Assembly: GCA_963813155.1 (NCBI GenBank)
Contig: CAWEYG010000003.1
Coordinates: 672,001 to 736,000 of the forward strand
Length of the DNA stretch: 64,000 nt
Reading direction: 5' to 3'
Source of the DNA: an uncultured Acidobacteriota bacterium
GTDB taxonomy: Bacteria; Acidobacteriota; Thermoanaerobaculia; UBA5066; DATFVB01
Below are positions 1-64,000 of the stretch, piece after piece. Positions within the stretch are counted from its first letter, which is position 1. Each line of letters begins with the position of its first letter. The position numbers and the translations under genes are program-made. The notes beneath the pieces were generated by a model that was not told the DNA's origin, did no database searches, and was given only the letters and a program-made list of their open reading frames with translations.

Positions 1-598
1 TTCTTTCACGGTCTCGGCGGCGAACGACAGGCACTCCGCCTGGGTCCTCAGCGTTCTTTGCCGGAGGCTTGAGCGAGTGGTCCCCTCCCTCGACCCAGAC
101 GACGCGAATCGCGGAGGAGAGCCGGTAGGACACGACGTCGGCCTTCGAACCGAGGGCGTCGCGGGTGCCCTGGATGATGAGGGTTGGCGTCCGCAGAGCC
201 GCAAGGTGCTCGGTGCGCAGGCGCTCCGGTTTTCCGGGAGGGTGAAACGGATACCCGAGACAGACGAGCGCGCGGACTCCCGCCTCGTCGGCGACCATGC
301 TCGCGATGCGGCCTCCCATCGACTTGCCGCCGATCGCGAGCTTCTCCGGTCCGAAGTGCCCGATGACCTCCAGCCAGCTCTTCCGGAGGACCGCCGGCGG
401 ATCGGGCGCGCCCTTCTTTCCCGATTCCCGGCGCCTCTGCATGTAGGGAAATTCGAACCGGACGACGCGGATCCCGTTCCCCGCGATCTCTTCGGCCATC
501 GTCTCGAGGAACGGCGAGTCCATCGCCGCCCCGGCGCCGTGCGCGAGAACCAGGGTGAGCCGCGGGCGGGCGGGGCCGTTCGAGAGGAACGGGATCAT
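1..598 (-). CDS. Alpha/beta-fold hydrolase (KANL3/Tex30-like family), runs off the window edge; probable frameshift near 55-65
   Basis: Not in the ORF track. My translation from ATG 598: MIPFLSNGPARPRLTLVLAHGAGAAMDSPFL...GGKSMGGRIAS...LGYPFHPPGKP...QGTRDALG...GGDHSLK. It has the G-x-S-x-G nucleophile elbow plus the Asp and His triad motifs. Confidence 0.85.
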   Translation of the reverse strand, partial: MIPFLSNGPARPRLTLVLAHGAGAAMDSPFLETMAEEIAGNGIRVVRFEFPYMQRRRESGKKGAPDPPAVLRKSWLEVIGHFGPEKLAIGGKSMGGRIASMVADEAGVRALVCLGYPFHPPGKPERLRTEHLAALRTPTLIIQGTRDALGSKADVVSYRLSSAIRVVWVEGGDHSLKPPAKNAEDPGGVPVVRRRDRER

Positions 599-636
599 CC
601 GCGAATCGTACACCGCGCCATATACTCCGCAAGCCG

Positions 637-1620
637 ATGAAGCTCGTCGTCCAGATCCCCGCGTTCAACGAGGAAGGGTCGCTCGCCGCCGCGATCGCGG
701 CGCTGCCGAAAAGCGTCGAAGGCTTCGATTCGGTCGAGGTCCTCGTGATCGACGACGGATCGTCGGACGGCACCTCGGAGGTCGCCCGCCGGTCGGGCGC
801 CGCCGAAGTCGTGCGCTTTCCCGCGCACCGGGGGCTCGCGGCCGCGTTCACCGCCGGCATCGAAGCGAGCCTGCGCCGGGGGGCCGACTGCATCGTGAAC
901 TTCGACGCCGACAACCAGTACGTCGCGGCCGACCTTCCGCTCCTCGTCGCGCCGATCCTGCGGGGCGAGGCGGACCTCGTCGTGGGTGACCGCCAGACCC
1001 ACCGGATTCCCCATTTCTCCCCGGCGAAGAAGTTCCTGCAGGCGGCAGGGTCCTGGGTCGTGCGGCAGGCCTCCTCGACGAACGTCCCGGACGCGACGTC
1101 CGGCTTCCGGGCGCTGTCCCGCCACGCGGCGGAATCCGTCCACGTCTTCTCGAGGCTGACGTACACGTTGGAGACGCTGATCCAGGCGGGCTCGAAGGGC
1201 CTGCGCATCGCCTCGGTCCCGGTGCGAACGAATCCGCCCGTCCGCCCGTCGAGGCTCATCCCCTCGACCGCGAAATACGTCGCGCTCTCCGGCGCGAACA
1301 TCCTGCGGATCACGGCGCTGTACAAGCCGCTGAAGGTCTTCTCGGCCGCCGCCGCGCTTTTCCTCGCGTCGGGCCTCGCGCTCGTGCTCCGGTACGGCTG
1401 GCTCTACGCGACGGGACGGAATCCCGCGGGGCACGTCCAGTCGCTCATCGTCGCGGCGATCCTCATCGTCGTCGGCGCCCAGACGTTCCTGATCGCGCTG
1501 CTCGCGGACCTCGTGTCGATCAACCGGACGCTGCTGGAGGAGTTGAAGGAGCGTGCTTCCGGATCTAGTACCATTTCCCCGGCTGCCGGTTCAGAACGGT
1601 CGAATCCGTTAGCACGTTGA
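637..1620 (+). CDS. Glycosyltransferase family 2 (DPM1/GtrB-like) with C-terminal TM helices
   Basis: IPAFNEE, VIDDGSSDGT, FDADNQY (DxD), DATSGFR motifs; two hydrophobic helices at the C-terminus. Confidence 0.9.
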   Translation: MKLVVQIPAFNEEGSLAAAIAALPKSVEGFDSVEVLVIDDGSSDGTSEVARRSGAAEVVRFPAHRGLAAAFTAGIEASLRRGADCIVNFDADNQYVAADLPLLVAPILRGEADLVVGDRQTHRIPHFSPAKKFLQAAGSWVVRQASSTNVPDATSGFRALSRHAAESVHVFSRLTYTLETLIQAGSKGLRIASVPVRTNPPVRPSRLIPSTAKYVALSGANILRITALYKPLKVFSAAAALFLASGLALVLRYGWLYATGRNPAGHVQSLIVAAILIVVGAQTFLIALLADLVSINRTLLEELKERASGSSTISPAAGSERSNPLAR

Positions 1621-2143
1621 ACGCCTGCGCCCCGGTGTCCGCGAGCGAATAGAGGATCCGCGCGTCCTTTTTGATGATTCCGTCCGCGATGCAGCGCTCG
1701 AATTGGGCCATGAGCGCGTCGTAGAAGCCGTGGCTGTTCACGAAAACGATCGGCTTGTTGTGGATCCCCATCTGTTTCCACGTGAGCATCTCGAAAAACT
1801 CTTCCATGGTCCCGAAACCGCCCGGAAAGGCGACGAACGCGTCCGAGGCCTTGAACATCTCGGCCTTGCGTTCGTGCATCGTTTCGACGACCTTCAACTC
1901 GGTCAAGCCGGGGTGCGCGACTTCGCGGGAGATCAGCGCTCTCGGGATCACGCCGAGCACTTCGCCGCCGGCCGAAAGGACCGAGTCGGCCAGCGCGCCC
2001 ATCACGCCGACGGATGCGCCCCCGTACACGAGCCGCCAGCCGCGCGAAGCGAGTCCCTTTCCGAACTCCCGGGCCTCGTCGTTCAACCAGGCCGGAGCGC
2101 CCGTGGAAGCCGCGCAATAGACGCACACGGATCGAATCTCCAA
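1565..2143 (-). CDS. LOG family nucleotide 5'-monophosphate phosphoribohydrolase (TIGR00730-like)
   Basis: VCVYC, LVYGG..GVMG, MHERK and PGGFGTMEE (PGGxGTxxE) signature. Confidence 0.92.
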   Translation of the reverse strand: MEIRSVCVYCAASTGAPAWLNDEAREFGKGLASRGWRLVYGGASVGVMGALADSVLSAGGEVLGVIPRALISREVAHPGLTELKVVETMHERKAEMFKASDAFVAFPGGFGTMEEFFEMLTWKQMGIHNKPIVFVNSHGFYDALMAQFERCIADGIIKKDARILYSLADTGAQAFNVLTDSTVLNRQPGKWY

Positions 2144-2159
2144 GGGACCTCTCTCTATC

Positions 2160-2739
2160 TCATCGGGGAGCCGCCGCCGCGTGGCGACTCCCGGGCGATT
2201 CGACCGGAAAACCCTCCGCGCACAGCGGGCACTGGTCGGCGGGCCACGCCGGAACCTGCAGCGAAAGAAGCGACTTCGTTTCCACCGGAAGCGCGCCGGC
2301 CGGGAGCCCGCGGTCGACGATCGAGCCGGCCGCGACGACCGAGCCTCCGAGCTGCCCGATCGCCTCGATCGTCTCGCGCGTGGATTTTCCCGTCGTGAAG
2401 ACGTCCTCGACGACCGCGACCCGTTCCGAGGGCTCGAGCCGGAAACCCCGGCGAAGCTGCATCCGCCCGTCCTTGCGCTCCGTGAACAGCGCGCGCACGC
2501 CGAGAGCGCGGGCGACCTCGTGCCCGATGATCACGCCGCCGAGCGCGGGAGACACGACGACGCCCGCCTGGGAAAGGACGCAGTTCCTGCGCAAGGAGCC
2601 GTCCGATCCGCTCCGCGCGGTCGGGCCACTGGAGGAGTGTCGCGCACTGCAGGTAGCGGTCGCTATGGAGGCCGGAGGAGAGCTGGAAATGGCCCGAGAG
2701 CAACGCTCCCGTCTCCTGGAACTCCTTCAACAGGTCCAC
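2160..2739 (-). CDS. pyrE: Orotate phosphoribosyltransferase, split by a single-base frameshift near 2572
   Basis: N-half GHFQLSSGLHSDRYLQC is in ORF 2155..2739. C-half VSPALGG...FTERKDG...VVEDVFTTGKS (PRPP motif)...CPLC...PGSR is in ORF 2160..2594. Confidence 0.9.
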
Positions 2740-2777
2740 TCCGGGAATCCTACACCACCGGATACAATCCGTTCCGC

Positions 2778-3173
2778 ATGAGCGACTACACCGAAGACCA
2801 CGCGAAATCCGGCATCGCCGCGCCGCTTCCGGCGATCGAAACGTGGCCGAACCAGTATCCCGACTACGAGATCGCCGTCGAGGTCCCCGAGTACAACGCG
2901 ATCTGCCCGAAGACCGGCCTCCCCGACTTCGGGGCGCTCGCGATCCGCTACGTTCCCGACCGCCTCTGCCTGGAGCTCAAGTCGCTGAAGCTCTACATCG
3001 TGGCGTACCGCAACGTCGGCATCTTCTACGAGAACGCCGTCAACCGGATCCTGCGAGACTGCGTGGAAGCGTGCCGCCCGAAACGGATGTCGATCACCGG
3101 GACGTTCTCCTCGCGCGGCGGCATCAGCTCGACGATCGAAGCGCGCTACGCCGACGGGAAGTTCTCGGTCTGA
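2778..3173 (+). CDS. queF: NADPH-dependent 7-cyano-7-deazaguanine reductase (preQ1 synthase), type I
   Basis: CPKTGLPDF catalytic Cys/Asp, QueF motif ELKSLKLY, C-terminal RGGI. ATG at 2778. Confidence 0.93.
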   Translation: MSDYTEDHAKSGIAAPLPAIETWPNQYPDYEIAVEVPEYNAICPKTGLPDFGALAIRYVPDRLCLELKSLKLYIVAYRNVGIFYENAVNRILRDCVEACRPKRMSITGTFSSRGGISSTIEARYADGKFSV

Positions 3174-4321
3174 TGTCCCGAACGGGAAAGAGGCCCCTCG
3201 AGGGAACTCTCGTCCTCGACCTCTCGCGCGTTCTCGCGGGCCCGTATTGCTCGATGATGCTCGCGGACCTCGGCGCGCGGGTCCTCAAGGTCGAGCATCC
3301 CGAAGGAGGCGACACGACGCGCGGCTGGGGGCCGCCGTTCGACGGCTCGGGAGAGTCCGCCTACTACCTCTCGATCAACCGCAACAAAGAGTCCATCGTG
3401 CTGGACCTCGGGACGGAGGTGGGCCGGCGATCCGTCGAGATCCTCGCGGGTCGCGCGGACGTCCTCCTCGAGAACTTCGCTCCCGGCGCTCTCGACCGGC
3501 TCGGCCTTTCGCTCGAAGCGCTGCGGCACGCGAACCCCCGCCTCATTACGGGGTCGGTCACCGGGTTCGGGCGCGTCGGGCCCGATCGCGACTGCGTCGG
3601 CTTCGATCTCCTCGCCCAGGCGGGCGCGGGGTTGATGTGGGTCACGGGAGATCCCGAAGGGCCGCCCCAGAAGGTCGGCATGGCCGTGTCGGACGTGATC
3701 GCCGGCTATAACCTGGCGGTCGGCGTCCTCGCGGCGCTCGTCGAGCGCGGCGCGACGGGAAAGGGAACGGCGGTCGAGGTCGACCTCTTCTCTTCCACGG
3801 TCGCAATGCTCCCGAACTACACGCAGGCATGCCTCGTTTCGGGCGAGGAGGCCCGCCGGTTCGGAACGGGCCACGGCCAGATCGTTCCGTACCAGATGTT
3901 CGAGACCTCCGACGGGGAGTTCATCCTCGCCGTCGGAACGGAGCGGCAGTTCAAGAACCTCTGCGAGAAGGTCCTCCGCAAAAACGAGTGGAGCCGCGAT
4001 CCCCGCTATTCGACGAATGCGGCGAGGGTCGCGAACCGCGGCGCGCTCATCCCCGCCTTGCAGGAGGTTTTTCGGACGGGGACGCGTGAGGAATGGCTGC
4101 GCCGTTGCCGCGACGCCTCCGTTCCCGCGGGCCCCGTGCGCGGTCCGCTCGAGGCGCTCCGCTCGCCGCAGGCGGAAGCCCTCGGCCTCGTCCGGGGCTC
4201 GGAAGAATTTCGAACCGTCGCGTCGCCGATCCGGTTCGCGGAGAGCGAAGCGCCGCTCGCGCGGCCCCCGAGGCTCGGCGAGCAGACGGAAAGCATCAAG
4301 AAAGAATTCGGGCTGCCCTAG
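3173..4321 (+). CDS. CaiB/BaiF family III CoA-transferase
   Basis: LDLSRVLAGPY, LADLGARVLKVE, NRNKES, ENF.PG, PPRLGE. ATG overlaps the queF stop (TGATG). Confidence 0.92.
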   Translation: MSRTGKRPLEGTLVLDLSRVLAGPYCSMMLADLGARVLKVEHPEGGDTTRGWGPPFDGSGESAYYLSINRNKESIVLDLGTEVGRRSVEILAGRADVLLENFAPGALDRLGLSLEALRHANPRLITGSVTGFGRVGPDRDCVGFDLLAQAGAGLMWVTGDPEGPPQKVGMAVSDVIAGYNLAVGVLAALVERGATGKGTAVEVDLFSSTVAMLPNYTQACLVSGEEARRFGTGHGQIVPYQMFETSDGEFILAVGTERQFKNLCEKVLRKNEWSRDPRYSTNAARVANRGALIPALQEVFRTGTREEWLRRCRDASVPAGPVRGPLEALRSPQAEALGLVRGSEEFRTVASPIRFAESEAPLARPPRLGEQTESIKKEFGLP

Positions 4322-6066
4322 GGCCGGCGCTGCAGACGATTCCGCGGCCCGGAGCCGAGCGGCGAATGTTTGCCGATGTAGGCGGCGAACACGTCCACGT
4401 CGCGATTGCCTGCCGTCGGATCGCTCCCTTCTTTCGCGACGGCCAGTCCGTCTCCTCCCGACCACAGGTAGTCGGGCATCGCAACCCGGTAGCGGGCCGC
4501 CGGCGCCACGATCCGGCCGTTAATCGTGATCGACGCCCCGTCCACCCGGCGCCCCCTGGGCTGCGAAAGGCTGTACGAATACCCGAATCCGTTCGAAACC
4601 TGCAGCATCGTGTTCTGGCCGGGCCGCGGATTGTCGAACTGTTGCTCGAGCAGGCGTCGGAGGGCATTGCCGGACAGCGTCTTCACGATGACGACGTTTC
4701 CGAATGGCAGCACGTTGAAGGCGTCCGAATACGTGACCGCACTCGCCTCCCCCGAGCCGGACGCCGACTCCCGGGTGAGATCGGCTCGAAGGCCTCCCGG
4801 ATTCATCAACGCGACGACAGCCTCCCCGCTTTCCGGGTCGCTGGCCGCGTCCAGCATGCTGTCGGCGACGACGTCTCCGAGGGCCGACTCGCCGGCCTCG
4901 TTGAGCGTTCGGAGAATGCTCGTGGAAATCGAGCCGACAGGGCGGTTTCCGATCTTCGCCGCAAAGGGGCGATAGCGGTCGAGCAGTGCGGTCTCGCCCG
5001 CGTCTTTGACGACGTCGCGAGTGACGACGACGTTGTGCGCGCTCTTCGACACGACCCTGCCGGTACGGCGATCGATTCGAAGGTCGATGTCGGTAATGAG
5101 CCGCCCGAACGACTCGGCGCTCGTCACGAGTTTCGTCCCGATCCTGCAGTTGTACGCCCGGTGGGTGTGACCCGAGACGACGACATCGATGTCCTCCGAC
5201 ATGCTCTGCACGATCGGCACAATCGCGCCCGACAGGGATTGGCACGCGTCGGGGTCGTCGCCCTCCTGCTTCCCGCCCTGGTGAATCAGAACGACGATCG
5301 CGCGAACTCCCTGGCGGCGAAGACCTGCGGCGACGGCATTGGCCGTTCTCGCCTCCGGGGCGAAGGACAGCCCCTTCATTCCGGCTGGCGCCACGATCCG
5401 AGGCGCGCCTTCGAGGGTGAGACCGATGAACCCGATCTTCACCCCGCCGACCTCCTTCACCATCGACGGCGGAAACAGCGTGGCCGGGCGATGGTTCGAG
5501 CTTTTCCACCCGCTCTTCGCCAGCGCCCGGGAGTCGACGCGGAGAGGATCGAGGACGATGTTGGCCGACAGAAATTCGAACCTCGCTCCGTCGAACGGCG
5601 TCCCGCCCTGGCAGCCGTCGACCGGATGACAGCCGCCCTTCTGCAGGCGATAGAGCTCCGACCATCCTTCATCGAGCTCGTGGTTGCCGACCGCCGAAAC
5701 CTGCAGCCCCGCTGCGCCGAGCGCCTCGATCGTCGGCTCGTCGTGAAACATGCTCGACAGCAGCGGTGCCGCGCCGATGTTGTCGCCGGCAGAAACGACG
5801 ATCGTGTTCGGATTGGCCGCCTTCAGCGTGGCCAGGTGCGTCGCGAGGTACTCGATGCCGCCCGCTTCCGTTGCTCCCATTCGGCCATTCGAACCCGACG
5901 GAGGTTCGAGGTTTCCGTGAAAATCGTTGATCGCGAGCAGCTGAACCTCAACGGTGCCGGCCTCCGGTGCGGGCTGGGCCCTTGCCACCGGAAGCGCCGC
6001 GAGGATCGTGAGCCCGAGCGATCCGAAAAACCTCCGAAAAGCAGAGACGATCGTCGGTGACGCCAC
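4318..6066 (-). CDS. Secreted bifunctional metallophosphatase/5'-nucleotidase
   Basis: Signal peptide; NDFHG, AGDN, GNHE, GHTH metallophosphoesterase motifs; C-terminal NPGGLR and VLPFGN. Confidence 0.92.
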   Translation of the reverse strand: MASPTIVSAFRRFFGSLGLTILAALPVARAQPAPEAGTVEVQLLAINDFHGNLEPPSGSNGRMGATEAGGIEYLATHLATLKAANPNTIVVSAGDNIGAAPLLSSMFHDEPTIEALGAAGLQVSAVGNHELDEGWSELYRLQKGGCHPVDGCQGGTPFDGARFEFLSANIVLDPLRVDSRALAKSGWKSSNHRPATLFPPSMVKEVGGVKIGFIGLTLEGAPRIVAPAGMKGLSFAPEARTANAVAAGLRRQGVRAIVVLIHQGGKQEGDDPDACQSLSGAIVPIVQSMSEDIDVVVSGHTHRAYNCRIGTKLVTSAESFGRLITDIDLRIDRRTGRVVSKSAHNVVVTRDVVKDAGETALLDRYRPFAAKIGNRPVGSISTSILRTLNEAGESALGDVVADSMLDAASDPESGEAVVALMNPGGLRADLTRESASGSGEASAVTYSDAFNVLPFGNVVIVKTLSGNALRRLLEQQFDNPRPGQNTMLQVSNGFGYSYSLSQPRGRRVDGASITINGRIVAPAARYRVAMPDYLWSGGDGLAVAKEGSDPTAGNRDVDVFAAYIGKHSPLGSGPRNRLQRRP

Positions 6067-6069
6067 CCG

Positions 6070-6996
6070 TCACGCCGACCCGTACAGCGGCGTGCTCAGG
6101 TACTTCATCCCGGAATCGACCGCGATGGTCACGACGGTCTTGCCGGCCCCCAATCGCGCCGCGACCCGCAGCGCGACGGTCACATTGCCGCCCGTGGACG
6201 TCCCGGCGAAGATGCCTTCCTCGCGCGCGAGCCGCCGGGCGGTCGCCATCGCTTCCGCCGTCGAGACCGTCTGAATCTCGTCGGCCAGGCCCTCGACCCA
6301 GAGCGGCGAGACAAAACCGGGCCCGACGCCCTCGATCTTGTGCGAACCGGTCGGCCCGCCCGAGAGCACGGCAGACTCCGCCGGCTCCACGGCGACGACA
6401 CGCACGGAAGGGTCGTGCGACCGGAGACGCGTCGAAATTCCCCTCAGGGAACCCGCGGTGCCGACGCTCTGCACGAAGGCGCTCACGCTTCCATTCGTCT
6501 GCGCCCGAATCTCCTCCGCCATCTGCTCGTAGCTCGGGAGCTGATCCCGGTTGTTCAACTGGTCGGTCCAGTAGCTCCCGGGCGCCGACGCGAGTTTTCT
6601 CGCCGCCTCGATCATCTCCTCGATCAGGGCCTTCGTCGTTCCTCCGGTCGGGCTGCGCACGAGCGTGAGGCGGGCGCCGAGCGCCGCCATGTGGTCCCGT
6701 TTCTCGCGGCTGAAGGCGTCCGAGGTCACGATCTGAAGCGGAATGCGCTTCGCGGCGCACACGAACGCGAGCGATACTCCCGTGCTCCCGCCCGTGTACT
6801 CGACGACGGAGCCGCCCGGCCGAAGCCGCCCGTCGGCCTCCGCGGTCTCCACCATCGCGAGGGCCATCCGGTCCTTCATGCTCCCGGTTGGATTTTCGAA
6901 TTCCAGCTTCAGGAGGATCTCGGCGCTTCCTTCCGGCACCATGTGCCGCAGCGGAAGGATCCTCGTGCGGCCGATCGTCTCGAGCAGCTTCATCAT
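6070..6996 (-). CDS. Cysteine synthase family PLP-dependent enzyme (CysK/CysM-like)
   Basis: KLEFENPTGSMKDR (PLP lysine), VGTAGS, HKIEGVG, EEGIFAG, DSGMKYLS. Confidence 0.9.
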   Translation of the reverse strand: MMKLLETIGRTRILPLRHMVPEGSAEILLKLEFENPTGSMKDRMALAMVETAEADGRLRPGGSVVEYTGGSTGVSLAFVCAAKRIPLQIVTSDAFSREKRDHMAALGARLTLVRSPTGGTTKALIEEMIEAARKLASAPGSYWTDQLNNRDQLPSYEQMAEEIRAQTNGSVSAFVQSVGTAGSLRGISTRLRSHDPSVRVVAVEPAESAVLSGGPTGSHKIEGVGPGFVSPLWVEGLADEIQTVSTAEAMATARRLAREEGIFAGTSTGGNVTVALRVAARLGAGKTVVTIAVDSGMKYLSTPLYGSA

Positions 6997-7031
6997 CGAA
7001 TCTTCATTTTACGGCGAGCGCGGCCGCGCCT

Positions 7032-7313
7032 CTAGCTTTGGTGGTGCCGAAGGATCTCGTCGATGTCCTGGACTGAGAACGCGTTGAGCTGAACGATGTT
7101 CGCCTGGTCGCGGAACGCCGGAGGAACGATGGCGCGCGCCTCTTCCTTGCTATCGACCTCGACCGTCATCCAGGATTTGTGAACGCCGTCCTTGCAACCC
7201 CAGTCGGCGTGGCTCAGATAATGGGATCCGGACTCGAGGAAAACCCTGACGGCCCGCGCACAGGCCACCATGGGCTCTTCGTGGGGGACCTCGATCAGAA
7301 ATCTCGTCGCCAT
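7032..7313 (-). CDS. Small hypothetical protein (His/Cys-containing, possible dimeric alpha-beta barrel)
   Basis: 93-aa ORF with natural composition, preceded by a TACGAT box 6 nt upstream of the ATG. Confidence 0.65.
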   Translation of the reverse strand: MATRFLIEVPHEEPMVACARAVRVFLESGSHYLSHADWGCKDGVHKSWMTVEVDSKEEARAIVPPAFRDQANIVQLNAFSVQDIDEILRHHQS

Positions 7314-7333
7314 TTTCGTATCGTAGCACCGCT

Positions 7334-7489
7334 GGAAACGGCCGCAAGCAATCCCTCGAGGAGTCGCGCGTCGTTGTCTGAGCGACCGGATATGGCCGAG
7401 CCGCAGTCGGGAACCGCGGATGGCGAGGCCATCAAGACGCCGCGAGTTTCGCGCGCGCGACGAAAGGGTATTTGCGCGCGGCCGTTTCC
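7334..7489. other. Long imperfect inverted repeat enclosing internal hairpins; candidate structured RNA or MITE-like element
   Basis: GGAAACGGCCGC (7334-7345) pairs with GCGGCCGTTTCC (7478-7489) and pairing extends inward with bulges. Internal hairpin GATGGC-GAG-GCCATC. Fully intergenic. Confidence 0.5.
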
Positions 7490-7563
7490 CGAGACTGAGC
7501 TTTAGCGATCGACCGGCGCGAGCAGCATCACGACGCTAGGCCGGCGGCCACGCCTTCGTCCTT

Positions 7564-8310
7564 TCACTTTTCGGCGATCGTCGTCAACTGGGTCTGGACG
7601 CATTTCCACTGTCCGTTCTGCCGGACAAAGATGTCGGTCGAGCGCTCGCGCGTCGTGAACGCCTGCCCCTGGTAGGCGCCCGTTGTCGTCGCGCGGCCGG
7701 TGACGATCGCCGTATCGCCGTTCACCCGCACGCGCGCCTCGTCGAAGTCCATCGCGGAATGCGTCAGCGCGCCGGACTTGAGGACGGCGAGGAACGCGGA
7801 TTTCGAGATCGCCTTGCCGTCCGGGCCGTAGACGACCCAGTCGTCGCTCACGAGCCTGCCCAGCGCGTCCGCGTCCCCCTTGAGAATCGCCTCCGCAAAC
7901 CGCTTCTCGAGCGCCATCAGCTCTGCGTTCGCCGTGTCGGAAGGCGTCGCGCTCGGTCCGGCTGCCTTCAGCTCGACGATCACCATCTCCAGGTCGTCGA
8001 GCGCCTCGTCGGAATGCGTCACGGGCGGCCGGATCATCGTGTCGCCGGCCTTGAATTCCGATTCGCGCACGGTTCCGTCCGCGAGCGTCACGCGGACCCG
8101 ACCGCCCCGGATGACGTAGACGACAGTCGCGGGGTGCGAGTGGATCGGCGTCTTGTCGCCCTTCTTCGGCTCGAACTTCAGGACGCGCACCCTGTCGTCC
8201 TCCGCGAGCAGCTTCAAGTGCTTCAGCTTGTACTGCATCACGTCCTGCGAAAAAAGGACCGAGGGAACCAGCAGCAGCAGACCCGCGAGAAACCGATTCG
8301 TTGCCCTCAT
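7564..8310 (-). CDS. Secreted cupin domain + DUF4440/SnoaL-like (NTF2 fold) fusion protein
   Basis: AGGAGG SD before ATG 8310; signal peptide; cupin HSHP...H motif; C-terminal ARVRVNGDTAIVTG...TDIFVRQNGQWKCV typical of NTF2-like domains. Confidence 0.8.
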   Translation of the reverse strand: MRATNRFLAGLLLLVPSVLFSQDVMQYKLKHLKLLAEDDRVRVLKFEPKKGDKTPIHSHPATVVYVIRGGRVRVTLADGTVRESEFKAGDTMIRPPVTHSDEALDDLEMVIVELKAAGPSATPSDTANAELMALEKRFAEAILKGDADALGRLVSDDWVVYGPDGKAISKSAFLAVLKSGALTHSAMDFDEARVRVNGDTAIVTGRATTTGAYQGQAFTTRERSTDIFVRQNGQWKCVQTQLTTIAEK

Positions 8311-8401
8311 CGAAGACCTCCTTCGCCCGATTCCGGCTTTGGCCGATCTCGGGCCGGTGCTAGCATCCCTCATCCCTCACATGGGAGACAGGAGAAAACC
8401 G

Positions 8402-8884
8402 ATGCGAAACGCGACCCTGGCACTGACCATTCTCTTCGGCCTCGCGGCCGGCCAAGTTCGGGCCGCGGCCCCCAGAGCCCCGAAACCCGACGTCGGGGCG
8501 GGTCACATCGCGTGGTTCGACATCACCACCTCGGACCTCCCGCGGTCGAAAGAATTCTACGGCAAACTCTTCGACTGGCAGTTCAACGGCATGGCCGGCA
8601 CAGAGTACGCGGTCCAGATCGTCGCGGGCGGCGCCGAGATCGGGACCCTGCGGGTTGCCGAGGGGAAGATCAGCGGATTCAACGGAGTCGTGTACGTCCA
8701 GGTGAGCGACATGCAGGCCGCCTGCGCGAAAGCGACCGCCCTGGGCGGAACGGTCATTCCCGGCTTTCCGTTCAATCTGCCGGACGCGGGCGGAGCCGTG
8801 GGCCTGGCGCTGGACCCCGTCGGCCACCCGATCGGCCTGTATTCGAGGACCCCGATTCCCGCCCCGCCGCCCCCGGCGAAATGA
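8402..8884 (+). CDS. VOC/glyoxalase family protein with signal peptide
   Basis: IAWFDITTSD...KEFYGKLFDW...VYVQVSD...LDPVGHPIGL pattern; AGGAGA SD before ATG 8402. Confidence 0.85.
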   Translation: MRNATLALTILFGLAAGQVRAAAPRAPKPDVGAGHIAWFDITTSDLPRSKEFYGKLFDWQFNGMAGTEYAVQIVAGGAEIGTLRVAEGKISGFNGVVYVQVSDMQAACAKATALGGTVIPGFPFNLPDAGGAVGLALDPVGHPIGLYSRTPIPAPPPPAK

Positions 8885-8887
8885 AGT

Positions 8888-8908
8888 AGCCCGAAGTTAC
8901 TTCGGGCT
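8888..8908. terminator. Hairpin between convergent genes (possible bidirectional terminator)
   Basis: AGCCCGAAGT-T-ACTTCGGGCT perfect inverted repeat directly after the VOC stop and before the convergent stop at 8917. No long U-tract. Confidence 0.55.
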
Positions 8909-8916
8909 CTCGAACG

Positions 8917-9615
8917 TCACTTCGGCCCATTCGGCCCGGGCCCGGCGTGCTGCAGGCACACCCAGCAGGTGAGCGCGCCGTTGAAAGTCAGAGGGTCCGG
9001 AAATCCCCAGTCCTCTTCGGCGTTCGTGCCCACGAGCTGTAACGGACCCGTGAGGTAGGACGGGGGAACCGTCTCCCGGGGCACGAACGAGAACGCTGCG
9101 GGTTGGTTCCTGAGCACCGCGGTGTTCTGGCACCCGACGGGGCTGAACCTGTCCGGGGTGTTGATGTCCGTGGAAGCATTGAAGAACGAGAGGCAGAACG
9201 TCGACCGGTTAGTGACGTCGAAGCCGCCACTCAGGATCACGCTCGAGATGAAATCGCCGGGCTTGAGGTTCAAAGGGAAAAGCGGAGTCTGATACTTCGA
9301 GTACACATTGGCCGTGAAATCTGCCGCCGTGAACGTTCCGACCTTGAGGAGCCGGCCTCCCTTGCAGGCGTCCTTCAAGTCCGTGACCCAGGTCCCCGAG
9401 TTGTCCGGGTTGAGATTGCGCCACGTGCCCCCGGTCGTCTGCTGGCGAATGTCGCCCGTAGTCGGATTGAAACAGGCGCCGTCCATGCCGGGAAGGTAAA
9501 AGAAATCCGGCCCGTAGAGGGGGCAGCTGATGACGTCAGGGACGGTTGCGTGGCTGATCGAGGCAACGCCAATGAACCCCGCGATGAGAAAGAGCGACCT
9601 GAGCAGTCTGGACAT
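8917..9615 (-). CDS. Secreted Cys-rich hypothetical protein
   Basis: ATG 9615 (MSRLLRSLFLIAG...SHA signal peptide); several Cys; lower GC than the flanks; N-terminal CPLYGPDFFYLPG...C motif. Confidence 0.7.
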   Translation of the reverse strand: MSRLLRSLFLIAGFIGVASISHATVPDVISCPLYGPDFFYLPGMDGACFNPTTGDIRQQTTGGTWRNLNPDNSGTWVTDLKDACKGGRLLKVGTFTAADFTANVYSKYQTPLFPLNLKPGDFISSVILSGGFDVTNRSTFCLSFFNASTDINTPDRFSPVGCQNTAVLRNQPAAFSFVPRETVPPSYLTGPLQLVGTNAEEDWGFPDPLTFNGALTCWVCLQHAGPGPNGPK

Positions 9616-9715
9616 AGGTTTCCCCTTTTTACCGGGGCCTCGCCTCGGCATGTAAAATTGTTGTCCAGATATTAACACGCCCGCTCCGCGAGGACGGAAA
9701 GGCTTCGCGATCGCG

Positions 9716-10255
9716 CTACGTTTCCTCGATCAGCGCGAGCAGTTTCGTCATCGTCGTCAGGTTCCGCGCGGTGCATTCGCGGCCGAGGCTCTTGCTCGCC
9801 GCCTTCCACAGCCGGCTCTCGACGATTCCGTCCGCGCACCAGAGGTATGCGACGCGGGACCCGAGGGCCAGTGCCTCCGGCCCCCATCGTTCTTTCGCGA
9901 GCGGTCTCAACCGCGCCAGGGCCTTCGGATCCGGAAACGCGAGCACGAGCAGGCGGGCAGGATCGTGCGCGATCGAAGCGAACGGATTTTTCCGGACGGC
10001 CGCCGCGACATCGCTCCCCGTCAGCACCGTCACGCGCGTCGACACGCCGAGTCGAGCCGCGATCGCCTTCTCGATCCGCATCGCCGCGTCGCCGGAGGGT
10101 CCCTTCGGAACGGTGAACACGACATTCCCGCTGTTCAACAGTGTGCTCACGTCCGTGTAGCCAAGCGCTTCGACGAGCTGGCGCAGATCGGCCATTGGGA
10201 CGCGCTTCGCGCCTCCGACGTTGACCCCGCGAAGAAGCGCAACGCGCCGGTCCAT
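9716..10255 (-). CDS. DUF1697 domain protein
   Basis: VALLRGVNVGGAKRVPMADL, TLLNSGNVVF and C-terminal TARN.TT..KL signature. ATG 10255. Confidence 0.9.
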   Translation of the reverse strand: MDRRVALLRGVNVGGAKRVPMADLRQLVEALGYTDVSTLLNSGNVVFTVPKGPSGDAAMRIEKAIAARLGVSTRVTVLTGSDVAAAVRKNPFASIAHDPARLLVLAFPDPKALARLRPLAKERWGPEALALGSRVAYLWCADGIVESRLWKAASKSLGRECTARNLTTMTKLLALIEET

Positions 10256-10272
10256 GACCGCTGCCGGCCCGC

Positions 10273-11133
10273 TCAGGGCCTCCCTCCCGCCCTCTGCCTC
10301 GCGAGTTCGGCTCGAAAGGCCTGCTCGGTCCTGGCGACGAACTTCGCGTACCCGTCGGGGTCGAGGAACGGCGAAGCGGCGCCCTCCTTCATCCTGGCGT
10401 GCTTCGCCTCCATGTCGAAGTAGGAAGAGTGGGCGCCGAGAAAGTAGTCGCAGGGAAGCGACCTCAGTACGCGGAACATGCGTTCGTAGTCTTCCGCGAT
10501 CTTCGGGTAGAGCGAGTTCTGGACGAGGTCGTAGCCCGGATTCACCCACGGGCCGCCGACGATGACGACGTCGCGAGCCTTGCCGCCCTCGTTCACTTTC
10601 ATCGTCCACGTCGTGCAGCCCTTCGTGTGCCCGGGCGTCAGGTGGGCGACGAGCACCGCGTCCCCGAGCTTCACTTCGTCGCCGTCGTGCAGGACGCGGT
10701 CGACTCTCGTGGCCTCATAGCGCTGCGCCGGATCGTTTCCGTACTGGAAATCGGTCGCCCCGCCCGACTCCACGGCCGAAACGTCGGCGTCCATGACCAT
10801 GTAGCGGGCGCCGGTCATCCGCTTGACCAGCGCGCTTCCGGCGACGTGATCGGAGTGCGCCTGGCTGATCAGCAGGATCTTGATGTCGCTGAATTGGAAC
10901 CCCAGCTTTTCGATGCTCGCGCGGACGAGAGGCACGTTCTCTTCGTAGGTGGCGTTGATCAGGATATTCCCCTTCGCCGTGACGACGAGATAACTCGAGA
11001 GACCCCTCGTTCCCACTGAATAGAGGTTCCCCGCGATCCGGAACGGGGGAAAGGGCTCCTTGTCCGCGCTCCCCTGCGCGGCCGCCACGCGAGCGAGCGC
11101 GACAAACGTGAACAGAGAGCTCGCGAATCTCAT
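10273..11133 (-). CDS. Subclass B3 metallo-beta-lactamase (Q-variant metal site)
   Basis: Signal peptide; PFRIAGNLY.VG, DIKILLISQAHSDH, HLTPGHTKGCTTW, CDYFLGAH, PF.DP.GY - the L1/FEZ/GOB/THIN-B-like pattern. Confidence 0.9.
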   Translation of the reverse strand: MRFASSLFTFVALARVAAAQGSADKEPFPPFRIAGNLYSVGTRGLSSYLVVTAKGNILINATYEENVPLVRASIEKLGFQFSDIKILLISQAHSDHVAGSALVKRMTGARYMVMDADVSAVESGGATDFQYGNDPAQRYEATRVDRVLHDGDEVKLGDAVLVAHLTPGHTKGCTTWTMKVNEGGKARDVVIVGGPWVNPGYDLVQNSLYPKIAEDYERMFRVLRSLPCDYFLGAHSSYFDMEAKHARMKEGAASPFLDPDGYAKFVARTEQAFRAELARQRAGGRP

Positions 11134-11283
11134 GCGGTCGCGTTCTGTCCGATTCGCCACATCCACAGCTTGATCTCAATCGTCTTCAGATTCGGCACAA
11201 TCTCCCTTCCGCAATCGCCGCCATGCATAAAAGCATAAGCGTCCGCATCGCTTCCCGGGCGACATGATATTTGTCTCTGCTCG

Positions 11284-12024
11284 ATGAAGCATCTGGGAAT
11301 TCTCGCGCACTCGACCGAAGGGGCCGCCCTCTGTTTCCTGGCGTTCTGCCAGGAAGGATTCCGGGAGCTCGGCCCCCACCAACACCCGGACGTCACCCTC
11401 GATTGCATCACCATGGCCAGGAGCATGGCCGCCTGGGACGCTGCCGACTACGCGAGCATCCGGAGAACCCTCCGGGAGAGCGTCGATCGGCTGGCCCGCG
11501 CGGGCGCGGACTTCTTCGTGTGCCCGGACAACACGGCCCATCTCGCGCTGGAAGAGCCGGGAGACGCCTTCGCGCTTCCGGGGCTGCACATCGCCGAGGT
11601 CGTCGCGGACCGCGCCGCCCGCGACGGGCGCAGGCGAGTCGCCGTCCTCGGCACGAAGTACACCATGCAGGGGCCGATCTATCCCCGGGAGCTTGCCGGC
11701 CGCGGGATCGCGGCGGAAATTCCGGAAGCGTACGACCGGCTGCTCATCAACAAGATCATTTTCGACGAGCTCGTGGCCGGGGTCTTCTCCGACAGCTCGC
11801 GCGCCGAGCTCGTGCGCGTCATCGGCCAGATGAAGGAGACCGGCTGCGACGCGGCCGCGCTCGTCTGCACGGAAATCCCGCTGCTTGTCACGCCCGAAAC
11901 GTCGCCGCTCCCGACGCTGGATTCGACCCGGCTTCTGGCTCGCGCGGCGTTCGAAGTCTCCGTCGGGAGACGGCCCATGCCCACATGGAGGGGCGGCCCG
12001 CGGAACGAGCCCGATCCCGCCTAG
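11284..12024 (+). CDS. Aspartate/glutamate racemase family protein
   Basis: AGADFFVCPDNTAH, LHIAE, VLGTKYTM, LVCTEIPLL, LDST motifs. Confidence 0.88.
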   Translation: MKHLGILAHSTEGAALCFLAFCQEGFRELGPHQHPDVTLDCITMARSMAAWDAADYASIRRTLRESVDRLARAGADFFVCPDNTAHLALEEPGDAFALPGLHIAEVVADRAARDGRRRVAVLGTKYTMQGPIYPRELAGRGIAAEIPEAYDRLLINKIIFDELVAGVFSDSSRAELVRVIGQMKETGCDAAALVCTEIPLLVTPETSPLPTLDSTRLLARAAFEVSVGRRPMPTWRGGPRNEPDPA

Positions 12025-12494
12025 CGGCGAGGAACGGGTTCATACGCGGTGCACTCGAGCTCCACTCGAGCTCCCAGGACGAGGCCACTGGCCGCGAGCG
12101 CGCTGCGCGCCGGAAAGTGGCGCGGGAAGTACTTTCGATAGACCTCGTTGAAGGCAGGCCACTCGCGCATGTCCGCGAGAAAGACCGTGCACTTCACGAC
12201 GTCGTCCATCGAGGCGCCGTGGCGCTGGAGGATCGCCTGGATGTTGTCGAGCGCTCGCGCGGCCTCGGGCCCGATGCCGCCCGGCACGAGCTCGAGTTTG
12301 CCCGGCACGTTCCCGATCTGACCCGAGAGAATCAGGAAGTCTCCCGCGCGAACCGCCTCCGAGAACGGAAGCGAATGCTCCGCGGCCCCCGGCGACGAGA
12401 GGAACTCCGCGGGACGGGGTGGGCGCGACGGAGCCGACGACTGGCACCCGAGCGCGAAAACCACGAAAGGAAGAAGAAGCGCGGCGCGTTTCAT
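12021..12494 (-). CDS. RidA/Rid family (YjgF/YER057c) protein with lipoprotein signal
   Basis: PFSEAVRAG, LSGQIG, VVKCTVFLAD, FNEVY..YF...PARS, VELEC. N-terminus MKRAALLLPFVVFALGC carries a lipobox. ATG 12494 chosen over 12503. Confidence 0.88.
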   Translation of the reverse strand: MKRAALLLPFVVFALGCQSSAPSRPPRPAEFLSSPGAAEHSLPFSEAVRAGDFLILSGQIGNVPGKLELVPGGIGPEAARALDNIQAILQRHGASMDDVVKCTVFLADMREWPAFNEVYRKYFPRHFPARSALAASGLVLGARVELECTAYEPVPRR

Positions 12495-12547
12495 TCGAGG
12501 CATGCTAATCGACGCTAGGGATCATCACGATGCCGTTCCTTCGCTTC

Positions 12548-12697
12548 TCAATGTCTCTTGAAGTACTGGATTTCTCTCTCGTGCTTCTCGGCGACGGCTC
12601 GCGATTTGAATGTCCCCAGGTTCCGCCGCTTCCCGGTTTTCGGGTTCTTCTTTCGCGAGTACAACCGGAACTGGCCGGACTTGAGCTTTCGGATCAT
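12548..12697 (-). CDS. Small basic protein, 49 aa (below the ORF-track cutoff)
   Basis: My translation: MIRKLKSGQFRLYSRKKNPKTGKRRNLGTFKSRAVAEKHEREIQYFKRH*. ATG lies 1 nt after the upstream stop. It resembles a conserved small bacterial hypothetical family as I recall it. Confidence 0.75.
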   Translation of the reverse strand: MIRKLKSGQFRLYSRKKNPKTGKRRNLGTFKSRAVAEKHEREIQYFKRH

Positions 12698-12698
12698 C

Positions 12699-13146
12699 CT
12701 AGAGAGCCGGCATGGGGCTCGCGGGAGCCTCGCTCGCCAGCTCCACGAGCTCTTTTTCCGTGTCCGCCGCGCTCAGGCCGAGCCACGCGCAGGCCGTGCC
12801 GAGGGCGTTGAAGACGATGGACTTTCCCCCCTGGCGGGCGTACAGCTCGTCGAACTTCGCCGCTTTCCGGAACGCCTCGTCGGCCACGATCGCGACTCTC
12901 AGCGTGTCGATCCCCGGATGCTCGTCCGTAGAGACTCGCGGCCTTCTCGAGCACGCCGGCGTCGATCGAGCCGTCGAGAGAGACAAAGCGCAGGTCGCAG
13001 AGTTGCCGGCCTTCCGGAGCGGGCGGCCATCCCGGATCGGAGACGAGACTCCGGACGTGCGCGAGAAACTCCTCCGCCGTGACTGGCCCGCTCCACCGCG
13101 TGAGAGCGAGTCGCCGGTCCCTGTCGATTCGGTACGCGATGCTCAT
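12699..13146 (-). CDS. STAS/SpoIIAA-like hypothetical protein, frameshift near 12927
   Basis: N-half YRIDRDRRLALTRWSGPVT...QLCDLR (ORF 12694..13146) joins C-half RVAIVAD...IVFNALGTACAWLG (ORF 12699..12986). Confidence 0.65.
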
Positions 13147-13177
13147 GGCTACGAACCAGAATTATACCGACCCGAGT

Positions 13178-13684
13178 TTAAGATTCGGTCAAGATCGAGC
13201 GTTCGAGCACCTGCTCTTCGGTGAGCCCGTACAGCGGCGGAACGGAAATGCCGCGCATCGAAGCCATCATGTAGAGCTGCCCCCGATGATGCGCCTCGTG
13301 CTCGGCCATCGCGCGAAGCCACTTCCATGTCGTGATCGGAGTCCCCGCGGGCGTGAGGCACTTGCGCTGAAGATCCTCGTCTGTGAGCGCCCGGAACACC
13401 GCGAGCGACTCCTCGTGACAGCGGCCGACGTATTCCCGCACGGCGGAGATCCCGCTCGCGAGAGATGAGGCGTGCCCCGGGTACGTGCTCGGGCGGCCCT
13501 GGACATTCTCGGCGTACATGTAGCGCTCGATTCCGGCGAGATGGCGAAACAGATCGCCGAACGTGAAGCGCCCCGGCGCGTGCGTCCACTCGAGATCGGA
13601 TTCTGGAAGGCGGTCGAGAATGCGCATCGTTCGAGACCGCGCGTTCACCCAGTAGTCGGCGAAGGAAGCGGCGGAGTCGATCAC
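13178..13684 (-). CDS. DinB family protein
   Basis: TFGDLFRHLA...E and AEHEAHHRGQL three-His pattern. Confidence 0.9.
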   Translation of the reverse strand: MIDSAASFADYWVNARSRTMRILDRLPESDLEWTHAPGRFTFGDLFRHLAGIERYMYAENVQGRPSTYPGHASSLASGISAVREYVGRCHEESLAVFRALTDEDLQRKCLTPAGTPITTWKWLRAMAEHEAHHRGQLYMMASMRGISVPPLYGLTEEQVLERSILTES

Positions 13685-13710
13685 TGCGTCACCGACTTCT
13701 CAACGGACTC

Positions 13711-14046
13711 TTAGCCTTCCAGCAATACCGCAAGCTTGCCCAGGACCTCGGCGCTCGCGCTCTCCGGCAATCGAGCCGCAAGCTGCACCTCTCGCGCGCG
13801 CCAATCGAGACTCTTCACCTGATCGGCGAGGACGACACCTTCGACAGGTAATCCGACGGGAAGTGCGACTTCGAATGGATAGCCCTTCGCCTGACTCGTG
13901 ATGGGGCAAAAAAGGCCGAGGCCGACCTTTCCGTTGTAAGAACGAGGCGAGACGACGACGGCGGGTCGGCGGCCCGCCTGCTCGTGCCCCGCCTGGGGGT
14001 TGAGCGTGATCCAGACGACGTCACCGCGTTCCGGAACGTATGGCAC
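13711..14046 (-). CDS. mazF: MazF/PemK endoribonuclease toxin
   Basis: YVPERGDVVW..NPQAGHEQAGRRPAVVVSP..YN, CPITSQ.KGYPFEV, DQVKSLDWRAR; closely follows the E. coli MazF pattern. Confidence 0.95.
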   Translation of the reverse strand: MPYVPERGDVVWITLNPQAGHEQAGRRPAVVVSPRSYNGKVGLGLFCPITSQAKGYPFEVALPVGLPVEGVVLADQVKSLDWRAREVQLAARLPESASAEVLGKLAVLLEG

Positions 14047-14050
14047 GGCG

Positions 14051-14290
14051 CTACCACGCCTCTCGGCCGGCGGCCGGACCGCTTTCGACCTCGGAATGCA
14101 GATTCTTCTTCTTGACGCCGGCGAGCAGCTGGCTGAGTCTCCAGCGCGGTCGAACAGGCGTCAGGCGCACTTCACCCTTCTCCATGGAAATCTCGACTTC
14201 GGACGACGCGAGCAGACCGGCTCCCTCCGCGAAGGGTTTCGGAATTCGAACCGCCAGGCTGTTGCCCCATTTCTGCACCCGAGTCTTCAC
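14051..14290 (-). CDS. mazE: MazE/AbrB-fold antitoxin
   Basis: VQKWGNSLAVRIP, L..LL.GV...NLH.E...G...GRE.W; directly upstream of mazF with a GGAGG SD. Confidence 0.93.
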   Translation of the reverse strand: MKTRVQKWGNSLAVRIPKPFAEGAGLLASSEVEISMEKGEVRLTPVRPRWRLSQLLAGVKKKNLHSEVESGPAAGREAW

Positions 14291-14299
14291 AGATCCTCC

Positions 14300-14320
14300 G
14301 TATCTACAATGAGTCTACAG
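14300..14320 (-). promoter_or_regulatory. Putative MazEF autoregulatory operator
   Basis: GTATCTACAATGAGTCTACAG just upstream of the mazE SD; resembles the alternating-palindrome operator of mazEF loci as I recall it. Confidence 0.5.
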
Positions 14321-14336
14321 AGGCTTCTGCGCCAGG

Positions 14337-14795
14337 TCAAGACGCGGCGTCGATCTCATGATTTCTCGCATCGATTTCGAATGGGGCTGAGCCGTATCCC
14401 GCGCTGACGACTTGGGCGAGATAGACGGGCAGGAACCCCGCGATCCCTCCGTGCGACTCGTACTGGTGAACGTGGCGGCACTCGTGGGAGAGAACACGAG
14501 TGTCCATGTACCCGGTTTTCAGGAAGATCGCGTAGCCGAGAGTCAGCCCGATCATTCCCGGGCCGAGAAGTCCGATCTGGGCGGCTGCGGCGCTGAGCTC
14601 GGGATCCTCCGGCATCGGAAGCGCATCGACGACTCTCATGCGGATTTTCTCGGGCGACAGGACGCCGACCCGACGGGCGACCTCGAGACTACCCGGCGGC
14701 AGCGGGTCGCCGATTGCCAGAGCTTCAAGGGCTTCATGCTCCGCCCAGGCTATCGCTTCCGGGACAAATGCCGAGAGGGAGCCTCGCAAATCCAT
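14337..14795 (-). CDS. HExxH-containing hypothetical protein (DUF4157-like zincin)
   Basis: GLTLGYAIF...LSHECRHVHQYE...PFEIDAR. ATG 14795. Confidence 0.7.
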   Translation of the reverse strand: MDLRGSLSAFVPEAIAWAEHEALEALAIGDPLPPGSLEVARRVGVLSPEKIRMRVVDALPMPEDPELSAAAAQIGLLGPGMIGLTLGYAIFLKTGYMDTRVLSHECRHVHQYESHGGIAGFLPVYLAQVVSAGYGSAPFEIDARNHEIDAAS

Positions 14796-14830
14796 CACTC
14801 CGTGCCCGGGTGGGGAAACGGCGTCCACTC

Positions 14831-15367
14831 TCACCTTCCCCCAAACGGGTGAACCCACGTCACGACGACGGAAATGAACGCGGCCGCCTCGACGACGCTC
14901 GCAGCCAGCAGCACGAACCGGGCGGAGCGGCGAGGCACGACCAGGCCCGAGACCAGAAACAGCAACCCGAACATCGGCGCGGCGAAGATCCGGAGCACCG
15001 CGTAGCCCGCCCAGCCGTGCCGCGCGACCGCCGGGCCCGCGGCGCGCTCCGTGAAGTAGTCGATACCGGCTGCCAGCGCCGTCGCGGAGATCAGGATCGC
15101 CGCGATCGACCAGAGCCTCCAGAACCGCGGATACGGCCTCAGGAAGAACAGCGCCGCTCCCGTCGCGGGGATGGAAGCGATCACGAACACGGCGAGGAAA
15201 AGGATGCTGTCGCCGAACGCGAACATCCCCCCGTAGGTGCGCCGATCGGGCCCGCTCGTGGCCGCGACATGCAGAGCGACCGCAGCCATCGCAATGCCAA
15301 AGGCCACGCCGTATCCGGCGAGGACGAGGCCAACTTTCGCGAGTGGCTTCAGGGGGGTCCCCCTCAC
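14831..15367 (-). CDS. Integral membrane hypothetical protein (about 5 TM)
   Basis: GTG start overlaps the upstream stop (GTGA); hydrophobic segments; GGMFAFGD motif. Confidence 0.65.
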   Translation of the reverse strand: MRGTPLKPLAKVGLVLAGYGVAFGIAMAAVALHVAATSGPDRRTYGGMFAFGDSILFLAVFVIASIPATGAALFFLRPYPRFWRLWSIAAILISATALAAGIDYFTERAAGPAVARHGWAGYAVLRIFAAPMFGLLFLVSGLVVPRRSARFVLLAASVVEAAAFISVVVTWVHPFGGR

Positions 15368-15714
15368 CGGACTTCGCAGCCCTCCCCGGGGGAGGGTGGG
15401 CGGGCCAGCGGTGGACTGCGCACCGGTGAGGCCAGGAAGGGCCGGTGAAGCACGAGGACGACGGCCACTCTTCCTGCGAGAAAAAAGAGGAACGCAATCC
15501 CGAACTGAGTGCGGAGGCGGACAGTGACGCCGGCGTATTTCTTCAATAGCCACGCCGTGGCCGGACAGGCCGCGATCCCGGAGCACATCGCGAACCAACC
15601 GTTTGTGACTGGGAGCGGCCCTTCGTGGATGAGGAGCATGAGGCCGCCCACGCCTGCAAGCAGGAACCACCCCCAGGCCACGATCCGGGCGACCACGAGC
15701 CCGACTTTTCGCAT
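15364..15714 (-). CDS. Small membrane hypothetical protein
   Basis: Three hydrophobic segments; TAAAAT box 7 nt upstream of the ATG. Confidence 0.55.
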   Translation of the reverse strand: MRKVGLVVARIVAWGWFLLAGVGGLMLLIHEGPLPVTNGWFAMCSGIAACPATAWLLKKYAGVTVRLRTQFGIAFLFFLAGRVAVVLVLHRPFLASPVRSPPLARPPSPGEGCEVR

Positions 15715-15750
15715 ATCGCGGATTTTAGCGCGGGGGGGTGAGGACCGACC

Positions 15751-16686
15751 CTAAAACGGCAAAGTCTCGTCTTCGTCCGCCCCCGGCTCCGGCAGCGCGG
15801 GCGGATCCTGGCCGAGCATCTTGCGAATCGCGTTGATCGTGTACGGAGCGCTCCCCTCCGCGCGGTTGTTGACGATCAGGAAGAAGTCCTTCTTCTTCTC
15901 TTCCGCGAAGCGGGCGATCTTCGCGGCGTCGGCGCGCATCTCCGGGTGGGCATCCTGGATCCTGTCGTACGGCGTGAACATCTTCACGGCGTCCGCGTAC
16001 TCGCGGCCGGGTGCGACGAGGACGCGCGAGATCAGAAAATCCGACTCGTCCAACCCCGGGACTTCGAACTGCCGCGAGAGCGGCGGCATGTAGGTCCACC
16101 AGTTCAGGACATGCGCCGCCCCGTGGGAGCGGAGCATCGCGAGGTACTCGGCGTCGAGGTATTCGGCCGTCCGGATTTCGACGGCGTAGCGGTGGCCGCG
16201 CGGCAGAGCGGAGAGGAATCCGTCGAGGCGGCCGCGAAACTTCGCGCGGCTCTCCGGCGTCGGGCTCCACTCGCGCCGGAACTCGAAGACGAACGGGCCG
16301 AGGTGGTCGGAGAACCCTTCTTCCGCCGGGCCGAGCACGAACGTCTTGAACGCTTCGACGTTCAGGAAGTTGGGGTTGTCTTTTCCGCCGCGGTCGCCCT
16401 GGCGCTCGATCTTCGGAAAGCGCTCGCACGAGAGCTCTTCCCAGACCTTCGAGACAACCGGGAATCCCGACGGCAGCGACGCGGCATAGCGCTTCCACTC
16501 GCGCGCGTTCTGCGGGCGGTAGAACGTGAAGTCCGCCTCGACGGTTTCGAAACGCCCGGAGCGGGCGTACAGCGCGAGGCGCTCCGCGGAAGAAAGCTTT
16601 TCCGGTGAGCTCGCGGGATACACGATCCCATGCCAGCCGGGATAGTTCCAGGTCGCGGTGCCGATTTTCGTGTATGCGAACTGCAC
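15751..16686 (-). CDS. DUF72 (YecE-like) domain protein
   Basis: IGTATWNYPGW.G.VYP, LY...FETVE.D.TFY, YAVEIR, VNNRAEGSAP. Likely GTG start at 16686. Confidence 0.88.
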   Translation of the reverse strand: MQFAYTKIGTATWNYPGWHGIVYPASSPEKLSSAERLALYARSGRFETVEADFTFYRPQNAREWKRYAASLPSGFPVVSKVWEELSCERFPKIERQGDRGGKDNPNFLNVEAFKTFVLGPAEEGFSDHLGPFVFEFRREWSPTPESRAKFRGRLDGFLSALPRGHRYAVEIRTAEYLDAEYLAMLRSHGAAHVLNWWTYMPPLSRQFEVPGLDESDFLISRVLVAPGREYADAVKMFTPYDRIQDAHPEMRADAAKIARFAEEKKKDFFLIVNNRAEGSAPYTINAIRKMLGQDPPALPEPGADEDETLPF

Positions 16687-16860
16687 GATCGAATTTTTAC
16701 ACGGATGTGCTTCGCTCAGCCCGATTCGCGGCCTGAACCCCAGCGCCGGCTCGGCCAGCGGGTCCTGTCGCGGGGCCGGCGAGCGACCCCCTGCATTTCG
16801 CTTGTGGGATAATTCAGCACCATAACTCCCGGAAACGGATCGAACGCTCGGAGGCACAAC

Positions 16861-19800
16861 GTGACGGACCTACGCCGGCGGCTCTTCCCCATCCTCCTTC
16901 TGCTCTCCCTGACCGCGATGGCGGGGCCCGAGGCCGGCCTCCGCGTCGTGCGATCCGGCCCCGAGGGCGAGCTCGACGGCATCGCGCAGGCGAAGGAAAT
17001 CCGGATCGTCTTTTCCGAGCCGATGGTCGCGCTCGGCAAGATCCCGACGCCCGTCGCGGCCCCGTTCTTCCAGATCGAGCCGCCCGTTCCCGGCGCGTTC
17101 CGCTGGTCCGGCACGACGACGCTGATCTTCACGCCCGCGGCGAAGCTCCCGTTCGCGACGAAGTACTCCGTGACGGTGGCGGCGTCGGCGGCGGCCGTTT
17201 CCGGGCATCGCCTGAAGAGCGCGCACGCGTTCTCGTTCACGACGCCGACCGTCCGCCTGCGGCAGACGCGGTGGTGGCGCAAGAGCGGAAAGGTCGATTC
17301 GCCGATCCTCGTCGCGCTCCGCTTCAACCAGCCGGTCGCGCCGGAGAAGATCCGCGACGCGATTTCGCTCAAGTATTCGCCGCACGAGTGGCAGGCCCCT
17401 TCGGCGCCGAGCGATCCGGATCCGGCATTCAACGCGAAGCTCGACCGCGCTGTGAAGGCGTCCCAGCTGGCGGACGCCGTTCCGTACATCGTCGTCGCGA
17501 AATGGAACCCGAAGCTCATCAAGCCGGGCAGCGACCTCATCGTCCTCGAGACCCGCGACGTTCCGCCCACGAACGCGTGGATCTCCGTCGACCTCGACGA
17601 AAAGGCCCCCGCCGTCCAGGGCCCCGAGGTCCCCGGAACGCCGCAACAGTTCACGATGAAGATGGAGCCGCCGTTTTTCGTCACCGGGCTGAAGTGTGCC
17701 GACGGGTGCGACCCGGACAACTACAACCCGCTCCTTTTCACCGCCTCCGCAACCGAGAAGACCGTTCGCGACGTCCTGCAGTTTTCCGAAATCGCGGCCG
17801 GCGCGGCCCGCCGGCTGCAGCCGAAACCCGCGAAAGAGCGGGAAGCCGGAATCGACGAAGTCGACGAGGGCGGCGAGGAAGTCGAGCCCTCGACGCCGCT
17901 CCATTCCGACGAGGCTCCGGGCAGCTATGAATCCAGCTTCACTCTCGAAGAGCTCGGCTACGAGGCCGCGCCCGCGCGCAGCTATAAGCTCCGGGTGCCT
18001 TCGACGCTCCGCTCCGAAGACGGCGAGCTCCTCGGCTACGACTGGACGGGCCAGCTCGAGAACCTCCACCAGGCGGCTTTTCTGAGTTTTGGCAGCGGGC
18101 ACGGAGTCTGGGAGGCGTCGGGCGGCAGCGAGCTGCCCTTCTCGGCGCGCAACCTGCAGGACTTGCGCGAATGGGTTTCTCCCCTGACGGTGGACGCCCT
18201 GTTTCCGACGATCCAGCACCTCGAGGAGAAGGACTTCGGCGAGCTCCCGCCCGGCGAGGGAAAAGCGCGGAACCTCTCCCCCGTCGCCGACAAGATCCAG
18301 GCTTATGGGTTGAACCTCAAGAGCGCGCTCTCGGCCCGCGGCACGGGCGTCGCCTGGGCCGGGCTCTCGTTCGGGCGCCCGATCCCCCGGTCGCTGCTTC
18401 CCTCCGGCACCGCGACCTCGCAATCGACGATCGTGCAGGTCACGAATCTCGGCATCACCGTGAAGGACAGCCCGCAGAACACGCTCGTCTTCGTCACGAC
18501 GCTCGACCACGCGGTCCCGGTCGCGGGAGCTCGCGTCGCCATTCGGAGCCTGGACAACAAGGTCTTCTGGAGCGGCGAGACTGGAAAGGACGGGCTCGTG
18601 CTTGCGCCGCACACGGCCCTGCGCGACCCGAAGGACTGGTGGAAGCTCGCGTTCCTCGTCACCGCGGAAAAGGACGGCGACGTCGCTTACGTCGCGAGCA
18701 ACTGGAACGAGGGGATCTCCTCGTGGGTGTTCGGCATCAACTACGACCTGGAAGAAGCGCTTCCGATCCTTCGCGGCGCCGTCTTCACGGACCGCGGCGT
18801 TTACAAGCCGGGAGAGCAGGTCCACTTCAAGGCGATCTTCCGGAGCGACACGGCGGACGGGATGAAGATGCTGCCGCCGGCTTCGAAGATCTCCCTGAAG
18901 GTCACCGACAGCCAGGGCAAGGAGATTGACAAGAGGTCGGTCGCGGCCGGCAAGTGGAGCGCTTCGGACGGCGTTTTCACCGTTCCGGAAGACGGGCCCC
19001 TCGGCAGCTACCGGGTCGCCGCGAGCTCTGAAGAGACTCATCGGGAGGTGAGCGGGCAGTTCCTCGTCGCGGCATACCGGCGCCCGGATTTCCGCGTCGC
19101 CGTGAAGCTCGGCGAAGGGACGCTGATCGCCGGAAAGTCGATCGCCGGAGAAAGGCTCGCCGGCGTCGTCTCGGGCCGATACCTCTTCGGCGCCGTCATG
19201 AAAGACCGCGCGGTGCGCTGGACGTATTCCGCCCAGCCCGTGCTCGACGTGCCCGACGCCGTTCGCAACTTCGACCGCGAGAACGAATACGAGTTCCTCG
19301 ACTGGGAATCGGCCCGCAAGTGGACGCGAACAGAGCCGCTCCAGGAAAAGCGCGGGAAGCTGGGACCGGAGGGAGACCTCGCCCTTTCGCTCGAGACGAA
19401 AAAGACCGCGGGCATTCCGCTGCGCTACACGCTGGAGGGAGAAGTCACCGACGTGTCGCGGCAGACGATCGCGGGGCGCGCGTCGTCGCTCGTGAATCCG
19501 GCGCCGTGGTACATCGCCGTGAAAAAGCTCCCCTACTTCGTCGATGCGCGCGCGGGCGCCGACACGGCGATCGCGGCCGTCGGCCTCGACGGGAAGACCG
19601 CCGCGGGGGTGCCCGTCCGCGTGAAGCTCGAGCAGGTGCAGTGGCACAGCGTGCGCCGCGCCGAAGGAAACGGCTTCTACAGCTGGGACTCGAAAGAGAC
19701 GCGCGTGCCGGCCGGCAAGTGGACGGTCCCGACGGGGGAGCGCCCCGCTCCCCTGCACGTCCCCGTCCCGGGCGGCGGGTTTTACATCCTCGAGGCGCGC

Positions 19801-22686
19801 GCCCAGGACGGGGAAGGGCGCTTCACGACGACGACGAGCTCCTTCTACGCGACGGGAGAAGGCTACGCGGCGTGGCAGCGCTACGACGGCGCGCAGATCG
19901 ACCTCGTCCCCGAGAAGAAGAGCTACCGCCCGGGCGAGACCGCCCGCCTCCTGATCAAGTCGCCGTGGGAAAAGGCGACGCTCCTCCTGACGACCGAGCG
20001 CGAGGGCGTCCGCCGCTACCGCGAGCTCGACCTGACGTCCACGCAGCAGACGGTCGAGGTTCCCGTGACGGAGGACGACATCCCGAACGTCTACGTGTCC
20101 GTGGTCCTCGTCAAAGGACGAAGCGAATCGTTCTCGGCGACCGACGCGAGCGATCCCGGCAAGCCTTCGTTCCGCGTCGGGTACGCGGCGCTCCAGGTTG
20201 AGGACGCGCGCAAGCGCCTTTCGCTGGCCGTGGAAACGGACAAGCCGGAATACCGCCCGTCCGCCCGCGCGACGATCCGGATCCTCGTGAAAGACGCGGA
20301 CGCGAAGCCGGTGCGGGCGGAAGCGACGCTGTGGGCGGTCGATGCGGGCGTGCTCGACCTGACCGCGTACAAGACCCCCGACATCCTCGGTTCCATCTAC
20401 GTGAACAAGGCGCTCGGCGTCTCGAACGAGGACTCGCGGCAGCGGATCGTCAGCCGCCGCGTCCTCACGCCGAAAGGCGCCGACTCCGCCGGAGGCGGCG
20501 GGCGGTCCGAGGGACCGGGCAGCCCCGTGCGCAAGGACTTCCGGCCGCTCGCCGTCTGGCTCGGGTCGGTGGAAACGGACGCGCAGGGGAAGGCGTCCGC
20601 GTCGGTGCAGCTGCCCGATTCCCTCACCGCGTACCGCGTGATGGCGGTCGCGGCCGACGGAGCTTCGCGCTTCGGCAAGGGCGACCTCGAAATCCGCACG
20701 AGCAAACCGGTCCTCCTGAAGCCGGCGTTTCCCCGCTTCCTCGCGGTCGGCGATCGGGCGCAGTTCGGCTCGGTCGTCTTCAGCCAGCTGAAAGCCGCGG
20801 GAAAGGCTTCGGTCACGATGACGAGCCTCGACCCCGGCGTGCTCGAAATCGAGGAGGCTTCGCCGAAAACCGTCGACATCGGCGCCGGCGGCTCCGCGGA
20901 AGTCCGGTTTCGCGTCCGCGCGAAAGCGGTCGGAAGAGCCCGGCTGCGAACTTCGGTCGAGCTGTTGTCGGAGAGCGACGTTTTCGAGGACACGCTCCCG
21001 GTCGAGGTCCTCGTCTCTCCGGAAGTCGTCTCCGCCTACGGGCAGGTCGACGACAAGAAGGCGACCGAGAAGATCGAGATTCCGGACCGCCTCGTCGCCG
21101 GGTACGGCGGCCTGCGGTTCGAGCTCTCGTCGACCGCCCTGTCCGGCCTCGGGGAGGGAGCGGACTACCTCGTCGAATATCCCTACGGCTGCGCCGAGCA
21201 GCGCGCGTCCCGCGGCCTCGCGATCATGCTCGCCGCGGACCTCGGCGGGGCGTTCCACCTGCCGGCCATCTCCCCCGCGGACCTCCGAAAAACCGCGCAG
21301 GAAAACCTGAAGGAGCTCGAGTCGTTCCAGTGCGACGACGGCGGGTTCGGCTACTGGAAGGGCTCCTGCCCTTCGTCTCCGTACCTCACAAGCTACGTCA
21401 CGCACGTCTTCCAGCGCGGCGCGAAGCTCGGCTACGAGATCCCCGGCGACGTGCTCGACCGGGCCTACAAGTATCTCGACGGACAGCTCGGCCAGGCTCC
21501 CCCGCAGAACGAAGGGTGGCGCCCGTCGTACGCGGCGTGGCAGGCGTTCGGGGCGAAGGTCCTTGCCGAGGGAGGCCGACGCGAGGACAGCAACATCACG
21601 CGCCTGTTCGGCGAAGCCGACCGGATGCCCGTGTTCGGGCTGACGTACCTCCTCGACGCAATGGTTGCCTCCGGGGAAAACGGCGCGCGCCCGGCGGAGC
21701 TCGTACGGCGGATCGACAACGCGATCCTCCCGGAGGGGGGAACGGCGCACGTGGAAGAGCTCTCCGACCCTTACCTGCTGTGGTTCTGGAGCTCGAACGT
21801 CCGTTCGACGGCGCTTGCACTGGGCTCCCTGGTCCGGCGCAAGCGCGACGACGCGACGATCCCGGCGATGGTCCGATGGCTGCTGAAAGCCCGCGAAAAG
21901 GGGCGCTGGGGAAACACGCAGGAAAACGCGCAGGCGATGGAGGCGCTCGTCGACTATTACCGCGCTCTCGAGAAGGAGGTCCCCGATTTCTCCGCGGTCG
22001 TCGCGCTGTCGGGACAGACCCTCGCGAAACGGTCTTTCACCGGCCGGAGCGCCGACGCCTCGGAGACGAACGTCCCGATGAAGGACATCCTCGCGCGGGG
22101 CAAGCCGGGCGAGCCGCTCGACCTCGAGTTCTCGAAGTCGGGACCGGGCAAGCTCTTCTACTCGGCCTCGCTGCGCTACGCGAGCGACGAGCCGAAGCTC
22201 GAGGCGATGGAAAAGGGAATCGCCGTCGAGCGCTCGTACGCGCCGACCGACGAGAAGGGCCGCGACGGCGCGCCGGCATTGTCGTTCAAGGCGGGAGAGC
22301 TCGTCCGCGTCACGCTGAAGCTCCGGCTGACAAAGGAACGCCGCTTCGTCGCCGTCACGGACCCGCTTCCGGCAGGATTCGAACCCGTCGAGTCCTGGTT
22401 CGCGACGACGGCCGCCGACCTCTCGCGCCAGCAGGTCCGCGAGGAGAGCGGCGGCGAGGACTGGACGTCCTGGTGGCGCCGCGGCGGATTCGACCACGTG
22501 GAGCGGCACGACGACCGCGTCCTGCTGTTCGCGACCCGGCTCGCCGAGGGCGAGCACAAGTTCTCGTACGTCGCGCGCGCGACGACGTCGGGCACGTTCG
22601 CGACGGCGCCGGCGCGGGCCGAGGAAATGTACGAGCCGGAGGTCTTCGGCCGCACGTCTTCCGCGGTCGTCGCGGTCGAGCCGTGA
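16861..22686 (+). CDS. Bacterial alpha-2-macroglobulin family protein
   Basis: 1941 aa; FTDRGVYKPGE, YRRPDF, YRPGETA, RKDF, PRFL..GD MG-domain motifs; thioester motif YPYGCAEQ; EEMYEPE at the C-terminus. GGAGG SD. Confidence 0.95.
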   Translation: MTDLRRRLFPILLLLSLTAMAGPEAGLRVVRSGPEGELDGIAQAKEIRIVFSEPMVALGKIPTPVAAPFFQIEPPVPGAFRWSGTTTLIFTPAAKLPFATKYSVTVAASAAAVSGHRLKSAHAFSFTTPTVRLRQTRWWRKSGKVDSPILVALRFNQPVAPEKIRDAISLKYSPHEWQAPSAPSDPDPAFNAKLDRAVKASQLADAVPYIVVAKWNPKLIKPGSDLIVLETRDVPPTNAWISVDLDEKAPAVQGPEVPGTPQQFTMKMEPPFFVTGLKCADGCDPDNYNPLLFTASATEKTVRDVLQFSEIAAGAARRLQPKPAKEREAGIDEVDEGGEEVEPSTPLHSDEAPGSYESSFTLEELGYEAAPARSYKLRVPSTLRSEDGELLGYDWTGQLENLHQAAFLSFGSGHGVWEASGGSELPFSARNLQDLREWVSPLTVDALFPTIQHLEEKDFGELPPGEGKARNLSPVADKIQAYGLNLKSALSARGTGVAWAGLSFGRPIPRSLLPSGTATSQSTIVQVTNLGITVKDSPQNTLVFVTTLDHAVPVAGARVAIRSLDNKVFWSGETGKDGLVLAPHTALRDPKDWWKLAFLVTAEKDGDVAYVASNWNEGISSWVFGINYDLEEALPILRGAVFTDRGVYKPGEQVHFKAIFRSDTADGMKMLPPASKISLKVTDSQGKEIDKRSVAAGKWSASDGVFTVPEDGPLGSYRVAASSEETHREVSGQFLVAAYRRPDFRVAVKLGEGTLIAGKSIAGERLAGVVSGRYLFGAVMKDRAVRWTYSAQPVLDVPDAVRNFDRENEYEFLDWESARKWTRTEPLQEKRGKLGPEGDLALSLETKKTAGIPLRYTLEGEVTDVSRQTIAGRASSLVNPAPWYIAVKKLPYFVDARAGADTAIAAVGLDGKTAAGVPVRVKLEQVQWHSVRRAEGNGFYSWDSKETRVPAGKWTVPTGERPAPLHVPVPGGGFYILEARAQDGEGRFTTTTSSFYATGEGYAAWQRYDGAQIDLVPEKKSYRPGETARLLIKSPWEKATLLLTTEREGVRRYRELDLTSTQQTVEVPVTEDDIPNVYVSVVLVKGRSESFSATDASDPGKPSFRVGYAALQVEDARKRLSLAVETDKPEYRPSARATIRILVKDADAKPVRAEATLWAVDAGVLDLTAYKTPDILGSIYVNKALGVSNEDSRQRIVSRRVLTPKGADSAGGGGRSEGPGSPVRKDFRPLAVWLGSVETDAQGKASASVQLPDSLTAYRVMAVAADGASRFGKGDLEIRTSKPVLLKPAFPRFLAVGDRAQFGSVVFSQLKAAGKASVTMTSLDPGVLEIEEASPKTVDIGAGGSAEVRFRVRAKAVGRARLRTSVELLSESDVFEDTLPVEVLVSPEVVSAYGQVDDKKATEKIEIPDRLVAGYGGLRFELSSTALSGLGEGADYLVEYPYGCAEQRASRGLAIMLAADLGGAFHLPAISPADLRKTAQENLKELESFQCDDGGFGYWKGSCPSSPYLTSYVTHVFQRGAKLGYEIPGDVLDRAYKYLDGQLGQAPPQNEGWRPSYAAWQAFGAKVLAEGGRREDSNITRLFGEADRMPVFGLTYLLDAMVASGENGARPAELVRRIDNAILPEGGTAHVEELSDPYLLWFWSSNVRSTALALGSLVRRKRDDATIPAMVRWLLKAREKGRWGNTQENAQAMEALVDYYRALEKEVPDFSAVVALSGQTLAKRSFTGRSADASETNVPMKDILARGKPGEPLDLEFSKSGPGKLFYSASLRYASDEPKLEAMEKGIAVERSYAPTDEKGRDGAPALSFKAGELVRVTLKLRLTKERRFVAVTDPLPAGFEPVESWFATTAADLSRQQVREESGGEDWTSWWRRGGFDHVERHDDRVLLFATRLAEGEHKFSYVARATTSGTFATAPARAEEMYEPEVFGRTSSAVVAVEP

Positions 22687-25004
22687 GGAGAAAGCTCGCC
22701 GCGGCGGCGATCGCCGCCGCCGCGGTCCTTGTCTGGATTCGCTGCGGACCTCTTCCGCCGGGGTTCCTCGATCTCCGCGGCCGGATCTCGACGACCGTCA
22801 CCGATCGGAACGGAGAGGTCCTGTACGAGCGCCTGTCGGCCGCGGGAGACCGCGCGAGCTGGATTCCGGCCGGCCGTCTCCCCGACGCTCTCGCTGCCGC
22901 CACGCTCGCCGCCGAGGACCGGCGCTTCTTCTTTCACCCGGGCGTCGATCTTCCCGCGATCGCGCGCGCGTCGTGGCATGACGCGCGGCGCGGACGCCTG
23001 GCCGAGGGGGGATCGACGATCACCCAGCAGGTCGTCAAGCAGCTGTTGTCTCAAACCCGGGGAAGGATCGGGGGGCGGTCGATCGGCGGGAAGGCGCGCG
23101 AGGCGCTCCTTGCGCTGCGGCTCGAGCACCGCCTGCCGAAAGCCGAGATCCTCGCTCTCTACCTGAACCTCGCGCCGTACGGCCACCAGTACACCGGCGC
23201 GGGCGCCGCGAGCCGCGCGTATTTCGGCTGTCCCCCGGAAAATCTCACGGCCGCGCAGGCCGCATTCCTCGCCGGGCTCCCGCAGCGCCCCACCGGTTTC
23301 GACCCGTACCGCAGTTTCGACGCCGCGCGGCGCCGCCAGCGATGGGTCCTCGCCCGGATGCGCGCGGCGGGCGAGCTCTCCGAAGACGAGTACCGGCAGG
23401 CCCTCGCGGAACGTCTCGCCCTCCGCCGCGAGCCGAAGGCGTTCCTCGCGCCGCACTTCGTCGCTGAGGTGCTCGGGCGCTTCCCGGTCGCGGGCCCGGC
23501 GCCCTCGACGATCACGACGACGCTCGACGCCGGCCTCCAGGCGGAAGTCGCGGGGATCCTCTTCGCTCAGCGGGCAGGCCTGCGGTCCCATCAGGCTCGA
23601 AACGCGGCCGTCGCGGTGCTCGACAACGCGCGGGGAGAGTGGCTCGCGTGGGAGGGCTCCGGCGACGACTTCGACGACGAGAACGGCGCCCGGATCGACG
23701 GCGTGACGGCACCGCGCCAGCCCGGATCCGCGCTGAAGCCGTTCACCTACGCGCTCGCGTTCGACGAGGGGTTCACCCCGGCGAGCATCCTCCCCGACGT
23801 GCCGGCGGCGTTTCCGACGGCGCAATCGGGCGTGATCTACGCGCCGCGAAACTACGACGGCCGCTTCCGCGGCCCGCTGCGCGCGCGCGAGGCCCTCGGC
23901 AACTCGGAGAACGTTCCGGCGGTCTGGCTCCTGTCGCAGGCGGGCGTCCCGCGGCTCCTCGCGCTGCTGCGAGGGGCCGGGTTCTCGACGCTGGACAGGA
24001 ACTCTTCCTACTACGGGTACGCGCTGACGATGGGCGACGCCGAAGTCGAGCTGGCGGAGCTCGTCGCGGCGTATTCCGCGTTCGCGCGCGGCGGGATCTT
24101 CCGCTCCCCGGCGGCCGTGCTTCGCCTCGCGGACTCGAACGGCCGCGCGATTCCGGTCGAGGCGGCGGCCGAGCGCCGGATCTTCTCACGGCGAGCGGCG
24201 TTCTGGATCACGAGCATCCTGTCGGATCCCGAGGCGCGGGCGGCCACGTTCGGCCGGGGCGGCGTTCTCGACTTTCCGTTCCCCGCCGCCGTGAAGACGG
24301 GCACGTCGCAGGCCTACCGCGACAACTGGACGATCGGCTACACGAAGAACGTCACCGTCGGCGTGTGGGTGGGAAACTTCGACCGAACTCCTCTTGCCGA
24401 CTCGTCGGGCGTCACCGGGGCCGGCCCGATCCTGCACGACGTGCTGCTCGCCGCGGAAAAGCGCGCGAGCGGCTGCTCCTCCTGCTCCACCGGCGAGCCC
24501 GTCTCTCCCCCGCCGGGCGACCTGTCCGCCGTGGAGATCTGCGCGCTCTCCGGCCTGCGCGCGGGGCGGGCGTGCCCGCGCTCGATCCGCGAATGGCTTC
24601 CGGCCGGCCGCCTCCCCGACGCGTGCGACTGGCACCGGGGCGGCTCCGCGGTCGCGTGGCCCGCCGAATTCCGCGCGTGGGCCCTCGACAACGGGCTCGC
24701 CTCGCGGCGGGAGCCTTCGCGCGAAGCGTCGAACGCGTCCCGAAGGCCTCTTTCGATCCTCGACCCGCCGGACGGCACGACCTACCTGATCGACCCGACG
24801 CTGCGGAGGGAGTTTCAGACCCTCACCTTGCGCGCCGCGGCGCGCGGAGGGGAACGCGACGTCGAGTGGAGCATCGACGGCGACGTGCTGGGATCGATCT
24901 CATCGGAGGCGTCGCTCTCCTGGCCGATCCGGGCGGGAGAGCACACGGTCGCGGCGCGCGACGGAGACGGCCACCGCGACACGGCGAAGATCATCGTGCG
25001 GTAG
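22683..25004 (+). CDS. pbpC: Penicillin-binding protein 1C
   Basis: Transglycosylase AEDRRF, GGSTITQQ, YLNLAPYG; transpeptidase SALK, SEN, KTGTS; C-terminal BiPBP domain. Coupled to A2M (GTGA overlap), the established gene pair. Confidence 0.93.
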   Translation: MRRKLAAAAIAAAAVLVWIRCGPLPPGFLDLRGRISTTVTDRNGEVLYERLSAAGDRASWIPAGRLPDALAAATLAAEDRRFFFHPGVDLPAIARASWHDARRGRLAEGGSTITQQVVKQLLSQTRGRIGGRSIGGKAREALLALRLEHRLPKAEILALYLNLAPYGHQYTGAGAASRAYFGCPPENLTAAQAAFLAGLPQRPTGFDPYRSFDAARRRQRWVLARMRAAGELSEDEYRQALAERLALRREPKAFLAPHFVAEVLGRFPVAGPAPSTITTTLDAGLQAEVAGILFAQRAGLRSHQARNAAVAVLDNARGEWLAWEGSGDDFDDENGARIDGVTAPRQPGSALKPFTYALAFDEGFTPASILPDVPAAFPTAQSGVIYAPRNYDGRFRGPLRAREALGNSENVPAVWLLSQAGVPRLLALLRGAGFSTLDRNSSYYGYALTMGDAEVELAELVAAYSAFARGGIFRSPAAVLRLADSNGRAIPVEAAAERRIFSRRAAFWITSILSDPEARAATFGRGGVLDFPFPAAVKTGTSQAYRDNWTIGYTKNVTVGVWVGNFDRTPLADSSGVTGAGPILHDVLLAAEKRASGCSSCSTGEPVSPPPGDLSAVEICALSGLRAGRACPRSIREWLPAGRLPDACDWHRGGSAVAWPAEFRAWALDNGLASRREPSREASNASRRPLSILDPPDGTTYLIDPTLRREFQTLTLRAAARGGERDVEWSIDGDVLGSISSEASLSWPIRAGEHTVAARDGDGHRDTAKIIVR

Positions 25005-25021
25005 ACCAGCAGCCGCCGCCA

Positions 25022-25146
25022 CGAGCGGGCGGGTGGCCCGGGACGAGACCCCCTTTCGCCGCTCGCGGCGCGAAGTCGTCGCAAAGGCCTTAGAACGCAG
25101 CGAGCGGGAAAGCGGGGCGAGTCCCGTGACAGGACCCGCCCGCTCG
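25022..25146. repeat. About 125-bp imperfect palindrome between convergent genes
   Basis: CGAGCGGGCGGGT (25022-34) pairs with ACCCGCCCGCTCG (25134-46); inner arms CGGGAC/GTCCCG and CCGCTCGC/GCGAGCGG. Confidence 0.7.
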
Positions 25147-25154
25147 GGATCCGG

Positions 25155-25475
25155 TTACAGAAGCGCGTCGATCTTCGACGCGACGATGAAGTCGTTTTCC
25201 GAGAGCCCTCCCGCGTCGTGCGTCCAGAGCGTCAACTCCACCTCGTTGTAGTGGACGCAAAAATCCGGATGATGCGCTTCCCGCTCCGCCAGCTCCGCGA
25301 CCCGGTTCAGGAAGCTCATCGCCGAGACGAAATCGGCGAACTTGAGATTCTTCCGGATTTTGCTTTCCCGAAGGCTCCAGCCGACGACTTCGTGGAGCAG
25401 CTCGCTGATCTTCTGGTCTGAGAGCCGGACAGCCCCGGCTTTCCCCGAAACACATTTCTTGTCACGAAGAGCCAT
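25155..25475 (-). CDS. phhB: Pterin-4-alpha-carbinolamine dehydratase
   Basis: F.DF..A..F.N.VA.LAE.E.HHPD...LWTHDAGGLSENDF..A.KID. ATG 25475 with GGAGG SD. Confidence 0.92.
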   Translation of the reverse strand: MALRDKKCVSGKAGAVRLSDQKISELLHEVVGWSLRESKIRKNLKFADFVSAMSFLNRVAELAEREAHHPDFCVHYNEVELTLWTHDAGGLSENDFIVASKIDALL

Positions 25476-25568
25476 GGACGACCTCCGGGGGCCCTGCCCA
25501 AACGACATTAAAGATTGATTGTAGGCCTTGCGTCGCATCCGCGAATTACGGATAGAATAAATAACGGA

Positions 25569-25582
25569 ACTGACTGGTCAGT
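25569..25582 (+). promoter_or_regulatory. Putative TetR operator downstream of a TAGAAT -10 box (25553-25558)
   Basis: ACTGAC-TG-GTCAGT palindrome between the -10 box and the tetR SD. Confidence 0.7.
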
Positions 25583-25594
25583 ACTGGAGGCGGT

Positions 25595-26176
25595 TTGCCC
25601 AGAGTCAAAACCGAATCGAAACAGGAAGAGATCCTCGCCGCGGCGTCGAAGATCTTCGCGGCGAGGCAATACCACGAAGTCCTTTGCGACGAGATCGCTC
25701 ACGAAGCGGGGGTCGGCAAGGGAACGATCTACCGCTATTTCCGGACGAAAGAAGACCTCTACTTCTCCACGATCCTCCACGGCTATGAGGCCGTGAACGA
25801 ATCCCTCGCCTCCGCCATCTCGGCGGAGACGAGCCCCGAGAAGCGTCTCGAGCGCATCGCGCTGGAGCTCCTGAGGTACTTCTGGGAGCGCCGCTATTTC
25901 TACGCGCTCCTCTACCGGAACGAGCAGCGGTTCCTCGCGCAGGAAGGGCGCCTCAAGAAAAACCGGGAGCACCTCGTCCAGCTCGTCGAGCAGACGATCC
26001 AGCAGGGGATCGAGACCGGCGCCTTCCGCGTCGTCGACCCGAAAACGGCCGCGGAGCTCTTCCTCGGAATGATCCGCGCGATCAACGTGTTTCGCCGGGA
26101 ATCCGACCGGCTCGACGACCTCGTCGCGGAATTGATCGGACTCTGGACCCGGGGAATCGAAAAGGAGAGAGCATGA
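25595..26176 (+). CDS. TetR/AcrR family transcriptional regulator
   Basis: ILAAA..IF...IAHEAGVGKGTIYRYFRTKEDL HTH; TTG start after GGAGG. Confidence 0.93.
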   Translation: MPRVKTESKQEEILAAASKIFAARQYHEVLCDEIAHEAGVGKGTIYRYFRTKEDLYFSTILHGYEAVNESLASAISAETSPEKRLERIALELLRYFWERRYFYALLYRNEQRFLAQEGRLKKNREHLVQLVEQTIQQGIETGAFRVVDPKTAAELFLGMIRAINVFRRESDRLDDLVAELIGLWTRGIEKERA

Positions 26177-27600
26177 GGGCGGCGATCGCGCTGTGGATGA
26201 TCTGGGGAGCGGGCGCCGTTTCCGATTCTCCGGCGCGGCCGTGGCAGCCTCCCGCGGAGGCGACCGTCGTGCCGGCCCCGCCCCCCGCGACGCCCATTCC
26301 CGAGAAGTGGACGAAGGGAAACACGATTCTCTCTCTCCCGGAAATCCTCGACCTCGCGCTCCGGAACAATCCGTCCACGCGCGCGGCCTGGTTCCAGGCG
26401 CGGGCCGCCGCCGCCGATCTCGGGAGCAAGCGCTCCCAGTACTTCCCCGAGATCGATCTCGGCGGAAACCTGACGCGGCAAAAGGCCACGACGAGCTTCC
26501 CGCCGAGGGTGACGTACTTCCTCACCACGTACGGGCCCACGGCGACGCTCTCGATGCTGCTGCTCGATTTCGGCGGCCGGAGCGGCAACGTCGAGGAAGC
26601 CCGGCAGGCGCTGTACTCGGCGAACTGGGCGCACGACGCCGCGATTCAGAACGTCGTGCTCCTCGTCGAGCAGGCGTATTACCGGTATCTCGACGCGAAA
26701 GGCCTCCGCGACGCCGCGGAGGCGAGCCTGAAAGAGGCGCAGACGAGCTACGACGCGGCGCGCGGGCGGCACGATGCCGGCGTCTCGACGATCGCCGACG
26801 TCCTCCAGGCCAAGACCGCGCTCTCGCAGGCGCAGCTCTCGCTCGAGACGATCGCGGGCCAGATCCAGACGATCCGCGGAGCGCTCGCCACGGCGCTCGG
26901 ATTTCCCGCCAGCGTCGCGAATCTTCCGATCGACATCGGGGAGCTGCCCGAGCAGTTCGACGTCGGTTCCGCCAATCGCGCGGTCGACGACCTCATCGAG
27001 GCCGCGCAGAAGGAGCGCCCCGACCTCGCCGCGGCGCGGGCCGACGCCGCGAAAGCCGAGGCTCACGTTCGGACCGTGAGATCGAGAGGCCTGCCGGCCC
27101 TGCAGGCCTCGGGCACGGCGAACCGAACCTACTACGCCGGCGCCGCCTCGGGGCCGTTCTCGACGAACTACACGGGCGCCCTCCTGCTCTCGGTCCCGTT
27201 GTTCACGGGCTTTCGAACGAGCTACGACACGCGGGAAGCAAAGGAGCAGGCCGAAGCCGCGCGCGCGCAGCTGGAGACTCTCCGCCAGCAGGTGATCCTC
27301 CAGGTCTGGACGAGCTATTTCGAGCTGAAGACGGCCGGACAGAAGGTCCTGACCTCCCGCGATCTCCTCGACAGCGCGAGGCAGTCGCAGGAAGTCGCGC
27401 TCGGCCGCTACAAGAACGGCGTCGGCAGCATTCTCGACCTGCTGACGGCGCAAAGCGCGCTCGCCTCGGCCAGGGCTCAGGACGTGCAGGCGCGCTCCGA
27501 CTGGTTCCTTTCGATCGCCCAGCTCGCCCACGACACGGGGGTCCTCGGTTCCCCGGCCGCCGCGGCTTCCGCCGCGCCGGAAACAAAGGAGTCCAAATGA
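26173..27600 (+). CDS. TolC/OMF family outer-membrane efflux protein
   Basis: ALRNNP, YFPEIDL, ERPDL, SVPLFTG, RYKNGVGSILDLL.AQ two-repeat OEP pattern; operon context. Confidence 0.9.
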   Translation: MRAAIALWMIWGAGAVSDSPARPWQPPAEATVVPAPPPATPIPEKWTKGNTILSLPEILDLALRNNPSTRAAWFQARAAAADLGSKRSQYFPEIDLGGNLTRQKATTSFPPRVTYFLTTYGPTATLSMLLLDFGGRSGNVEEARQALYSANWAHDAAIQNVVLLVEQAYYRYLDAKGLRDAAEASLKEAQTSYDAARGRHDAGVSTIADVLQAKTALSQAQLSLETIAGQIQTIRGALATALGFPASVANLPIDIGELPEQFDVGSANRAVDDLIEAAQKERPDLAAARADAAKAEAHVRTVRSRGLPALQASGTANRTYYAGAASGPFSTNYTGALLLSVPLFTGFRTSYDTREAKEQAEAARAQLETLRQQVILQVWTSYFELKTAGQKVLTSRDLLDSARQSQEVALGRYKNGVGSILDLLTAQSALASARAQDVQARSDWFLSIAQLAHDTGVLGSPAAAASAAPETKESK

Positions 27601-28685
27601 GAATCTCCCTTCTGATCGCGATCCTCGCCGTTTCGGCGGCGTGCTCCCGCCCGGAGCCCAAGCGCGCAACGGAATCCGTTCCGGTCACGGCCGCCACGGT
27701 CGAAAAGCGTTCGGTCCCCGTCGAGGTCGCCGCGATCGGCCACGTCGAGCCGCTGTCCACCGTTTCGATTCGGGCCCAGGTCGGGGGCACGATCACCCGG
27801 GTCTGGTTTCGCGAGGGCCTGGACGTCCAGAAGGGCGACATGCTCCTGACGATCGACCCGCGCCCTTACGAGGCCGCGCTTCGCCAGGCGCAGGCGGCCC
27901 TCGCACGCGACCAGGCGCAGGCGAAGAACGCCGTCTCCGAGTCGAAGAGGTACGCGGACCTCGCGCAGAAGGACTACGTCACGCGCGAGCAGTCCGACCA
28001 GATGCAGGCCAACTCCGCCGCGCTCGACGCGACGGTGAAGGCCGACGAAGCCGCCGTCGAGAACGCGCGGCTGCAGGTCGCGTACTGCTCGATCACGGCC
28101 CCGATCGCCGGGCGGACGGGCAGCCTGCTCGTGAAAGAAGGCAACGTCGTCAAGCCGAACGACGTCCCGCTTCTCGTGATCAACCAGATCCAGCCGATCC
28201 TCGCGACGTTCTCGATTCCGGAAGCCCAGTTGACCGAGATCAAGAAGCACTCGACCGGCTCCGCGCTCACGGTCACGGCGACCGCGCCGGGAGGCGACGC
28301 TCACCGCGGCGAGCTCACGTTCGTCGACAACGCGGTCGACATGACGACCGGGACGATCACGCTGAAAGCCACGTTTCCCAACGAGCGCCGCGGCCTGTGG
28401 CCCGGGCAGTTCGTGAATCTCGTGCTCGTGATGAGCACACAGGCCAACGCCGTCGTCGTGCCTTCGCCAGCCGTTCAGACGGGCCAGTCCGGGTCCTACG
28501 TGTACGTGATCAAGGCGGACTCCACCGTCGAATCGCGCCCGGTGGCCGTGGAGCGAACGCAGGGAACCCTCTCGATCGTCGCGAAGGGTCTCGCCCCCGG
28601 CGAGCAGGTCGTCACGGACGGCCAGCTGCGCCTGACACCCGGGGTGCGGGTCGAGGTCAAGAGATCCGGGGAGGCCGCCTCATGA
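27597..28685 (+). CDS. RND efflux periplasmic adaptor (MdtA-like lipoprotein)
   Basis: SAAC lipobox; IDPRPYEA, ITAPIAGRTG, VDNAVD.TTGTI.LKA.F.N, LWPGQFV. ATG 27597. Confidence 0.92.
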   Translation: MRISLLIAILAVSAACSRPEPKRATESVPVTAATVEKRSVPVEVAAIGHVEPLSTVSIRAQVGGTITRVWFREGLDVQKGDMLLTIDPRPYEAALRQAQAALARDQAQAKNAVSESKRYADLAQKDYVTREQSDQMQANSAALDATVKADEAAVENARLQVAYCSITAPIAGRTGSLLVKEGNVVKPNDVPLLVINQIQPILATFSIPEAQLTEIKKHSTGSALTVTATAPGGDAHRGELTFVDNAVDMTTGTITLKATFPNERRGLWPGQFVNLVLVMSTQANAVVVPSPAVQTGQSGSYVYVIKADSTVESRPVAVERTQGTLSIVAKGLAPGEQVVTDGQLRLTPGVRVEVKRSGEAAS

Positions 28686-31600
28686 ACATCGCCGAAATCT
28701 TCATCAAACGTCCCGTCATGACGACGCTCGTCATGCTGGCGATCCTGCTCTTCGGGCTGATGGGCTACCGGCTCCTGCCCGTCTCCGACCTCCCGAACGT
28801 CGATTTCCCGACGATCCAGGTGGCCGCGACCCTGCCGGGCGCCTCGCCGGAGACGATGGCATCGGCCGTCGCCACGCCGCTCGAGAAGCAGTTCACGACG
28901 ATTGCCGGCCTCGACAACATGAACTCGACGAGCTCGCAGGGATCGACCCAGATCACGCTCCAGTTCAACTTGAGCCGCAATCTCGACAACGCCGCCCAGG
29001 ACGTGCAGTCGATGATCGCGGCGGCCGCCCGGCAGCTCCCTCCGGAAATGCCGGCGCCGCCCTCGTATCAGAAGGTGAATCCCGCCGACTCGCCGATCAT
29101 GTACCTCGCGCTCACCTCGTCGACGCTTCCCCTTTCGACTCTCGACGAATACGGCGAAACGTTCATGGCGCAGCGGATCTCGACGATTCCCGGAGTCGCG
29201 CAGGTGCAGGTCTACGGTCCCCAGAAGTACGCCGTCCGAATCCAGCTGGACCCGCGCGCTCTCGCAACCCGCGGGATCGGGATCGACGAAGTCTCGAGCG
29301 CCGTCAGCAACGCCAACGTGAATCTGCCGACGGGAATCATGTACGGCCCCTCGAAGGCGTTCACGCTCCAGGCCACCGGGCAGCTGAACGAAGCGGGCGC
29401 CTACCGGTCCATTCTCGTCTCCTACAAGAACGGCGCGCCGGTGCGCCTCGACTCAGGTCGGCCGCGTCTTCGACAGCGTCGAGAACGACAAGACGGCCGC
29501 CTGGTTCAACGGCGACCGGTCGATCTCGCTCGCGATCCAGCGGCAGCCGGGAACCAACACCGTCCAGGTCGCGGACGCGGTGCGGAGGCTCCTGCCGACC
29601 TTCCAGAAGCAGCTCCCGCCGGCAGCCCAGCTCCACGTCCTCTTCGACCGGTCGGTTTCGATCAAAGAGTCCGTCCACGACGTGAAGTTCACGCTCATCC
29701 TCACGCTGTGTCTCGTCGTCATGGTGATCTTCGTGTTCCTGCGAAACGTCTCGGCGACCGTCATCCCGAGTCTCGCGCTGCCACTCTCGATCGCCGGGAC
29801 GTTCGCGCTCATGTACGTCCTCGGGTACAGCATGGACAACCTGTCGCTCATGGCGCTGACGCTTTCCGTCGGCTTCGTCGTCGACGACGCGATCGTGATG
29901 CTCGAAAACATCGTCCGCCACATGGAGATGGGCGAGCCCGTCATGACCGCCGCCCTGAACGGCTCCAAGGAGATCGGGTTCACGATCCTTTCGATGACGC
30001 TCTCGCTCGCCGCGGTCTTCATCCCCGTCCTCTTCATGGGCGGAATCGTCGGACGGCTCTTCCACGAGTTCGCGGTGACGATCGGCGTCGCGATCCTTCT
30101 CTCGGGATTCATCTCCCTCTCGCTCACGCCGATGCTCTGCAGCCGCTTCCTGAAACCGCACGAGAAGGAACAGAAGCACGGACGCGTCTACCAGGCCACC
30201 GAGAAGGGATTCGACGAGACGCTGGCACTCTACGAGAGGACCCTCAAGTTCGTCCTGCGCCATGGAACCGCCACGCTCCTGGTGTCGCTCGCGATCCTCG
30301 TCGCGACGGTGTACCTGTTCATCGCGATCCCGAAAGGCTTCCTTCCGAGCGAGGACATCGGCCAGGTGTTCGGGTTCACCGAGGCCGCGCAGGGGATCTC
30401 GTTTTCGGAGATGAAAGAACACCAGAAGGCCGTCGCGGCGGTGGCCGGCGCGGACCCCGACATCGAGAATCTCCTTTCGAGCTGCGGTCCCCGGGGGAGC
30501 ATCAGCAACGGAAACCAGGGCATCATCTTCGGCAAGCTCCGGGACCGCTCGGTGCGCAGACGCTCCGTCGACGACATCATCCAGAGTCTTCGGCCGAAGC
30601 TCGCGAAGATCACGGGCATTCGCGTGTTTCTGCAGAACCCTCCCCCGATCCGGATCGGCGGCAGCCTGACCAAGAGCCAGTACCAGTATGCGCTTCAGGA
30701 TCCGGACACGGCCGAGCTCTACCGGTTCGCTCCCATCCTCGAAGAAAAGATGCGCGGCGTCCCGGGGCTCCTCGACGTGACGAGCGACATGCAATTGAAG
30801 AATCCCCAGCTCCACGTCGATATCGACCGCGACAAGGCCGGCGCCCTCGGGATCACGCCGCAGAAGATCGAGGACGCGCTTTACACCGCGTACGGCTCGC
30901 GCCAGATCTCGACGATCTACGCGCCGAACAACGAGTACCAGGTGATCATGGAGCTGGCGCCGGAGTACCAGCGCAATCCGAGCGACATCTCGATGCTCTA
31001 CATCCATTCGGCGACGGGCGACCTGGTTCCGCTCTCGACGCTCGTGCATCTGTCCGAAAACGTCGGTCCGCTGCAGGTCAACCACACGGGCCAGCTCCCC
31101 TCGGTCACCATTTCGTTCAATCTGAAGCCGGGGGCCGCCATCGGCGAGGCGGTCGCGGCCGTCGACAAGCTCGCGCGCCAGGCGCTCCCCGCGACGATCA
31201 GCACGAGCTTTCAGGGCACCGCCCAGGCCTTCCAGTCGTCCTTCCAGGGCCTCGGAATGCTGCTGCTCATGGCGATCCTCGTGATCTACATGGTTCTGGG
31301 CATCCTCTACGAGAGTTTCATCCATCCCCTCACGATTCTCTCGGCGCTCCCTTTTGCCGGGTTCGGGGCGCTCGTCACGCTGATGCTCTTCCACACCGAG
31401 CTCTCGATCTACGCGTTCGTCGGAATCATCATGCTCGTCGGCATCGTGAAGAAGAACGGCATCATGATGATCGACTTCGCCGTCGAGGCGCAGCGCAACG
31501 AGGGGAAGGCCCCGGCCGACGCGATCTACGAAGCGTGCGTCGTGCGGTTCCGCCCGATCATGATGACGACGATGGCCGCCCTCATGGGAACGCTGCCGAT

Positions 31601-31850
31601 CGCCATGGGAATCGGGGCGGGGGCGGAGTCTCGCCGGCCGCTCGGTCTCGCGGTCGTGGGCGGTCTCCTCTTCTCGCAGCTCCTGACGCTCTATGTCACG
31701 CCCGTCTTCTACATCTCGATGGAGAAGCTGCGGGAGTGGTCGGCGCGCTCCACCCCCGCCGGCGAAAGGGCGCCGCGCCTCGCGCCCGAGGGGCCGGCGG
31801 ACTCCGAGAAAAGGGGCGCGGGCGGGGGCATTCTGAAGCTGAGAGAGTGA
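28682..31850 (+). CDS. RND efflux permease (MdtB/MdtC-like), frameshift near 29455
   Basis: FIKRPVMT, LPVSDLPNVDFPTI, GFVVDDAIV.LENI, VKKNGIMMIDFA, RFRPIMMTT. N-part in the ORF 27641 frame, C-part in the ORF 29580 frame. Confidence 0.92.
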
Positions 31851-31896
31851 CGACTCCGGCGCCATTCGAGCTATGATGGCGGATGGAGGATCCTGC

Positions 31897-32697
31897 TTGA
31901 GCGAGGAAAAATCCATGGACAAGGTCCAGGCCGTGCAGCAGATGTTTCGCGACCTGCTGGAACGCAGCCGTTCTCTGCGCGAGGACCTCCTCAAGGAGAA
32001 CGACCGCCTCCGCCACCGGGTGCAGGACCTCGAGACCGACCTGGCGACCGCGGAGACCTTCCTTTCCACCGAATTCCAGGAAACGAGCCAGGAAAAAGAG
32101 CGCCTTCGGCGCCAGACCAACGAGCTCGAGCTCGAGAACCGCGACTTCGCGCAGCGCAACGTGGAGCTGGAAGACCGCACTTCGAGCCTCGCGAACCTCT
32201 ACGCCGCGACCTTTCAACTCCACTCGACGCTCGACCCCGCGACGGTCATCCAGTGCGTCGTGGAGATCGCCCTGAACCTCATCGGAGCGGCCGACTTCGT
32301 TCTCTACCTCACCGACGATTCACAGGGAGACTACGTGCTCGCCGCGCGGGAGGGGGACTCCGCGCCCGGCACGAACCGGCTTCCCTCGCTGGCGAAGCTC
32401 GTGGAGCAGGGAGCGATCGAGCAGAAGCGCGCCTTCTTCCAGGACGAGCTGCCCGAGGGCGCCGGCGCCGACGAGCCGCTCTGCTGCGTGCCGCTGATCT
32501 TCCGCGACCGGCTCGTCGGCGCGATGACCGTCTACGGCCTGCTGTCCCACAAGCAAACCTTCTCGTCCCTCGACCGGGAGCTCTTCGACCTGCTCGGCGG
32601 GCAGGCCGCGCTCGCGATCGTCTCGTCGCAGGCCTACATCTCCGTGGACCGGAAGCTCAAGACGGTGCAGAAGTTCATGGAGCTCCTCAAAAACTGA
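31897..32697 (+). CDS. Coiled-coil + GAF domain protein
   Basis: N-terminal heptad-rich region, NLYAATFQLHSTLD, and GAF-like CVPL..RDRLVGA.TVY.LL.HK...DRELFDLL..QAA. TTG 31897 follows GGAGGA; alternative starts are 31873 and 31915. Confidence 0.8.
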   Translation: MSEEKSMDKVQAVQQMFRDLLERSRSLREDLLKENDRLRHRVQDLETDLATAETFLSTEFQETSQEKERLRRQTNELELENRDFAQRNVELEDRTSSLANLYAATFQLHSTLDPATVIQCVVEIALNLIGAADFVLYLTDDSQGDYVLAAREGDSAPGTNRLPSLAKLVEQGAIEQKRAFFQDELPEGAGADEPLCCVPLIFRDRLVGAMTVYGLLSHKQTFSSLDRELFDLLGGQAALAIVSSQAYISVDRKLKTVQKFMELLKN

Positions 32698-32699
32698 CC

Positions 32700-33917
32700 A
32701 TGCCTTCCCCTCGGACAAACGCACCGGACGAAGCCCGCATCCTCCGGGGGCTCATCGAGGATCTTCCGCTCTCCGACATCTTGCAGTTCCTCCAGGTCGG
32801 AGCGAAGAGCGGAGCGCTCTTCCTGAACCGCCCGACCGGGGACACGGCCGTCGTCACGTTTCGAAGCGGGAACATCGTGCAGGCGGTTCGGACCGACGCC
32901 TACCAGACGCTCGGGGACCGGCTGATCGACAAGAGCCTGATCACTGTCGAGCAGCTCCACGATTCGCTCGCGTACCTCGCCCACTTTCCGGGCATGCGGA
33001 TCGGGGACGCGCTCGTCGAGCGCGGAGTCATCACCCGGCAGACCGTCGAGCTCGAAGTGCGGCAACAGATCACCGAGACGATCGAGAGCCTCATGACCTG
33101 GTCGAACGCAGAATTCGAGTTCCGGATCGGAATGGTGTCGATCGGCCGCGGAATGCCGAATTTCGCGCTGGACCTGGTGCTTGCCGACGGCGTCGAGCCG
33201 CGCCACCTCCTGCTCGAGGCGAGCCTGATGAAGGACAAGCACGAGCGGGAATCGACGGAAACGCCCGCCGAGGAGGACGACGACGCGAAGACCATTCAAT
33301 GGTTCGACGACGGGTCCCGGCCGCCGGATTTCGACATGGAAGACCCGGAACAGCTGCGCATCGCGCACGCGTACCTGTCGGTCAGCGAAGAGCTCTTCTC
33401 GGCGAGCGAACGCGGCGAGATGGCCCTTCTCCTCCTGCGCTACGCGAGCGAGCTCTACGGCGAGGGAGGGCTGCTCCTGCGCGATTCGCAGGGCTTCCGC
33501 GTGCTCGGCCAGTTCGGCTCCGCGTTCGCCTGGGGCGACGAGGCGGCCCCGATCCAGAAAACGTCGTTTCCGATAGAACAGAATCCCCTGCTCAAGATGA
33601 TCGCGAGCGATGGACGGCCGTACGCCGGCTACGTCTCCCTCACCCCGGAGGGCGGGCTCGCAATGGCCCAGCCGAGGACTCCGGGGGCCGTCTCGACGCT
33701 CGCCGTTCCGCTGCTCGTGCTCGGCCGAGTCTCGCTCGTTCTTTTCTGCCGGTCGCCGCTCGCCTCCCTGACCGACGCAAGGGCCCTGATCGCGCTCGCG
33801 CGCCAGATCTCGATCGGGCTCGAAAACCTCGCGCTTCGCGAGGTGGCCCGGCGGAAGCCTCCGGAGCGCTCCGGCTTGACCATCGCGCCGGGATTCTCTA
33901 TCGTCCCAAAGAGATGA
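32700..33917 (+). CDS. DUF4388 (PatA-N) domain protein with C-terminal GAF-like region
   Basis: LRGLIEDLPLSDILQFL..GAKSGAL, LGDRL, IGDALV.RG, W..AEFEF; C-terminal LAVPLLVLG...LARQI.I.LEN. Confidence 0.85.
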   Translation: MPSPRTNAPDEARILRGLIEDLPLSDILQFLQVGAKSGALFLNRPTGDTAVVTFRSGNIVQAVRTDAYQTLGDRLIDKSLITVEQLHDSLAYLAHFPGMRIGDALVERGVITRQTVELEVRQQITETIESLMTWSNAEFEFRIGMVSIGRGMPNFALDLVLADGVEPRHLLLEASLMKDKHERESTETPAEEDDDAKTIQWFDDGSRPPDFDMEDPEQLRIAHAYLSVSEELFSASERGEMALLLLRYASELYGEGGLLLRDSQGFRVLGQFGSAFAWGDEAAPIQKTSFPIEQNPLLKMIASDGRPYAGYVSLTPEGGLAMAQPRTPGAVSTLAVPLLVLGRVSLVLFCRSPLASLTDARALIALARQISIGLENLALREVARRKPPERSGLTIAPGFSIVPKR

Positions 33918-34312
33918 CTTCGCAAAACCCGTCCATCCTCATCGTCGAAGACTCTTCGACCGTCCGGCAGATGCTGATGCTGAACCTGAAGCAGCTTACC
34001 GGCTGCAAGATCACGGAAGCGTCCAACGGCGCCGAAGCGCTCGCGAAGCTTTCCGTTCAGCCCGTGGACCTCATCCTGACCGACATCAACATGCCCATCA
34101 TGGACGGGTTGAAGCTCGTCGGATTCGTCCGTCAGAACGAGAACCTGAAGAACATCCCGATCATCATCATCACGACGAAGGGCGCGGACGAGGACCGCGA
34201 GCGCGGCCTCGCGCTCGGCGCGAACGCCTACATCCCGAAGCCGATCCAGGCGAGCGCGCTCATGCAGACCGTGCGCAAGCTCCTCGCCGAGCCCAGCGCG
34301 AAACCCGCGTAA
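33914..34312 (+). CDS. Single-domain CheY-like response regulator
   Basis: ILIVEDS, LTDINMPIMDG (phospho-Asp), IITT, YIPKP. ATG overlaps the upstream stop. Confidence 0.93.
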   Translation: MTSQNPSILIVEDSSTVRQMLMLNLKQLTGCKITEASNGAEALAKLSVQPVDLILTDINMPIMDGLKLVGFVRQNENLKNIPIIIITTKGADEDRERGLALGANAYIPKPIQASALMQTVRKLLAEPSAKPA

Positions 34313-34318
34313 ACCGAA

Positions 34319-34433
34319 CCCCTCACCCGGCTCGCCTCGCAGATACCTCGGCTCGCCGACCTCTCCCTCAAGGGGAGAGGTGGATCGAGCCCGCTTCACC
34401 CTCTCCCCCTGCGGGAGAGGGAAGGGTGAGGGG
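34319..34433. repeat. REP-like palindromic element, inverted pair of CCCTCACCC...CTCTCCC/GGGAGAG units
   Basis: Terminal 10-bp IR CCCCTCACCC/GGGTGAGGGG; two hairpins CCTCTCCC-N5-GGGAGAGG at about 34360-34380 and 34400-34420; lies between convergent genes. Confidence 0.75.
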
Positions 34434-34443
34434 TGACTTCGGT

Positions 34444-35892
34444 CTACCCCGTCGCCCGCTCCCGCTCCGCCGCCTCTCCTGCCGCCGGCCGGGCCGAGGC
34501 GGCGTGCTCCTTGAGGTAAGCGGCGGGATCCATCATGCGCTGCGTCCGGGCGAGCACGCGAACGAGGTAGGGGATCTGCCGCGGCCGCACCTGCCGGATC
34601 CAGTCCCACAGGCTCTTCTCGCCGCTCGTGTTCAGGATCGACCGCCTCCACGTCTCCGCGTAGAGCTCGAAGAAGCGGCGGGCGCCGAGCTTCGGCTCCC
34701 ACAGGACGTGGCTCATGTCGTACTTGAACCAGGGTTGCCCCTCGATCGCGGGAGCCAGCTTTCGGTGGAGCTCCGTTCCCGGCAGCGGGGTCAGCACCGT
34801 GTAGCCGGCGCGCTGGAATCCGTGGCGCGCGACGAAGTCCCACAGCTCGCGGAAGTCCGCTTCCTCCCAGTCCGGGTCGACGAGGAAATTGCCCGTCACG
34901 CCGTATTTCAGGGAGCGGGCGACGCGGGCCGCCTCGACGCTCTGGTTCGCGCTCGCGTCCTTGACGACGCTCTGCAGCCCCGCGTCGGACGCCGACTCCA
35001 GCCCGAAGAAGATGTCGAAGTCCTTCGCGAGCGGCCGCCACTCCGCCAGGAGGTCCGCGTTGCGCGCGACGAGGTCCGTCCGGCTCTGGACGAGCATCCA
35101 CCGCTTGCGGATTCCCCTCTTGCGCAGCGCTCGCGCGAGCTCGAGGCTCCTCGCGGGGTGGTTCCAGAACAGGTCGTCGACGACGAAGACGTTCTCGCCG
35201 ACCGAGGCGAAATCTTCCACGACCGCGGCGACGCTTCTCTCCCGGAACGACCGGTCGTAGAGCTGCCAGACGGAACAGAAAGAACAGCGGTACGGGCAGC
35301 CGCGCGCCGTCTCCACGAGCCAGACCGGCTTGAAGAGAAGGCAGTGGTACCGGTTGCGGTAGCGGCCGACGAGATCGCGCGCCGGAAGAGCGACCTCGTC
35401 CAGCTCCGTGCGGTTCGACAGCGGCGGCGTGGAGATCCATCCGTCCCGTGTCCGAAGGCGCAGGCCCGGAACCTCCGAGAGCGGCCGGCGGCGGTCGAGC
35501 GCGCGCACGAGAGCCGGGAAGATCTCCTCCCCGTCGTCGGTGCAGATCGCGTCGAGAGCGTCGTTCTCGAGCGGTTCCGGATAGGCGGACGCCGCATGCC
35601 CCCCGGCGACGATGAAGGCGTCCGGAACGACGCGCCTCACCTCGCGCGCGACGCCGAGAACCTGGTCGTACTCGAGCGCGTGCATGCCGGAGATCCCGAC
35701 GACGTTCGGCCGGACGCGCCGGGCCCACGAAGCCGCGCCGGCCCCGAACCTCTCGTCGACGATGACCGACTCGTATCCGGCGCGGCGAAGGCCCGCTCCC
35801 ACGTATTCCAGGCCGAGCGGCTCGACGCGAAAAAACGGCCCGAGGCCGAAGCGCTCGTTGCCGGGGTCGGGTCGAATGAACAGGGTCTTCAT
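34444..35892 (-). CDS. B12-binding radical SAM enzyme (class B methyltransferase-like; HpnR-like)
   Basis: EPLGLEYV, GGH.A B12-binding region; ARGCPYRCSFC (CxxxCxxC); DDLF, FGLES, TPLPGT. ATG 35892. Confidence 0.88.
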   Translation of the reverse strand: MKTLFIRPDPGNERFGLGPFFRVEPLGLEYVGAGLRRAGYESVIVDERFGAGAASWARRVRPNVVGISGMHALEYDQVLGVAREVRRVVPDAFIVAGGHAASAYPEPLENDALDAICTDDGEEIFPALVRALDRRRPLSEVPGLRLRTRDGWISTPPLSNRTELDEVALPARDLVGRYRNRYHCLLFKPVWLVETARGCPYRCSFCSVWQLYDRSFRERSVAAVVEDFASVGENVFVVDDLFWNHPARSLELARALRKRGIRKRWMLVQSRTDLVARNADLLAEWRPLAKDFDIFFGLESASDAGLQSVVKDASANQSVEAARVARSLKYGVTGNFLVDPDWEEADFRELWDFVARHGFQRAGYTVLTPLPGTELHRKLAPAIEGQPWFKYDMSHVLWEPKLGARRFFELYAETWRRSILNTSGEKSLWDWIRQVRPRQIPYLVRVLARTQRMMDPAAYLKEHAASARPAAGEAAERERATG

Positions 35893-35979
35893 GGATTGGT
35901 CCAAAGAGTTTTTTCCGGCGCCGATCCTACGCGGATTCTTCCCCGCCGGCAACACGGGAAACGCGCCGGAGCCGGCGCC

Positions 35980-36008
35980 TTGACTCCCCCGCCCGGCTCC
36001 GCTATCTT
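35980..36008 (+). promoter_or_regulatory. Sigma70 promoter of tRNA-Gly
   Basis: TTGACT (35980-85), 17-bp spacer, TATCTT (36003-08), about 19 nt upstream of the tRNA. Confidence 0.7.
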
Positions 36009-36027
36009 CTTGCTTCTTCTGGCCTGG

Positions 36028-36102
36028 GCGGGAATAGCTCAGTGGTAGAGCGCCACCTTGCCAAGGTGGATGTCGCGGGTTCGACTCCCGTTTCCCGCTC
36101 CA
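36028..36102 (+). tRNA. tRNA-Gly (GCC)
   Basis: GCGGGAA acceptor stem pairs with TTCCCGC; D-arm GCTC-AGTGGTA-GAGC; anticodon arm CCACC-TTGCCAA-GGTGG; T-loop GGTTCGACTCC; encoded CCA. Confidence 0.97.
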
Positions 36103-36115
36103 AACTTTCGCCGAC

Positions 36116-36487
36116 TCACACGATCTTGCACGGGATGAGCGCGTCTTCGTCGAAGGAGTAGACGGCGCAGAGCCGGTGATACCCGTCCGCGATGACGACC
36201 TTGCCGAGCTCCGTCGCGCGCACGAGCAGGAGCGGCGAAAGCTTCTGACGCTTTCGAATCTTCGCGCGGTCCTTCTCCACGTGCGAATTGCTGACTCCCA
36301 GCAGCGACAGGCCCGAGGCCCGGAAGATGTCCTTCGCCTTGAACTCGACGACCTTCGACTTCTTCAAGCGCCGCACGAGGGACGCCGCGGACGCCTTGTC
36401 GTAGAGGAGGGTCAGGTAAGACTCGGCGGCCGGATAGTCATGATCTTCCGGCTCCTCGAGCCACCCGATCTTTGCCTTCGGCGCCAT
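36116..36487 (-). CDS. Stand-alone ParB/Sulfiredoxin-like domain protein (123 aa)
   Basis: C-terminal part of ORF 36116..38266 from ATG 36487: ...LSPLLLVR...VIADGYHRLCA (P.ll....DG.HR motif). TAGAAT box 7 nt upstream. Confidence 0.75.
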   Translation of the reverse strand: MAPKAKIGWLEEPEDHDYPAAESYLTLLYDKASAASLVRRLKKSKVVEFKAKDIFRASGLSLLGVSNSHVEKDRAKIRKRQKLSPLLLVRATELGKVVIADGYHRLCAVYSFDEDALIPCKIV

Positions 36488-36507
36488 CCGCAGAATTCTA
36501 TCCTCGA

Positions 36508-37798
36508 CTAGAGCTCCGACTTGAAGGGCCTCAGAGCCCATTCCGTCATCCGCTTCGCGAGCGTGCGGTTCTTCCACATCGCGAGCGTGTACGGGCGGCA
36601 CCGGGACAGGTCCCGCTGGAAAGACTGTTTCATCCGCCCGGCGAAATCCGTGTCGTACACGAACAGGTTCAGCTCCTCGTTCAGATGAAACGACCGGTCG
36701 TCGAAGTTCGCGGACCCCACGGTGGAGAAGATCCCGTCCACGACCATCGTCTTCAGGTGGTACATCGTCGGCTGGTACTCGAAGATCTTCACGCCTCCCG
36801 CCAGGAGCGGGCCGAGGAAGGAGCGCCCCGCGGCTTTCGTCGCCGGCACGTCGTTCTGTTCGTCGGAAGGCACGATGACCCGGACGTCCACGCCCCGCTT
36901 GACGGCCGCGACGAACAGCGTAACGGTCGAGTCGTCCGGCAGAAAGTAGGAATTCGCGATCCAGACCTCCTTCGAAGCCGCCGCGAGCGAGATCGCGTAC
37001 ACGCGCGCCGGCTCCCGACATCGCCGCGAGCGGCGACGACGGCACGACGGCGGCCGAAATCGACCCCGCCGCCGGAAGCGCGGGAAAAAAGTCTTCGCCG
37101 ACGAGAGCCTCTCCCGTCGTTTCCGACCAGTTCTCCTGGAACGCCCGCTGAAGGCCCCGAACGGCGGGACCGTCCACTCGCACCTGCGTGTCGCGCCAGT
37201 GTTCGGGCGAGTCGGCGCTCCCGAGCCACGGGTCGGCGAACCCCGCCCCTCCCGTGAACCCGACCGCGCCGTCCACCACGAGGACGCGGCGGTGGCTGCG
37301 ATGGTTGACGACCCAGATCACCCAGGGTTTCGTCGAATGGAAGAACTCCACGCGGCACCCGGCTCGTCGCAGGATTTCGACGTCGGTCGCCTTCAGCCGC
37401 CTGCCGGGAGATCCGACCGCGTCGAGCAGAACCCGCACCGCGACGCCGTGCGCGGCCCGTTCGGCGAGCGCGTCGCGGAAACGCGCGCCCACTTCGCCCG
37501 ACCAGAAGATATAGGCCTCGAAGTTGACCGTCCGGCGGGCCGAAGCGATCGCGGCGAGCATCGCGGGAAAGATCGCGTCGCCGTTCTCGAGAATCTCGAT
37601 CCGGTTGCCGGACGTCATCGTCGGGCCGGGCAGGGCGGACGGCAGAAACGTCGGCGAGGTGACCTTGAAATCGTGCGGCAGGTCGTAGACGGTCTCTTTC
37701 GGGGCGCTCGATTTCGCGATGCTGACGGCCAGCGCGTAGCCGGCGGCCACGAGGACGAGAAAGATCACGAAGTGGTGCCGGGGCCTGCGGTTTCTCAC
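36508..37798 (-). CDS. Cardiolipin synthase-like phospholipase D, frameshift near 37005
   Basis: GTG 37798 after GGAGGA; N-terminal TM; NGDAIFP, VLLDAVGS, HRRVLVVDG (first HKD with K to R), WRDT, NSYF.P, HLKTMVVD...GSANFD.RS. Confidence 0.88.
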
Positions 37799-39789
37799 GG
37801 AGTCCTCCCCTCCAGCATCCCCATCGCTTCGAGGACGCGCGGTTGGTCCGGGCCGGAGCGCGAGCGAACGGCGGAAGAGCTCGAGGGCGCGATCCTTCCG
37901 GCCCATGCACGTGTGGAGCAGAGCCAGCAGGTTCAGAGTCTCCGGCTGCGTCGTCGCCGGCTCGAATCGGCCGATCGCGTCGAGCGCGCCGCCGCAATCC
38001 TTCCCCCGAAACCGGAATTCCGCGAGCGCGCGGGCGAGATCCTCGCGGCCGGGAAACGACGCGGCCGCGCGCTCCAGCAGGGCCTTTTCCGGACCCGGCT
38101 TGCCGGCGGCACGGTACTCGGCGGCCCAGCCGAGGACGGTGCCCGCGGGGTCCGCGTGTCCCGCCGAAAGCGCGCGGAAAAGCCAGTCTCGCGCGCGGTC
38201 GTCCTGCCCCTTCCTCCTGTACAGCACGGCGAGGTTGAAAATCGGCGACGGATAGTCGGGACGCATCGCGAGGGCGCGTTGAAAGTCCCTCTCGGCCCCG
38301 GCGAGGTCGCCGGAGACTTCCCGCTCGTAGAGGCCGAGGTTGTTGTACGCGCTCTCGGTCCGGCCCGGCCTCCCCCCGGAAGAGGGAAGGGGCCGCCGAA
38401 CGCGTGTCGCCCCCGGACAGGTACCCGAGCGATCGGAGCTTTTCCGCGTACTCGGCGGCGCTCGCGGCCGGGATCGGCGCCGCCGCGGCGCGGCGCACGG
38501 CGGGATCCGCCGAAGTCGCCGCGCGGGGAGGCGCTTTCAGATCGCGAAAGACGGGAATCGCCTTTCCCGTCATTCTCGCGGCGGGCGGAACGTCGAGCAG
38601 AGCGAGCACGGTCGGAGCGAGGTCGAACACGCTCGGGTGAGCGACGGCGCGGCCCGGGATGACCCGCGCCCCCCACGCCGCGAAGACGCCGTCGATCCGG
38701 TGCCAGAAGGCCGCCGTCGAAGACTCGAGCGAGGAGCGCTCGCACGTCCGGTCGCTCCCCCATTTGAAGCCGTGGTCGGAATTCACGATCAGGGTCGCGC
38801 CGTCCTCGCGGGCGCGGCGCATCCACTGGCCGAGAATGCGGTCGACCGCGCCGAAGTAGGTCTCGGCCGCCCGGCGGTCCCGGCGGAACCCGTCGTCGGA
38901 CGCGCACGGAAGGCGCGGCGGCGTCTCCGCGGCGAAGACGTGGCCGATCTCGTCGGTCCCCTCGAAATACACCGCGAGCAGGTCCGGGTGTTCGCGGTCG
39001 TACAGATCCCGGGCGATCCGCTGCGTGATGCGGGTCGCTCCCACGATCCGCGCGAGCGCGACGACCGGGTCTTCCCTGCCGCGGCCGCTCGAAAGCGCGC
39101 GGGAGATTTCGTCCGGAGGCGCGTCGAGGTAGGGCCGGAGATCCTCTCGCGTTCACGGCGCCGTCCCGCGCGCGAATCGAGCCGACCATCGCGTCGAGCG
39201 CGGGAGGGTACGCGACGCCGGCCGAGACCGGGGACTCGTGGAGAATCGGGCTCGCGCGGTCCGAGACGAAGAAGCCGTCGACGACCTCCGCGGGGTACGT
39301 CGCCCACCAGCCCACGACCCCGACCTTCGCGCCCGCCGCCGACGCGAAGTTCCAGACCGCCGGAACCGAGCGCGAAAGGCCCGAGATCGGAACTCTCGAA
39401 CCGGTCGCGGGGTCGATTTCCTGGAAATCGAGGACGCCGTGGACGTCGGGCCCGGCCCCCGTCGCGATCGTGGTCCAGACGGCCGGCGAGATCATCGGCA
39501 CGAAGCTCGCGAGTTTCGCGCTCGCGCCCTCCGCGACGAGCTTCGTCCAGTTCGGGACCTTCCCCTCCGCCGAAAGCCGGTCCATGAAATCGGGGTCGAG
39601 CCCGTCGAGCCCGATCCAGATCACCGGCGTTCGGCCGCCGGCCGGCCGGGAGGAGCGCGCCGCAGTGTCGGCGTCCTCGACGGCGGCGGGGCGTTCAGGC
39701 TGCGAGCCGCTCCCTCTCGAGTCGTTTCGACACGACAGGAAGCCGAGAGCCGCGCACACCCACAGAGAGAATCGAAGCGCTTTCGCCAT
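37795..39789 (-). CDS. Alkaline-phosphatase-superfamily (type I phosphodiesterase-like) lipoprotein with C-terminal TPRs; about 3 frameshifts (near 39145, 38370, 37850)
   Basis: FLSC lipobox; IGLDGLD, SPAVWTTIATG..P..HG, GTDEIGH, NSDHGF, DLAPTVL, EKLRSLGYL, then TPR-like helices. Pieces lie in ORFs 37933, 36789 and 36116. Confidence 0.8.
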
Positions 39790-39823
39790 GGAGAAGCGTC
39801 GATTCTACGCGGTCCTCTCGCTC

Positions 39824-42300
39824 TCAGTGCGGAATGACGGCTTCGCCCTTTCCCGGGCTGTCCGGCTCGAACAGGAGCCGGCCCGACTGGAACGAGGCGC
39901 CTCGAAGCGTGAGCGCGAGAGCCTCGCCCAGGTCGCGCACGGGGTGCGCCTGGATCGAGCTTCGAACTTCGTCCGGCAGGTCGGAGAGATCCGGCTCGTT
40001 CTCCTTCGGAAGCACGATCGTCGAAATCCCGGCCCGCACGGCTCCGAGGATCTTCTCCTTCAGCCCGCCGATCGGCAGGACGCGCCCCGAGAGCGTGATC
40101 TCGCCCGTCATCGCGATGTCGTTGCGCACGGGCCGGTGCGAGAGCGCCGAGACGACCGCCGTCGCCATCGTGATGCCGGCCGAGGGACCGTCCTTCGGGA
40201 TCGCCCCCGCGGGGACGTGGATGTGGAGGTCGCGGTCGAACGCTTCCTCCTCGATGCCGAGCAGGGCCGCGTGCGAGCGGGCGTACGTCCACGCCGCCCG
40301 GGCGGATTCCTTCATCACGTCGCCGAGCTGCCCGGTCAGGACGAGCTCGCCCTTGCCGCGCATCGGGGACGCCTCGACGAACATGATGTCGCCGCCGGCG
40401 GGCGTGTAGTACATGCCCGTCGCGACTCCGATCTGGTCCGTCCCCGCCATCCGCTCCGGATGAATCTTCGCCCGCCCGAGCAGCTCCGGAACGTCCTTGT
40501 GCTGCACGACCGCCGACGAAATCTCCCCGCGCCGCGATCTTGCGCGCGAGCTTGCGGGCGAGCTTCCCGAGCGTTCGCTCGAGCTGCCTCACGCCCGACT
40601 CCCGCGTGTAGCCGGTGATCATCTCCGCCAGCGCGTCGTCGGAAATCTCGAGCTGCCCGGCCTTCAGGCCGTTCTCCTCGCGCTGCCGCGGAAGCAGGTA
40701 GCTTCGGGCGATCGCGAGCTTTTCGCGCTCCGTGTAGCCCGCGAACTCCACGACCTCCATTCGGTCGACGAGCGGGCCCGGAATGCTCTGCAGGAAGTTC
40801 GCCGTTGCGATGAAGAGCACCTCCGAAAGGTCGAACGGAACTCCGAGGTAGTGGTCCGTGAAGCTGTCGTTCTGCGCCGGGTCGAGCACCTCGAGCAGCG
40901 CGCTCGCCGGATCCCCCTGGTACGAGATGCCGAGCTTGTCGACCTCGTCGAGCAGGAAGACCGGGTTCTTCGTGCCGGCCTGCTTCATGCCGTTCAGGAT
41001 CCGCCCCGGCATCGCGCCCACGTAGGTGCGCCGGTGCCCGCGGATGTCGGCTTCGTCGCGCGCGCCTCCCAGGGAGATTCGCACGTACTTGCGGCCCATG
41101 GCGCGGGCGATCGATTTCGCGATCGACGTCTTTCCGACGCCGGGAGGGCCGGCGAACAGAAGAATTCTCCCCTTTCCGCCTCGTCCCTCGGCCGGGGCCT
41201 CGCCCGGCTCGCCCTCGGACGGCTCCGCTTTCTCGGCCTTCTCGGCTTTCTCAGCCTTCTCCGCAGAGTCCCGAAGCTGGCGAACGGCCAGAAACTCGAG
41301 GATCCGATCCTTCACGTCCTTGAGGCCGTAGTGGTCCTCGTCCAGAATCTTCGACGCGGCCTGGATGTCGAGGTGCTCGTCGCTCCGGGCGTTCCACGGC
41401 AGCTCCGCGACGTACTCGAGGTAATTTCGGATGATCTGCGATTCCATCGACTCCCGGCCGAGCCGGGTCAGCCGCGCCCACTCGCGGTCAACTTCCTTCC
41501 GGACGGGATCGGAAAGCTGCAGCGCGTCGAGCTTGTCGCGAAGCTCCTTGATTCCTTCGTCTCCGCCTTCCGCCCCTTCGCCGAGCTCCTTTTGAATCGC
41601 CTTCATCTGTTCGCGAAGGAACATCTCCCGCTGGCGTCCGCCGAGCTCTTCCTGGACCTTCGACTTGATGTCCTCCTGGGCGTCGAGGACCGAGATCTGC
41701 CGCTGGACATGGACGAGCATCCGGCGGAGACGGTCTTCGACCGCCAGGGTCTCGAGAAGACCCTGCCGTTCCGCGAAGGGAATCTCGACGTACCCGGCGA
41801 CGAGGTCGGCCAGGCGGCCCGGCTCCTCCACTTCCGCGAGGATCTGATCGATGACCTCGTCGGGAAGGCCGCTCTTGCGGCCCAGCTCGGCCGCCCTCTC
41901 GCGGGCTTCGCGGTAGAGAGCCACGAACGCCGCGTCGTTCGGGATCGATCGGCAGCATCTCTGCCGCGTCGAGAACGGCGGCCTCGAGGTAGCCGTCCCG
42001 GGTCGAAAACCTCGCCGCGATTCCCCGCCGCTTTCCCTGGAGCAGAAGCCGCGTGCCGCCGAGACCTCGCTGGATCGCGCCGATCGAGGCGACGGTCCCG
42101 ATCGTGTAGAGCGTCTCGGGGGAGACTTTCTCGATGTCCTGGCGCTGCGAGATCGCGAAGACGAGCCGGTCCGGCGACGCTGCGGCCGCCTCGATCGCGC
42201 GGAGCGTTCCCGGACGACCCGCGGCAATGGGAATACTCACCCCGGGGAAGAGCACCGCCGCCCTCAGCGGAACGACGGGAAGGTTCACCGTTTCGACCAT
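39824..42300 (-). CDS. lon: ATP-dependent protease La (Lon), frameshifts near 41942 and 40527
   Basis: LPVVPLR..VLFPG N-domain; GPPGVGKTS Walker A; RGHRRTYVGAMPG; LLDEVDK; PKDGPSAG catalytic Ser; GGLKEK. AGGAGG SD before ATG 42300. Confidence 0.95.
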
Positions 42301-42381
42301 CGAAGTCCTCCTGTCAATATCTACACCGACATTCGACATCCGAAACATTGATAGTAGCGCCATTATTTCTTCAACGGAAGA

Positions 42382-42404
42382 ATCTGAGCTTAAACAGCTT
42401 AGAT
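42382..42404. promoter_or_regulatory. HAIR-like (HspR-type) inverted repeat upstream of lon
   Basis: ATCTGAGC-N7-GCTTAGAT, compared with the HAIR consensus CTTGAGT-N7-ACTCAAG. Confidence 0.5.
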
Positions 42405-42412
42405 ATGACAGT

Positions 42413-42538
42413 GTGCGGTTTTGGGATTTTGGCGTCCCACAAGCGCACGTTCCCGGGGTCTCCTGCGTTCTCCCATCGCTGTCAACTCATTGATAAATCA
42501 AGTGTTGGTCGAAGAGCCGTCCGTGGCACGGACTTTGA
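42413..42538 (+). promoter_or_regulatory. Sigma54-type promoter with IHF site and upstream inverted repeat (putative enhancer)
   Basis: -24/-12: TGGCACG-GACT-TTGA (42524-42538). IHF consensus WATCAAN4TTR on the minus strand (TATCAATGAGTTG, 42483-42495). IR GTGCG..TGGGA / TCCCA..CGCAC at about 42413-42448. Confidence 0.7.
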
Positions 42539-42562
42539 GCTACAGGCTGCCCGAGAGAACGA

Positions 42563-43810
42563 ATGGACATCGCACGCGATACCCGAAAGCCGAAACGCCG
42601 GCGGATCATCCTCGGAATTTCCGGGGTCCTGGCCGTACTGCTCGTCACGCTCGGCCTGAGCCGGCTCAAGCCCGCCGCCCCGTCGGTTGACCGCGGAACG
42701 CTCTGGATCGATGCCGTCAAACGCGGCGAGATGCTCCGCGAGGTGCGAGGAACTGGAACGCTCCTGCCCGAAGTGGTGCGCTGGATCCCCGCGGCCACAG
42801 AAGGGCGGGTGGAACGGATCCTCGTCTACCCCGGAACCGAAGTGAAGCCGGACACCGTGATCCTCGAGCTCTCCAACCCGGACGTCATGCTGGCCTCGCA
42901 GGACGCCGCGCTGCAGCTCAAGAGCGCGGAAGCCGATTTCGTGAGCCAGCGCGTGAGCATCGAGGGGAAGCAGATGGACCAGCAGTCGACGCTCGCCTCG
43001 CTGGAGGCCGACTACAACCAGGCTTCGCGGGAATCCGCGATGAATGAAAAACTTTTCCAGGACGGGCTCGTCTCCAGTTTAGTGCTGCAGAACTCGCGCG
43101 GGAAAGCGGAGGAGCTCTCGAAGCGTCTCGACATCGAGCGGCGGAGGCTCGCCATGAGCGGAGATTCCGTCCAGGCGCAGCTCGCGGCGCAGCGGACTCA
43201 GGTCGAAAAGGTCCAGGCGCTCGTCGCGGTCCGCCGGGAGCAGGCCGGCGCCCTGAAGGTCCGGGCGGGCATCCGGGGGGTCCTCCAGCAGGTTCCCGTC
43301 GAAGTGGGCCAGCGCGTCGCCCCGGGCGCGACGCTCGCGAAGGTCGCCCAGCCGGAGAAGCTCAAGGCGGAGTTGAAGATCGCGGAGACCCAGGCCAAGG
43401 ACATCCTGCCCGGCCAGCTCGCCTCGATCGACACGCGCAACGGCATCGTGCCGGGCAAGGTCTTCCGCATCGACCCGGCCGTTCAGAACGGAACCGTCAC
43501 GGTCGACGTCGCCCTCCTCGGAGACCTCCCGAAGGGCGCCCGGCCCGACCTGACGGTCGACGGAACGATCGAGCTCGAGAGGCTCGAGAAGATCCTCTTC
43601 ATCGGGCGCCCGGCCTTCGGCCAGGAGCGCAGCACCGTGGGAATGTTCCGGCTCGATCCGAACGAGAAATTCGCCGTTCGCGTCCCCGTCCAGCTCGGGC
43701 GGGGCTCGGTCAACACGGTCGAGGTGGTCGGCGGTCTCAAGGAGGGAGAGAAGGCGATTCTCTCCGATATGTCGCGTTGGGACGGTTTCGACCGAATTCG
43801 ACTGGAGTGA
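42563..43810 (+). CDS. HlyD/MacA-like periplasmic adaptor (membrane fusion protein)
   Basis: N-terminal TM; V.RG.M.REVRG.GTL.P, coiled-coil hairpin, G.V.RIDPAVQNGTVTVDV, RPDLTVDG, GLKEGEK. Confidence 0.92.
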   Translation: MDIARDTRKPKRRRIILGISGVLAVLLVTLGLSRLKPAAPSVDRGTLWIDAVKRGEMLREVRGTGTLLPEVVRWIPAATEGRVERILVYPGTEVKPDTVILELSNPDVMLASQDAALQLKSAEADFVSQRVSIEGKQMDQQSTLASLEADYNQASRESAMNEKLFQDGLVSSLVLQNSRGKAEELSKRLDIERRRLAMSGDSVQAQLAAQRTQVEKVQALVAVRREQAGALKVRAGIRGVLQQVPVEVGQRVAPGATLAKVAQPEKLKAELKIAETQAKDILPGQLASIDTRNGIVPGKVFRIDPAVQNGTVTVDVALLGDLPKGARPDLTVDGTIELERLEKILFIGRPAFGQERSTVGMFRLDPNEKFAVRVPVQLGRGSVNTVEVVGGLKEGEKAILSDMSRWDGFDRIRLE

Positions 43811-43821
43811 AAGGAAGCGGG

Positions 43822-44538
43822 ATGAACGACACCTCGAAGGCCATGGAAGACCGGTTGATCCAGATGGTGGGTATCCAGAAAGTCTTCTACACGGAAGAAG
43901 TGGAGACCCACGCCCTCTCGGAAATCCATCTGGAAATTTGCCGCGGCGAATACGTCGCGATCGCCGGCCCGTCGGGCTCGGGAAAGTCGACGCTCCTCGC
44001 GATCATGGGCCTGCTCGACACTCCGACCGGCGGCCAGTACATCCTCGCGGGAAAGCCCGTCGAGGACATCGACGCCTCCGAGCGGGCGCGAATCCGGAAC
44101 CGGCAGATCGGATTCATCTTCCAGAGCTTCAACCTGATCGGCGACCTGACGGTTTACGAGAACGTCGAGCTGCCACTGACCTACCGCGGCATGTCGTCGG
44201 CGGACCGCCGGACCCGCGTGCACGAGTCGCTCGAGCGTGTCGGGATGAGCCACCGCACGAAGCACTATCCTTCGCAGCTCTCCGGCGGCCAGCAGCAGCG
44301 CGTCGCGGTCGCCCGCGCCCTCGCCGGCTCGCCATCGATTCTCCTGGCCGACGAGCCGACCGGAAACCTCGACTCCCGGAACGCCGAATCCGTCATGGAG
44401 CTCCTCCAGGAACTGCACCGGGAGGGAGCGACGATCTGTACGGTCACGCACGACCCCCGGTTCGCCCAGCACGCCGACAGGACGATCCACGTGTTCGACG
44501 GGCGAATCGTCGAAGAGACGCTCGCGGCGGAAGCCTAG
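43822..44538 (+). CDS. ABC transporter ATP-binding subunit (MacB/LolD-type)
   Basis: GPSGSGKST Walker A, GFIFQSFNL, LSGGQQQRVA signature, LLADEPTGNLD, VTHD. Start 43822 or 43843. Confidence 0.95.
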   Translation: MNDTSKAMEDRLIQMVGIQKVFYTEEVETHALSEIHLEICRGEYVAIAGPSGSGKSTLLAIMGLLDTPTGGQYILAGKPVEDIDASERARIRNRQIGFIFQSFNLIGDLTVYENVELPLTYRGMSSADRRTRVHESLERVGMSHRTKHYPSQLSGGQQQRVAVARALAGSPSILLADEPTGNLDSRNAESVMELLQELHREGATICTVTHDPRFAQHADRTIHVFDGRIVEETLAAEA

Positions 44539-44550
44539 AAAGGGGCTGCC

Positions 44551-47017
44551 ATGGAGACGGTGCGAGCCTTTCTCCGGGACCTCCGACACGCGGTCCGTGC
44601 GCTCGCCGCCCGCCCGGGTTTCACCGCCGCGGCGATCGTCTCGCTCGCGATCGGGATCGGCGCCGGGACCGCGATCTTTTCGGTCGTTTACGGCGTCCTC
44701 CTGCGGCCCCTTCCCTACCCGGGCGAAAACCGGCTCGTCGATGTCGCCGAGGTCAACGCGAAAGGACACGTCACGCGGATGGCCGACGCGAACTTTCTCG
44801 ACCTGCGCGACCGAAGCCGGACGCTCGAGGCGCTCGCCGAGTACTCGTCCGGCGTCGGAGCCGTCGCGACGCCGACCGAAGCTCTCCGAACGGACGTCGC
44901 CTCCGTTTCGGCGCAATTCTTCCGCACTCTCGGCGTCGAACCGTCGTTCGGCCGCGGCTTCGCGCCGGCCGAGCTCGTCCCGGGCGGCCCTCCGGTCGCC
45001 CTCGTCAGCGAAGAATTCTGGCGCGCTCATCTGGGCGCCGCGCGCAATCCGGGGTCGGTTCCGCTTCGCATCGACGGAGTGCCCCACACGGTCGTCGGCG
45101 TCCTGCCCGCCGGTTTCCATTTTCCCGCAGCCGCGCAGGTGTGGGTGGCGCGGGAGCGGTTCCCGTGGCTTCCGAGTCGCACCGCGCACAACGACCGGGT
45201 AATCGGCCGGAGGAAGCCCGGCGTCTCGCTGGACGCGCTGCGCGCGGACCTCTCGGCCATTGCGAAGCGCCTCGCGGCAGAATACGGCAAGGACACCAAC
45301 ATGGCCGACACGGCGGCCGTGCCGCTGCGCGAATCGATCGTCGGCCGCACCCGGCCCGCCCTTTTCCTTCTCCTGGGCGCGGCGGCGGCGCTCTTTCTGG
45401 TCGGATGCGTGGACGTCGTGGCGCTGCTCCTGGCGCGCGCGGCGTCCCGGCGACGCGAAATCGCAGTTCGACGCGCGCTCGGCGCGGGCCGCCTTGACGT
45501 CATCCGCACGTTTCTCGCCGAGGCGCTCGGTGTTTCCATCCCGGGAGGGATCCTCGGTGTGGCGATCGCCGCGGTCCTCGTGCGCTCGGTCGCCCGGTTC
45601 GCGCCTCCCGGCCTCCCGCGGGTCGCAGAGATCGCGATCGACGCTCCGGCTCTCGCCGCCGCGCTGTTTCTCTCCGTGTTCGCGGCGGGGATGCTCGCGG
45701 TCGCAACCGCGTGGAACGAGTACGGCAGCCGGCTCGCCGAAGTGCTCCGCGGGCACCAGACCACCTCCGACACCCGGACTCGCCGGGCGCAACGAACGCT
45801 CTCGGTCGGCCAGCTCGCCGTCACGACCGTCCTCCTCGCGGGTGTTTCCCTGCTCGCCCGAAGCCTCACCCGGCTGCTCGACGTTCCTTTCGGATTCCAG
45901 CCGGCTCACGTGCTGACCATGGATCTCGACCTTCCGGCCGCGGGATATCGCTACGTCCTTCCCTCGGACGAACGGTCGCAAAGGGCCGAGAAGATCGCCC
46001 GCGTCCTCGACGGCGTGAGCCGCCTCCCGGGCGTCGAAAAGGTGGGAGCGACCGACGCGCTCCCGATCGGTACCGACGCGCCCGACGGCACGTTTCTCCT
46101 TCTTCAGCCGGGACAGGCGATCACCGATCCGTCCGATTTCGAACGGCTCTTCCGGGACGCCGGCCGAACGGGATCGGCCGATTTCGCGCTCGCGACGGCC
46201 GGGTACTTTCCTTCGATGGGAATCCCTCTGCTGCGGGGACGCCTGTTCGACGCGCGCGACGGCGCAGACGCCCCTCACGTCGCCGTGATCAGCCAATCCC
46301 TGGCGAAGGCGCGCTTCGCCGACCGGGACCCCATCGGGCAGGCGATCGAGTTCGGCAACATGGACGGCGACCTGCGGCCGCTGACGATCGTCGGCGTGGT
46401 CGGCGACGTGCACGAGAGCCGCATCGAGAACCCGCCCGAGCCCATTCTGTACGCCAACCTCGCGCAGCGCCAGAAGGGACCGACCGTGACCGTGACGATA
46501 CGCGCCGCCGGCAACCCCCTCGCGCTCGCGGCAGGCCGCGCGTCGCGTCGCTCGCGACGTGGATCCCTCCGTTCCGGCGACGATTCGGACCATGGACGAA
46601 GTGATCGCGGAGGCTGTCGCGCCCCGCCGCGTCGGGCTCCTGCTGCTTGTGGTCTTCAGCGTGGCCGCGCTCGCGCTCGCCTGCACGGGGCTCGCCGGCA
46701 TCACGGCCTACTCGATCGCCCAGCGGCAGCGCGAGATGGGAATCCGAACGGCGCTGGGGGCGCGTCCCTCCGGTCTTCTCGGGCTGCTTCTTTCCGAGCA
46801 GTCCCGGCTGGTCGCCGCCGGCGTGGCGGCGGGAGCCGTGATCGCCGCGGCGTTCGGAGGGACGGCTCGCGCGGTGCTGTTCGGAGTCGAGGCCTGGGAC
46901 CCGCTCTCGCTCGCGGCGTCCGCGGCGGTTCTCGCCGGGTGCGCGACGATCGCCGTTCTGATCCCCTCCCTGCGCCTGCTCCGGCTTCCCGCTGCGGACG
47001 CGTTGCGAATGGAATGA
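44551..47017 (+). CDS. ADOP-type duplicated MacB/FtsX ABC permease #1, frameshift near 46531
   Basis: DLRHAVR.L..RPGFT...LAIGIGA.TAIFS; RRREIAVRRALGAGR; second repeat QRQREMGIR.ALGA; ends DALRME (ORF 46559..47017). Confidence 0.9.
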
Positions 47018-47026
47018 GGTGAAAAA

Positions 47027-49438
47027 ATGAACGGCTTTCTGCACGACCTTCGATTCGCCGCCCGCTCGCTGAGAAAGTCGCCGGGCTTCACGGCGGTCGC
47101 CGTCGCGACCCTGGCGCTGGGGATCGGCGCGAATACCGCCATCTTCTCCGTCGTTCATGCCGCCCTTCTTCGCCGGCTGCCGTTCCGGGACGCCGATCGG
47201 CTCGTCTTCGTCTGGGAATCCGCCAGGACGCAGGGTTCGGAGAAAAACGTCGTCAACCCGGGCAACTACATGCGCTGGACGGAGAGAAACCGATCCTTCG
47301 AGAGCCTCGCGGCGATGACCCCGTGGACCGCGAACCTGAGCGGGCCGGGAGATCCCGTTCGAATCAAGATCGGCTACGTCTCGGGGAACTTCTTTCCGAC
47401 TCTCGGAGGCCTGCCCCTCGCCGGACGGCTCCTGCAACCGTCGGACGCGAAGGACCGGAGCCCCGACGTGGTCGCAATTTCCGCGGGGCTCTGGCAGAGG
47501 CGCTTTGGAAGCGACCCCTCGATCCTCGGGAAGATCGTCCGGATCAACGGCGTCCCCTGCGCCGTGGTCGGAGTCGTACCGCTCCATCTCGACGTTCCCG
47601 CCGGCACGGATGTCTGGATGCCGATGGCGTTCGGCGCCCGGCAGCGGGACGTGCCGGGAAGGTATCTGACCGTCATCGGGCGTCTGAGGAGGGGCGTTTC
47701 CCTTCGACAGTCTCAGCAGGAAATGGCGTCGATCGCGGCCGCGCTTCGGAAAGAGCGTCCCGACATCGACAGCGGGTGGGGCGCGCGCGTCGTTTCGATG
47801 CGCGAACAGATCGTCGGCGATTTTCGAACCGGCCTTCTGGTCCTGATGGGGGCCGTCGGCTGCCTCCTGCTGATCGGTTGCGCGAATCTCGCGAATCTCG
47901 TCCTCGGCCGGACGGCCGGCCGGCGGCGGGAGCTCGCCGTTCGCGCCGCGCTCGGGGCTTCCCGCGGGCAGATCGCCCGGGCCCTCCTCGCCGAAACCGT
48001 TCTGCTCGCGATCGCGGGAGGCTTCGCAGGAGGCGCGTTCGGAATCCTCGGCGTCCGGGCGCTCCTGGCCCTCGTCCCGGCGGACCTTCCGAATTTCCTC
48101 GGCGTGCGCGTCAGCGCGCCCGTTCTGGCATTCACGGCGGCCGTCTCGGTTCTCGTCGGCTTTCTCTTCGGCCTCTATCCGGCCCTTCGCGCCGGAGGTG
48201 GAAACCTGCAGGAGAGACTGCGGGGCGCGGGCTCGACGGACTCGCCCACGGGCGCGAAATACTCCCGCTGGCTGATCGGCATGGAAGTCGCCGCCTGCGT
48301 CGTCCTTTTGTCCGGCGCCGGCCTGCTCCTGAGAAGCCTGGCCGCGCTCTGGAGCGTCGATCCCGGTTTCCGCACCGAAAGCATCCTGACTTTTCGCCTC
48401 GACCTTCCCACCCGGAGCTACTCCGATTCGCAGAAAATCACGACTTTTTCGGATGCCGCGGAACAAAGGCTGCGCTCCCTGCCCGGCGTGAATAGCGTCG
48501 GGGTCATCAGCTGGCTACCGCTCGGCGGGCCCGGCGCGGCGACCCAATACTTTCCCGCGGACCGCCCCGCGCCGGCCCCGGGCTCCGAACCGGTTGCCGA
48601 AGTTCGAGTCGTCAGCTCCGGATTCTTCCCGACGGCGGGAGTGCCGCTTCTTCACGGCCGGCTCTTCGGAAACGAGGACTCGGCGCGGAGCCCATTGCGC
48701 GCCGTGATCAACGCTCAGCTGGCCCGAAGAAGCTTCGACGGCCGCGATCCGATCGGTAAGCGGCTTTCCGTGAGCTGGGGCCCGGCCCCGGAAGGCGAGA
48801 GCGTGGAAGTCGTCGGCGTCGTGGCGGACTCGCAATTCGTCTCTCTCGACGCGGAAGTTCGCCCGGTGATCTTCCTTCCGCAGAGCCAGCAACCCAACAA
48901 TTTCATGACCGTGCTGTTGCGAAGCTCCGGGCGCCCGGCGTCCCTCGCGCCGTCGATTCGCGCGACGATCCGCTCCCTCGATCCGGAGCTGCCTGTCGCG
49001 GAGATTCAACCGATGGACAGGGTCGTCGCGGATTCCCTCAAACGGCCCCGGTTCTTCTCGACGCTCCTCGGCCTGTTCGCAGGTCTCGCGCTCCTGCTCG
49101 CGGCCATCGGCGTCTACGGCGTCGTCAATTCGTCAACCGTCCGGCGAACCCGCGAAGTCGGAATCCGGATCGCTCTCGGCGCGCGCCCCGCCGACATCGT
49201 CCGGAACGTCGTCTCACGGGGGATGTTGCCGGTCGCCGCGGGCGCCGCAACCGGCCTCGCGGGATCGTTCGTCGCGGGGCGCCTCCTCAAGAGCCTCCTG
49301 TTCGGAAGAACCCCTGTGGACGCCGTCGCCCTCCTCGGCGCGGTTTTCCTTCTCGTTACGACGGCCCTCATCGCCTGCGCGATTCCCGCCCGACGCGCCG
49401 CGAAAATCGATCCCCTCCGGGCGCTTCGAGCAGAGTGA
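47027..49438 (+). CDS. ADOP-type duplicated ABC permease #2
   Basis: 803 aa; two MacB_PCD+FtsX repeats (RRRELAVRAALGA; RTREVGIRIALGA); ends DPLRALRAE. Confidence 0.93.
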   Translation: MNGFLHDLRFAARSLRKSPGFTAVAVATLALGIGANTAIFSVVHAALLRRLPFRDADRLVFVWESARTQGSEKNVVNPGNYMRWTERNRSFESLAAMTPWTANLSGPGDPVRIKIGYVSGNFFPTLGGLPLAGRLLQPSDAKDRSPDVVAISAGLWQRRFGSDPSILGKIVRINGVPCAVVGVVPLHLDVPAGTDVWMPMAFGARQRDVPGRYLTVIGRLRRGVSLRQSQQEMASIAAALRKERPDIDSGWGARVVSMREQIVGDFRTGLLVLMGAVGCLLLIGCANLANLVLGRTAGRRRELAVRAALGASRGQIARALLAETVLLAIAGGFAGGAFGILGVRALLALVPADLPNFLGVRVSAPVLAFTAAVSVLVGFLFGLYPALRAGGGNLQERLRGAGSTDSPTGAKYSRWLIGMEVAACVVLLSGAGLLLRSLAALWSVDPGFRTESILTFRLDLPTRSYSDSQKITTFSDAAEQRLRSLPGVNSVGVISWLPLGGPGAATQYFPADRPAPAPGSEPVAEVRVVSSGFFPTAGVPLLHGRLFGNEDSARSPLRAVINAQLARRSFDGRDPIGKRLSVSWGPAPEGESVEVVGVVADSQFVSLDAEVRPVIFLPQSQQPNNFMTVLLRSSGRPASLAPSIRATIRSLDPELPVAEIQPMDRVVADSLKRPRFFSTLLGLFAGLALLLAAIGVYGVVNSSTVRRTREVGIRIALGARPADIVRNVVSRGMLPVAAGAATGLAGSFVAGRLLKSLLFGRTPVDAVALLGAVFLLVTTALIACAIPARRAAKIDPLRALRAE

Positions 49439-49447
49439 GGTGACGCG

Positions 49448-51859
49448 ATGACCGGAATTTGGCACGACCTCCGATACGCGGCGCGGACGCTCCGCAGGTC
49501 TCCCGGTTTCACCGCCGTCGCGGTCCTGACGCTCGCCCTCGGCATCGGAGCGAACACGGCGATCTACGGCATCGTCAACGGAGTCCTCCTGCGGCCGCTC
49601 CCCTTTCCCGACTCGGATCGCCTCGTCATGGTCCGCGAAGACGAGCCCGAGAAGGGATTTCTCGGCATGACCGCTTCGCCCCCCAATTTCCTGGATTGGA
49701 AGGCCCAGAGCCATTCCTTCACGGATCTCGCCGCCTACGATCGAAGCTCGGACGCGGTCACCGGCTCGGGCGATCCGGAGCAGGTGAAGTACGCGGAGGC
49801 CACGGCCTCGCTCTTTTCCGTCCTCGGCGTCCGCCCGGCGATCGGCCGCGTCTATTCGGAGCAGGAGTGCGTCAAGGGGAAAGACCGCGTCGCGGTGTTG
49901 AGCCACGGGCTCTGGCTGCGCCGATTCGGAGGACGCGCGGACGCGGTCGGTTCGACTCTGCGGCTCGCCGGCGAGCCGTACACCGTGATCGGGGTGATGC
50001 CGCCCGGGTTCCAGTTTCCGGCGACGAACCACGACCTCTGGATTCCCATGAGCTTTCCCGCAGACGTCGCGACGCAGCGCGGCGCCCATTACATTTCCGT
50101 CGTGGGACGGCTTCGGCCGGGGGTTTCCCTTCCGGGAGTCGAGACCGAAATGAAGGGAATCGCGTCCCGCCTCGCGGCCGCGTATCCCAAAACGAACCAG
50201 GGGCACACGGTCTCGATCAAGACGCTGAAGGAACAGATCGTCGGAAAGGTGAAGCCCGCGCTCCTCCTGCTGATGGGAGCCGTCGCTCTCGTCGTCCTGA
50301 TCGCCTGCGCGAACGTCGCGAACCTGCTCCTCGCCCGCTCGTCGGGCCGCGGCCGGGAAATGGCGGTTCGCACCGCGCTCGGCGCGGGCCGGCCGCGCCT
50401 GATCCGGCAGCTCCTCACGGAGTCGTTGCTCCTCTCCGGAATCGGCGCGGCGCTCGCGGTCCTGCTCGCGCGGCTCGCCGACGGACTCATCATCCGGTTC
50501 GGACCGAAGGACATTCCGCGGCTCGCCGAGGCGGGAATCGACGGCGCGGTTCTGGCCGTGACGGCGGGGATCGCCGTGGCGACAACCGTCGTTTTCGGCC
50601 TGCTCCCCGCGCTTCGGGCGACCCGCTCCAGTCCGTCTTCCACGCTCAAGGAAAACTCTGCCACGGGAGGCCCGAACCGGGAGCGCCTCCGCGGCGTCCT
50701 CGTGGCCGGCGAGATGGCGCTCGCGCTCATGCTCCTCGCCGGCGCGGGCCTTCTCGTCAAGAGCCTTTCACGGCTGGTGCGAATCGACCCGGGGTTCCGA
50801 ACCGACCACGTCCTGACGTTCGACCTCACACTCGACTCGAAATACAAGGACACGGCGGCGGTGTCCGGCTTCTATCGAGGCCTTCTCGACGAGATCAACC
50901 GGATCCCCGGCGTCCGCGCTTCGGGAAGCGTGTTCTGCGCCCCGCTCTCCGACTCGGGGTTCAGCAGCTCGTTCTCCGTTCGGGGCGCTCCCGTCCCGGA
51001 GCAGGACCAGCCTTCGCTCAATCTCCGCGTCGTCTCGCCCGATTACTTTCGCACGATGAGGATTCCGCTCGTCGCAGGCCGGCTCCTCTCGGACCACGAC
51101 CGCCGCGGCGGCGACCGGGTCCTGCTGCTCACACAGACGGCGGCGCGCAGGTTCTGGCCGAACGGAGGAGCAATCGGACAATACCTGCGCCTCGGCGCGC
51201 GGCCGAGCTCGGACGAGGTGGAGGGCACGGTCGTCGGGATCGTCGGGGACACCCGTGATTCCGCTCTCGCCGAAGACCCGCAACCCGCGGCCTACTTTCC
51301 GCTCGACCAGGTCGGCGTTTCGGGATTGACGATCGTCGTTCGAACGGCACAACCGCCCAAAGCCGTCGCCGCCTCCGTTCGAAGCGTCGTCTCCCGCCTC
51401 GACCGGGACCTGCCGGTCGTCGGAATGACGTCGATGGACGACGTCGTCTCCCAGTCGCTCGCGCGACCCCGGTTCTACGCATTCCTGCTCCTGGTCTTTT
51501 CGCTGACCGCCCTCGGGCTCGCCGCCGTCGGGATCTACGGGGTCCTTTCGTACGCGGTCGCCCAGCGGACCCGGGAAATCGGCATCCGGATCGCCGTCGG
51601 GGCAGAGCGCAAGGACGTGATGGCGATGATCCTCCGCCGGGCCGCGCTCCTCGCGCTCACCGGCCTGGGAGCGGGGCTCGTCGCGTCGCTTCTCTCGACG
51701 CGCCTGCTTTCGGGGATTCTCTACGGCGTGGCGCCGACGGACCCCGCGACGATCCTCGAGGTCTCGGCAGTTCTTTTCGCCGTCGCGCTCCTGGCTTCCT
51801 ATTTCCCGGCGCGCCGGGCGACGCGGGTCGATCCGATGACGGCGCTTCGGAACGAATGA
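49448..51859 (+). CDS. ADOP-type duplicated ABC permease #3
   Basis: 803 aa; LIACANVANLLLAR...REMAVRTALGA; QRTREIGIR; ends DPMTALRNE. Confidence 0.93.
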   Translation: MTGIWHDLRYAARTLRRSPGFTAVAVLTLALGIGANTAIYGIVNGVLLRPLPFPDSDRLVMVREDEPEKGFLGMTASPPNFLDWKAQSHSFTDLAAYDRSSDAVTGSGDPEQVKYAEATASLFSVLGVRPAIGRVYSEQECVKGKDRVAVLSHGLWLRRFGGRADAVGSTLRLAGEPYTVIGVMPPGFQFPATNHDLWIPMSFPADVATQRGAHYISVVGRLRPGVSLPGVETEMKGIASRLAAAYPKTNQGHTVSIKTLKEQIVGKVKPALLLLMGAVALVVLIACANVANLLLARSSGRGREMAVRTALGAGRPRLIRQLLTESLLLSGIGAALAVLLARLADGLIIRFGPKDIPRLAEAGIDGAVLAVTAGIAVATTVVFGLLPALRATRSSPSSTLKENSATGGPNRERLRGVLVAGEMALALMLLAGAGLLVKSLSRLVRIDPGFRTDHVLTFDLTLDSKYKDTAAVSGFYRGLLDEINRIPGVRASGSVFCAPLSDSGFSSSFSVRGAPVPEQDQPSLNLRVVSPDYFRTMRIPLVAGRLLSDHDRRGGDRVLLLTQTAARRFWPNGGAIGQYLRLGARPSSDEVEGTVVGIVGDTRDSALAEDPQPAAYFPLDQVGVSGLTIVVRTAQPPKAVAASVRSVVSRLDRDLPVVGMTSMDDVVSQSLARPRFYAFLLLVFSLTALGLAAVGIYGVLSYAVAQRTREIGIRIAVGAERKDVMAMILRRAALLALTGLGAGLVASLLSTRLLSGILYGVAPTDPATILEVSAVLFAVALLASYFPARRATRVDPMTALRNE

Positions 51860-51869
51860 GGAGGCTCGA

Positions 51870-54295
51870 ATGAACCGCACGGCCCAGAACGTCCGCTACG
51901 CCCTTCGCTCGTTCCGCCGGAGCCCGGGGTTCTCCCTCGTCGCGATCGGTACACTCGCGCTCGCGATCGGGACGACGACGGCGATTGTTTCGCTCTCGCG
52001 CGCGGCGTTGACGAAGTCCCTTCCGTACCGGGATCCGGAAAGGCTCGTCCACGTCTGGGTCACGTATCCGAACGGGGAGCACGAAACGTCTTATCCCGAC
52101 TACCTCGACTGGCGAAGCAAAAGCGCCGCGTTCGAGGACATGGGCGGATACGTCGGCGGGCTGAAAGGCTCACTACGGCTGCGCGCGGATTCCGTGCCGG
52201 TCCGCGCCGCGACCGCGACCGCGAGTTTCTTCACGACGCTCGGGGTCGCGCCGATCCTTGGCCGCGGATTCGACGCGCGCGACGAGCTCCCGAATTCGGA
52301 ACGCGTCGTGCTCCTGAGCCACCGGCTGTGGGCCGAGCGGTTCGGCGCCGACCCGGGCATCGTCGGCCGTTCGATCGAATTCAACGGCTCTCCGAGGCGC
52401 ATCGCGGGAATCCTGCCGTCGCTCTTCAACTTCGCTCCCGCCGGCGGGGCCGAGATCTGGGTGAACGTGCGTCTCGACGCGGAGCGGATGCGACGCAACC
52501 TCTGGTGGCTCAACGTCGTCGCGAGAACGAAGCCGGGAGTCTCGACTCGAAAAGCCCGTGCGGATCTGGCCCACGTCCAAGCGTTGCTCGAGAAGGCTTA
52601 TCCCGATTCCGACTCGGGTCTCGGGATCCGGCTCGTGTCCCTGCGCGACCAGGTGCTCGGCCCCGTGCGGCCCATCCTCGCCGCCCTTCTCGGCGCCGTC
52701 GCGGCCGTCCTTCTGATCGCGTGCGCGAACGTCGCGGGCCTCCTTCTCGGCCGGGCTTCGGCGAGGAGAAAAGAAATCGCTATCCGGATGGCGCTCGGCG
52801 CCGGCTCGCGCGATCTCGTGGCGCAGTTGCTCACGGAAAGCCTCACTCTCGGCGCGATCGGGGGCGCGATCGGAATTCTCGGGGCCCACTGGGGCGTGCG
52901 TCTGCTGCTCTCCGGAATTCCCGAGGCCCAGGCCGCCGCCATGCCGTATCTCGCGCACGCGGGCCTCGACGGAGAAGTCCTGCTCGCGGGAATCGCTCTC
53001 TCGCTCGGCAACGGGAGTGCTGTTCGGCCTCGTCCCGGCGCTCCAGAGCGCGCGGCCGGCCCCGGAGGAGGCCCTGAAAGACGGATACGCGGCCGGCGGC
53101 CGGTCCCGCAACCGGATGCGCAGCGCTCTCGTCGTCTCGGAAATTGCGATCGCGATCGTGCTGCTCACGGGAGCGGGCCTGATGCTCCGAAGCACGCTCG
53201 CTCTTCTCCGGGTGGATCCGGGCTTCGAGACGAAGAACCTGCTGACTCTCCAGATTGCGCTCCCCTCCAACGGCCGCTATGAAGGCGAGGACAAGCTCGC
53301 GATGTTCCACGACCAGCTCATGGCGAAGGATCCGCGCGGTTCCCGGCGTGAAGTCGGTCGGAACGGTGGACGTTCTGCCGCTCTCCGGCGGCGGCAACAC
53401 CGTGGACTTCGCCGTCGAGGGAAGGACGGTCCTTCCGGGTCAGGAGATGGAAGCGAACATCCGCACGGTCTCGCCGAACTATTTCCACGACATGGGCATC
53501 CCGCTCGCGGGCGGGAGGGCCTTCGACGCGAGGGACGTCCGGAGCGGTCCGCGAACCGTCATCGTCAACCGCACGCTCGCCCGCCGCTTCTTCGGCGGCG
53601 CGAACCCGATCGGCCGCCGGATCCGGTTCACGTTCAACGACAAGCAGCCGTTCCGGGAGATCGTCGGCGTCGTCGGCGACGAAAACGAGAAGAGCCTCGA
53701 CTCGGAGCCCGCGCCCGTCGTCTACGCGAGCTTCTTTCAGAGCCTCGACGACTCGATGAGCGTCGTCGTCCGCACGGCAGGGAGGCCGGAGGACCTCGGG
53801 GCTTCGGTGAAGGCGGCGATCCGTTCGATCGACAAAGACGTCATGATCCTCGACGTGACGAGCATGGGGCGGCTCATCACCGACGCTCCGTCCACTTTCC
53901 TCCGGCGCTATCCCGCCTTCCTCATCGGCCTCTTCGCCGCGCTCGCCCTCCTTCTGGCGGCGATCGGCCTGTACGGGATCATGGCGTTCGCGGTGAATTG
54001 CCGCGTGCGCGAGATCGGAATCCGCGTCGCCCTCGGCGCGCAGCGCGGCGACGTGATCGGAATGGTGCTCCGCGAAGGCAGCCGCCTCGTCGCGGCCGGG
54101 CTCGCTCTCGGGATCGCCGGCGCCCTCGCGGCGAGCCGCCTTCTGGCCTCGATCCTCTTCCGGACCAAGCCGTTCGATCCGCCGACGATCGCCGCGGTCT
54201 CGACTCTTCTCGCTCTCGCGGCGCTGCTCGCGTGTTATCTGCCCGCCCGCCGGGCCGCGAACGTCGATCCAATGGTCGCGCTGCGGGAAGAGTGA
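51870..54295 (+). CDS. ADOP-type duplicated ABC permease #4, frameshifts near 53008 and 53329
   Basis: Joined from ORFs 51870, 53017 and 53255; same two-repeat motifs; ends DPMVALREE. Confidence 0.9.
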
Positions 54296-56801
54296 GGGAA
54301 TCATGAGCGGGATCTTCCAGGACGTTCGGTATGCTTTGCGATCCCTTCGCAAAACGCCGGGTTTTACGGTGGTCGCCGTGTTCACCCTCGCGCTCGGCAT
54401 CGGCGCGAACACCGCGATCTTCTCGGTGGTCGACGCGGTTCTTCTTCGCCCGCTTCCGTTCCGCGCGCCCAACCGCCTCGTCATGGTCTGGGAACGGAGG
54501 CCGCAACGCGACCACGTGGTCGCGAGCTACCCGGATTTCCGCGACTGGCGAGACCGCAGCCGTTCGTTCGACGGCATGGCGGCGTTCTCGGCCTGGACGC
54601 ACAATCTCACCGGCGCAAGCTCTCCGGAGCGCGTCGAAAGCGCCGTCGTCTCGACGAACTTCTTCGACGTCCTCGGGGTCACGCCGAGCATCGGCCGAGC
54701 CTTCCGGCCGGAGGAGGAAACGAAAGGCCACGACGATGTCGTCGTGCTGGGCCACGCGTTCTTTCTGAGGCGATTCGGCGGCGATCGATCCGTCGTCGGA
54801 AAGAACATTCTGCTCGACGGAACACCCTTCCGGGTGATCGGCGTGGCGCCGACCGGAATTCGGCTCCCGTCGCTCTCGTCGAACACGGATCTGTTCGTTC
54901 CGGTCATCACCGAGCGCGCCGCGAACGAGACGGCGCCCGCCGGCGCGCCGCACGAGCATGACGGTCCGGTCGTCGCCGACCGGGCCGCCCACGGGTATTA
55001 CCGGGCGGTCGAGAACCGGCAGGGACATTACCTGAGCGTCGTCGCGCGTCTCAAGGGACGGGGTCTCGCTCGCCGCCGCGCAGGGCGATCTCTCCGCGGT
55101 CGCCCGCACGCTTCAGCGGGAGTACCCCGTTTCGAACTCGAACCACGCGATCGACGCCTTCCCGCTTTCGCGCGAGGTCGCCGGTCCCGCGCGCCCGGCT
55201 CTCCTCGCGCTTCTCGGCTCGGTTTTCGTCCTCCTCGCGATCGCGTCGGTCAACGTCGCGAACATGCTCCTTTCGCGAGCCACGGCGCGGTCCCACGAGA
55301 TCGCCGTCCGCACGGCCCTTGGCGCCGGCCGTGCTCGGCTGGTCCAGCAACTCCTGGTCGAGAGCCTCGTCCTGTCCCTGATCGGCGGCGCGCTGGGGGT
55401 CATCGCCGCGTCGACGGGTGTCGCGCTCGTCCGGAGATTCGGGCCCGCGGACATAGCCCGCCTCGACCAGGCGCGGGTGGATGGGGCCGTCCTCCTCTAT
55501 GCGTTCGCGATCTCGCTCGCGACCGGAGTTCTTTTCGGCCTCGCGCCGGCCGCGCACGCCTCCGTGAAGCGCCTGAGCGATGCCCTCAAGCAGGGCGACC
55601 GGCGCGTCGCGCGGGGGGAAGGGCGAGCGGGGCGCGTCCTCGTCGCGTCTGAATTCGCGCTGTCGGTGGTTCTCCTGCTCGGCGCCGGGCTCATGCTCAA
55701 GAGCTTCTGGCGCCTCGCCCACGTCGACCCCGGCTTCGCAACGGATAGGATCATGACCGCGGAGCTCGATTTTCCCGAAGCGAAGTACCCGCGGGGGCGC
55801 GACATTTCGGCCTTCGGCACGCGGCTGCTCGAGCGGCTGCGCGCCATGCCCGGCGTCGATCGGGCCGGCGCCGTTTCGAACCTGCCGTTCCGCGGCGATC
55901 GGCGAATGAACCTGTCTTTCGTCGTCCAGGGACGGCGATCGGATCCCGCCAGTCCGCTCATCGCCGTCTACTCGTCCGCGACACCCGGCTACTTCGAAAC
56001 GCTCGAGCTCCCTCTCGAGCGCGGACGCCCGTTCACCGACGGCGACACCCGCGAGGCGCCGAAAGTCGCAATCGTCAACCGGACCCTCGCGCACTCCATA
56101 TTCCCCGGACAGGATCCCGTCGGCCGGCGGATCTCCCTCGAGGACGAGCCCGGGCCGAACGACTGGGCGACGATCGTGGGAGTCGTCGGGGACGTCCGGA
56201 GCGATTCGCTCGCCTCGGCCGCCACGAACCAGATCTACATGCCCTTCGCTCAGAACGCGCAATCGGGCATGGCCGTCGTCGTGCGCGCGCGAGAGCCGAA
56301 GGCGCTTGCCGCCGCGATTCGTTCGGCCGTCTCGGAGATCGATCCGGACGAGCCCGTGTACGCCATCCTGCCGCTCGCCGACATCGTGGCGGAGACGACG
56401 GAGCAGCCCCGCTTTCGAGCGTTCCTCACCGCCGCGTTCGCCGCGCTCGCGCTGATTCTCGCGGCGATCGGAATCTACGGCGTGCTGTCGTATTCCGTCG
56501 CGCGGCGCACGCACGAGATCGGGATCCGGATCGCGCTCGGCGCCGCGCGGAGAGACGTGCTGCGGCTCGTCGTCGGAGGCGGGATGCTCCTCGCCGTGAT
56601 CGGCGTCGCGGTCGGTCTGATCGCCGGCGCGCTCGCTTCGCGAGCGCTTTCGGCGCTGCTCTACGGTGTTGCCGCCACCGACGTACCGACGTTTGCGGCC
56701 GTCGCCGGGATTCTCCTCGGCGTCGCGCTCGCGGCGTCCGTCGTGCCCGGGTGGCGGGCCTTGCGCGTCGACCCCATGGTCGCGCTGCGGGAAGAGTGAG
56801 G
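54272..56801 (+). repeat. Exact 26-bp direct repeat flanking permease #5 (54272-54297 and 56776-56801)
   Basis: ATGGTCGCGCTGCGGGAAGAGTGAGG read at both positions. Confidence 0.85.
54303..56799 (+). CDS. ADOP-type duplicated ABC permease #5, frameshift near 55056
   Basis: Joined from ORFs 54303 and 55264 frames; about 30-aa insertion in the first periplasmic domain; ends DPMVALREE. Confidence 0.9.
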
Positions 56802-56808
56802 TGAAACG

Positions 56809-59229
56809 ATGAACGGACTTCTCCAGGATCTTCGGTACGTTCTCCGCGGGTTTCGGAAGTCGCCCGGTTTCGCGGCGGTCGCCGTCGCGACGCTCGCGCT
56901 CGGGATCGGGGCCAACACGGCGATCTTCACCGTCGTCGACACGGTGCTGCTGCGGCCCCTGAGCTTTCCGGCTCCCGAGCGAATCGTCACGCTGTGGGAC
57001 CGGGATTCCGAGGGCAAGCCCGACAATGTCGGGTGGCCGACTTTCGTGGACTGGAAGCGCGAGACGCGCTCTTTCTCCGACATCGCCGTCCTCTCGTACT
57101 GGAGCCCGACGTTGACCGGTGGGCTCCGGGCCGAATCGCTGGAGGGCCTCCGCGTTACGGAAGGATTTTTCCGGACCCTCGGCGTCTCTCCCGCCCTCGG
57201 CCGAGACTTCCTCCCCGAAGAGGACCGCAAGGACCGAAACCACGTAGTCATTCTCGGAAACGGCCTTTTCGAGAGGCGATTCGGCGGCGACCGCTCGATC
57301 GTCGGGCGCGCGATCTCGCTGGGGGGAACCCCCTACACGGTCGTCGGTGTTCTGCCGAAGCAATTCGACTCGGTCTTCTCGGTCGATCGGCACGAAGACA
57401 CCCAGATCTGGTCCCCGCTCGGCTACGACGCGACGATCCCGTGGGCTTGCCGCGACTGCCGGCACCTCCGCGCCATCGGCCGCCTGAAACCGGGAGCGTC
57501 CCTTGCGGCCGCCAATCTCGATCTCAACCGGGTGGAAACGTCGCTGTTCCGCGCTTACCCGAAGGAATATGCGTCGCCGAAGACGTCGGTGATCCCGCTC
57601 GTCCAGCAGCTCTTCGGAAAGGTCCGCGTGTCCCTTCTCGCCATGCTGGCGGCCGTCGCGCTCGTGCTCGTGATGGCGTGCGCGAACGTCGCGAGCGTCC
57701 TCCTCGCCCGCGTCGGCGAGCGCCGCAAGGAGATCGCCCTGCGATTCGCCCTCGGCGCCAGCCACGGCCGCGTCGTCCGGCTCCTCCTGACGGAAAGCCT
57801 CCTTCTCTCCCTCTTCGGCGGGGCCCTCGGTCTCGCGATCGCGGCGGGGGCTTCCCGCGGCCTCGCCGCGGCCGCTCCGGTCGACCTGCCGAGGCTCTCC
57901 TCGATGGCAATCGACCTGCGCGTCTTCTTCGTCTGCCTGTTGACGTCGATCGCGACGGGCATCGCGTTCGGTCTCGGGCCCGCATTCGCGATGGGCCGTT
58001 TCGATTCCGCCGCGGCCCTGGCCGATTCCTCCGGAGGGACGGCGGGCCGGCAGCGAAGGCGTTTTCTGGCCGGCCTCGTCGTCGCCGACGTCGCGCTCGC
58101 GCTCGTTCTGCTCTCGGGAGCGGGGCTCCTCGTTCGAAGCGTTTCGCGCCTGTTCGGCGTCGAATCCGGATTCGATGCGAGCCGCGTGGCGAAACTCGAC
58201 GTGCATCTCTCCGGCGCCCGCTATCGGAAAGACGAAGCGCTGAACGCGTTCTACCGAAACGCGCTGGACCGGGTCCGTTCGCTCCCCGGCGTCGAGTCGG
58301 CCGCCGTCACGAGCCTGCTGCCGCTCGGGACGAACTTCGACGCCTACGGCGTCCACTCGGAAGACCACCCGAACCCGAATCCCGAGAACGATCCTTCGGC
58401 CGACCGATTCTCCGTGAGCCCCGATTACCTCAAGACGATGCAGATTCCCGTTCTTCGCGGGCGAGGACTCGCCGAGTCCGAAAGCACGCCCGTCGTCCTG
58501 ATCAACCGCGAGCTCGCGCGCGGGGTCTTCGGGACGGCGGATCCGATCGGAAAACGGATCCGGGTGGGGGGCACGGACGGTCCCTGGAGAACGATCGTCG
58601 GAATCGTCGGCGACGTCCGCCAGCGCGGCCTCGACGCCCCCCAGTCGTACCAGGTCTATCTCCCCGCAGAGCAGTTCATGGCGGACAACGACCGAACGAT
58701 CGTGATCCGGACTTCCCGCTCTTTGCCGGGCGCCGTCGCACGGACCGCGGCCGCCGCCGTCGCGGCGCTCGACCGCGACCAGGTCGTCGATCACGTCGGC
58801 ACGATGGAAGAAGTCGTCGCGGCATCCGCCGGCCGGAGGCGCTTCGCCGAAGTCGCCCTCGGAGCTTTCGCCCTGATGGCGATCCTCCTCGCCTCGATCG
58901 GAATCTACGGCGTCGTCGCGCGCGGCGTCGTCCAGCGCCGGCGGGAGTTCGGCATCCGGATGGCCCTCGGCGCGCCGCGAGCGTCCGTTCTGCGGCTCGT
59001 CGCGGCCGGGACATTCGGCTGGATCGCGGCGGGCCTCGCGGTTGGCGTCGCCGGGACCCTCGCGGCCACGCGGCTGCTCCAGAACGAGCTGTTCGCCGTG
59101 AGCCCGCGCGATCCGGCCACGCTCGCCGAAGTCGTCGCCCTGATGACGGCGGTCGGCCTCCTCGCCTGTCTCATCCCCGCCCGGCGCGCCATGCGGGTCG
59201 ACCCGATGACCGCCCTGCGGGAGGAATGA
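56809..59229 (+). CDS. ADOP-type duplicated ABC permease #6
   Basis: 806 aa; WACRDCRH loop in the first periplasmic domain; ends DPMTALREE. Confidence 0.93.
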   Translation: MNGLLQDLRYVLRGFRKSPGFAAVAVATLALGIGANTAIFTVVDTVLLRPLSFPAPERIVTLWDRDSEGKPDNVGWPTFVDWKRETRSFSDIAVLSYWSPTLTGGLRAESLEGLRVTEGFFRTLGVSPALGRDFLPEEDRKDRNHVVILGNGLFERRFGGDRSIVGRAISLGGTPYTVVGVLPKQFDSVFSVDRHEDTQIWSPLGYDATIPWACRDCRHLRAIGRLKPGASLAAANLDLNRVETSLFRAYPKEYASPKTSVIPLVQQLFGKVRVSLLAMLAAVALVLVMACANVASVLLARVGERRKEIALRFALGASHGRVVRLLLTESLLLSLFGGALGLAIAAGASRGLAAAAPVDLPRLSSMAIDLRVFFVCLLTSIATGIAFGLGPAFAMGRFDSAAALADSSGGTAGRQRRRFLAGLVVADVALALVLLSGAGLLVRSVSRLFGVESGFDASRVAKLDVHLSGARYRKDEALNAFYRNALDRVRSLPGVESAAVTSLLPLGTNFDAYGVHSEDHPNPNPENDPSADRFSVSPDYLKTMQIPVLRGRGLAESESTPVVLINRELARGVFGTADPIGKRIRVGGTDGPWRTIVGIVGDVRQRGLDAPQSYQVYLPAEQFMADNDRTIVIRTSRSLPGAVARTAAAAVAALDRDQVVDHVGTMEEVVAASAGRRRFAEVALGAFALMAILLASIGIYGVVARGVVQRRREFGIRMALGAPRASVLRLVAAGTFGWIAAGLAVGVAGTLAATRLLQNELFAVSPRDPATLAEVVALMTAVGLLACLIPARRAMRVDPMTALREE

Positions 59230-59238
59230 GGTGATTCG

Positions 59239-61680
59239 ATGAACGGATTTCTCCACGATCTCCGCTATGCGCTGCGCGGAATCCGGAAGTCGCCCGGGTT
59301 CACGGTCGTCGCCGTCGCGACCCTCGCGCTCGGCATCGGCGCGAATACCGCGATCTTCAGCGTCGTGCGGGCGGTGCTGCTGCGTCCCCTGCCTTTTCCC
59401 CGCGCCGACCGGCTCGTGGCCGTCGATCAGGTCGCCCGGGGCGGGCAGCACGAAGCGATGTCAGCGGCCGATTTCCTGGACGTGGCGGCGCAGACCCGCG
59501 ACACGGTGCGGCTCGCGGCCTCGAGGGAGCGGGAGCTCACGCTCTCGCTCGCCGGCAACCCGGAACGCGTCGGGGCAGCGGTCGTCACGCCGAATTACTT
59601 TTCCGTTCTCGGTCTCGAGCCGCGGCTGGGGCGCGGATTTCTCGAGAGCGGGGCGGGACAGAGGCGCGAAGTCGTCCTCAGCCACTCCCTCTGGGTGCGG
59701 CGATTCGGCTCGCGCCGCGACGCCGTCGGCGAGAACGTGGTGCTCGACGGCGAGCCGGCGAGCATCGTCGGCGTGCTCGGCCCGGGCGCCGACTATCCGG
59801 TCGACACCGAGCTGTGGGCCTCTCCCCGCGCCGGCTTCGCCGCCCCGGAGCATCCCCTCGAGCCCCAATCCGACCCGGCGCAGATGCGCGGGTCGCATTA
59901 CTTCGAGGGGGTCGGGAGGCTTCGCGACGGGATATCGCCGGAACGGGCGCGGGCCGATCTCGATGTCGCGTTCGACCGGGTCGTGAGCGCTCATCCCGAT
60001 TCCGACTTGAAAGACGCGCGCGCGGGAATCGAAGACCTCCACCAGCACGAGGTGAAGGGTTCCCGGGGTTCGCTCTACGCCCTTCTCGGCGCCGTCGGCC
60101 TCGTGCTCCTGATCGCCTGCGCGAACGTCGCGAACCTGCTTCTCGCGCGCGGCACGATTCGTTCGCACGAGATCGCGGTGCGCACGGCGCTCGGCGCCGG
60201 CCGCGCCGCGCTCGTGCGGCTCTTTCTGGCGGAGAGTTGCCTGACGGTGCTCGCCGCCGCCGCGCTCGGCGTCGGCGTCGCGCATCTCGGAACGGGCGCT
60301 CTCGCCGCCCTCCTCACCCGGGGGATCGTCGCCGCCGACACCGTGCGGATCGACGGATCCGTTCTCGCTTTCACCCTTGCGCTCTCGATCGCGGCCGCGC
60401 TCCTGTTCGGCCTCTGGCCCGCGATTCGCTCGTCCGGGCGGGATCCCCAGCTCGTGCTCCAGCGGGGGACGCGGACTTCCTCCGGAGAGCACCGGCTCAC
60501 CCATGGCGCCCTCGTGCTCGTCGAATCCGGCCTTTCGCTGCTCCTTCTCGTCGGAGCCGGACTCCTGCTGAAAAGCCTCTCCCGGATCCTCGCCCAGGAC
60601 GAGGGCTTTCGGGCGGACCGCATCCTCACGCTTGCGACCTCGCTGCCGCCGATCCGATACGCCGATCCGGAAGCCCGCGTTCGTTTCGTCGACCGCGTGC
60701 TGGAGAACGCGCGATCGCTCCCGGGCGCCCGCAGCGCGGCGGTCGTGTCGCGCCTTCCCCTCAATTCCGGCAACAGCACCCGAAGCTTCGTGATCGAAGG
60801 CCACACGTATTCGGCATTTCAGGATTCCGAGCCGCTGAGCCCCGACTACCTGGTCGCCAGCCCGGGCTACTTCGAGTCCCTCGGCATCCCCGTTCTGGCC
60901 GGGCGCTCCTTCACCGACCGCGATCGCGCGAATGCGCCCCCCGTCGCCGTCATCAGCCGGGCGATGGCGCAGGCCTTCTGGCCGGGCGAGAGCCCGATCG
61001 GCAAGCGCATCAAGAACGGGGGGATCTCGGATCCCATACCCTGGGTTACGATCGTGGGCGTCGTCGGCGACGTCCGCCAGCACGACCTCTCCCGGAACGG
61101 CGCTCCGACGCTGTACGTTCCCTACGATCAGGACCCCTGGACGTTTCTCACGGTCGTCGTGCGGACCTCCGGGGCGCCCGAGGCCCTTTCCGGCGCCGCC
61201 ATCGCCGCGATCCGCCGCGCCGATCCCGATCAGGCGGTGTTCAACGTCCGGCCCATGGAAGACGTCGTGGCGCGTTCGATCGGACCGCGCCGCGCGAACA
61301 CCCTCCTCCTCGGGCTCTTCGCGGCGCTCGCGCTCCTCCTCGCGGCCGTCGGCGTCTTCAGCGTGATGTCCTTCGGCGTCGCGCAGCGAACGCGCGAGAT
61401 CGGCATCCGGGTCGCTTTCGGCGCGCGTCCGGCCAACATCCTCCGGCTGATCCTCGGCGACGGCCTTCGCTGGGCCCTTCTCGGCGAAGCGAGCGGGCTC
61501 GTTGCCGTTCTCGCCCTGCGCCGAACCCTGGAGCACTTCGTCTTCGGCGTCCGCGCGACCGATATCGCGACGCTGGCCGGAGCCGCCGGATTGCTTCTGC
61601 TCGTCGCGACGGCGGCCTGCGCCGTTCCCGCCCTTCGCGCCCTTCGGGTCGATCCGCTGACGGCGCTCCGGTACGAGTGA
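59239..61680 (+). CDS. ADOP-type duplicated ABC permease #7
   Basis: 813 aa; same architecture; ends DPLTALRYE. Confidence 0.93.
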   Translation: MNGFLHDLRYALRGIRKSPGFTVVAVATLALGIGANTAIFSVVRAVLLRPLPFPRADRLVAVDQVARGGQHEAMSAADFLDVAAQTRDTVRLAASRERELTLSLAGNPERVGAAVVTPNYFSVLGLEPRLGRGFLESGAGQRREVVLSHSLWVRRFGSRRDAVGENVVLDGEPASIVGVLGPGADYPVDTELWASPRAGFAAPEHPLEPQSDPAQMRGSHYFEGVGRLRDGISPERARADLDVAFDRVVSAHPDSDLKDARAGIEDLHQHEVKGSRGSLYALLGAVGLVLLIACANVANLLLARGTIRSHEIAVRTALGAGRAALVRLFLAESCLTVLAAAALGVGVAHLGTGALAALLTRGIVAADTVRIDGSVLAFTLALSIAAALLFGLWPAIRSSGRDPQLVLQRGTRTSSGEHRLTHGALVLVESGLSLLLLVGAGLLLKSLSRILAQDEGFRADRILTLATSLPPIRYADPEARVRFVDRVLENARSLPGARSAAVVSRLPLNSGNSTRSFVIEGHTYSAFQDSEPLSPDYLVASPGYFESLGIPVLAGRSFTDRDRANAPPVAVISRAMAQAFWPGESPIGKRIKNGGISDPIPWVTIVGVVGDVRQHDLSRNGAPTLYVPYDQDPWTFLTVVVRTSGAPEALSGAAIAAIRRADPDQAVFNVRPMEDVVARSIGPRRANTLLLGLFAALALLLAAVGVFSVMSFGVAQRTREIGIRVAFGARPANILRLILGDGLRWALLGEASGLVAVLALRRTLEHFVFGVRATDIATLAGAAGLLLLVATAACAVPALRALRVDPLTALRYE

Positions 61681-61690
61681 GGAGACCAGA

Positions 61691-64000
61691 ATGAACGGAT
61701 TTCTCCAGGACATTCGCTACGCTCTGAGGAGCTTCCGAAGGAACCCGGCGTTCGCGGCGACGGCCATCCTCACGCTCGCGCTCGGAATCGGGGCGACGAC
61801 GGCGGTCTTCAGCTTCGTGAACGGGATTCTGCTTCGCGCCCTTCCCGCGCCGGAGCCTTCCCGCATCGTTTTCATCACTCGCTCCGGGGACGTCTCCATC
61901 CCGGACGGTCGGGACTGGCGCGCGTCCGCGCCGGCCCTCGGTTCGGTGGGACTCTTCCTGCGCGACTGGGACCTCGACCTCACGGGCCTTGGCGAACCCG
62001 AACGCCTGCGTTCCGCGGTCGTCGAGGCGCAGTACTTTCGCGTTCTTGGCATCGCGCCGCTCGTGGGACGAACGATCGAGCCGGCGGACGACCAGTCGGG
62101 GGGACGCCGGGTCGCGGTCATCCGGGAAGCCTTCTGGAACCGGCGCTTCCGCCGCGACCCCGCGATCGTCGGGAAAGTCATATCCCTGAGCGATCACCCC
62201 ACGACGATCATCGGCGTCATGCCGGACGCCTTCGACGTTCTCGGGGACGGCACCGACGTCTGGGTGCCGGCGGCCGTGGAAACGCCGTGGGCGCTCGGCG
62301 AACGAGGCACCAACAACTTCGACGCGATCGGGCGCCTCGCTCCCGGCGCGAGTCTCGCGACCGCAAAAGCACAGCTTCGCTCCGTTTGCGAGCGGCTCGA
62401 GCGGCAGTTCCCCGCGACGAACCAGGGAAAGGTCGTCGAACCGATTCTGCTGCTGGACTTCCTCACCGGCGCCGTCCGGCGCGGGATTCTCGTGCTGTTC
62501 GCCGCCGTCGCCTTCGTCATGCTGATCGGATGCGTGAACCTCGCGAGCCTCCTGCTTGCGCGGCTCGCTTCGAGGGGACCGGAGCTGGCGGTGCGCCGGG
62601 CGCTCGGCGCGGGCAGTGCCAGGATCTTCCGGCAACTGATCGTCGAGGCGGAAGTCCTCAGTCTCGGCGGCGCGCTGCTCGGAGTCCCGATCGCCGCCGC
62701 CGGAACGCGCATGCTCCTGCGCCTGGCGCCCGCGAGCCTTCCCCGCTCCGGCGGGGTGGCCCTCGACCTGCCCGTCCTCGCGTTCGATTTCGGAGCGGCC
62801 CTGCTCGCGGGACTCGCCTGCGCCGCGATCCCGGTCTGGCGGTCGCGGCGAGCGGATCTCTTCGCGCCGGCCGGCGGCGGACGACAGGCGGGCTCGCTGC
62901 GCCGGAGCGGGTCGCTCGGATGGATCATCGCCTCGGAAATCGCGCTCGCCGTTCCCCTCGTCGTCGGGGCGCAGCTGCTGACGCGGAGTTTCCTGGGATT
63001 GAATCGGGTTCCTCTCGGTTTCGAGCCGCGAGGGGCCCTGACCGCGGAGCTCGTCCTCCCCGAGAGCCGCTACTCCGACCGCGCCGCGCAGACCCGGGCG
63101 TTCCGGCGAATCGTCGGGGAGTTGTCCGCCACGCCGGGGATCGAATCCGCGGCGTCGGTGATCGGGGCTCCCCTCCGTCCGTCCGGGCGCGGAATCGGGT
63201 CCTCGATCGACGTGGCCGGCGCCGCGCCTGACCGCTCAGGACGGGCCCCGAGCGCGCGAGTCCGGCCCGTTCTGGGAGACTATTTTCGCGCCCTCCGCAT
63301 TCCTGTCCTTCGGGGACGGGTTCTCCGAGACGCCGACGACGAGAACCACGAGCCGGTCGCGGTCGTCAATCTCGCCCTTGCCCGGCGGTACTGGCCCGGG
63401 CAGGAGGCGGTCGGGAAGACGATTCGCCTCTCGGGCTGGGACGATCCCCGCTCGTTCCGGGTCGTCGGCCTCGTGGCCGACACGAAGCCCTCGGATCTCA
63501 CGGAAGAAGACACGCGGGCGGTCTACATCCCGTACGCCCAGCGAGCGCCGGCGTGGCAGCGATTCGGCACGATCGTGGTCCGCGCGGCGCGCGGCGCAAC
63601 GAATCTGCTGCCCCGAATTCGCGAGGCGATCTGGAGAGTCGACCCCTCCCTGACGATCTCGGAGATCGAGCCCCTGGACCTTCAGTTCCGCCGGAGCCTC
63701 GCGCCCTCGCGCTTTCTCGCCCAGGTGCTCGGAGGCTTCGCGGCCGCGGCCCTTCTCCTCGCCGCACAGGGCCTTTACGGCGTCCTCGCCTACTCCGTCG
63801 TTCTCCGGCGCAAGGAGATCGGCGTGCGGATCGCGCTGGGAGCGACGCGCGGACGCGTCATCTCCCACATCGCGCGCCGGGCCGCCCTTCCGGTCGCCGC
63901 CGGACTCGGCGCGGGCGTCGCAGCCGCGTTCCTCGCTCGCCGGGTTCTGGGGAACCTCCTGTTCGGGGTCTCGAGCTCCGACCCCGCGACGTACGCCCTG
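61691..64000 (+). CDS. ADOP-type duplicated ABC permease #8, truncated by the window end
   Basis: Not in the ORF track because it is open-ended. ATG 61691 gives MNGFLQDIRYALRSFRRNPAF...LALGIGATTAVFS; the same frame reads LFGVSSSDPATYAL at the window end. Confidence 0.9.
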   Translation, partial: MNGFLQDIRYALRSFRRNPAFAATAILTLALGIGATTAVFSFVNGILLRALPAPEPSRIVFITRSGDVSIPDGRDWRASAPALGSVGLFLRDWDLDLTGLGEPERLRSAVVEAQYFRVLGIAPLVGRTIEPADDQSGGRRVAVIREAFWNRRFRRDPAIVGKVISLSDHPTTIIGVMPDAFDVLGDGTDVWVPAAVETPWALGERGTNNFDAIGRLAPGASLATAKAQLRSVCERLERQFPATNQGKVVEPILLLDFLTGAVRRGILVLFAAVAFVMLIGCVNLASLLLARLASRGPELAVRRALGAGSARIFRQLIVEAEVLSLGGALLGVPIAAAGTRMLLRLAPASLPRSGGVALDLPVLAFDFGAALLAGLACAAIPVWRSRRADLFAPAGGGRQAGSLRRSGSLGWIIASEIALAVPLVVGAQLLTRSFLGLNRVPLGFEPRGALTAELVLPESRYSDRAAQTRAFRRIVGELSATPGIESAASVIGAPLRPSGRGIGSSIDVAGAAPDRSGRAPSARVRPVLGDYFRALRIPVLRGRVLRDADDENHEPVAVVNLALARRYWPGQEAVGKTIRLSGWDDPRSFRVVGLVADTKPSDLTEEDTRAVYIPYAQRAPAWQRFGTIVVRAARGATNLLPRIREAIWRVDPSLTISEIEPLDLQFRRSLAPSRFLAQVLGGFAAAALLLAAQGLYGVLAYSVVLRRKEIGVRIALGATRGRVISHIARRAALPVAAGLGAGVAAAFLARRVLGNLLFGVSSSDPATYAL

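Follow-up and report, generated by a model that had tools for sequence, protein, structure and literature searches.

Permeases of the ADOP family bear the name 'orphan' because they are not beside an ABC ATPase, and they are strongly expanded in soil Acidobacteria and in some Bacteroidota. Two strains of Dyadobacter have 28 and 33 copies (PMC11573002). In Psychroflexus torquis a 42-kb cluster of ten ADOP paralogues (the figure legend gives eight), with transporters nearby, ATP-binding ones among them, and high protein abundance, has been described and efflux was suggested (PMC3914696); an array of ten ADOP genes is thus, as such, not new. The accessible text of that paper proposes no shared-core mechanism, two-ATPase pair or regulation. 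In MacAB-TolC (PDB 5nik, 5lil, 5gko) the product of one permease gene, a four-helix unit with a periplasmic head and a fused ATPase of the LolD/MacB type, forms a homodimer and is combined with a membrane-fusion adaptor. Three further systems are described in the accessible parts of the respective papers. YbbAP-TesA (PDB 9ge6; PMC12646458) has a single, internally duplicated permease with two periplasmic heads, two coupling helices and ten membrane helices including a two-helix linker, served by a homodimeric ATPase (2:1) and by a hydrolase partner in place of an adaptor. DarBCD consists of one permease (model length about 780 aa), an adaptor and one separate ATPase, is linked to genes for a peptide precursor and a radical-SAM protein, and single deletions lower darobactin titres 2-4-fold (PMC8442675). 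In the Firmicute system BceAB-BceRS a fused type VII permease with ten helices and one extracellular domain, without adaptor, lies beside a two-component pair whose kinase has no extracellular sensor; kinases of this type sense within the membrane and depend on the transporter to do so (PMC7438565).

The window studied here, a stretch of 64,000 nucleotides on contig C3 of the genome designated G000, whose host is a soil bacterium and probably a member of the Thermoanaerobaculia (Acidobacteriota), ends inside an array of ADOP genes of the same protein family as the P. torquis cluster (Table 1; positions past the window edge are given on C3). A sequence-only reading of the window had reported an adaptor, one ATPase and eight consecutive plus-strand permeases, still running at the edge. 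Coordinates and profile scores bear this out, and extension along the contig brought the total to ten permeases, followed by a second ATPase and by the sigma-54 regulator and kinase that had been suggested as a possible terminus. Since the second ATPase lies past the window edge, 'one ATPase' was wrong and holds for the window only. Dedicated ATPases for each permease, which had been named as a possible objection, are absent from the extended locus. Within the window the intergenic gaps measure 7-12 nt, and all seven permease junctions have a TGAGG overlap of stop codon and ribosome site. HMM scores and the occurrence of the same layout in seven relatives exclude a chance arrangement.

Table 1. 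Features of the array and its upstream region in G000
Feature	Position	Strand	Remarks
Enhancer-like tandem element, TGTCCG-N4-CGGACA type, degenerate here	42410..42449	+	probable sigma-54 regulator site
Sigma-54 (-24/-12) promoter-like box GTGGCAC-N5-TTGA	42523..42539	+	39 nt before adaptor start
Adaptor (MFP)	42563..43810	+	415 aa, one N-terminal membrane anchor; TIGR01730, PF13437, PF16576
ATPase-1, LolD/MacB-type	43822..44538	+	canonical motifs throughout, D-loop GNLD
ADOP P1	44551..47017	+	one extra base near 46533 in assembly
ADOP P2	47027..49438	+	803 aa; TIGR03434 917 bits
ADOP P3	49448..51859	+	803 aa; TIGR03434 981 bits; structure model pLDDT 88.8
ADOP P4	51870..54295	+	extra bases near 53009 and 53325 in assembly
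ADOP P5	54303..56799	+	one extra base near 55053 in assembly
ADOP P6	56809..59229	+	806 aa; TIGR03434 901 bits
ADOP P7	59239..61680	+	813 aa; TIGR03434 870 bits
ADOP P8	61691..64000, cut by window edge, end at C3:736099	+	802 aa; TIGR03434 825 bits
ADOP P9	C3 736125-738581, past window	+	818 aa; TIGR03434 984 bits
ADOP P10	C3 738624-741067, past window	+	two frame breaks in assembly
ATPase-2	C3 741111-741776, past window	+	221 aa; D-loop GNLH
Sigma-54 response regulator	C3 741810-743180, past window	+	
Histidine kinase	C3 743191-744546, past window	+	two membrane helices, without periplasmic sensor domain

Six permeases (P2, P3, P6, P7, P8 and P9) scored 825-984 bits against TIGR03434, above its curated whole-protein cut-off of 622.3 bits (781-981 bits for the five of the window in the form in which they lie there), and the pieces of P1, P4, P5 and P10, which are split by assembly frameshifts, tile the same model. 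That these are internally duplicated MacB-like proteins, as had been proposed, was confirmed at the level of domains, model and fold. P3 has two stretches each of PF12704 (MacB_PCD) and PF02687 (FtsX) in one chain, eight helices were predicted in each of P3, P6 and P8, and the P3 model has eight membrane helices and two periplasmic heads, built as in type VII ABC transporters from a four-helix unit that has a coupling helix and, inserted between helices 1 and 2, a large periplasmic domain. Foldseek searches with this model gave YbbP, MacB and LolCDE as top matches (YbbP best, E 4.6e-21, TM 0.45), and a sequence search of solved structures returned MacB-type half matches only. From domain content and model, each ADOP chain is predicted to be a complete pseudo-dimeric membrane unit. 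In favour of shared ATPases, the coupling-helix motif RxxE-x3-R-x-A-x-G is present in both halves of all ten permeases. Two classes of coupling helix were not evident among the ten; the conserved difference is between the halves (EIAVR..R-R-L-R-QLLTES versus EIGIR..variable, in 94 array proteins).

The array shares with MacAB-TolC the four-helix unit with periplasmic head, the LolD/MacB-type ATPase and the adaptor, whereas its permease halves are fused, its ATPases are separate and of two kinds, its permeases number ten and no TolC gene lies at the locus; NF007826 scored far below cut-off. With DarBCD it has a permease of similar length, an adaptor and separate ATPases in common, and DarD is the best NCBIfam match, below cut-off, of both ATPases; the DarBCD profiles NF038007/8/10 reached 255, 21 and 62 bits against cut-offs of 375, 700 and 450 (ATPase-2: 242 against 375). 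In contrast to YbbAP-TesA, the permeases have eight helices and an adaptor instead of TesA, and NF041854 gave at most 27 of 999 bits. With eight helices and two heads they also differ from the Bce permease, and here a sigma-54-dependent regulator and many permeases accompany one kinase. Relative to what the accessible text on P. torquis offers, core, promoter, enhancer and unit turnover are now defined.

The adaptor scored 93.4 bits with TIGR01730, just below the cut-off of 94.9, and above cut-off with PF13437 and PF16576. ATPase-1 and ATPase-2 are 43-44% alike and each is single-copy; other LolD/MacB-type ATPases of G000, which could serve some permeases, are 40-51% alike to ATPase-1. In ATPase-2 a His replaces the D-loop Asp. 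This His was found in 117 of 118 readable close homologues and in all eight readable phylum loci, whereas all 12 other readable ATPases of G000 have Asp. Loci with one full permease (G029, G036) retain both ATPases, and so do loci without any (G035, G022, G073), which fits a pair needed for each permease, with permeases supplied in trans. Together, the His D-loop and the one-permease loci point to a shared asymmetric ATPase pair. YbbAP, with its 2:1 homodimer, and DarBCD, with its single ATPase, count against such a pair being needed. Of 21 genomes, the same 11 have the adaptor and ATPase-2, one copy of each (both counts include G008), and in the phylum sample 18 of 19 genomes with ATPase-2 have the adaptor. 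Conversely, 9 of 27 adaptor-positive phylum genomes gave no ATPase-2 match at E<=1e-75, with 49 candidates or fewer scored in each; some lineages may therefore do without ATPase-2. Complex prediction with P3 residues 252-803 and both ATPases gave 0.06 against a mark of 0.32, a value that counts neither way. The core genes are under purifying selection (omega 0.04-0.07).

Comparison of array content among relatives, which had been recommended, showed that units and their order vary while the core stays. Seven relatives from the same taxonomic order have 9-12 permeases around the same core, and in all six unbroken relative arrays adaptor, ATPase-1 and a run of ADOPs are combined with ATPase-2 and the regulator-kinase pair. 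A threshold of 55% identity divides the 109 permease proteins into 58 groups, and every G000 unit is without an orthologue in at least one relative. The ten permeases are 34-46% identical to one another and, judged by sequence, are old paralogues. At the DNA level the units are 66-76% identical in short conserved stretches only, the longest exact shared word being 34 nt, and att-like repeats were not seen at junctions in the array. On these grounds recent tandem duplication and cassette exchange driven by DNA repeats were both rejected as main origin; recombination at the units' conserved ends may have played a part. The idea of a library of differing heads survives in part: heads are only 34% identical between paralogues, but they are not hypervariable, since between orthologues (two pairs) their rate of evolution does not exceed that of the membrane part. 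The permeases are thus stable specialists and do not make up a hypervariable library. Two permeases gave omega values of 0.15-0.19 by a simple counting method (two orthologue pairs, dS 0.8-1.3), indicating purifying selection, and the idea that the heads diversify under selection was discarded for these pairs.

Upstream of the adaptor, a TGGCAY box occurs in all ten genomes compared, with an element similar to that in Table 1 lying 90-118 nt 5' of the sigma-54 box in each. The G000 element ranks second genome-wide with a matrix derived from nine relatives, and the G000 box is one of 20 strict-pattern matches in the genome. In 42100-62000 and in L001 1-13000 the search for sigma-70-type promoters yielded none, and terminator-like sites were about as frequent as in shuffled sequence (14 versus 12.9). 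From these signals the array very probably constitutes one regulated operon. A weak hairpin with T-run between P10 and ATPase-2 and a non-canonical -12 element in six of ten genomes were counted against a single sigma-54-driven operon. Hydropathy places the kinase helices at residues 13-31 and 42-60, leaving a loop of some 10 residues in the G000 protein, a BceS-like arrangement typical of intramembrane-sensing kinases; by eye, the two-helix short-loop pattern recurs in all 12 other genomes in which the N-terminus was read. A second enhancer and sigma-54 site were seen ahead of an AraC regulator gene.

On balance, we moderately favour a single sigma-54-driven operon encoding a shared-core type VII (MacB-like) ABC exporter with alternative permeases. 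That the ATPase motor and the adaptor are common to all permeases appears probable; that ATPase-1 and ATPase-2 act as a heterodimer is slightly favoured. In this scheme each ADOP chain would contact the shared adaptor and sit on the cytoplasmic ATPase pair, whose two members would most likely each engage a different one of the two unequal coupling helices. In MacB and YbbP, ATP binding squeezes the periplasmic heads; the same movement would here drive substrate, picked up in the periplasm or at the inner membrane's outer face, toward a TolC-type duct encoded elsewhere. Each permease probably has its own substrate range, the likeliest substrates, at the weakest step of the scheme, being peptides or hydrophobic envelope-active compounds. 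Lineages would gain, lose and reorder permeases, and the adjacent kinase and regulator would switch the operon on via the conserved enhancer. Export through a TolC-type duct seems reasonably likely. G000 has eight OEP genes elsewhere, and one of nine phylum loci (G035) includes TolC; the nearest TolC candidate, which 20 of 21 relatives have whether or not they carry the array, was rejected as dedicated duct. This and the lack of a TolC gene at the G000 locus count against the scheme.

The two ATPases could also work as separate homodimeric motors around the shared core, ATPase-1 in export and ATPase-2, with its His D-loop, for some of the permeases only or in a regulatory state. We consider this rather unlikely. 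It accords with the YbbA homodimer working on a pseudosymmetric permease, with the nine genomes in which ATPase-2 was undetected and with its shifting position in the arrays (after unit 2, 6 or last), but not readily with the retention of both ATPases beside a single full permease or with the lack of two evident coupling-helix classes. Alternatively, by analogy with BceAB-BceRS, the array might be mainly a multiplexed sensor, in which the sensor-less kinase reads the activity of whichever permease is ligand-bound and fires the sigma-54 regulon, export being secondary or giving way to target protection in place of true efflux. The conserved kinase topology, the reliance of Bce-type kinases on their transporter, the absence of TolC from the locus and the site ahead of the AraC gene would suit a sensor, as would the uncoupling of transport from hydrolysis by a D-loop Asp substitution in TAP, reported in the accessible text of PMC4242082. 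However, the full-length adaptor at every locus read and TolC at G035 speak for trans-envelope export, permease topology and regulator type are unlike Bce, and the kinase could sense with its cytoplasmic region alone, which makes the sensor decidedly unlikely.

Cooperation of different ADOP chains in one hetero-oligomeric machine or pathway, for instance a relay for envelope polymer or lipoproteins, would agree with the tight translational coupling, which suggests similar amounts of each chain, and with the P1 orthologue standing first in all three same-family arrays whose start is on one contig (G000, G004, G005). It appears very unlikely in view of the variable unit number (0 to 12 across loci), the unconserved content and the prediction that a single chain supplies both halves of a MacB-like dimer. 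That the array is merely a series of recent tandem duplicates, neutral or in decay, as the four frameshifted units of ten might suggest, is extremely improbable and largely refuted. All four in-window extra bases are missing from the short-read contigs of run X1, which may be the source sample, and three of the four from those of X3, a related strain from another study; so the frameshifts in P1, P4 and P5 are most likely assembly errors. The short-read comparison covered the four breaks inside the window. Orthologues of P1 in G003-G005 (69-75% identical), of P4 in G002 (82%) and of P10 in G002 are intact, the tree shows no pair of G000 units as close sisters, and the omega values and the short longest word further oppose decay. 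Breaks of the same kind as in the permeases affect the neighbouring Lon and RND genes.

In the open literature, subscription journals and supplements lying outside the search, no paper was found on a two-ATPase, sigma-54-regulated ADOP operon. The locus names a probable motor, adaptor, promoter and regulator for ADOP permeases, and the natural one-permease loci offer a minimal testable system. Knowledge of the class would be extended if a type VII transporter proved to run on a heterodimeric ATPase, or one kinase to be served by many transporters. A bolder and doubtful possibility is a plug-in transporter-sensor, in which one adaptor, one kinase lacking a sensor domain and the asymmetric ATPase pair with its natural D-loop change would serve 10-15 exchangeable permeases, including PadR-controlled 'orphans' from other parts of the genome, the kinase reading flux via whichever permease meets its ligand; a Gram-negative soil bacterium would then have a broad, reconfigurable surveillance-and-export repertoire from one core. 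For the array units themselves the label 'orphan' does not apply, as two ATPases flank the permeases in G000 and its relatives, and the reported absence of PadR genes and N-terminal prefixes holds for every unit. Elsewhere in G000, each of five stand-alone full-length ADOPs follows a PadR-like gene.

The window corresponds to C3:672001-736000 of the source genome, and NCBI assigns close homologues of one protein of the locus to Thermoanaerobaculia (Acidobacteriota). From position 42563 of the window, a membrane-fusion adaptor, a LolD/MacB-type ATPase (ATPase-1) and eight ADOP (TIGR03434) permeases follow one another on the + strand 7-12 nt apart, as the sequence-only reading had described. Its view that one ATPase serves the whole array did not survive extension of the contig. 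Past the window edge, P8 is completed and the count of permeases rises to ten (P1-P10 in array order), and P10 is followed by a second ATPase (ATPase-2) and by the terminal sigma-54 regulator and kinase that the same reading had proposed to look for. In all, the locus measures ~30 kb and encodes two ATPases along with the ten permeases. At 7/7 permease-permease junctions in the window the TGA stop overlaps a GAGG motif resembling a ribosome site, and terminator-like sites in the array are at chance level; the operon would be read as a single transcript. P10 and ATPase-2 are 43 nt apart, and a weak hairpin with a T-run in this spacer could attenuate read-through.

Features of the array, its surroundings and related loci (source genome unless stated)
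Feature	Position	Strand	Remark
P9	C3:736125-738581	+	ADOP permease, beyond window
P10	C3:738624-741067	+	ADOP permease, beyond window
Hairpin and T-run	L001 8072-8087	+	stretch past window edge
ATPase-2	C3:741111-741776	+	second ATPase
Sigma-54 response regulator	C3:741810-743180	+	
Histidine kinase	C3:743191-744546	+	last gene; following gene on opposite strand
TolC-like gene, adaptor, RND-type pump operon	window 26173-31876	+	11 kb upstream; RND label from sequence
GAF-domain protein, second signalling-type protein, small response regulator	window 31873-34312	+	in a row
Lon protease	window 39824-42363	-	divergent from operon
Promoter and first 219 adaptor codons	C22:12865-13676		near-identical second copy, contig end
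Stand-alone ADOP	C2:352682-355700		full-length
Stand-alone ADOP	C4:8889-11932		full-length
Stand-alone ADOP	C5:193652-196653		full-length
Stand-alone ADOP	C5:265260-268240		full-length
Stand-alone ADOP	C5:269283-271997		full-length
TolC-like gene	C3:85992-87752		
TolC-like gene, then MacB-type ATPase	C3:85992-88533		ATPase 50% identical to ATPase-1; no permease seen alongside
Enhancer and sigma-54 box	C1:454645 (L039 ~18550-18645)	-	strongest match genome-wide
AraC-family regulator	L039 17521-18534	-	preceded by this site; downstream of DUF2911 gene
Tandem permease pair	G020:C2:481775-486609 (L015)		in a relative

The assembly changes frame in P1, P4 (twice) and P5. Short-read contigs of metagenome run X1 have one base fewer at 4/4 of these sites, but X1 is possibly the source sample, so its reads show assembly error and are not independent support. 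The base is absent at 3/4 sites in X3, which comes from a different study and represents a related strain, and at one site in X2 and X4. The neighbouring Lon and RND-type pump genes are frameshifted in the assembly in like manner. P10 has two frame breaks, situated outside the stretch compared with reads, and its orthologue in relative G002 is intact. Omega values against G002 are 0.15-0.19 for P3 and P6 and 0.04-0.07 for the core. That the frame breaks mark a decaying array is very improbable.

P3 contains two MacB_PCD and two FtsX domains; its predicted structure (pLDDT 88.8, pTM 0.84) best matches YbbP, MacB and LolCDE. Hydropathy assigns eight membrane segments to each of P3, P6 and P8, in contrast to the ten helices of YbbP (PMC12646458, in part), and seven to nine to the three other permeases tested. 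The ten units are 34-46% identical pairwise. Identity is highest in the N-terminal helix (61%), falls to 43-47% over the membrane helices that come after it and is 34% for the periplasmic heads. The heads do not evolve faster (omega for P3/P6 against G002 0.13-0.16, versus 0.18-0.23 for membrane parts). A tree of 109 ADOP proteins, excluding units split into pieces <550 aa (one each in G014 and G020), contained no close-sister pair among the ten. Of the array permeases examined, just one pair, in G020, is a recent tandem duplication.

Comparison of array content among related genomes, as the sequence-only reading had recommended, showed that permease number and order vary and the core is kept. 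Adaptor and ATPase-2 are present in the same 11/21 genomes of the order, single-copy except for the duplicate fragment on C22 (probably strain redundancy in the bin), and ADOPs above cut-off in 12/21, the twelfth being G001 (78% complete); these tallies, those of the TolC-like gene and of the phylum sample, and no other claim, include the unpublished genome G008. Seven relatives carry 12, at least 11, 9, 10, 10, 11 and 12 permeases. The place of ATPase-2 varies (behind unit 2, behind unit 6 or behind the final unit); 6/6 unbroken arrays end in regulator and kinase. Core proteins of relatives are 51-95% identical to those of the source genome, and permeases of the other family reach 37-54% in their best matches. 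Seven units have orthologues at least 55% identical; for P2, P8 and P9 none was found at this level among the relatives' permeases fetched. Order is reshuffled even within the genus (P7-P6-P3-P10 in G002). In two metagenome contigs the match breaks off at a gene junction (before P4 in X3 record 21, after P1 in X4 record 28), which hints that the neighbouring genes differ between close strains. Of 61 genomes sampled from the phylum, 27 yielded the adaptor and 19 ATPase-2 (both in 18, adaptor alone in 9). In nine phylum loci, selected for proximity of adaptor and ATPase-2, these two genes and ATPase-1 cluster within 20 kb; the permeases number 0, 0, 0, 1, 1, 4, 5, at least 6 and ~8. Three of them (L042, L049 and L050, from G035, G022 and G073) lack an ADOP within the 20 kb fetched, thus their permeases, if any, are elsewhere; in G035 TolC, regulator and kinase also adjoin the core. 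A hetero-oligomeric relay of permeases is very improbable.

The array most likely encodes a type VII exporter with a shared core, in which each pump would consist of the ATPase pair, the adaptor and any one of the permeases. ATP would drive the periplasmic heads to move and so to expel a substrate, either periplasmic or membrane-bound, by way of a borrowed TolC. Having a set of permeases would widen the range of substrates, and induction of the operon would fall to the two-component pair. ATPase-1 and ATPase-2 are 43-44% identical, with Walker A, Walker B, signature and H-loop intact in both. The D-loop of ATPase-2 reads GNLH instead of the usual GNLD; His occurs in 117/118 readable close homologues (related sequences, not independent events) and 8/8 readable phylum loci, Asp in 12/12 other readable ATPases of the source genome. 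When the corresponding Asp of TAP is replaced, the dimer binds less tightly and transport becomes uncoupled (PMC4242082, in part). The coupling-helix motif is kept in both halves of 10/10 permeases, and the halves differ from each other in conserved ways (94 array proteins). Because both ATPases are kept beside a single permease and the coupling helices are unequal, an ATPase-1/ATPase-2 heterodimer is the simplest explanation. Two homodimeric motors are a less probable arrangement, for which YbbAP, where a homodimer can serve a pseudo-dimer permease (PMC12646458, in part), provides a precedent. In the kinase, a loop of ~10 residues separates two membrane helices, a pattern seen by eye in 12/12 other genomes read; it resembles the intramembrane kinases of Bce modules, which sense via their transporter (PMC7438565, in part). 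A mainly sensory role of the array is rather unlikely, somewhat more so than separate homodimers, the shared-core exporter being preferred.

The array permeases are ADOP members to which only the label 'orphan' does not apply. The system would work similarly to MacAB-TolC or DarBCD (PMC8442675, in part) but belongs to neither. Its architecture is absent from the covered part of the type VII list in PMC5985334, and the covered parts of PMC3174227 and PMC11573002 mention only paralogue expansion. For Psychroflexus torquis, a published cluster has ten ADOP paralogues, ATP-binding transporters next to them and abundant protein products (PMC3914696, in part). Our literature search, confined to papers without their supplements, which may bear on the Psychroflexus layout, found none on a two-ATPase sigma-54 ADOP operon; the system is real and conserved, and mechanistically unstudied.

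The array locus contains no TolC gene, and among the nine phylum loci only that of G035 does. The closest match to the latter in the source genome adjoins a lone MacB-type ATPase and is a candidate outer-membrane duct; such a gene is in 20/21 relatives and not array-specific. The five stand-alone ADOPs, each with an N-terminal prefix and after a PadR-like gene (labelled from sequence), could use the array core in trans. Contig C6 also bears an ADOP fragment at its end.

The adaptor start is preceded, 39 nt away, by a sigma-54-type box. The TGGCAY box occurs in 10/10 genomes (~270 nt 5' of the adaptor in G016), and 90-118 nt further upstream there is a tandem element resembling TGTCCG-N4-CGGACA; six of the 10 depart from the canonical -12 part. 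Scanning the source genome with a matrix from nine relatives, one training site being misregistered, placed two sites clearly first, the array promoter and C1:454645, whose AraC-family gene is a probable second regulon member; stand-alone ADOPs were absent from the top matches. In G002-G005, too, this Lon 5' region is found upstream of the adaptor. In G012, G014, G016 and G020 (L009, L011, L013, L015) the gene upstream of the adaptor promoter, as read from DNA, ends in repeated (D/E)LVxM(R/K)IHG motifs.
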